64,000 bases of DNA, taken from NCBI GenBank assembly GCA_040954595.2, contig CM082583.2, positions 2,861,060 to 2,925,059 of the forward strand, read 5' to 3'. The notes below the pieces were generated by a model, which was not told where the DNA came from, did not search any database, and worked only from the letters and a program-made list of their open reading frames with translations. Position numbers and translations under genes: made by a program. This document shows positions 1 through 64,000 of the stretch, one piece after another. Each line of letters opens with the position of its first letter. Positions within the stretch are counted from its first letter, which is position 1. The stretch is from Balanoglossus misakiensis (Eukaryota; Animalia; Hemichordata).

Positions 1-427
1 ATTGTCAGCAGACTATAATGAGATTTAAAATCCCCTCTCTCTTGAGAAATTATTATTTTGGATGCATTCATTTGTAGTGAGCTAAACCATGCAGTGGGCA
101 CCAAAGAGGTTGCACAACCTGTTTCTATATCATGTACCAAAGATGTCAAAGCTCAAGCTCTGGGCCATGGAGAGTGCCCTCATGTGACCTGGCCAGGGGT
201 TAAAGGTAATTGGTCACCTATGCAAATTTAGCAACTGTTACCATGGCAAATTGAGATCTAGCCAATCATAGATTTTCAGTGGGTGGCACACGCAAAAAAA
301 AGACCCCCACAATTGACGTTGTTGTGCAGTAACTTGTCACAGTTGGTTAACATCAGACAATTCACAGGAAAGAAAAGATAGGAGACTCGTGGACGTTGAA
401 CTACAGACCATAAAGGGAGTCATTTAC

Positions 428-3400
428 CTGTGAAACTGGACGCCTCCTTTGATTAGGTGTTATGGAAAGTGGACTTGGTGGTGTTGGTGGATGACGACGT
501 CTCTGTGACTGGGGACTGTGTTGTTGTGGAGGTGAAGGTGAGCTGGTGGTTGACTGCTGTGGTGCCACACCTAAATGGTGAGATGTATTGGCTGTGTTGG
601 CGAGATTACTAGAAGTCTGATCTTCAGCATCCAATGGAGTAGACAACGGTGACGGAAAGTGGAGATTGGTAAGATCCGGCAGTGAACCAGTGTTATTGGA
701 GATTGGAATATGAACACCTGTATCTTGATCTGATGGGTATATACTGTAGTGTACACATAAAATAAGGGGAGTTACTGGAGATTTACATAATACAGTAGAA
801 CGTCGATTATCCGCATTGTTCGGCTATCCGAACTCACTCTGTGTCCCCCGAAAAGTCTACCTGTACTAGGCGTATACCTTGCTTAATCATTGTTTGATAT
901 TCACGGCCCTCGCTGTCAAAGGAAGGCATCATACAGCACTTTCCTCTTTAAAAAAGTTATTTCTTTAAACAACATTACCGCTCATTAGCCTTTTGTTTGA
1001 ATGCTTAAAGTGATAATGATTTTTATTATACATCTAGTGCCGAGAACAATAGATTTTGGCGTGCAATAAAAAGCCGTACGGAACGGTACGTACGGAACGC
1101 ATGTTAAATAAGTCTTAAGTTTCAAGGCGCCCCAACTCACCGTGTACAGGTATGCGTTGTTATGCGGACGGTTTCAAGACACCCCCACTCCAACGCACGT
1201 GAACAAAAAAGAAAGATGGCTGCTCACTGAGTCAACTACATGTAAGCGGTTTTCGATCGATTGTATCGGCAATTGGGGCGTTTTGAAAGCCAAGTAACAT
1301 GCAACACAAGAACTAACGGAGATGTAAGATGTATAATAATAAGGTTATTACGAAAATACCGCAAAGTATGCACTCGGACATTAGCGCAGCACATCGCCCT
1401 CCGCTACGCGTCGGGCGATACTCGGCGCTTATGTCCTCGTGCATACTTTGCGGTATTTTCGTAATAACCTCATAGTATCCTCAGGTATGAATCATTTGGA
1501 TACAATCGCAAGAGGTGTGAAAATAAACAGCTCGACAATGGCACGGTTCGTCAGCCGCAAAGCTTTGCCAGCCTTGCTAAAAGGTTGCGACCGATGGTTG
1601 GTTTCTTCTTTAAACGTTCGCGGCATTTTGTCAAAATTTGAAAGTGATAACTGGTTCGGTAGAAATGTTTAAAAACCCTTGGGTTTTGGGAAATATTACC
1701 ATTTGTAATGCCAGTAGTGATCTGCCGGGAAACATCGAACCGACCGACATTGCTCTGCTTCCGCCATTACTGTCTATGCCATCATGGCTATGTCATGAAG
1801 CGAGCGTCACGTGCTCGACCTCACATCGTCATTCTTTTATTTTTTTTCAACTTTCTCATAATTTTACTTAATACAGTATTTAAAATCATCCAAATTTACT
1901 TAGAAATAAAAATAGAAAGGAAAACGATGTGTCTTGTCTACTATGGTACGGGTTTATGCATGCGTGAGATGTGACCCCGCCCCCTTAAGTTTGCGTATCC
2001 GAACCGATCGCATAACAGAACCAAAAGCCTGTCCCCCTAGCTGTTCGGATAATTGACGTTCTACTGTAATGAAGACTGATAGGTAAACACTGTAAATAAA
2101 CAAAGAACTAAACACTGTAAACAGGTAATGAAATGAGGATTAATCCTCAAATCTGAAATGTTTTGGGACCACTTAAACCGTTCACATGCAAGTATTTGAC
2201 CTGAGACGTTTCAGAAACGCCTTAATGGTCTCTATGTGAACCCTGTATGAAACAAGTCATCATCAATGCCCAGTTGCACAATGATCACTTTCTTAAATGA
2301 TGCTGAAATCGTTGATGATCTGCGAACGGACGAACCTTCCTCCTATTCTTTAAGTCCCCCCACCTTCAAGGCGGGAACTAATAAGAAACACATGCATGCA
2401 AAATAAACATCACAATATTATGCTCGCCCATCACAACAAGGACTTTCATGTGAACAGAAAAAAAAAATGATTGTGTACTTACTTAATACCAGGTACTTCA
2501 CATGACTTGGGTCTTGGATGTGATTGTTGCTGTGGATAAAATAGTCTTAGAAGGTCAGTGACTTGTCCACCTTCAATTAATTGTATTTTGCGACGTTAGA
2601 CACGGACTTTCCATAAATAGTTGTTGTGACATCCTTCTCACCAAACGATGCCAGAACAATTAATTCCTGTATTTGTGTTTATTCATGTCTTTGTTCTACT
2701 TGTGATCACTGTTTGCTGCTTTCTCTCTCAAGTTACGCATGAACTGCATAAAACTGACAAACATAGCATTCTGATCAATTTTATTTAAGACTTTTGTGGA
2801 CACATGTACCACACATTTGGTTGATAACTTCTCTTGTTATATTTTCTCATCACTGGATTGTAAACATCTACATGTACTGCATTAAAGGGACAAACGCTCT
2901 CTCTCGCTACCCTTTTTCCATTAATTATGTTTGATGCAAGACACTGTTTATGTTAATGTTCATGTGAATACATAGTGAATCAACATTCAACCGCACACAA
3001 CTTCCATCCCACTTGTAGACATGAGGGTGAAAAAAACTCGCCAAAATGAATAATCGTTCTCTACCATTTATTCATTTTGGGCGAGTTTCTACTCTCATAT
3101 CATACAAGCCGGGTGGAAGTTGTGTGTGGTTGTGTCTCATTCACAACATATACACATGTACATTAACATAAACGGTGTCTTGTATCAAACAAAATTAATG
3201 GATAAAGGGCAGCGAGAGAGAGACTTTGTCCCTTTAATGAATATGCGGCTTGTAAACAAAGTTACAATACAGCACCAACACCACCATCACCACCACTGTT
3301 GGTATTACACAATATAGATAAAAACAACTCAATTTTACAAACTATTTGTTTGTAAAAATTTTCTTGTATATTTTATTTTCATATAATCTAACACAAAACG

Positions 3401-6400
3401 AAAATGTGTCAGATTTTAAATACTAGCCTAAATATAAGAAACACCAAGTCAATGACAGAGATGTGTTGTATCTCAATGACATTGAGTAATACCAACATCA
3501 AGTGTTCTTCAAGGCCATCAGAGGATACATTTGTAAAGATATTAATGGAATATCCTTGTAACATTTCGACTTGATTGAAACTGAATGCATTGAAGAGCAC
3601 TTTTGAAAAAGACAACTACAAATTACTGTACTAGCACAAGAAGACAACATTACACGCACCAGCAAGTGTACCTTTTTGGGATCCCATAAAGCTTTCGGAA
3701 TATTTCTATCACCACCTCCAACATTACCATCAAAAACGTCTGCTGTCAGAAAGAATTCAATGGTTAAAATTTGGCGAACAATTAACAAGGCATTAAAATG
3801 AAAAACAGTTATGAACAGTGAATGTGCTCCCAACTTTAAAAAAACTACAACAAAAGGAAATATGTAAATTAGAAATAATACACAATAGCTACTGTTGTGA
3901 GAACATTACCAACCTGTATTACATCATTTTGGGACAGATTTGTTAGTCATTCATACAGTGCATGTTTATCCAATATGGTGCTGTAATTTTAGGGTTATGC
4001 GAATTGAATTTCTTCATTCTTGTCAATAAACTGCAATATGTCTCATACAACAGTGATAGGACCAGATTTGGCATTGATATTATTCCAGATTTTGCAACTT
4101 TCTTGTCATTTTAAATGCATGATGCATTTTCTTCCCTGACGCAGAAACGTTTTCATGAGTTCACACTCAGCATATCAGAAGTCTTTTCTTACACTTCACT
4201 CAGAACTTTCAGTTTCACTTGTCCATGTCATCAACCCGACAAATGTCACACAGTCTATAACCATTGATTCATTGTCAAACACCAATCAATGAAACCCTTT
4301 CCTCAGTCCCCTAGTGTCTGGTTGGCACAAGATTTCCTTACCTCGTCTGTGTCCAGGCTGCATACCAGTTCCTATACTACCAGACCCATGGAATGATTCT
4401 GTATTTGTTGGATTCATAGCACTGGTATGTAATGCTGAATCTGAATTTGTCCTGTCAAAGTCAATCAAACCAAGAAATGAGAGTTAACTCATGATGCTTT
4501 ACTGCAAAGAACAACTGAACCTCAATTATCTGATTCAAGAAATACACAGCAACCAGCCAGAGAAGAAAGCTAGAGTGATGTGGTACATGTACATAATCAG
4601 TGTTTTTGTTGTGAACATTTTGCTGTCTGCTGTAGGGATGCACAGTAAATGCTCTCAATTGTAAGAGTGATTGGCAACATGAAATTAATTAAAGAACATT
4701 GAGCCATGATGGAACTTCCTGTTATAAACAGCATAATGTTGGGGGATATGCATGGTATAAAGAAGAACACCCTTCATGAGCGAAAAATAATGATTGCTAT
4801 AGTCCTCTCCAAAGATACATTGGACAAATTAGACAGGTGTCGACATGTTAATGAAATAATTAGCAAATTCATTCCACATTTAAGTACAACAGAAGGTTCA
4901 GCATGTTTTGTATGTCAAGCCATTCATACTAACTTCTTCTTTAAACATAGAACTTGACCTTATTGTTCAAAAGTTCAATGATCTCACCAGCTCATTTTTT
5001 TAAATAGATAACCCAATAAAATGCCACAGCTACATTCTGTACATGTATGTGTAATTAGCTTTATTGCATAAAATCAACATGTCTAATATGCAAAGAGTTG
5101 CACTAAACCTTCCATCTTTGTTGCTATTTATTTCAACCTCTATCTGGGTCACATGAGACATAAACTTGTTAGCCTAAATGTTTCAAACAAACGCAATATT
5201 CTTGGTGGGCTACCAATCACAGCCCCGGTACTTTCCAGCGGTCAGCTGCAGGTAGCTGGAAACTGGAGTGAGTGTGTAGAATGCGTAGTCCCTCTCAGAA
5301 ATCAACAAGTCACTTGTTGATGGGTGACAATAGACAATCAAACAGCCAATGCATAATAAGCTAGGCTTAGAAAGGTGTTAGTGAATGAAACAAACATTAC
5401 CGGGTTTACGCCTTTATCATCAGTAGGACACTCTCCCAAGATGACACGAAAGCGAGGCCAGTAAGCCATTGTGTATCATCGCTATAGTTGGGGAGGGTAA
5501 TTTTTAAATGTACAACAAACCAGACAAGTTCGAGCAGTACTCCATGGCTTTCTGGCCTTGTTTTCACATCATCTTCTTGGAGATAACGCCATTTTTTGGA
5601 AGGGCACCCTCTTTATGAAAGGCATATTGTCTCTACTATCTTGAGACTCATTATTCTCTGTGCATTTGCCTGTTTAGCTGGATTTTCCACTGAAATATTG
5701 CCAAGGTACACCTTTAAACTCACTGACAGCAACCTCTGATTGAAGCATTTACATACGTGTGTATTTCTCAGGCAGAAGTGACTACTTTATCTAATATAAT
5801 CTTTTCTTCTAACTGATCCATCTCAACATACTGACACATACATGTACAATGTGGGATATCATTATTAGTGCAGATAGGTAAGGTTAATGACCCTACAATA
5901 TTGAAGACTAGACAGAATCATCAAATGGTTAATCTACTTTCAGTTATTTAAATTGAGCAATGCTGGGACACTAAAATAATGTGGTTATACTATGAAGAGA
6001 AAAGAAATAACAAACATGTGACAATACTACTGTCAAGCACTGAAACTGAAGATGTAAAAACATTTTAGCGTTATAACAATGGAACTGTGTGACCCTGCCA
6101 TCAGCAATAACTGTAGTTTCTTATTCAAGTAATTGAAGCATGATGAAATAACAGTACCGTAGTTTGCCGGGTAAGAGCCCCGGGTGCTGGGCCAACAGAT
6201 TAGCGAAAAAACAGGGGGGGGCTTTAGCCCGGATATGGCCTCGAGATTTATGCAAATGAGGGATGGCCACCTCGACTTTTATGCAAATTTTTGAGTGGTT
6301 CATTCTCCGAGTCCAAGTCGGGATCTTCCAATGTTGGGTGTTTCGCGTCGAGGACGGACTGAAGCAGCTCCACGCGGCCGCTTTGGAAAGCTCCCCGGTG

Positions 6401-9400
6401 ACCTCACACGCGGCAGCGCGTCCATCTACGTGATCGTTGAATTCGAGGCACGGTCCCGAGGGACCTGTCTGAGGTCATGTTTTCTAGAGCGGCTATATAT
6501 AACTCAGCGTGGCCAGTCGGCCGCGGTGGGTACGATAATCAGCGCGAAAGTAAATCATCCTACATTTTTTTTTCTCACTTTTAGTGACTTTGGGGATGAA
6601 AATCCGCCTTTTTTGCATTGCACTTTATTAAATTTCCAAGAATTTAATGGATATTCGGCCGGGGGGGGGGGGGGGGGGGGGGCTTTAGACCGGATATGGC
6701 CTCGATCTACAAATGGGCCCTAAAACCAGGGGGGGGCGTTTGTCCGAGCAGGGGCTCTTACCCGGCAAACTACGGTAGCTACAAAGTCATGTTATCGGGG
6801 TTCTCCTTGGTATATCAATTGTGAAGTCACATAGGTAGGGCCCTTTGGAGATATTATGACAGAAACTTCATGACTTTCACTTTGGCACACGATCTGTGCC
6901 ATACAGAAGTTATTTTCACACGTGGGGATGCAACATGTATTCTGCGACAGTAGAGACGGCCAATCAATGGATTAAATTATGCAAACTTTGTTATGCAAAG
7001 TACATGTAGGGTCATGTCGGGTCAGTTCATCAGTGGTTTACATGTAGCAACTTCTTTCAATCAGCCCTGGACAAGTGGCTTAAGAGATTTGTTGACAAAA
7101 ACAGGTGAGCTAAAAACTGTTAGATACAATATAGCCCAGTCTAACAGCCCCCCCCCCCCCCCCATCTGCATGAACTAATTTACACCTGCTTTTGAAGTCA
7201 AACCTATACCATACTTCCATTCCATGGAAAATGCACACTGACTATTGATACCATTGGCAGACAGTATCTATCATCATCATGCTACAGAAACACATCCAAT
7301 GATAAAAATTCAAGTAGACGTTACAAACCAGGTGCTTAGCACCCTCAATCTGGCTAAAAAAATCAAGTCAGAACCACCACTTGGTGGCGCCCAAACCTAC
7401 TTGTACACTTGTATGCAAGAGAAAGGTGTCAACATGATGATTTCAGTACAAAAATAATTGAGGTTCAATTGTAAACATTATATCCTTGAAAATATGTAAC
7501 AAACAGAGACACACAAGTGAGAGAGACAGAGAGAACATTTGAGATTAGTGTAATGAAACTGAAATGGAGAAATACAAGCATGAGTATGTTATGGCAGTTT
7601 TATTGCAATTACCATTGTGCATATGCAGTATTCTAAGCTTAGCATCACTTGGGCCAGCTGGCTCAATGTGTCTACAATTACCGGTACCCTACACACCACC
7701 TTTACTGTGTGTTGCCTACCTTATTGCAAGTAACTTGGGGACACTCTCATGGGAATTGTGTAACCACAAACTACAGATAAGAAAACAGTTGTCTTTTCTT
7801 TAATGCTCAGTTTAACTATTATTTTACTAATATGAATAGTTGACTAACCACTTATTATTTCATTTTCACAATGGTTTATCAATGTGTAGACTCAGTGAGA
7901 GCAACAATGGTTTTTCATTCACTGTTTATCACTGTATTATTTTGTCACAAAGAAAACCACACAGAAAACATGTAAAGTAAAAAAGTAAAGAACATAGAAA
8001 ATATGACACACATATTAACAACACATACAGTATACTGAAATTAAGTACACAAAGCTGGCATTTAATAAACTTAAATTCATTCATTCGGAGATGATTCCCT
8101 AACTGGCTTGTTTTTAAAAAATACAAGGCTGTGATTTTAGTCAAAAACGAAAAAAGTGCTATCATCATAATTGTTTCATCATTGGTTTGTTTATGGGTGA
8201 ACACATTCAACACAGTTTACTAAACAATGAGCAAGGTGGCCATACAACTTTATTCGACCACTATAATTTGATTTGGCTGAGCTATGTGTAAAACTTCTTA
8301 AGTTCTTGTAAATGACAATAGCAGAACAGGTTTTTGGCAATTCTCAATGTATCCCATGAGAAGAGAAATTCCACGCTTTCATAATGCTTGCAAATCCTTA
8401 ATTAAGCAATAAAGGACTGACTGAAAATATCATTAAATTAAATAACATCTGGCAAATATAACACAAATAATCCTCAAGTCCTCTCTAAATATCACTCATT
8501 GCTATACTTGAGCTTATTTTATCTTTTTGCTACAAAAGTGGTCAGATTTGTCATACTGGGGTTAGAAAAACCCAATGGTACATTAATGTATTTGTATGTG
8601 TAATTTTAAGATGTAGAAAATAACCGGTAGTGTTTTAAAAATCGGGGAAAGATTGATGCCCAAGAAAACAATATTCAATGTTTGTCTTGAATCTGTAGTT
8701 TCTGACTATGAGAATCTCAAATTCAGAATATAACATCATTCATCCAATGTTGAAACTGCAGATAGACACCCATATGCAAGGAACAGGGATGAACAATTAC
8801 ATATATATGTAGACAAAGTAGTAAAAGGATACTTACCTTCGCCAATTTGTATCCGGTGGTGGTGACAGGTAGTGTCCATAAGGTGATGCATCTACCTGAG
8901 CCAAGTTAAGGGTCACTTTCACTACATTTGTACAAACTCATCATGATACATTATTCAATAAATTATACCAAGTACAGTCTTTCATCTAAACAGGGGGGAT
9001 GGGGGGTTGGACATATTGGCACCCCCTAGCAATTTGTTAAGGGGGGACCAGTGCCCCTTAAAATGACGTCACTCACATGTTTGAGATGTTACATTCCCCC
9101 TTGCCAGAGTGGAATCCCCCCAAATATTCTGGTAAAGGGGGACATATCCCCCCTGTTGATACCATCCTGGATGAAACACTGCAAGTACTGTCAAAATTAT
9201 AACCCATTTGATCCAAATAAATGAAATACTTGAACTTGCAAATCTGCTGGATTTATATTGGAAGCATCATTAATTGGCAAAATGATGAACACCTATTGCC
9301 TGGCCATGAGGGCCCTAGCAGCCGTTTATTACCCCTGAGGGGCTGGGAGTTACCAGAATCACATGCTATTTCCGGAGGCCGTATGATTCAGTCACGAGGG

Positions 9401-12400
9401 GGTAAAAACGGCTGCCATGGCCCGAATATAGGCCAGGCCATAGGTGTTTTATAATAAACCTCACTCACGTTGGTCACGTGACTGGTTTAAATTTTTTCTG
9501 CTATTTCCCTAGGGATTCAAAGTCGATTCTATTTTCCTATTACATGACGGATTCTGGGGAATCACGACACAGTATTAGCATGAGGTATATTATAATTATT
9601 ATCCCCTGTGAATACTAACAATTCTGAAAAGTACATGTATCACATGTATCAGTTTTTACATATATTATCACCTTTGCTCACAAACACATTTTAATCTTTT
9701 GTCAAAAAAATTATCCCAGTCAATAATTCTGATTGTCCTGGATTCAATAAAAAAGACACATTTCTCTCTGTCACATAAGGGCATCATGCACAGAATGGTA
9801 CTTTTGGTATAAAGTTTGCCAGACTTCCGAAAATGTTTAATGCAAACACATAATCAGAAAGTACCTGTACAAACTCAACACTATCAATATTTTCTTTGTT
9901 CTAACAGGTGGTTTTACATTTTCATCAGAAACCAGTCCATTTTTTCATACCTCCAACACATTTAATGCGGTTGGTCTTCTCTCACAAGATTCGGTTTTAT
10001 AACCTTGTCTTCTAACTTGGTATTGAGTACATTATAAATAATTTGATAGCTATTATAAATACTCAAGACGTTCTGCTTGATTTAGAATTGCCAAAAACTT
10101 TGTATGTTTACTCCCCTGCTTTCAATAACACTTTTTATATTATAGCTTTATCAGTACAAGTGAATTTTGTGATTTCATAGCTGTACATTATTACTGATAA
10201 TGTAAAGTGATATAGCGTGGACACGCAACACGCCCAAGAACCAGCTTGACGTGTACATAACAGAAGCTGCAACTTTAGGGATATGTTTCAAACTGTACTA
10301 CCATTAGTCCATGCAGATGAAGGCAGTGAACTATACACAAGCATTATAAACCCTAAATATGAGTGTATGTTTTAACCAGATAAATAATAAAGCTTTGCCA
10401 CAAAGGAATATGGCCGCCACCGTGGGAAAATGCAAGAAACAATTAAAATGTTGCATTTCCGGTTATGAAACTTCATAAACAAAACATGATCTCATCCACT
10501 TGAGCTCATGGAAGTAAATGTACACAGCTGAGACATTATATTTTCCTTTTTCATTGCAATATTGCACTTTTTTTAAAATTGCAGGAATTTTCGTTTTTCT
10601 TTAATTTTTGGCCATTTTGTCATAAATAAGTGTTGAGCTTGATATATTATCACGAAATATAATTTAATAGACATAATTAAAAGCCTATATGAGATTATTT
10701 AAAACCAGTTGCAGCTCATGTACCTTTAAGGGCTAAAAAAGAAATGCAAACTTACACAGAATAAAAACAGCGATATTTATTAATTTCCAAACCTGATCTC
10801 GACTACTCCACTAGCGATTTGTTTATTTTTTTCTTCCTACCGTGGCAGTACATGTTGTCTTCTCTTGAACAGCGCATTCGCATCGTACATTATGTCGCAC
10901 AATGTGTGCTTTCGTCCATTATGGGTCTTCGGGGCGTACATTCATAGGTTCAGCGGTTTTACAGATCTGGCAGGTCGAAAAAATGTGGCGAAAAAAAAAA
11001 AAAAAAACTCCAGCAAAAACAATAGGGGCCCAAGCCCATAAAAATTACTACAAAACAGTGGTTCCATTAACAAAAAATCTTATGTATGTTACGCATTTGT
11101 ATCATTTGTTATGCCTAAAAAATAAACTGTGTGTCGAGTGTACTTTTTTCAACCACAAGGAATGTACTTCATAATCGTAACGTTACTTACAGTGTAAATG
11201 GCTACACGCGAACTAAAATGGTATGTATAACTTATACGCGACCCAAATGAGTGGCAGAAGTTTGAAACATTTTACTCTTTCTTGGTTGCGTGGTTGCTAT
11301 TACAGTGACAGGCATCAACATCGACAACAAATAAAACTATGTCTCTCCATTGTCTTTTTTTAAAGGTTCTTTTAGCGAATGCAAATCATTGTTATCAAGA
11401 GCTTCACTTACATGTACTAGTAATTCACAGAGACGATTCATTCGCTTGTCATCATCATGAGCCGTAACCGCGATCAACAACAGTTGGAAAATTGTCACCC
11501 TTGGGTTGGAGGAGGAAGCTAGTTCAAATTTGTGGCCACAACCAAGCTCTTGAAGGCTGTGTTAGCAGTAATGGATCAATTAAACGAAGTTGTCGTGAAT
11601 GATCTAATGATGATCACAATGGAAGGCCCTGTGGTTGCCGACTTTGACTTTCAGGAGGCCATGTTGTTATTTCGGAACAGTGTAATCGTCGGAAGTAGAC
11701 TTTGCATGAATCGATACTGATCGTACATGACTCACCTGAACTGTACATAGTCTAAACATAGACAGTAGAGAGACAGTCCCATTGTCACATTGGATGTGCA
11801 CATGTGTCTACATGTATACCTAATCCAAGTGACAGGCATCAAATGCCTTATCCTATCACAACAAAGAACATATGACTGCATATCAATGTGGTTCCTTAAG
11901 TTTCTTTGACTGCGTTTCACTGTACATAGTACTGTTTGACCAAGGCCGTAATTTTACGTCCATGGTTTGATGATGCAGAGTTTGATGTTGTTGTGGTATT
12001 TTTTCACCTGTGAACTTAGTCGATTAAACACAGCCTGTTCGACTCTAAATATTGCATAGTAAAAAGGTGTTTTGTTGGAATGTTGGTGATGACATGAGTG
12101 AAGTTTATTCTGATGCTTGAATATGCAAATTTCACAACCCTATTGTTTATGCAATCTTGTCACATTTTATGCGAAAAAAATATTGAATGCGTATAAAATA
12201 CGTAAGATAAAAACAATCTAACAGAACCACTGCTACAAAATCAATAGGAGCCCCACCCCTTTCGGGGGCTTGGGCCCTAATGACAATTTCAACAGGGTCA
12301 TCTTGAACCACTGCTGAGTGGTGGTACCAGGTGTCTAGAATGGGAATCAGGTATAAAGCATACCCTGCTAGCATGCTACAGGTATTAAGAACAGCCCCGT

Positions 12401-14908
12401 CAAAGTTTTTGTCAGTTATCAATAACAAATATAGCAGCTGAATACGTTTTTCTCATTAAAACTTTTTGGTGCTAAAATCAAATTGTCGTCATCTTTCTCA
12501 ACACCCATCACACTTTTGCACATTTTCTCTAAAATTTTGATAAAGACCGGTAGGCAAAGGAAATTTTTGTCCATTTGGTCCAAAATTAGGGGGCATGAGA
12601 GAAAATGCATAAAGCTGAAACATTGTTGCACAAAAATTTTGGGTTAAAATTGTGAGCTGAAAAATATGAACTTTTCATAACATTCGATCGGAAATATTGT
12701 ATTACCGGTACTATCCAATAATGTTTACAAAATCACTGTGGATGAAGTGAAACTGCAATGAATGCATGAAGGGACTGCATTTTTTTTGTCCTGGCTTGTG
12801 AGGACAAAGACTAGCATCTCAAGTGTGAAGCAAAGGCTCTATTTCACAAGGACTAAGTAAGAGCAACACCTGTTGTTACTAAAACTACACATATACACAC
12901 ATGTGTAGTACTACGCTACATATGTTGATGTCACTGACACTGAATATGGCACTAAACACGTTATATACTACAAATGTTACGTAATAACCACCCCCACACA
13001 GACACTTCTTGCACATAAATAAAATAACATTACCTTATTTCAACTTTTGCCTTACAGCCACCTTAAATCTAATAATGTTCAGATTGTGCGTGTCAGCAAC
13101 TATCATGATCATCATATTTTCTCATTTTATTTCTGTGCTAAAAATCAGAGAGAACCTGAATAGACAAAACTTTGACAGGTTGGTGGACATCTTCAGAAAA
13201 CACATAGAATGTACATCTATACCCCTATGTAATAATTCAGCTTATATTATATCATGCTACCGTCCGCCATTCTGATTGGACGAGAGCTCAATCCAGCGAT
13301 GCTAAAATAGTCATATAGCACTGCTGGCAGTGCTAAAACGGGCCCCTGAACTAGCATGCGGTGGTGAAAATGTGCGGTTGAACCACAGTCGCGTCGTGTT
13401 AAACCAAATAAATAAAATGAAAACACCGTTGAATTTACGGACGTTTAATTTTGGAACTGCTGTGTAGGAATATTTGTCACTTTGCCACGCGCGACGCAGG
13501 TCTGGTCACTTTTTGTCGTCTGCTTCATGTTTAATGCTCATTCCCGGCCGCTCGTGTTTACATTCATCGTCGCCGTGTTGGTTCACGATCGTAATTTCTC
13601 TTTCTGACGCCGTTTCGGTAAGATAATGACACTGATATGCCACAAAAACAATTGTTGATATAATATAATAGCAATAATCCCCGCCTCAGTCGGGTATACA
13701 CTCGATTTGGGCTCGTGACGGCTCGTGCTATATGTCTCGAATTGTACCCAAATCTCGTGTATACCCGGGGTTATTGCTTAATTATACCACCTAATTAATA
13801 TCTTAACTACTAGTACATATTAGTGAAAAGCACCAACATTTCATCCCAAACAATTAACAAAAAGCTATACAGAAATGGCTATGTATTGCTGCTTTTTTGT
13901 AAGTGGGTATCTGGAGTAACTTATTCAGTCTTCATGGTGTAGAGTAGAGGGTACAAATCTCTAATCTACACTTGTAGAAGATGAGACTCAAAGGTGCATG
14001 TGACAAGATTGTGTTCCCTTTGCATTTCCAGTTTTAAAATCACTCTAGCTACACAAGTTAAATAATAAACCATATAGACAAAATATATTATGAAATCACG
14101 ATTTGACACATGTATTTAACAACACTTTCCGTCCCTGTAAAAGAAACCTGTGATCAGTCCGGACCGTCGGTGCGGACTTACTAAGGCGTCCCATACACTG
14201 TGACGCATAGCCCTTCATGACCTCAATAAATGCATGGCCTAGACTGACCCAAACACACAACTGCACACGGCATTGACATTTTAATTTTGCTCAAAAAGGA
14301 TACTCTCCTATGTGTTGTTACACGGCGTGGCATACGGTCTATTAAACTGGCACGACCCGATTTCATGTCTTCTAAACCTTGTAGAGCGCTCTGTAACCAG
14401 AAATTTACTGTAAAAATCAAACAGCTCACGAGACAGGCTACAATTCACGACATGGAATAAGATATAAACAGGCACGCAGGTCTACATAACAAAACGAATA
14501 CAAGCCACTCACTAACCTGTAAATCGATAGCGTTACTTCCAATTTGGTTGACATTTGGCAAGGAACCACCGCGATAGGCGCCAAGACTTTGTAGTTGAAG
14601 ATGGTGCGACTTCTGATAGTGTGCCTACAGAACAAACACACCAAACATGAAGAAGTACAATTTTCGACCCACATCTCTGATGACATCTTCGACACACAGA
14701 CATCCAGTCGATGTACGGAAGCATCAGTATCACCACAGCCAAGCTGGAGTCGCCATCTTCGCATCGTTAATGTAAACCATTCACCGAAAAGACTTACCCT
14801 GGCCACACTCGAGACTTCCTTCATAATCTGTTCAAATGCCGCGGTTTCCTCTGCCTGTTTTTGATTGTGAAGGGCGATTTTCTCGCTGAATTTCCTTGGG
14901 TTCGCCAT
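428..14908 (-). CDS. CRTC1: CREB-regulated transcription coactivator (TORC), 5' part; continues beyond the window start
   Basis: Exons with consistent phases and GT-AG ends: 14908-14798, 14624-14517, 14390-14304, 8895-8837, 4451-4342, 3742-3672, 2529-2483, 743-428. Translation shows family motifs [29 protein letters not shown] (CREB-binding domain), [46 protein letters not shown] and [21 protein letters not shown]. Probably the single invertebrate CRTC1/2/3 pro-ortholog. Confidence 0.96.
793..2066. mobile_element. Non-autonomous Tc1/mariner-pogo-type DNA transposon
   Basis: TIRs CAGTAGAACGTCGATTATCCG / CGGATAATTGACGTTCTACTG flanked by TA. It contains a nested hairpin element at 1339-1473. 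Confidence 0.85.
1339..1473. mobile_element. Short hairpin element (GA-mismatch class)
   Basis: Near-perfect palindrome with two TC/TC mismatches on the plus strand (GA/GA on minus) and a GTA loop on minus. Partial copy at ~30855-30935. Confidence 0.8.
2886..3233. mobile_element. Fold-back MITE with TTAA TSD (Kolobok-like AG...CT termini)
   Basis: ttaa-AGGGACAAA...TTTGTCCCT-ttaa, palindromic over its whole length. Related partial copies at ~27880-28180, ~40945-41070 and ~46215-46430. Confidence 0.8.
6157..6775. mobile_element. MITE with TA TSD (pogo/Tigger-like)
   Basis: Perfect 24-bp TIR CCGTAGTTTGCCGGGTAAGAGCCC flanked by TA, with an internal direct repeat GGGGGCTTTAGNCCGGATATGGCCTCGA. 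Confidence 0.88.
9285..9598. mobile_element. Bipartite hairpin element (GA-mismatch class)
   Basis: Hairpin AACACCTATTGCCTGGCC...GGCCAGGCCATAGGTGTT, followed by a second inverted repeat ATAATAAACCTCA...TGAGGTATATTAT. Related fragments at ~49355-49460 and ~63350-63470. Confidence 0.7.
10253..10725. mobile_element. TTAA-type MITE, paralog of 54267-55079
   Basis: Aligns with 54267-55079 and ends in GTTGCAGCTCATGTACCT-ttaa. It lacks the 54705-55000 insert. Confidence 0.7.
13243..13786. mobile_element. Bipartite hairpin element (GA-mismatch class), paralog of 49856-50412
   Basis: Aligns along its length with 49856-50412. Ends are TATATTATATCA and TTATTGCTTAATT; the internal junction is TGATATAATATAATAGCAATAA. 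Confidence 0.8.
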
Positions 14909-14984
14909 GTTGATGGCTTACCAGTATATTACCAGATGAAAAGGAGAATGTTGTCATTCATAGCTGTGTGGGGGGTCTGTCGTA

Positions 14985-15020
14985 TCAGCCAATAGTTTAC
15001 CATAATTTGAGTCACGTGGA
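14985..15020. promoter_or_regulatory. CRTC proximal promoter motifs: CCAAT box and overlapping AP-1/E-box (TGAGTCACGTG)
   Basis: agCCAAT at ~14989 and TGAGTCACGTG at 15008-15018, 80-110 bp upstream of the CRTC ATG. Motif match only. Confidence 0.4.
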
Positions 15021-15298
15021 CGGGTAGCCTCAGCTTCCCGAAAATGGGTTACAGCAGCTAGTTGTTCCAACATTGTTGTGGGAAATAATGTGTAATTGTA
15101 ATGTGCAATGTAGGCTATGTCCTGGGAGCGAAAATCGAACCCAAGTCATGTGCAAACGGACTTATTCAAGCATATCAATGAAAACAACAGGCAATTAAAC
15201 AAAATATACGTTGTCAGAAATTGGGTAATGATTCCATACGCATGCTCTTTCAAGCGTTTATACTAGGCCTGTACCACATTCTGACCATCACTGCTGAA

Positions 15299-15360
15299 TC
15301 CCTGAAGAAGATCCTCAGTGAAGGATCGAAACGTTGGTAAAACAAGTTTTTAACAATAAA
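15299..15360 (+). ncRNA. Minimal hammerhead-ribozyme-like motif of Penelope-like element type (remnant)
   Basis: cc-CTGAAGA-A-GATCC-tcagtgaa-GGATC-GAAAC-GTT-gg, followed by AATAAA at 15355. It has the core boxes, a 5-bp stem II and a palindromic ACGT stem III. Confidence 0.55.
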
Positions 15361-15849
15361 ACTCATCTGTACTCATCGAACTCATCTGTACTATAAATGA
15401 ACTCCGATCCCTCCCCTCCCCCCCCTCTCTCTCTCTTCCTTTCCAACCACTTCCATTTCTCCTCTCTCTCTCTCCCCCCCCCCCCTCCACACCTCCTGGA
15501 AGATTGAGAATGTGGGAGAATATTCATATCCTTTTTACAAATTTTAGCCCTAAACGGAGCCGTTTTTGTGGATTTCATTTCATACCAACTTTTGTTACAG
15601 AGTATTGATGGGTTGAAAATACATCTGAAGTCAACAACATTCAATCGTTTTTATGTATATTTAATTGTATTTAATTCTGTTTTATTCTGTAGAAACTTCT
15701 GCGTGCTTTTCACATTGGATCAAGTTTTAGAGGATCCATTTTTAGCAATACGCTTGAGTTTCACTATAACCGCAGTCTCTAAACAAGTAGGCCTAGTACT
15801 TTTTGTGGTATTCATGGATATTTCTCACATACAAAGTTTTCCATGGTAA

Positions 15850-17457
15850 GGGAGCATTCGTTTTTTACAGGGAGGGGGGGGGGGCGGTGGAAATCAGGGG
15901 GGGGGGGTTTACTTTTACAAAGCAGTTTTTAGGGGGGGACAAATTTTATAATCAATGGTTTTTGGGGGGGGGACAATTTTTACAACAGATTTGTATGGAA
16001 TTATAGCAAAAAACAACAGAATTGACCGTAAAGTGTATAAAATAGAATACGAACATGTCTTTATTCTGTGTGATCAGGTGACAACAAGTACACTTTTGAT
16101 CACAAAAATAACATTTTCAGGCTGTATCATGGCAATATTATGACATACATCACTTTTAAAACTCTTTGGAAACTGGAAAAATAGCTATATTCGGAAATAC
16201 GGATATATGGAGTGTTTGCAAAGATTTTCAGACTTTGTTATCACATACACTCAAACAAACAGGATTATATAGATAAGAACACAAAGATAGATAAGGCTGC
16301 ATTCACAAACACCTCTGGAGGGGGGGCAGGAGAATTGAGGGGGGGTTGAAAAAATTGAGGGTATGTAAGGGGGGATTTGAAATAATTTAGGGACTGAAGG
16401 GGGGGGGACTTGAAAACTTTGACGGCTAAATGTTTATTTTGAGTTCGCAAAAATGCAGTTTCGCGCCCTCCCACACCCACCCCCTCCATTCATCAACACC
16501 TTTCAATCATTGACTGGTTTATCTATAGTGTCCCAGGTCAGGGGACTTGCGCCCACCCCATGATAACTTTGAGCGGCGACGGTTAAATTTGTCCTCCCCA
16601 ACATACCGGTAGTTGAGTTAATTTGCTTTTGCCGGGTTCATTAAAATGCAGCTTTGAGCTCTGTATTATACAAAATTTTCTTACGTGGGAGGGGGACACC
16701 CCCTCCCAAACCCACCCTCTTCAATTCTCGGTTTACAATGTCTCCCAACACTGAATACAAATACTTAAAAAATAAAAACAATGTTCAGTTTTAATACCCA
16801 CTGATGAGGGGAAACATCAGTTTCAAATTCTTTTCATGGGAGTGCTGTTTTTCTTTTTTTACAAGATAGATAGGTGATGTGTTCTCTGTGAAAGAAAATG
16901 GGGGGGGGGGGGATTTCAAAATTTTGGCAGTTCGGAAGAGGGGGATTTGAAAATATTTCGGGTTGTGTACGGGGGGGGGGGGGGCATGTGAAAATTAGCG
17001 GTAAAAAAATTGAATTCTCCCGCCCACCCCCCCCCCCTCCAGAGGTGTTTGTGAATGCAGCCTAAGAACACCAATGGGAACCTAAAAGGAATCTAAAAAC
17101 CCTTGTACAAAGCATTTGTACAAGTTGTATTAAAAAAATACTGTCTATGACATCACGTACAGCTACTGTGGCTATAAGGTAGAGTGTAATGTTAAAAACT
17201 GAATGTAATTCTGAATAGAATCATATGTCAACAATAATAATGGTCAGTCTAAATATCTGACAAAGTTTGATAAGTTTAATCCGGTGGATAAACTTTTTTT
17301 TTGGGGGGGGGGGGAGGGGGGGGTCACATTTTACAATTGAAGAATTTAGGGGGGGACACATTTTAGAAAAGTAATTTCAAGGGGGGGTTGCCTTTTACAT
17401 TTAGTCGGCGACTCAAATTCCACCGGCCCCCCCTCCCTGTAAAAAACGAATGCTCCC
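15850..17457. mobile_element. PIF/Harbinger-type MITE (TAA TSD)
   Basis: TIR GGGAGCATTCGTTTTTTACAGGGAGGGGG with TAA on both sides. It hosts a nested element. Confidence 0.85.
16295..17062. mobile_element. PIF/Harbinger-type MITE nested in 15850-17457
   Basis: TIR GGCTGCATTCACAAACACCTCTGGAGGGGGG with TAA TSD. A full inverted copy lies at 34096-34862. Confidence 0.88.
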
Positions 17458-18905
17458 TAAGTGACCCTGGTTTTTCGTATGAATTGCCAGTCGTCAGTTA
17501 TGATTGCAACTAGCACGGAGCAAAGTAAAGCTGTTCATTTGACATTCGTGTATGAAAAGAATCACGAAAACCTGATTGTAGTTATAGGCCTATTATGCAA
17601 GCGGAGAACAGTATAGGCATACGTATCCAAAGAATGAATTTTCCTTGAGATGAGGACGGGAGGGCCTACGGATAAATCCAAAGTGACTGAATCGGGTGAT
17701 AATAGGCTACTACACTCAACACTTGGCAGTTCAAGTAGGAATACATAGGTTATTGAGTGGCGTGTGTATTTGGAAACAAAACAGGCAGCAACAATTAATT
17801 TAGTTGTGTTTTCGTCTTGACTCAAAGTTGCATAGCTTCTTTCTATCAGTGTACAGTCAATAAAATTGAAAGTATTGTCATTTCTCTTAATTATTATTAT
17901 GGATTTTTGGTTTCTCATTTGTAAGCATAATAACAATTTGTACTCAATGTAAAATAAAGATCACCGCGCTTGTTTTTGAAATAAAAGGCCTTGAATTTAG
18001 TCGATAATTATAATTGACGAAAACTGCTGAGTCAGCATTTTTTCCGCCAGTGGTTTGTCTGTGGACAAAACATATGTAATGAAATGTCATATAATATAAT
18101 ATAATTAAACGGTAAATGAACCAGATCTGAAATAAACATGCACCACGTCACGGTGGTTGCATTGGGTTATATGTCATTATAATGTGTGTATAAGAATACA
18201 TTCAAGAATATACGTTCTGGCCAACGTACGGAACAAACGTCGCTTTTTTACCTTTCTTTGATATCCAGAATATACATGGAATACTTCATAAAATGTCTCA
18301 GTGTACAACATAAGGAAATTCATAACTTCAAAAGTGTTGTATGTAGGCCTACTTGAAAGGTGAAGACAAAATGCCTACTTCAATAAGAATTGGTTCCCAC
18401 AAGCAAGCAAATAAACATGTATGTAGGCCAAATCCATACAGACGCAACCGATCACATAAGGTCCCAGTGATATAATTATATACAAATACCAAATGGGACC
18501 TAAAAGTGAGTGTCCCCTCCCTGCTTTCCATTTTTTGAGCGACCCCCCTCTCTGATTCCTCCGACCCCCCCCCCCCCCCCGGCCGTAAATAATGACGGCT
18601 CCCTAAATATACGTAGGACATAGCTAAAAGGGTCACGAAGATTTTTTGTTTTGGATAATCTATAAATAAAGCATAAAAATGTAAACTGAACAACACAACA
18701 GTGCCCGGATGTACACAGTGCTCAAGCTTTACTATGCATTCGTAAGCATAAAAACGAGAGAATATCGGTTCAAGTGCCCTTTGACACACTATCAGGCAAA
18801 ATCTGGCCCCGAGATCAGCAGTCAGTGAATCGTGTCGTACACCCCATGATATCGGCCTGTACCTCCCTGCCAGGTATAATGAGACGGTCTGAAAAGAGCT
18901 TCTAC

Positions 18906-18961
18906 CCGGAAGTACAAGGGAACTTTGGTCCAAACGACCCGGCATCTGCGTCTGATGCAAC
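18906..18961 (+). promoter_or_regulatory. NARS1 promoter/5' region: ETS site CCGGAAGT and ATF4-type CARE TGATGCAAC
   Basis: CCGGAAGT at 18906-18913 and TGATGCAAC at 18953-18961, inside a CpG-richer stretch just upstream of the proposed ATG at 19028. Confidence 0.5.
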
Positions 18962-19027
18962 GTTGTGTTGGCTGCTGCTGTTCTCAGTAGAGTGTCCCAA
19001 ATTAAAGAGAGCAACACGACTGCAGCG

Positions 19028-22000
19028 ATGGAAGGCGACCACGACAAGGCAGGCATTGGTAAGACTGCACTGATGATCTGTTGGTGAAATTTAATTTTGA
19101 TGGCATCGTCGCGTCGTTGTGACACCAATGCTCATCGTTCCGTCGACATATGGTGGACACGAGGTTTTAATTCAAAATTGAAAGCCAATGACACTGACAA
19201 GTGACATCACTAGTAATTTGCTGGACAGTGGTAATCACAGCTTTGTACATTGCTGATGCTAGATTAGGTGCAGTTGAAACAATGGCAAACAAGGAAAAAC
19301 AGGCATGCAATCCGGAAGTGCTTGGAAGGTTGACACTGGTCCGATTTGAATGGGGCCGGGGTGTGTAGGTACAAAGTAACGCGCGGTGCTGGAGACGTCA
19401 TGGCCGTGTATCTTCTGGCTGCCCCGAAATCAGGCAATCTGCTACGTTCATGTACTTGGCAAGGTTAACACGCCGGCCCTGCCAAGTATGTAGAACACAT
19501 AATTATAGTTAGCAAAAACGTCCTGATTTTCATCTTATATATATATATAAAAATATTATTTTCCACAGCTGGCAAATTTTTCTTCACAGCCGCTCTTTTT
19601 GCCGGATGCTGTCCATTTTCTTCATCCCTGGCCCTGGCTACCTTGCTGCAGTTTTGTAGCCCCACGACTCCCCTAGACGATTCATCAAGGGGAGTCTTGG
19701 GGCAACAAAACTGCAGCAACTGCCTACCATGACCATCCATCCTTGCGTATGGTTTGAACAACTAGCAATTATGGAGACAGATATGACAGACAGACAGATG
19801 GCCAGAGGTGGTCTTTTGTGCTTTTGTATTACATCACAAAAAAGGATGGAGAAAATGACATGCAATTGAAATTTTACCAATTATTAGAAATTTTTATTAG
19901 ATATCATCACAAACCTAATCTTTGGTGTCTACTTTATTTGCATCAGCACAATAAATTATTAAAGGGGAAATCCGCTGTAGCTGATTTCTACATAATTTGG
20001 TAGCTTTGATGTCTCTCTTTCAGAAAAAAACATATTCGCCATGTATAGGTCGCGCGATTTTTTACAAAATCTAGGGAAAGTTGGCAATATGGCGTTTACT
20101 GTAATTTGAATCATGGGAAAAAAAGCGCCAGGGGCAACTTCCGCCCACCATGGTGTGGGTGATACCATTCTCCGATTGGTGTCACTGGTCGACAGACTAG
20201 GCGTATTTTCATAGCTATTGTTTGTTCTTTGCATCAGTTGATAAACAATCATCAGCAAAGTCGAAAATTTGTCATCTATTGACAGTTTTCATGAGCTATA
20301 ACCCATGAAAAATATGCAAATACGCTTAGCTTGTGACACAGTGACACCAATCGGAAAATGGTATCACCCACACCAAGGTGGGCGGAAGTTGGTCCTGGCG
20401 CTTTTTTTCCCATGATTCAAATTACAGTAAACGCCATATTGGAAATTCTGCCAACTTTCCCTACATTTTGTAAAAAATCGCGCGACCTATACATGGCGAA
20501 TATGTTTTTTTCTGAAAGAGAGACATCAAAGCTACCAAATTATGTAGAAATCAGCTACAGCGGATTTCCCCTTTAAGTTCAACTGGAAGACCAGAAAACT
20601 TTGCAAGTGACCTTTGACCGAAGCCCTTCAAAAGTTTACATGTATCTGATGAAATGGCCATGTAACTAGCTCTGAATGAGTTATTCTATATATGGTTGGG
20701 TAATTTATTTGCAATTGAATTCTACATGAAAAAAAAGCTTCTAAATCTATAAATGACAATGTACATTGTACAAAATGTATTTGTGGTATGACTGGCTACT
20801 TCCTTAGCATTAGTTCATGTAACATGAAAACATGAAAACAAATTGTGCAGATTTCTGTAGAAAGCTACAATTTCTGGTTGCTATATCTCTGGGTCCCCTC
20901 AAAATAATTTGCACACTCAGCTGCATTTCTGGTATAAAATGTCACAGCATATTAAATATATAGCTTCTCTTTGTGAGCACGACCACAGAAACAGCAATCT
21001 CCAAAGAAAAGTGAAAAGACACTTTCAGTGAGGCGTAGTATTCTAAGGCTTTTCTTTAGTTTTCTTCAAATCTACCTACACACAGAAGGCAAAGAAAGTT
21101 ATTGATTAAAGAATGTGGTATGTCTTTCAACAGGCACTTGTGTCATGATTTGGTCAACCCTCTTTTTTTCTTTTGTAGTGGTGTTCATACCCAACAGCTC
21201 TGTCAATGCAAATTCAGATTTGAAGTTGTGACATTGAATTATCCTGAGGTCTTGTGTTGTTACAAAGGTCAACTCTTCTGTTAATGCCTCCTTAAGTCTC
21301 CCTAAGATAATTTTTTTTTATTTCAACAGATGAAACTGCTATGCTGTACACATCAGAAAGTAAAGGGATCGATGAAACTGGTGATGGCAGTGAAGCAAAA
21401 CCCTTCAAGACTGTGTTACAGGTAATGTCAATTTGAAACTCCAAGTAATGAGCATACATGCACTGATATTGCAGAGCTATTAATTTCAAAGATCGAAGAA
21501 TTTTCAGATATAAAATCATCAAAAGTTGTTGTTGATGCTGTTATTTGACAGAAATATTTTTAGATGAATGAATTGTGAAGTGTAAAGACAAATAACAGAG
21601 ACCTAATCACTGTTCAAATTTATTGACAGGCTATGAAAGTGTATGGCAAAGAACCTTTTCCAAAGATATATGTGGATGCTAAGAAGGAAGGAGAGGTGAG
21701 ATATAAACCAACCAACCATTCAAGTGGTCGTAACCTTAACAATCTTTGATATAAGTTGTAAAAGTTATGTTTGGGGCACCAGTGTCCAAACTCAACACTA
21801 CAAAAGTCAAGATGAAATATAATATTTTTCAAAATTGGTGCTTCATCAATTGGATACCATAATCAACATTATTCCTAATGCTACTGGGTGTCATACCTGT
21901 TTAGAGTGTCAAGTCCTTTAAAATACATATTTGCCACTTTTTCTTCTAAAACGTATTTTGACTGTCTTGATGTGGCTCTCATACGTACTTAGACACAATA

Positions 22001-24421
22001 GGCAGTCTGAACCCCCTGTAAAATGAACCAAATCGTACTGGTTTGCACTGTATTGGTCTGAGGGTCTTGTATAGGCCCTACTGATTAACACACACTTGGC
22101 AGCGGGCCTTTGAGCCAGGATTCTAGGCACCCTGGAAATCAAACCAGTTTCAACTGACTTGGCAGTGTTAGGGTTAAAAGAAATGCAGTACATGTATGAT
22201 CTCACAAACCCAAATTTATAGTTGTAGAATTCATGATGTTAATTTTTCTTTTGGGTGGATAGCAATGGGAGGAGCTTTCTCTTGCCCAGCGGAAGAAAAT
22301 CACCAAGATGTGGGCAAAGGAACAACGCAAGGCAATTGAGAAAGAAAAGAAGGAGGTATGGAGTAGCTATTTCTGTATGGTCAATGATTGCATTGTCTTC
22401 TTAAGATGCTGTATTTAAAATGTGTCTTCTCTACTGGTAGCCACAAGACTGTACTATTGAACTTTGCTCTGAAACCCTACAAAATGATTAATGTGTGTAT
22501 TGCAGCTGATGCCAACATGGCTGAATTGATATATCACAGGGAACATAGCAAAATCATTGGAGAATTTTGCTCCAAATGTGTATGCTTATTTTACTGTCAG
22601 TGACTTAATTATTTATTATTATGAGAATTTTTTTAGTTGAGCATTATGTAAATAAGGAAAGAATGTATAATGACATAGTGTTGTATGAAATGAGACAATT
22701 GAAGATTTCCACAAAGAAATAATGAACTTTCCACTTCCATTGATTTCAGGCTGAGGATGCAGAAAGACGCGAGAAGAATCTAGCACAAGCCAAGAAAATT
22801 GTAATCAAAGAAGATCCCAATTTACCAACTGCAAAGACTGTGAGTGATTGCTCTTTCAATTTGTCATCCAAAGATTATTAATTTGCACTAGAAATGCAGT
22901 GTTTTATTGAGAAGCTGTAACAACAATACTACAATATCTTCATTACATCCCTCCCCCCAGAAAAAAATCTTGGTACATGTATTTGTTTTCTCCCCATACA
23001 TGTGGATCAGTTTTCGTTTGATCACAAACTTCCATGAACAGACATGAGCGTTCCTGAAAGTTATTATACAGAGAAATGTTTTCTAACACAGGTCAAGATC
23101 CGTGACTGTGAAAACAACAGAAATGGTGTACGTGTCAAAGTTTTTGGATGGGTTCACCGACTACGAAGGCAAGGTAAGATGCTTCAAACATTTCAAAAGA
23201 CCATTTTTGAAAATGCGATTTGTCCAGTTTGATGTTTTATTACAATCATACCCATGCAAAGTGTGCCCTCTAAGTCCATATGACGCGCCACTGACTCAAC
23301 AAACTCACTGGTGACTCGTGAAAGTTATCCACAATGCATGCCAAGGTATAGGGCTAACTCAGAGACATTTTCAGAAATCCTCAAATTGACTCAAAGCTTG
23401 GAGGGCCCAAGCAGCAGTTTTTAGGTCCCATTTGGTATGTACCATGGGACCTTATGGAATCAGTTATGTAGAGTATGTATGGATGTATGTCTGTCTGTAT
23501 GTCCGTCCACATCAAAAACTTGAAAACCGCTTGAAAAATATGCAAATTAGCTTAGAAAATGTGAAATTGGTCAAAACTCAAAAACTCGACAACCACTGGT
23601 CAGATTGATTTGAAAATTGGTAAGCGTGTACCTTACGTCAACCTCATACAGCCCTGTATGTTTTGAGCTAATATTATCGATTTCCTATTTTTTAAGCAAT
23701 TTTTTTTTGCATTTTTCCACATTACTTGTAAAAAATCTTCATTTATGAAAGTGATAGGCCTACTTCTTTGAAATTTAGTATGAAACTTTCTGTAGGTTGT
23801 CTGAGTAACCATAGTTTTGTACAAATTGTTGCAAAATTTGCATATTTATCATTTTGAGCAATTTCTGCCGTTTTTTGTCGAATTTTTTTTCTCTGAAACC
23901 GCTTGTCAGATTGCTTTGAACTGTAGCAGGCATGTTCCTTGTGGTGATTGAAGTAAGCTATTGTACAATTATGGTGATATTTGCATATTTGTGTTTTTGC
24001 CACTTTTGAACAAATATTGTTTCTTTGACAGGCAAAGCATTGATGTTTATTATATTGAGAGATGGTACAGGATATCTACAGTGTGTTTGTTCTGATACAC
24101 TGGTAAGTGACATGGTAAACAAACAAGAAAACTACCTCAATTTCATTTCTGTATTATATGAGCCTGCCTCAATTTTGAGGGGTATACTGTTTTACCAGAT
24201 TCTACAAGTGCATAGTTTGCAGCAGGTCTTGTGTTTTCTGCTGTGCAATGATGCCTCCAAGTGGAGAATGCAACTCACACAGGATCTAAGTTTACCCGGT
24301 GGAGCTTTGCTTGGCTCAAGTCAGACGGATAGATAGGAAATGTGTACAGCCAATGAGGGGGCTATAACAGGGTTTTATCAATTAGCAACCAACCAACCAA
24401 CCAATCAATCAATCAACCAAC

Positions 24422-24462
<41 letters not shown>

Positions 24463-27400
24463 TATAAATTTATGGTTGAGCACAAATCTGTTTTTTTCCA
24501 GTGTCAAACGTATGATGCCCTCATGATGTCCACAGAGAGTACAGTGGTAGTCAATGGTGTCCTTAGAGAAGTACCAGAGGGCAAATCTGTAAGTAGGACA
24601 GACTTCAAGGACAGTATGACCTTCAAGACAGTGCAACATAATGACAGCACCAGCTGCAGTGAAAGTTGGCAAACCCCACCCATCCCTCAAACAAAATGGG
24701 GGTTCATGGTGCAGTTGGAATTTTGTACTTATAATCGTCAAAATTGGCACTGCCACACTTTCTTTTCACTGTAGAATCCTGTAAAGAATACTAAATTGTC
24801 TTTCTATATTATAATAGCAAAGATTAACAGCAGAATTTATTCACTGCTTGTAGGCTCCTGGTGGACATGAGTTAATAGTGGATTACTGGGAACTAATATC
24901 TGCAGCACCAGCAGGTGGAATAGATAATGTTCTCAATGAGGTAAGATACATTGTAGCATATGATGTTGTGTTTTTGCTTTGTAATAGTAATGTTCATGAA
25001 TAGAATGAATGTTTGAAGAAAGTATCCACAATAGTTCGATTTTTTGCAAATGTTTCATATTTCACAACACTTCTGATCAATGGACATTTTGCTCATTCTC
25101 TGCCGCTTTGTTTTATAGGAGTCTCATGTTGATGTTCAGTTGGATCAAAGACACATGATGATCAGGGGAGAAAATGTAAGTTCCATTTTCTCGTCAAAAT
25201 CAACCGCATTACTACTGAATTTCATGTGAAATTGTCTGTAGACAAATTTCTGAATTATCTTTGCAATTGACAGAATTATCTTATCAGCAATTTTAACTGA
25301 ACCATGATGTTGACATTTTTTGTGTTTGGTACAATAATGCTGATAATTTATTTGCAATATGTATAAAAAAAACATTTGACACTCAATACTTTTTAATAAG
25401 TTTGTATTCATAATTTTAAGCTCAAAAATCACATATGATAAAGTTTTGTCTATTTTCAATATTCATTGACATGACCTTCAGGTTTTTTTCCTCTTTTTGT
25501 AGCTTTCCAAGATTATGAAAATAAGATCTGTAGTAACACAGTGGTAAGTATTTTGCATACATTTAAGTTTCCCAACCATGCAGCTTGATCATATTTAATA
25601 CTGATGGTTTATGTCATAAATATCTCATGATTGGCTGATCAGAATTGGATGTGGCATACAGGTTCTGTCTTGAAATGCCAATATTTTGGTGGGTGTGTCC
25701 TGCATATTAGTTAAGTAAGGGGTTTTCTGATAATGACTTGGAGTTGAATTAAATCAAACTTGCCATGTGACATCTGACATCAAAATTGGATCATATTGTG
25801 ACACCCATTGTATTAATACGTACAGAAGCCTTACATGATGTCATCTCACTGTAAAAAATGACAAAAAATAACAAAAATTTAATGTCTTCTATCTTTAAAA
25901 TTAATTGTCAGCTTCCGTGATCATTACTTCAGCCGGGGTTATTATGAGGTAAGTCTAGGCAATTAAGGGGAAGGTCAGTTAGACTGATTTTGACATGTGT
26001 GCTTGCTTTGGGTATGGTATATCACAAAGTTACAAGTCAGAGCTCTCACTGGACTCCATTGTAAAGCAATGAGGATAGCCATAGACATCACAATCTGATT
26101 AAAATCAGATATAGGGAACGGCGACGTGGTTTTTTTTATGCTGTCGCCTCACACTACATCTGACCAACTCCCACTGGAGCTCCCGTTGAAATCTACAGGA
26201 TTTACTGGGCCAGTAAACCAATCAGAAGGTGCCTTATAGCAAACGATAGGCATCCACCATTATCACAATCATGACCTGGCCCCTTGCGGCTGTTAGTGTT
26301 ACCATGGAGCTACTATCCCAGGCGCGAGAGTCGAATCAGCGTGGGGAATGGTTTCGAGCCAGCGTGACGACTGAACCTCTATATTCCACCGGCCAACGAA
26401 ATGTATAAGACGTGGCAACAAGTCGCAGTAAAATTGTTAGAGAATTGATTACATTTGTGTAAAGGCCCTCCCAGAACAGGGAAAGGATTTTGCTTCGATA
26501 AAATCGAATTTCGACCGAAAAAGCTGCGGTCCGGGTCCGGACCGCAGACGCACCAGTTTTGTCTATGGGGCCTTATGCAGGGGTGTGTGCGTCGGGAACA
26601 CACAGACCTGAACGCGGAGCTATGACTTGACATTCCTTAGCCGAAGTTAGCGTTATTTTTAAAATCCTGTCACATTAATGGTTGTGGGATACATGGCAGT
26701 GAAATTTGTTTTATTTTCTTATAAACTTTTACATGAAGTACGTCATTTTCCCGACTGGCAGCATGACTACGAGGGCGAACATGACTTGTTAGGAGAGTTT
26801 ATAAATGATCAACGACAGTTCATCATTTGTATATGGCTACAGCTCGACATTGCACTGCTCTGCGAAAACCACTCGCATACGATGACGCCAAACAAAGAAA
26901 CATATCATGGGATTACATGTAATTGTTCACAAGAGAAAGCCAATCAGTCATATTCTGTGCGATACTCGAAGTCAACAACAAAATTTCAAAAAATCTCCCA
27001 GTGCAATTATTTGGTCGGCGTAGCATGCAATCTAATTGGCCGGGTCGGAATGCCCGATTTCAACGGGAGCTCCAGTGAGAGTTGATCAGATGTAGTGTGA
27101 GGCGACAGCATAAAAAAAACCACGTCGCCGTTCCCTACATCTGATTTTAATCAGATTGTAGACATCAGTACTGTCCGTATATGGTAAAAAGGGCATGTCG
27201 AAGGCTTTGACTGATAATTGGGTAGCGCTTCTTTTCACATCCACTGTGTTTATTTGCAGACGTTTCCTCCAACCATGGTGCAGACTCAAGTAGAGGGAGG
27301 ATCAACATTATTTAAATTGAATTATTTTGGTGAAGAGGTGATGTGAACCATTTAATTTTTCTATAATTCATCTCCATTGCCTACACTGTGGAAATATGTC

Positions 27401-30400
27401 TTGTGTATTTTCTAACACACACTTTGAAAACATGATGTTGCTTGGATTGCCAAGAGTGTGGGATTTGAAATCTTACCAATATTTGAAATTCCAGGTAGGT
27501 TACCAATTATCCACTTGTTGAGTTTTGTTTTCTTTCTTTCTCTCAGTTGGTAGAGCATTCTCATCTGAAGTTGGTGTGGGCTTACATGTATGTCTTACTT
27601 TTAGGACACTCCCCCCCCCCTCCACACATACACACATTGAAAGTGTATGACAAGCAGAAATCAGTCGACTTTACTTTCTTCAGTTGTTGTTACACGATTG
27701 ATCATTGGCTGTTGCTTTGTTACATTTTCTTGTAGGCTTACTTGACACAGTCCTCACAGCTGTATCTGGAAACTGCACTTCCATCTTTAGGAGATGTTTA
27801 CTGCATTGCACAGAGTTACAGAGCTGAACATTCTCGTACTCGTAGGCATCTCTCAGAGTAAGTTATTGATTGATGTTTAAATGGACAAAGTCTCTCTCTC
27901 TTGCTGCCCTTTGTCCATTAATTATGTTTGATACAAGACACCGTTTATGTTAATGTACATGTGTATATGTAGTGAATGAACGTTCAACCACACACAACTT
28001 CCATCCCATTTGTAGGATATGAGAGTAAAAATCTCGCCAAAATGAATAAACGGTAGAGACCGATTATTCATTTTGGCAAGTTTTCCGCTCTTGTCTACAA
28101 GTGGGATGGAAGTTGTGTGTGGTTGAACGTTGATACACTATATATCCACATGTAGAATAAAATAAATGGTGTCTTTACATGGTCTCCCAAAGACTTTAAA
28201 GCTCCATTAGCTATAATCTTTTTGCTATGTTTTCAGTATTTTTGTTTTGTGTATCCAATGCCATTTCTTGTTCAAATTCCTGAAGCATGATGAAATGCCC
28301 AGCATTTAGCTTATCAACACAACATATATGTTTATAGTAAGCATTGTTATTGTGCAAAGTTGGATTCAAGTCCGGACTAGAATTCATTTGTCAACAATAA
28401 CAATGGCCACTACACTCATATGGCTATGTTGACAAGTGGAGTAGTCGGTGGGTATCATTAACACGCTGTTTGGTGTGGAACAAAAAATTGCATTTTGATA
28501 CACAGTCACAGCTAATGTCCTTTGAATGACCCATATTGAACATGTGATGAGAACATGGCTAGGTTGCAAGAACTGTTGGGGAAATGTCCATGAATCTTAG
28601 TCTCTTACTGGTTCTCTTCCTTCTGACTTTCTTCCCCTAGATACACCCATGTTGAGGCTGAGTGTCCATTCATATCATTCAATGACTTACTGGACAGAAT
28701 AGAAGATCTGGTATGCGATGTTGTTGACAGAGTTATGAAATCGGATGTAGCACCCCTTGTCAAAGAACTGCATCCAGTAAGAACAGCTACATGTATACTG
28801 ATTATTTCTATCTAACTGATTTTACAAGCATATAATATATCGCCTAAAAGGTAGCCCATATTTCTGTTGTTGTCAAGGTTGAGACAAGTCCAAAGTATCT
28901 CTTCTGTAACGTCAATCTCACCCAGAAAACAACCAACCACACAAAACTGACAGACTGATATTATAAGACTTATTCCAAAAGTGGGAAAAGCCTGGTGAAA
29001 GGATCTACAGGTTGATCTCATGGAGATTTTGTCTAAACTCAGCATGACATCTTATGGTTTAATTGGAATTTAGTCATAGACACTCGTCTTTTCAAGAGTC
29101 TCTGTTTTATCGCAACCACAAAGAGATTTATTTGAAACTCAAAATTAGCGGATCTATGTATGTGATAAACATATAATTCCCCCGTATTCCTCACTCGTGT
29201 ACCTGCGTCGCGAACTCGTGATTCCCCGTATAGCTGTATCCCTCCTCGCCTGCGGCTCGTAGGGATACGGCCGCTATACGGGGAATCACTCGTCCGCGAC
29301 GCAGGCACACTCGTTCGAAATACGGGGGAATTATATATAATAATTCCATAAGCCTCTGAGCTTTAAAAAGTCAGGAAAAAACCCTAATAGTTTTGTTTTG
29401 TGACAGCATTATGTAATTTGGTCTGACTCTATTTTATTGTGTTCAGATGATGATGACAAAATGGTGCATTATTATGACCTATGTGATGTTTATTCTTGTG
29501 AAGAGCAGGTAGACATTACTCTGTCAGATTGTCTCACTATAATTCATGTGTCAACCACCTGATACAGATTGAACTGTTGGTAATTTTTAATGAACTGTAC
29601 AACTTTGCAACCGTTGTTGTTTGGCAGGATTTTGTTCCACCCAAAAGGCCGTTTAAGCGTCTGGAATACAAGGATGGTATCAAATATTTACGTGAACATG
29701 ATATCAAAAAGGAAGATGATACATACTATGAATTTGGTGAGGTAAGTTTTAGGATCAGCTTAAATACGTGTCAATGAATATTGTAGATTTATTCACCAAT
29801 GTTTGAATAGAGAAAATCATATTATAACCGAGGGAGACTTGTTTGGAGGCAGGTTGGGTTAGCAAGAATGGAGACAGAGCAACAAGTATACCTAATATAG
29901 TGGACATGAAACAAATCGGATGTCTTATTACTGCCACCTTCTGCAGCCAACAGTCAATGAGAATGAACGTGTTCTTTAAAAATCTACACGTAGTCCTCTT
30001 TTAGTCAACAATTGAACATACATTGGTGCATTGACATAATCATTTTGTCAGTTTCTAAGCACAGTCATGGTCAATCTTACAGTTATATAGTACCCAGAAT
30101 TTTGGTGACTTCCTTGTTACTTTCATTGTTTATTTTTGTCGATTTTTTTTAATTGTAGGATATTCCTGAAATGCCAGAGAGGAAGATGACTGATCAAATA
30201 AATGAGGTTTGTGTAACTCTGTAATTGTATTCTGGTGTCATGAAAAGTGAAATGGGGCTAGATCTTTTAATATCATTCCTCTCCTCAATTTTAGTTGGGT
30301 ATACAGTGGGACTCTCTTGTTCAAGTATTTTGAACTCACTGTGTTGTTTCCTGTGGTCAGCACAATTTACTTTATGGATTATGTGAAACAAATGACTGAT

Positions 30401-31862
30401 GGCATTTTTGAATAATGTGGTTGGAAGTCTCCTTGTTTAAATAAATGTTCATTTATTCTGTAGTTGATTCAAATAGTAGAGTGTATATTTGTAATGTCTT
30501 TTCTGAATGCATAGTAATCCCTACTTGTTTGTTTCTTTGTAGCCAATTCTCTTCTGCCGTTTTCCAGTTGAAATTAAATCATTTTACATGTATAAATGTC
30601 CAGAAGATAGACGACTAACTGAATCTGTAAGTAGTCATGTGAAGCAAAATGTTCTAAATGTTCAAAATGTGCATTTTGTAGGAATGTACTTGTACTAGAA
30701 ATTAGGGAGATCTGGCCACTAAAGTCCATTATTAACAATTTTCTCCTACAATTTTGCCTTGAACGCTAATAGGCACATATTTTTAGCACAGGTTATTGTA
30801 ATATCATTGTTGCAGATTGTTAACTTTCAGACTCGAAAGAAGCTATTTTGCAATGGACATTAGCGCAGCGCATCGCGATATGCGGCACTAATGTCGTTGT
30901 GCATACTTTGCGTTAATTTCGTAATAACCTCATAATATCGTCTATGACAGTTTATTAGTATTAATTTCCTTTTAGGTTGACCTGTTGATGCCGAATGTTG
31001 GTGAGATTGTTGGAGGATCCATGAGGATGTGGGATTATGATGAACTTATAGAAGCTTACAAACGTGAAGGTTTAGACCCAGAGCCATACTATTGGTATAC
31101 GGATCAGGTATGTTGTTGTCAAACATGGTGTATGCAGGTGAACTAGCACTAATATAGCAATATCAACAAGCATGATAACTGCAGCTTGCTTCAAGACTTC
31201 ACAGGTGAACTAGATGTGATGACTTTCTTGGACGTTGTGTTGACATGTACCCAGCACAAGACGATGATTGACAGGCAAAATGTATCAAAAGCCTGGTCCA
31301 TGTGACTGACCCATTGGTAGACAAGACGCAAAGAGTATAAAACTTGAAAGTCGACCTCACTTTACGAATGAAAAGTGATTCCATCATTTGCATATTTCTA
31401 GGCAACACAGATCCTTTCACAGGGGAAAGTAATCCCGCGAAATAAAATGCTAGACCGCTCAAACATTTTAGCAAATTATTGGAATATTTTTATCCTACTT
31501 CTAACGAAAAATAAGAAGACTGTTTATGTGATATATATATACTAATCCCATAAAATTTTTCTTTGCTTAACATCATGGTATACTCATGGTTTTCGCGGAG
31601 TCGTACAACTTCTCGCCTACAGCTCGAAGTTGCCCGACTGCTCGAAAACCACTCATATACAATGACATCATACAAAGAAAAATATCATGGGATTATATTT
31701 CAAAAATATATTGTATGTCTTTATTTTCAGCGTAAATATGGATCATGTCCTCATGGTGGCTATGGTTTAGGATTGGAACGTTTTCTGACGTGGCTACTGA
31801 ATAGACAGCATATAAGAGATGTCTGCTTATACCCACGCTTCACAGAAAGATGCAAGCCCTAA
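19028..31862 (+). CDS. NARS1: Asparagine--tRNA ligase, cytoplasmic (~559 aa, 20 coding exons)
   Basis: Exons: 19028-19058, 21330-21421, 21630-21695, 22263-22355, 22750-22839, 23092-23173, 24032-24102, 24502-24588, 24854-24940, 25119-25175, 25503-25543, 25912-25948, 27260-27337, 27736-27857, 28641-28776, 29628-29741, 30159-30206, 30543-30626, 30976-31107, 31731-31862. Total 1680 nt, open and phase-consistent. Motifs [62 protein letters not shown]. Exon 1 is the least certain. AATAAA at ~32370 and 32747. Confidence 0.97.
19963..20572. mobile_element. Long-TIR MITE with TTAA TSD (Kolobok-like)
   Basis: ttaa-AGGGGAAATCCGCTGTAGC...GCTACAGCGGATTTCCCCT-ttaa with TIRs of about 230 bp. Second copy at 41490-41981. 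Confidence 0.88.
21874..22173. mobile_element. piggyBac-like MITE (CCCTAA...TTAGGG, TTAA TSD)
   Basis: Reverse-orientation copy of 42577-42891 and 45055-45672. Confidence 0.8.
23418..24005 (+). mobile_element. DINE-1/HINE-like (Helentron-associated) non-autonomous element
   Basis: T-run, then a sub-terminal inverted repeat GGTCCCAT...ATGGGACC, then a GTAT/GTCT/GTCC microsatellite. Related copy at ~33040-33330. The class assignment is inferred. Confidence 0.55.
24388..24460 (+). repeat. (AACC)n/(AATC)n microsatellite
   Basis: Direct tandem tetranucleotide repeats. Confidence 0.9.
26091..27158. mobile_element. Mutator/MULE-like non-autonomous element
   Basis: TIRs of about 105 bp starting CAATCTGATTAAAATCAGAT, with an exact 9-bp TSD TAGACATCA (26082-26090 and 27159-27167). 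Confidence 0.9.
29171..29338. mobile_element. Short hairpin element (GA-mismatch class)
   Basis: Palindrome with four TC/TC mismatches on plus (GA/GA on minus) and a GCA loop on minus. Confidence 0.8.
31543..31696. mobile_element. Short hairpin element (GA-mismatch class), decayed
   Basis: TAATCCCAT...ATGGGATTA arms with TC/TC mismatches; the centre reads CTCGCCTACAGCTCG. Confidence 0.7.
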
Positions 31863-34095
31863 ACAAGTCAATTCACTGAGAACTCAAAGAAATAACCTAA
31901 TGTAGAATTTAACATAAATGACACACAGTTCAGGAATTTTACACAATAGAAAAACTTAAAGTTTGTCAGGTGCTGGCAATTGTTGTCATAGCTACCACTT
32001 CTGGGGCCAGTCAGATACAAGGTACGACCTACTCTAAAATCATAAATCGTGATAATGAGATGAGGGATTATCAACTCTTTTTGAGATGAATTTTTTTTAC
32101 TCATTTTAGAACACAATTGCTATAGCTAATAAGCTCAAGTAGTAACTATCAGTTTTAAAATAATAGTCTGTCCTTTTTATCATCTGTGATAGGTTAGTAA
32201 AGAAACAATTCGCAACCAACAATTGTATCAAAAGTTGAGTTTCAGTAACTACTTACTGCCAAATAATTTGCCTTGTTTATGTCAGTTGAAGGATCTGCCT
32301 GTGCAACTACAAAATACCACAAATTTTCTAATCACAACCAAATTGGTTGTGAGTTCTTTACACAAGTGTAATAAAAGAGTGAAAGTTGTAGTCACAATCA
32401 CCAAATATTTGTCACGATGCAAATATCATGTTCCACTTATTGGTAACTTTCAGTGCAACAAACTTATTTCAATGAAATTTGTCATAATTGTACAGACATG
32501 CATTTTTCACTGTTTGAAGTTGAGTATTCTAAAAAAAAATATGAAATTCCTGAAATGTATGGTTGGATGATGAAGAATTTTTTGCAGAAAAGGAAAACAA
32601 TGTATATGCCCTTCAGAGCCATGATTATGTATGAGTATTTTTTTCAGAATATTTCACCTGTACTGCTAGAGGACAGTCTTATAGTTGCCAGCAAACGCAC
32701 ACTTGTGAACTGTCTGTGAAGTGTTATTGCTTGAGTGATCTAGTTGAATAAACATCTCTGTCCTGAACCAGTCCATAATAATGTCATGTTTGCTTGTATA
32801 TGTTGTATCAGTCGGTAAAAATTCTTCACAATATTGATTCTACTCAGTAAGAATTATTATTGGGATGTATGATCGTCAAAATTAGTTCAGAGAATTAAGT
32901 TTTCTTTAGTTCTGAATGGCAATAATTAATCAACTTATGCGATAAACTCCTTGTCCTTGGAGAAAGTAGAAACGGAATACTAATTTAATTCAATGGTGTA
33001 CGACATAAGTAGAAATCCAGCACATCACAATATTTCATTTTTGGGTCCCATTGGTATGTACCATGGGACCTTATGGGATAGGTTGCGTCTGTATGGATGG
33101 ATGGATGGATGTATGTCTGTATGTCCGTCCACATCAAAAACTTGAAAACTGCTGTGTATATCACCTTGAAATTTGGTGTGCAGATGCAGGCTGGGCTGTA
33201 GATGGGAGTTTGTTCAAATGAAGTTGTGATTGCCAAAAATATGTAAATTAGCTGGGAAAATGTGAATTTGGTCAAAACTCGGTAACCCAAGAACTACTGG
33301 TCAGATTGCTTTGCAAAGTGGTGTGTATTTACTTTATTGAGTTCTTTGTAATTAGGTCCAGGAACCCCCTCCTGTGATGTATATACACAGCAAATTCCTG
33401 CATGATTACATAACTGGCTAAGTTTTAAAGAGGCCAGCTGTTCTATTTAGTGTATGTACAGTACATATGCCATTGGCAGCTTATGGGTCAGTCAGTGTTT
33501 GCCCATTGATCTCTCGCTATATGTGTGTGTGTGTCTGTCTGTCTGTATATGGCCATTTACTCCGGTGTATAGACTTTTTCTTGTGTAATCCCTCAATGGG
33601 ACCACCGTGTCCTTGACGCGATTTTTAGTAGTTGTTCCTGTCTTATGCACCGATCAACAATCAAACGGAGAGTATTTTGGTGATCGGTCACTCTTCACAC
33701 AATTGTTCCCAAAAATGTTTGTAAAAACTTAAAGCTTGTCATTGACTTTCAAAATCACTTCTCCTTTACATTTAATAAATATAGTGAGAAAAATAACATT
33801 GGTAACTTGCTTTAAGGTGGAAAAATTGGTAATGGTGCCAATAAATGTACCAGAATGCAATGCTTATGCAGTAAAGGAGTTATTCTAAATTATATTAAAT
33901 GCCACAAATGCAGTGTCGTGATTGGCTGAGACTCTTTTAATTTATGCAAGCCATGATTAAATAGAAGCTGACACGATAAATCTGTCCCTAATAGAGGTGT
34001 CCTTTATAGACAGGTACACCTTTGTAAAATTCTATTCAAACTCTTATTTTTTTATTGAAAAACCTGAGAGTTGTCCTGATCATAGGTGTCACTAA

Positions 34096-34862
34096 GGCTG
34101 CATTCACAAACACCTCTGGAGGGGGGACGGGAGAATTCAATTTTTTTTACCGTTAATTTTCACATGCCCCCCTCAACAACCTGAAATATTTTCAAATCCC
34201 CCCCTTCCGAACTGCTAAAATTTTCAAATCCCCCCCCCCCCACCCATTTTCTTTCACAGAGCAAAACACATCACCTATCTATCTTGTAAAAAAGAAAAAC
34301 AGCGCTCCCATGAAAAGAATTTGAAACTGATGTACCCCCTCACTGAACATTGTTTTTTTTTAAGTATTTGTATTCTGTGTTGGGAGACATTGTAAACCGA
34401 GAATTGAAGGGGGTGGGAGGGGGTGTCCCCCTCCTACGTAAGAAAATTTTATAAAATACAGAGCTCAAAGCTGCATTTTAATGAACCCGGCAAAAGCAAA
34501 TTAACTCAACTACCGGTATGTTGGGGAGGACAAATTTGACCGTCGCCGCTCAAAGTTATCATGGGGTGGGGGCAAATCCCCTGACCTGGAACACTAGACA
34601 AACCAGTCAATGATTGAAAGGTGCTGATGAATGGAGGGGGTGGGTGTCCCCCTCCCACATTAGAAAATTTTGTAAAATAAAGGGCGCGAAACTGCATTTT
34701 TGTGGACTCAAAATAAATATTTAGTCGTCAAAGTTTTCAAGTCCCCCCCTTTCAGTCCCTAAATTATTTCAAATCCCCCCCTTACATACCCTCAATTTTG
34801 TCAAATCCCCCCCTCAATTCTCCTGCCCCCCCCCCCCTCCAGAGGTGTTTGTGAATGCAGCC
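34096..34862. mobile_element. PIF/Harbinger-type MITE between the NARS1 and BLM 3' ends
   Basis: Same TIR as 16295-17062, with TAA TSD. Confidence 0.88.
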
Positions 34863-35696
34863 TAATGACAAGTTTTAATGTATAATACAAGTTGAATATG
34901 TAAACAAACAAACAACAGGCAGTGCAAGATTTAGATACATATACCAAATAGGACCTAAAAATCTAAGGATAAGGTATTTATCACAAACGCAAGAAAGGCA
35001 GTGTTGTTTAAATTCTGGAGTCTTTATTAAATTCACTAAATATTTTACATATAATTATATAATCTATTATAAAACTAAAATCTAAAGTTGGAATCACCCA
35101 AACTTAAAAGGAAACATTTCTTTCTACAATCACAGAATCAATCAATCATCAATCAATCATTCAAGAATTTCCAAGATTAACAACAATAACAATGCAACAC
35201 AACAAGGTTTGGCAATAAGAGACATGATGCAGACCCAGTCCTCGTTGGGTACGTAGACAGAAGAGGGTTTACAGCTGGCGGTCAATGAACGTCACTGAAT
35301 CCTCTTTCTCAACAAATATAAGCCTTTATGACTGTAGGTTGGTCACACATTTTCACTTCTTATGTATTCTGTTACGATGGGCAGCCGTGAAGAACTGGAT
35401 TCAAGAGACATTCAAACTGCATATACAGATGTAACCACCACAACCACCAGCAGTCATGCAGAAATAATTAATAGCTGTAGACTGCAAACTACAGTCACAC
35501 TCATTCCCATCAGTTGGACATGTCCTCTTTGACGCTTTCAGGTGAAAACATCCACAGTACAATTCCACCAATGACAGTTTTGCAAGTCTTTGTGTACTTG
35601 AGGCACAGACCACATCATTCCAACAGAACATCGTTGCTTTTACTGTGACAACTGTGTGGTCAGACAGGATTTCTCCAAATGTACATTGTTTTCTCT

Positions 35697-54127
<18,431 letters not shown>

Positions 54128-54266
54128 CTGCAACAGAAAAAAGAGGAATTTGTTTAACTGTCATCAATATCATGAAATGAATGAATGAATGAATAAATTT
54201 CCATAACCTCCTATGACGCAGAGTATTGGACAATGTCTTTACTCCAGTGAGTCTGTTTAAATTAAA

Positions 54267-55079
54267 AGGCACATAAGCTGCAACTTTTGGGATAATTATC
54301 ATACTTTTTTTCAAACTAGACTACCTTTAGCCCATAAGGATTTATGCACTGAAGTATATGCAAGTATTATAAACCCTACATATCAGTGGATTAACCAGAT
54401 AAATAATAAAGCTTTGTCGCAAAAGAATATGGCCAGCACCGTGGGAAAATGCAAGAAACTATGAAAATGTTGCATTTCCCACTATCAAACTTCATAAACA
54501 AAGCATACTCTCATCCATTAGAACCATTGAGAGTCTATGTTAGAACTCATGGAAGTAGATGTACTCCACTGAGACATTGCATTTTCATTTTTCATTGTAA
54601 TATTTATATTTTTAAATTGCAGGAATTTTTTATTGTACCCATATTTCTGTAATTTTTGGGGCCATATTGTCATGAATAGGTGTTATTGATATATCATCAA
54701 GCAATTAAGAAATGAAACACCCCCAGCCATGGTATACCACGAGATTTTGACCAGTTCACGACATATACGCACGAGCGATAGCGAGTGCATATATGGAGTT
54801 GAATTGGTCAAAATCGAGTGGTATACCATGGCTGGGGGTGTTTTATTGCTATTATATTATGCCAGTATATTGAAACTTTGCATAAAACATTTTAAAAAGG
54901 CATTTTCTTTGACTATGATATATGACTGTGGTATATGGCTAATATATCACGGTCAATAGCGTGATTTACACCATCAATATACTGGTATAATATAATATCA
55001 TATAATAGCCAAAATTAAAAGCATGTCCAAGATTATTTAAAGCTTAATTTTTTTTTATCCAGTTGCAGCTTATGTGCCT
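54267..55079. mobile_element. TTAA-type MITE hosting a hairpin element
   Basis: TIR AGGCACATAAGCTGCAACT / AGTTGCAGCTTATGTGCCT with TTAA flanks. Confidence 0.85.
54703..54997. mobile_element. Bipartite hairpin element (GA-mismatch class), nested
   Basis: Hairpin at 54705-54855 with three GA/GA mismatches and a GATA loop on plus, then a second inverted repeat ATTATATTATGCCAGTATATTG...CAATATACTGGTATAATATAAT. Confidence 0.82.
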
Positions 55080-55399
55080 TTAAATGGTGGTGATGGCAGT
55101 CTTTTTGTTCATCTTGTGGTCACCATTAAGATACCAAGCAATCACTATTTTGAGCTGGTTACAGTACTGCAACTTGTACTATGACTATGACTCTCAAAAT
55201 AATCAAATGTGAGAATTTGATCATTGAACTAGCTACAGATTAAGCGTCGCTACATCATGAAAACGTTTGAGCAGAAATTGGATATTAAACATCAGTTGAC
55301 TGAACAGTTGACAGTTTTTGTTTATCGAGATGATATATAATCCATAAAATAGACAAAAAAAAATTGTGAAACATGTAATTTATAACGTTGTTCACATCA

Positions 55400-55560
55400 A
55401 CAAACCGGGATTCTCACACTACTGGACCTGGGATCATATTTCTCACAAGAGTTGGGGATTTTTTGTCCCACACATGAGCCGCAGGCGAGTGTGGGACAAA
55501 ATATCCCCGACGAGTGTCCGAGATCAGACTGTGGTAGCTCCATGTGTATCGCAAGGCCCG
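55400..55560. mobile_element. Hairpin element remnant (GA-mismatch class)
   Basis: Centre CACACATGAGCC-GCA-GGCGAGTGTG, with an outer GA/GA mismatch. Confidence 0.65.
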
Positions 55561-55876
55561 AACATTGCTTAGTGTGTAGTAGCTGCAGTTCAGTAGCTCG
55601 AGGTTTTGCCTTGGTTTGTTTCACTGTGTAAGACGGTTTTGCCGTCTAACATACATTAAACTACATACCAAGGCAAAACCTCGAGCTACTGACAAACTGT
55701 AGCTGAGTCAGTGAGTGTCGTGCCGTTGCTCGAGGTTTTGTCTCGGGCATTGGAATTGGTATGGCAATATAACATTACAGGAAAAATATATGTCGCGATT
55801 AACTACAGCTGCTATTACTGTAGTCGTTAGGAACAATCGTCAACGATAGAATATAGTAGTCCGCAGTTCAACTTAC

Positions 55877-55925
55877 GGTGCAGAAGAAAGGTACGACAAA
55901 ATCTTCAGACGAAAATGGCGCCTGT
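55877..55925 (-). other. BLM: Probable non-coding first exon of BLM
   Basis: GTAAGT donor at 55876-55871 with a YY1-like AAAATGGCG at ~55912. The BLM ATG at 54127 directly follows an acceptor AG, so an upstream UTR exon is required. Confidence 0.6.
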
Positions 55926-56040
55926 TGGAAAGCGTCCTGTGATTGGTCCTTTAATAGATTAACCTTTGACCTCATACTAACCTTTTGTGTCATCCCATAA
56001 TACATTTCAGCTTCCTTTTCGCCGCCATTCTCAACAGAGT
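55900..56040. promoter_or_regulatory. Compact bidirectional promoter BLM/RPL36 with TCT/5'TOP start
   Basis: The pyrimidine tract CTTCCTTTTC (56011-56020) is followed by GCCGCCATT and a GTGAGT donor at 56039, defining RPL36 non-coding exon 1. Reverse CCAAT at 55942-55946. YY1-like motifs occur on both sides. Confidence 0.7.
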
Positions 56041-57167
56041 GAGTAGAGTTGTTATGTGTATTTCAGTTAAATCCCCCTACATCTCAGCAATCCATAATTA
56101 TATTCATTAAATTATGTTGCAGTACAGTGCAAACATATTAGTAGATACGTTAAAATTATTATGTGGAAATTTTCTCCGAGAAAAACAGTTTTAAATGGAT
56201 TGATAGGAACGTTGTTGACAACTCCATACTTGCTTTATGATTTGGAATAAGCTGACAATCATACCAGTCTTATTCTGGAAGGAGTGACTCGACATTGTAT
56301 TAGTAGAATAGATTTCTCAGTGTTGACAGCTTCGTGTTGGATGGGATGGGAGCTTGAATTTTACCATAGTGAAATTGTCTGCACTTGTTTGGTTCCCTAA
56401 ATCCCTGGCGCCCGGAATCATTGCAGCTACCCTACGCAGTATGTAGCAGAAAACACTGAATCACTTGGCCAATCAAGATGAATATTCCCGTTGACATACG
56501 TGCATGTACACTATGCCCGACCGTAGCTCTCCACTGGCTGTGTGTCTTGCGGCGAAAAGACACACAGCCGTGCCACACATAACTAACGGTACCCGTAGCA
56601 TCAGTAATGTAATGCACTGAACATCAACAAATTGTAAGTCTTACATGAAACATAGTTTTATGCATGACATTTGTGGCTCTTCTGACAGCAATTCAGTGCC
56701 AGAACGACGCCAGCAGAGCTATGAACCCATGGTTCTGTATGGCCAGAGTGTCCACTGTTTTATAGCTGTGGTAACGCAGATGTACAATGTACCGTGGGGG
56801 AGGGGGGGGGGGGTGATTTTGTCAAGGGGGGACCATTGCTCCTTAAAATGATGTCACTCACATGGTAGAGATATTACATTCCCACTTTGCCAGAGTGGAA
56901 TCCCCCTCCAAAATATTCTGGTAAAGGGGGACATATTCCTCCAGTTGATGCCATCCTGCATGGAACACTGTTAGAGGGCGCACTTGGCAAGAAACTTAGA
57001 TGATACAGAAGAACCAGCATGTCTTGCTGTGATACGGACACAGAAAAATGCTGTAGACTCATCACTATCATGCAGTTAACTTAAACATGGTATCATGAAA
57101 GAAACATTTTCCCCACCAACAGAACTGTAAGTTATATCTGGCATTTTTCTTCTTCTTCTGCAGCATC

Positions 57168-58574
57168 ATGGCTGTCCGTCATGAGATGTGCATTGGTCTC
57201 AACAAGGGACACAAAGTCACCAAAAATGTTATGAAGAGATCCTCCAGAAGAAAAGGGGTAAGTTTGAATTCTTCCTAGGTTTACATAATTAGCAATATCT
57301 CTGACATAAAGCCTGTTTCCCAATTCCAGCCTCTCAACTTCAGTTTAGACAATGGAGAAATGAAGGTTAGAATTGGAAATGAGCTCGCAATGCAAAATCT
57401 TTGACTGTTAAAAATATTGTGGCAGGTTCCAGCTACTTTGGAGTAAATGGTATTTATAAAGTATGTAATTACCCTGCCCGATGATAAGAACGTTTCATCA
57501 TGTTTATGTTGCACAATTTTGCAAGACATGCCCATTTGTGGTCGTCATGGCTCTGTTGGATGATTTCCTTATCTGAATCCCCTCTGAATAATTCCACATC
57601 TGTCAATATAATTGCATCAAAGAGGCCATCTGCCACTGCTGTGGAATGCACAAAATTTATAACAAAAATTCAATTTTCAATGTTATTACAGTCAAGACCC
57701 CTACCTGTTTTAATGAAACCAAATCTACTGTGCATAAGTCATCTCTGAACCTTGTCTTTTTTTTTTCTTTTTTTTTTTTTGGTTTTCAGGTTGTCAGCAA
57801 ACATGTCAAATTTGTTCGTGACATTGTGAGAGAAGTGTGTGGTTTTGCTCCCTATGAGAAAAGAGCAATTGAATTGTTGAAAGTAAACAAAGATAAACGT
57901 GCTCTGAAATTCATCAAGAAGAGGGTAAGTATTGAGAATGTCACAGAAAAAGACCATGTACAATGTTGTTTTATATTTGTGTCGAAATGGCCCAAAAATA
58001 TCCAGCTGTTAAATTGTTTGAATATACACGACCTTGCTGTCAGCTGATTGCCATAAGAATCTGATTCAAATTGGTTTAAAATAGTGGGTACTTTTAATTA
58101 TCTGTTGATCCACACTGTCAGATTAATTTGAAACTTCTGTCGTTTTGTATTTGCAATTGTACATCATATAACTGAAATCATTTGACGGCAACAAAACATT
58201 GCCATTGTATTACATGTATTAGATGCATGTAGCTGTTTATTCCTAATAATCATAAACAAGAGAATTTTGCCATTTCTTACAAATTGTTAATAATGCTGAC
58301 TATTAATGAAAATTTATTTATCATTCTAATTTGCAATTTCTAATCTTCCTCCATGGCATGTACAACTTAATGAACATTGAAAAAATGTCTTGTAAATAAC
58401 TAGTATAACTATAAGTCTATATTTCCAAAATGTTCAACTAGGAATTGTTCACTTCTAACTGTTGACTTGTTTTGTGTATTACAGCTTGGTACACACACAC
58501 GTGGAAAGAGAAAGAGAGAAGAGATGCAGGCAGCAGTGTCAGCACAGAGAAAAGCACAGGCCGCACAAAAATAG
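57168..58574 (+). CDS. RPL36: 60S ribosomal protein L36 (eL36), 104 aa
   Basis: Exons 57168-57257, 57790-57924 and 58485-58574 translate as [20 protein letters not shown]...[53 protein letters not shown]...*. AATAAA at 58660. Confidence 0.98.
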
Positions 58575-59649
58575 TCTTTTCTTTCTTGTCATCTTTTCAC
58601 ATTTATTTTGTGCAACATTCATTGCTGTAAGCTATCTCCAGACGTAAGGATTTCAGTGAAATAAACCATTTTATTGATCTGAATTTCTTCTGAGTTCTGC
58701 ACTTTTTTGACATGGCATGGTTGTGGCTGAAAGAAAACCAAGAAATATATACTGGTTGCTTTGCATGCAGAAGAAATGAGTAGATTTGATTGTTGAAATG
58801 TCTTGGGCCAGCTGCACTCCAAGTTATGGCTATTCATTGAAAATGGAAACTATCCTGTATTTACCTGGCAGAAAGTCTGTTCTTGGAAGCAGTAATCGTG
58901 GGGTAAATTGACACAGCTTGTGTACTGTTGCTAAAATTTACAAAGGCAGTATCAAAGAGAGAAACAGATTTCTTGAGAAAGAAAAAAATATAGAGTGTTG
59001 AAGGCATTCTCTGACCAAGTCTACAGCACTATGGACCACACATTCCCCAGTGCTGAAGATTTCCCATGATTCTTTCTAAGTACATGTAGTACCATCAGAG
59101 ATTGCCACCAGGGAGTGTAATGGAATTTGCAAATACACATTTTTTGAGCAGTTTTCATTGAGTGATTTGGATGGAAAGTCATACTTAATCCTGATAGTAG
59201 ATTTGTACAAAGAATTTAACTGAGGCAAACCATTCTGAACTGGAAAGTAAGGAAACCAGGCACAGTGCACTTGTTTCATCCAATGAATGACTTTGTGGTG
59301 GACCTGACATATTCGTTTTTGTGTTGAGGCCCAGTGCAGAGACTGTCAACTTAATCCATGATCATTGCACAAACCTTGATTTTTATGATGAATTTTAAAC
59401 AATTACTGAAACTGCATATGGGCCCAGTTTGTTATATGGCAGCAGTCAATTCTACTTACACACTGAAATGTGCATATTTTGCCACAACTTAAACACATCT
59501 GAGTTAGGTGATCCCAAGGGACATTTATACTGTATGTTCAAGTTGGTGGTACGTCAATACTTCTAGACCAAACCCTTTGAATTTGTTGACCCACTTCTAA
59601 ACCTTGGGCTATACAATTCTCTTGTAATTAAAGGGAAACTGAGTCGAAT

Positions 59650-59850
59650 CAATCTGATTAAAATCAAATGTAGGGTATGGCGATGTCTTTTACTTCGCAG
59701 TACGGTATTCTTAAGCATAAGAATAGTGTACCGCGAAGCAATCTGATTAAAATCAGATGTAGGGAACGGCGACGTGTTTTTTTTATGCTGTGAGGCGACA
59801 GCATAAAAAAACCATGTCGCCGTTCCCTACATCTGATTCTAATCAGATTG
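59650..59850. mobile_element. Collapsed fold-back derivative of the 26091-27158 MULE-like family
   Basis: Two TIR ends are fused head-to-head (59739-59850), with an extra TIR start at 59650. Confidence 0.75.
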
Positions 59851-62800
59851 CTATAAAATATTGTGAAAAGTGGAACCAGCCATGTAGCATAGCGCCCCCA
59901 ACCCTGGACATGCATGCACCAGTCGTTTGCAACGTATTGCCCTTTAAACCTGTCTCTAGAATTTCATTCTGCTCAGTAAGTTTGTGTTGACAACAGTGAC
60001 TGTCCTTATTTCTGGTGAGGTGTGATAATGCAAATTTAACACTGTGCCGTCTATAAGCAGAATTTAGGCAAACTGGCAAATAGTACATCAGAATTTCAAA
60101 TTATTTTAAATTTGTTATGGCGATAACAGTTTACACAATCCAACGGCCATGGAAGGTGTTAGTCTACAACTGTCCCAGGGAGTGGGAATTGCCTGTTTAA
60201 TACCGGAATGTAGTCAGTCAGTATTTTTTGTAACGCATCACAGGTTTTATTTTCTCTACCTCAGTTTGGCTACTACATAAATGGACATCATCATTCAGAA
60301 CATTTCTTCATCTATGCACATGTACAGGTAATATCCATGTAACAATTCGTCGATATCAAATAACGTCAGACACGCTCAGACGGCTGTTACATTGGCATTC
60401 AAATTTCCAGATGACGGGCAAATTCAGCAACGTGGACTTACGTGGTGCAGACAAAGACTGTGCAGACGAAATGCAATGAGGCTGATGAGGCACCATATCT
60501 GATACATGTCACGTGTTTGGCGAGTTATATATACGAACTCGCATTAGTACCGCCCTGTATTAAATTTTGCAATTGTTTTATTTATAGGGGACAGGACTCG
60601 ACTAGTGTTACACTATTTTCTAGTTCCCTCCCATCTAATTTTTCATTCCTTTGTTAACTTTGTTTATTTGTATCAGAATAAGGGAAATAAAATTATTATT
60701 ATTATTAAGTAAAACATACTCGGAAAAACTTTTACTGGATGCCAAAATATTGCTTGCCCGTCATCTGGAAATGACAACGCCGTGGGTCACATGGCCAGAT
60801 CACGTGATTGATAGTAAAGAATTGTCAAAACTGTTTCCCGACTAGGAACAGTTTGAAAACAACATGCCTCTTGCCTGTATCGGCAATACAATGATGCACT
60901 GTAAAACAATGTACCGTTCAGGTAGTAGACACTCACTTTCTGTGAACGTATACACAAAATATACCAAAACAATGACAATGACAAGTGTATAATACCCATT
61001 AGGCCATACCCTTTAATGAAAAATATGAAATGACAAAAAATCGTAATATATATTAAATTATATATTTCAGTGCTAAACCATACATCCCTCAAAACTGATT
61101 CAAAAACTGAACAAACATTTAATCAAATGAAAGTAAATTTGATTCCTGGAAATGTTACTAAAGGAACTTAATATTGAATGATACTGTGATCAATACGAGG
61201 ACGATGTGACTGTATATGAATTCTTTGAATCAAAGTTGTCCAGTACTCATTCACTCAGTCACCTGTCTGTAATACATGGAACTGGGCCCCAGGAATCATC
61301 TTCAGTCTCTAGCATTGTCATGGAGTGTTTGAGGTAAAAACACAGCCATATTCTTGAAGTAATTCTCACTACCTTAAATCGATTTTTGCTATCTAGGTGA
61401 GTGAGGAAAATCTCATATGGTCGACATAATTTCAAGATGGAGGATATTTGCCATGTTTTAATAAAACATACATTATGTTATGAACTTGTATTCCATATTC
61501 CAAAGCAATCAGAGAAAAACTTGGGTTACACCTAGAAATAAAATAACGAACTATGTAAAATGTGGAATGGGGTTCTATGTTCTAACTACAAAGACAGAAT
61601 TGTTTGACCAAAGGAAGTCTTGAACAACAGTGGACATATCATTTCTTCAAACCTTTACTACAGTGAGTGGTCAACCTTTTACCCACAATGCAATTGTGTG
61701 ATTTGACCCCATAGCACGAAGTAAAAACCTATTTAAGGTAGCAAGAACTGTGAATTACATTTTCCAAGATAATCAACATCAATAACAACATTGGTGACTA
61801 AATCGATGTTACACAGGAATTTCCAGCAGTGAATCTGTTTGTTTTTTCTCCAAACGTGATGGGTAAGACCCTGTGAACACTTCACAATTAATTAATGAAA
61901 AAAAAATATAATATCAAATGAAACAAATGCAAACTATCGTATGTTGCATGTGAAATAAATGCACAAACCATTGCATAGTACTATGGTAAGACAACAAGCA
62001 ATGCATAGGAACAAAATAAACAAATGGGGTGTGTGATACTGGTAATTTGTAAATATAGATATTTAATATATATAAGACTTTTCCCCCCTAAACTATGGAC
62101 AATTCCTAATGAAAATCTTCAGCCTCAATCCATAAACCCAGTTTACAGGAATAGTAATATCCTTAATATAGCCATGTAATGCTTCTGACCCTGCAGAAAA
62201 AATTGACAAAAATTAATCCTCTTTCAGAAAGTCCAAATTACAGTGGAGGCCCCATAACAAACTATCAGATGTACTTTCAAATCATTTATCTTATAATTCT
62301 CTAGTTCTACATGGTGACAAAATATTACCCTCAAAATATACCCTTAATAAGACAATGAAATCACACAGCAGGTTTCCTTTTAAAAAATACTGCAGTGTAC
62401 CAAATCCAAGTTTGTTCATAGTTTTTGACATTATTTTGTCATAAATCTTCAGACAAATTATTTCTAACTTCAAAATAATTCTAGTCCAAAATCGGAAATC
62501 TACATATATATATTAACATTGTTCGCTGGCTGAGAGTGTGGACATCAAAATAAGGCATGTATCTTCTAAAACTGTTGTAATAGCGATAATGTAGCAAATG
62601 AGTGACAGAACTTTGAACTCCATGAAGCAGAAAAAAATTACTAGACAAACTAGACAGAATCTAAGGCAAATTTGATCGCATCCTAAGTTGTCTGAGTTTT
62701 ATAACTTTGACACTGAAAGACATGGCAGTGAAAAAACATTTACATGTAGACTAGCTAATTACCTGGTATTTTAGACATTTTAAAAACATCAAAAAGTGTA

Positions 62801-63798
62801 CGTGTGTTCAGATGTACATATTGTGTGATGTCTGTAAATGAGCATTTGAAAAGTATTCACAACAATCATTTTACCCTCTTACTCTAATCGAATCAAAATA
62901 CTGTATACTCAGAAATTGTATTACTCCACTTTTTGCCTTTGATTATGTTGCCATGGCAATGTGGGTGAAGGGATGGGAATATGGCGAACGATGACAGGAT
63001 AAGTGACAAGGCACAGAAAATCCTTTAAATGTATGAATCAAAAGTTCATGTCCCATTTTAAAAATCCCCATGTTGATAAAACTGGACTGCATGATATGGG
63101 AGTGAGCAGATCCAACGTCTGCAACAACCAGACCACTGCATTTGCAATTCTACCAATGAAATTCATTATCTAGGCAGCCTTATGCATGAGCAGGGTTGTA
63201 TTTAAAGGACTATTGGATTGACTTTGTTCTCTTTCCTGGAACCATAAAAATCTATAAATATATTACTATCAGAAAAAAACACTGACTGGAACACTGCTTA
63301 TGGCTGATAAAGATTACATGCCATAGTTAACATTTGAGGCAAATTATGATCACATATTGCCTGGGCTATAGCACCTGTTTATTACTCTCAAGGGACTGTG
63401 AGTCATCACAACAGCATGCTATATCCACGGAGGGCACAGGCCAAATACATATCATATCATGAGGGTAGCAATACGCCTTTTCAAAGAAGATTAAATATTA
63501 TTTATTTATTGCACTTATGTAAAAATCTGAAATAATTACTGTACCCCCACTTGCAAGGATGTCAACTATCTATTTTAAAGACGACACAAATAAATATATA
63601 GATTTATTCTTATAAATTACTCTCCTCAAAGGTTGCAGATAAATAATTTTTTCCATAATTGTATAAATACAATAAATAATGAACTCTTTGAATTTCATGT
63701 GAAAGGAGCTATCTTGAAACTTAAACCAACTAACTCTGGTAAAACCCTAATGTCGTCACTGGACATATTATGTATAGAAAACTGGAGGTGTGTGAGGG

Positions 63799-63870
63799 TT
63801 AAGACATTTTCTTCTTCTTGGCAGCCAAGATACTAGCTGGTATGTCAGGACGTAATTCTCGATACATTGA
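63799..63870 (-). CDS. Possible terminal coding exon of an unidentified gene entering from the right
   Basis: Good acceptor (tcttttatttgcag), then SMYRELRPDIPASILAAKKKKMS*, followed by long AT-rich UTR-like sequence. No family was recognised and the reading frame is assumed. Confidence 0.3.
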   Translation of the reverse strand, partial: SMYRELRPDIPASILAAKKKKMS

Positions 63871-64000
63871 CTGCAAATAAAAGACAACAAGACTCAAATT
63901 AATGTACATGTATTTATAACATTTTGTGTATTAGTCAGCTACAAAGTTTGATGGTTGAATCCTTCACAAAATCCAAAGGGAAAGCCAGTACAAAGAAAAT

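What the first reader, a model, noticed from the sequence alone, without database searches (positions are those of the whole stretch)
1339..55560. Unrelated small elements share a strand-specific folding code: tandem GA/GA mismatches and GNA/GNNA loops
Seen: at least six sequence-distinct hairpin families (1339-1473, 9288-9450, 13670-13780/50270-50410, 29171-29338, 31543-31696, 54705-54855, 55440-55525) are near-perfect palindromes. Their recurring mismatch is a 2-nt TC opposite TC on one strand, which is 5'-GA/5'-GA on the other, mostly in a cGAg context. There are four such mismatches in 29171, three in 54705 and two in 1339. On the GA strand the loop is C-[GTA, GCA, GATA or GTTA]-G wherever the tip is intact. 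Established: tandem sheared G.A pairs and C-GNA-G or C-GNNA-G loops are unusually stable in single-stranded DNA. Inference: structure rather than sequence is conserved, so one strand folds fully and the other does not. That is what a mobile unit recognised as folded ssDNA would look like (compare integron attC, REP/RAYT, IS200/605 ends), and ordinary MITE decay would not produce it. Individual families may already be in repeat libraries; the shared code is the candidate novelty.
Basis: partly seen in the sequence, partly recalled or inferred. Interest (0 to 1): 0.85.

Follow-up and report, generated by a model that had tools for sequence, protein, structure and literature searches.

The report
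Jumping genes built for single-strand folding
Six unrelated small mobile elements in an animal genome carry long DNA hairpins whose built-in G-A mismatches and loops sit on one strand, and four unrelated tails pair back onto the hairpin base, which suggests these likely Crypton-type transposons move as a folded single DNA strand, a route not shown for them.

Summary
Clean 2x2 loops are GA-type in 11 of 14 cases, against 0 of 13 in 13 control hairpins. Tips carry GNA or GNYA loops on the GA strand. Corrections: 54705 is related to 13670/50270 (six families remain), the 50270 tip is flipped, and 31543 closes with T-G. New here: five copies carry a 145-430 nt tail 3' of the GA strand. Its short inverted repeat makes the hairpin-tail junction a mirror of the two element ends. 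One empty site shows at most a 3-bp repeat. The same cap sits in small ssDNA virus contigs. Best reading: non-autonomous CryptonA elements whose GA strand folds into a dumbbell for a tyrosine recombinase. No recombinase could be tied to them here (no genome held); that link rests on recalled Eulor5-like ends. The scan reported this code before in at least six notes on other genomes; my paper searches did not find it described.

The parts
1339..1473 (-). Hairpin, family 1; two GA/GA loops, C-GTA-G tip on the - strand
1023..1340 (-). Tail of family 1, bounded by a 13-bp perfect inverted repeat that starts at the hairpin base
9286..9450 (+). Hairpin, family 2; two GA/GA loops, tip partly deleted
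9449..9595 (+). Tail of family 2, 15-bp inverted repeat with one mismatch
13670..13780 (-). Hairpin, family 3, with an internal deletion; tip not flipped (GTCA loop remnant)
13242..13669 (-). Tail of family 3, 13-bp inverted repeat, CCAAT-type motif at 13268-13279; TATAAT lies at the element's far end (13246-13251) and just outside its near end (13781-13786)
50270..50410 (-). Hairpin, family 3; outer and middle purine loops on the - strand
50330..50351 (+). Inverted tip of the 50270 hairpin (GA/GA loop and GTTA loop on +)
49855..50269 (-). Tail of 50270, homologous to the 13242-13669 tail
54706..54850 (+). Hairpin related to family 3; three GA/GA loops, C-GATA-G tip
54850..54997 (+). Tail of 54705, 24-bp inverted repeat, unrelated to the other tails; element end placed at about 54991 from the empty site
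10654..10665 (+). Empty site: a paralogue (10260-10703) of the TTAA-bounded element into which the 54706-54991 unit is inserted
29171..29338 (-). Hairpin, family 4; four GA/GA loops, C-GCA-G tip; no far tail end found within 1.5 kb
31543..31696 (-). Hairpin, family 5; two GA/GA loops, T-GTA-G tip; shares a 9-mer with 29171 just 3' of the hairpin; no far tail end found
55438..55525 (+). Hairpin, family 6; outer GA/GA loop and GA-capped C-GCA-G tip; no tail found
30860..30940 (-). Collapsed second copy of family 1
26837..26918 (-). Half-hairpin copy of family 5
49357..49454 (+). Half-hairpin copy of family 2
63341..63433 (+). Diverged partial copy of family 2

Best explanation
These are gene-less mobile elements, likely non-autonomous CryptonA (tyrosine-recombinase) transposons, built as a long hairpin plus a tail, whose GA-bearing strand is predicted to fold on its own and likely serves as the recombination substrate. 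Shown: the layout A-arm, tip, A'-arm, short spacer, B, tail, B', so the internal junction is the reverse complement of the two ends put together. Shown: the tail lies 3' of the GA strand in 5 of 5 copies with a tail, and insertion leaves no long target duplication at the one empty site. Inferred: as single-stranded DNA the GA strand folds into a dumbbell. The left end pairs with A' and the right end with B, which brings both ends together on a short duplex. Sheared G:A blocks and GNA loops keep the hairpin stable and mark the strand. Inferred: a recombinase supplied in trans joins the ends and swaps one strand with an AT-rich target resembling the element's right end, and replication resolves the junction, as in integrons and CTX phage.
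For: GA/GA enrichment and polarity. Inverted repeats scoring 12-21 on the 3' side of the GA strand in 5 of 9 hairpins, 5-9 on the 5' side, and 59 of 60 random starts at 9 or less. Four tails are mutually unrelated yet share the layout. The folded full elements pair both ends onto the junction (stems only). GA over TC needs two transversions, so decay does not favour it. All three tetraloops are GNYA, not the RNA-type GNRA (that rule is recalled). GCA loops closed by sheared pairs also mark Streptomyces ssDNA telomeres (PMC4513846, passages). For Crypton: AT-rich ends; a 6-bp TATAAT direct repeat at 13670, and target bases that resemble the element's end, as described for Cryptons (PMC3212892; PMC9977147, passages). 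Eulor5/6 are classed as Crypton by their termini (PMC5753468, passages), and I recall those termini resembling the family 3 ends (not checked). Tyrosine recombinases acting on folded ssDNA are established (PMC3458562, passages).
Against: No recombinase or HUH gene among 229 window ORFs, and no animal Crypton locus was reachable, so the enzyme is untested. Four of nine hairpins tested had no tail (29171, 31543, 55440 and the unrelated 59737). Kojima and Jurka found no terminal repeats in animal Cryptons. The only active Crypton watched (CryptonF, alga) excised cleanly and caused inversions and translocations, which fits two-strand exchange, though its copy number also rose. The G.T over A.C bias on the GA strand is weak (14 vs 6, p=0.058, 59737 included; seven controls gave 20 vs 15). 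The 50270 tip is flipped. There is only one, old (about 74% identical) empty site, and its 5' side matches the element end by only 3 bases. 9288 folds better on its TC strand in the energy model. Tail side is 4 of 4 unrelated tails, p=0.06 alone.
Confidence: 0.5

Rival explanations
1. They are Crypton derivatives, but recombination is on double-stranded DNA. The folded strand only helps make the circle: the junction splints the two ends, as the internal complementary region does in DIRS elements, or the hairpin primes second-strand synthesis or extrudes as a cruciform. A double-stranded circle then integrates.
For: The standing model is a double-stranded circle (PMC13565253, passages). DIRS elements have an internal complementary region (PMC13465315, passages; its splint role is recalled). 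Clean excisions and inversions by CryptonF. The anatomy fits equally well.
Against: At the one empty site only 3 bases match on the 5' side of the crossover, whereas Cre-type duplex recombination needs a fully matching spacer (recalled). This rival still needs a single-stranded stage, so it does not remove the novelty.
Confidence: 0.25
2. The elements are moved by an HUH (Rep/Helitron2/Replitron/IS200-like) nuclease that peels off one strand and reads the hairpin, with the junction acting as a guide for the target.
For: The same cap occurs in Rep-encoding ssDNA virus contigs. IS200/605 ends are strand-specific hairpins without target duplication. Host bases 3' of the insert match the junction's complement in 3 of 3 family 3 copies. 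Earlier notes report Helentrons in this genome (unchecked).
Against: The tails do not end in CTRR, and by eye show no GC-rich terminal stem-loop; the target is not a T-run or an RG site with a variable duplication (Helitron end rules recalled). Paired inverted repeats around a short AT spacer suit a recombinase site.
Confidence: 0.15
3. The structure matters as RNA (tandem GA pairs in a transcript) or as host protein binding sites in duplex DNA.
For: Tandem GA pairs are also stable in RNA (recalled). Several copies lie in introns of transcribed genes.
Against: Loops are GNA triloops and GNYA tetraloops, not GNRA. No Rfam match. The link to the tail's inverted repeat and to the element ends is not explained.
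Confidence: 0.06
4. Ordinary MITE decay or micro-inversion of GA to TC in palindromes, with selection of examples by the reader.
For: The test set was picked for the feature; CGAG and CTCG are reverse complements; one tip has been inverted (50270).
Against: 0 of 13 control loops; pooled p=4e-14 and 9 of 10 concordant; family contigs keep the outer TC letters and restore CTCG at 50304 in 99% of depth; random inversion would not pick one strand.
Confidence: 0.04

Closest known systems
CryptonA DNA transposons and their non-autonomous derivatives (Kojima and Jurka 2011, PMC3212892; Eulor5/6 and salmon CryptonA-N2_SSa in Kojima 2018, PMC5753468)
   Same: Animal host, short gene-less high-copy elements, AT-rich ends, no long target duplication, a 6-bp direct repeat in one copy; family 3 ends resemble Eulor5 ends as I recall them.
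   Different: The passages read report no terminal repeats for animal Cryptons and no hairpin; 'hairpin' and 'palindrom' occur 0 times in PMC5753468 and PMC13465315, and 'palindrom' 0 times in PMC3212892. The recombinase gene was not seen here.
Integron attC sites and CTX phage attP (PMC3458562)
   Same: Imperfect palindrome whose unpaired features mark one strand; a folded single strand rebuilds a duplex site for a tyrosine recombinase.
   Different: Bacterial; strand chosen by extrahelical bases, not tandem G.A blocks; mechanism proven there, inferred here.
DIRS tyrosine-recombinase retrotransposons (ITR plus internal complementary region)
   Same: An internal stretch complementary to both element ends.
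   Different: No long ITRs and no reverse transcriptase; the complementary junction sits next to a long hairpin.
Single-stranded replicon ends: Streptomyces telomeres, parvovirus hairpins, CRESS virus intergenic regions
   Same: GCA/GNA loops closed by sheared G:A pairs; the same 15-nt cap in L048 and L098.
   Different: Those are origins or telomeres of replicons, not dispersed chromosomal inserts.
IS200/IS605, REP/RAYT, Helitron2/Helentron, Replitron (HUH elements)
   Same: Strand-specific hairpin ends and no fixed target duplication.
   Different: Their hairpins are short; the end and target motifs of these groups are not met here.

Membership tests
CryptonA | Autonomous partner encodes a DUF3504 tyrosine recombinase and shares the ends | not testable with these tools
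   No genome held; none in 229 window ORFs; no animal locus in the collections; PF12012 in 0 of 3 and 0 of 401 prokaryote genomes, where the control was also silent.
CryptonA | 4-6 bp direct repeat at the ends; target resembles the donor end | tested here: inconclusive
   TATAAT at both ends of 13670; contig loose ends give a 5-of-6 match at the left flank; only AAT shared at 54706-54991 and its empty site.
CryptonA | No classical end-to-end TIRs and no long TSD | tested here: met
   The two ends pair with the internal junction, not with each other; 0-3 bp repeat at the empty site (one site).
CryptonA | Sequence likeness of termini to Repbase/Dfam Crypton and Eulor5/6 entries | not testable with these tools
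   No repeat library; the paper's figure and supplements are not held; the likeness is recalled only.
DDE MITE (Kolobok, MULE and the like) | Terminal inverted repeats at both ends with a fixed TSD | tested here: not met
   Hairpin-plus-tail units lack them; such elements in the window (TTAA-bounded; 9-bp TSD at 26082/27159) served as controls and lack GA loops.
Helitron/Helentron/Replitron | CTRR end with a short GC hairpin, T-run target, or RG target with variable TSD | tested here: not met
   Tail ends and the empty site read; the Replitron rule is, the Helitron rules are recalled.
Helitron/Helentron/Replitron | HUH nuclease in an autonomous partner | not testable with these tools
   No genome held.
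DIRS | Long ITRs, internal complementary region, RT and recombinase genes | tested here: not met
   Only the complementary-junction idea is shared; no long ITRs and no coding capacity.
Folded-ssDNA recombination substrate (attC-like) | Unpaired features biased to one strand | tested here: met
   17 of 18 loops on one strand per element; 9 of 10 concordant.
Folded-ssDNA recombination substrate (attC-like) | Enzyme binds and cleaves that folded strand; single exchange resolved by replication | not testable with these tools
   Needs biochemistry.

The most novel reading that the evidence does not exclude
Animal CryptonA transposons move as a folded single-stranded dumbbell. A tyrosine recombinase reads a site rebuilt from the element's two ends on its internal junction, while sheared G.A blocks and GNA loops, conserved as structure across unrelated families, select and protect the strand. 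This would be the first eukaryotic counterpart of integron and CTX-phage single-strand recombination.
Probability: 0.4. Interest if true: 0.85.

Novelty: new variant of a known kind. Interest (0 to 1): 0.62.

Why it matters
A 2026 review states that the Crypton mechanism has not been shown experimentally and assumes a double-stranded circle (PMC13565253). The anatomy here names a strand, a fold, a crossover region and a target, so the question can be tested with oligonucleotides and one recombinase. It would also give a structure-based way to classify many unclassified palindromic repeats, and a likely origin for the conserved Eulor5/6 elements of vertebrates.

Tried and rejected
Rfam: 0 matches. 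Pfam on 229 stop-to-stop ORFs of 62 aa or more: only host genes (CRTC, class II tRNA synthetase, RecQ helicase, RPL36) scored clearly; no recombinase or HUH. End-plus-junction patterns: 0 hits in viral contigs; 10 in metagenomes and 8 in prokaryote genomes, none a GA hairpin. Tail-end pattern: 120 viral loci, about chance level; only 3 ungapped long hairpins in all 260 fetched loci, none with a GA loop. Cap pattern in viral contigs: most of 124 matches do not extend into a stem, so only the few small ssDNA-type contigs are used; I picked 10 loci by small size or stem length, and 4 had CRESS-type domains, with no enrichment test. PF12012 in prokaryote genomes: nothing, control silent too. Phage blastn with the 50270 element: no match. 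G.T versus A.C bias: inconclusive. 59737-59852, which I first added, was dropped: it has 0 GA loops and belongs to a TIR family with a 9-bp TSD; it stayed in the 'test' sets. The share of flipped tips could not be measured from contigs. PMC3500645, PMC9004415 and PMC6061790 (passages) added nothing on the ends; Kojima's 2019 review is not held.
Full report
Setting. The window is animal DNA, 38% G+C, with exons of CRTC, a class II tRNA synthetase, a RecQ helicase and RPL36. No genome is held. Earlier scan notes call the host a likely acorn worm; I did not test this. CryptonA families are listed for the acorn worm Saccoglossus (PMC3212892, supplement 1).

Observation. All eight hairpins exist. 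Arm-against-arm ladders give 17 GA/GA tandems on one strand per element and one on the opposite strand. The counts of four (29171), three (54705) and two (1339) are right. Among clean 2x2 loops, 11 of 14 in nine test hairpins are GA-type, against 0 of 13 in 13 other long hairpins. Tips on the GA strand are GTA, GCA, GATA, GTTA or GTCA; 31543 closes with T-G. Six families are unrelated by local alignment; 54705 groups with 13670 and 50270.

Family level. On 261 bases around 50270, 463 and 405 contigs from two runs of one sample were laid, with summed depth up to 163,000 against 54 in unique flank in X1 (the tool warns this is no copy number). At 50304, 99% of depth reads G, restoring CTCG (CGAG on the GA strand), and no row alters the TC letters of the outer loop. 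No row appears at 50380, so that side may be TGAG in most copies. Short contigs can lie on either arm, so this is supportive, not final. The 50270 tip is inverted relative to 13670. Loose ends at 50333 and 50348 and the 11-17% alternative letters at the middle loop show that the unflipped state is common; the flipped share could not be measured.

Anatomy beyond the finding. The hairpins are one end of larger units. In 1339, 9288, 13670, 50270 and 54705 an inverted repeat of 13-24 bp starts at the hairpin base and closes 145-430 nt further on, always 3' of the GA strand (scores 12-21; 5' side 5-9; 59 of 60 random starts 9 or less). No such partner was found for 29171, 31543 or 55440, though the first two share a 9-mer at that place that occurs three times in the window on that strand. 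The four tail types are unrelated. Because the left end pairs with A' and the right end with B, the junction is the reverse complement of the joined ends, and the GA strand folds as a dumbbell in the model.

Insertion. The 54706-54991 unit sits in a TTAA-bounded element whose paralogue at 10260-10703 is empty. The target reads AAT then ATAAT; only AAT is shared with the element end, so there is no long duplication. In 13670 a 6-bp TATAAT lies at both ends. Host bases 3' of the element match the junction's complement in all three family 3 copies. This is one old site and three related copies.

Why single-stranded DNA. CGAG opposite CGAG forms a stable block of C:G and sheared G:A pairs by NMR (PMC10085684, passages), and GNA loops are most stable with a C:G closing pair (PMC3201870, abstract). 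GCA loops with sheared pairs mark the ssDNA telomeres of Streptomyces (PMC4513846, passages). The loops are not RNA-type GNRA (recalled rule). Against: the energy model cannot test the strand difference, and the G.T/A.C bias is weak.

Which enzyme. None was found, and no search reached an animal Crypton locus. The Crypton reading rests on the end and target style (PMC3212892, first of seven parts, passages and supplement 1; PMC9977147, passages), on my recollection that Eulor5 ends resemble family 3 ends, and on the paper that classes Eulor5/6 as Crypton by their termini (PMC5753468, passages; figure and supplements not held). Six earlier notes reach the same reading on other genomes; they are not independent support. 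I put Crypton membership near 0.75. Folded-strand recombination by tyrosine recombinases is proven for integrons and cited for CTX phage (PMC3458562, passages). Clean excision and inversions by an algal CryptonF argue that some Cryptons exchange both strands.

Novelty. Searches for Crypton with Eulor, palindrome, hairpin, single-stranded or inverted repeats, and for sheared or tandem GA with transposons (listings, plus passages of the papers named) showed no description of this end design. Repbase and Dfam notes, subscription journals and Kojima's 2019 review were out of reach and may describe the hairpins. A 2026 review says the mechanism is unproven and assumes a duplex circle (PMC13565253, passages); a 2026 CryptonA paper has no mention of hairpins (PMC13465315, passages).

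Verdict. A real, non-random structural code shared by six families. Most likely these are non-autonomous CryptonA elements with ends shaped for a folded single strand (0.5 for the full model, 0.25 for a duplex circle made through a folded strand, 0.15 for an HUH enzyme). New variant of a known kind; interest 0.62.

Noticed in passing
window:26091-27159: A 1.07-kb element with about 70-100 bp TIRs and a 9-bp target duplication (26082 and 27159), MULE-like by that mark; it carries the 26837-26918 half-hairpin of family 5 inside. 59737-59852 is a collapsed, head-to-head copy of its TIRs.
   Followed up: partly
window:2880-3239, 19959-20576, 27935-28175, 41486-41985, 54267-55079: Long-TIR MITEs, most of them TTAA-bounded and Kolobok-like by their ends (label recalled); used as controls.
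   Followed up: partly
window:54850-54997: The 54705 tail holds its own small inverted repeat in the middle, so the tail may fold into a second stem.
   Followed up: no
window:13268-13279 and 49882-49893: A CCAAT-box-like motif near the far end of the family 3 tail; it could be the promoter remnant of an autonomous partner.
   Followed up: no
window:13781-13790 and loose ends at 50409: Flanks at the hairpin end tend to read like the far end of the 54705 tail, hinting that new copies land in sites resembling their own right end.
   Followed up: partly
L048:880-1130, L098:760-1030, L079, L080: Small CRESS-type ssDNA virus contigs hold the exact window cap; L048 and L098 show runs of GA/GNA-capped mini-hairpins on one strand between their genes.
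   Followed up: partly
window:55590-55746: A hairpin with a third partial arm copy directly after 55440, just upstream of the RPL36 region; it has no GA loops.
   Followed up: no
window:16291-17076 and 34081-34866; 51552-51875: An 830-bp repeat in two copies and a very high-depth repeat stretch, both unclassified.
   Followed up: no
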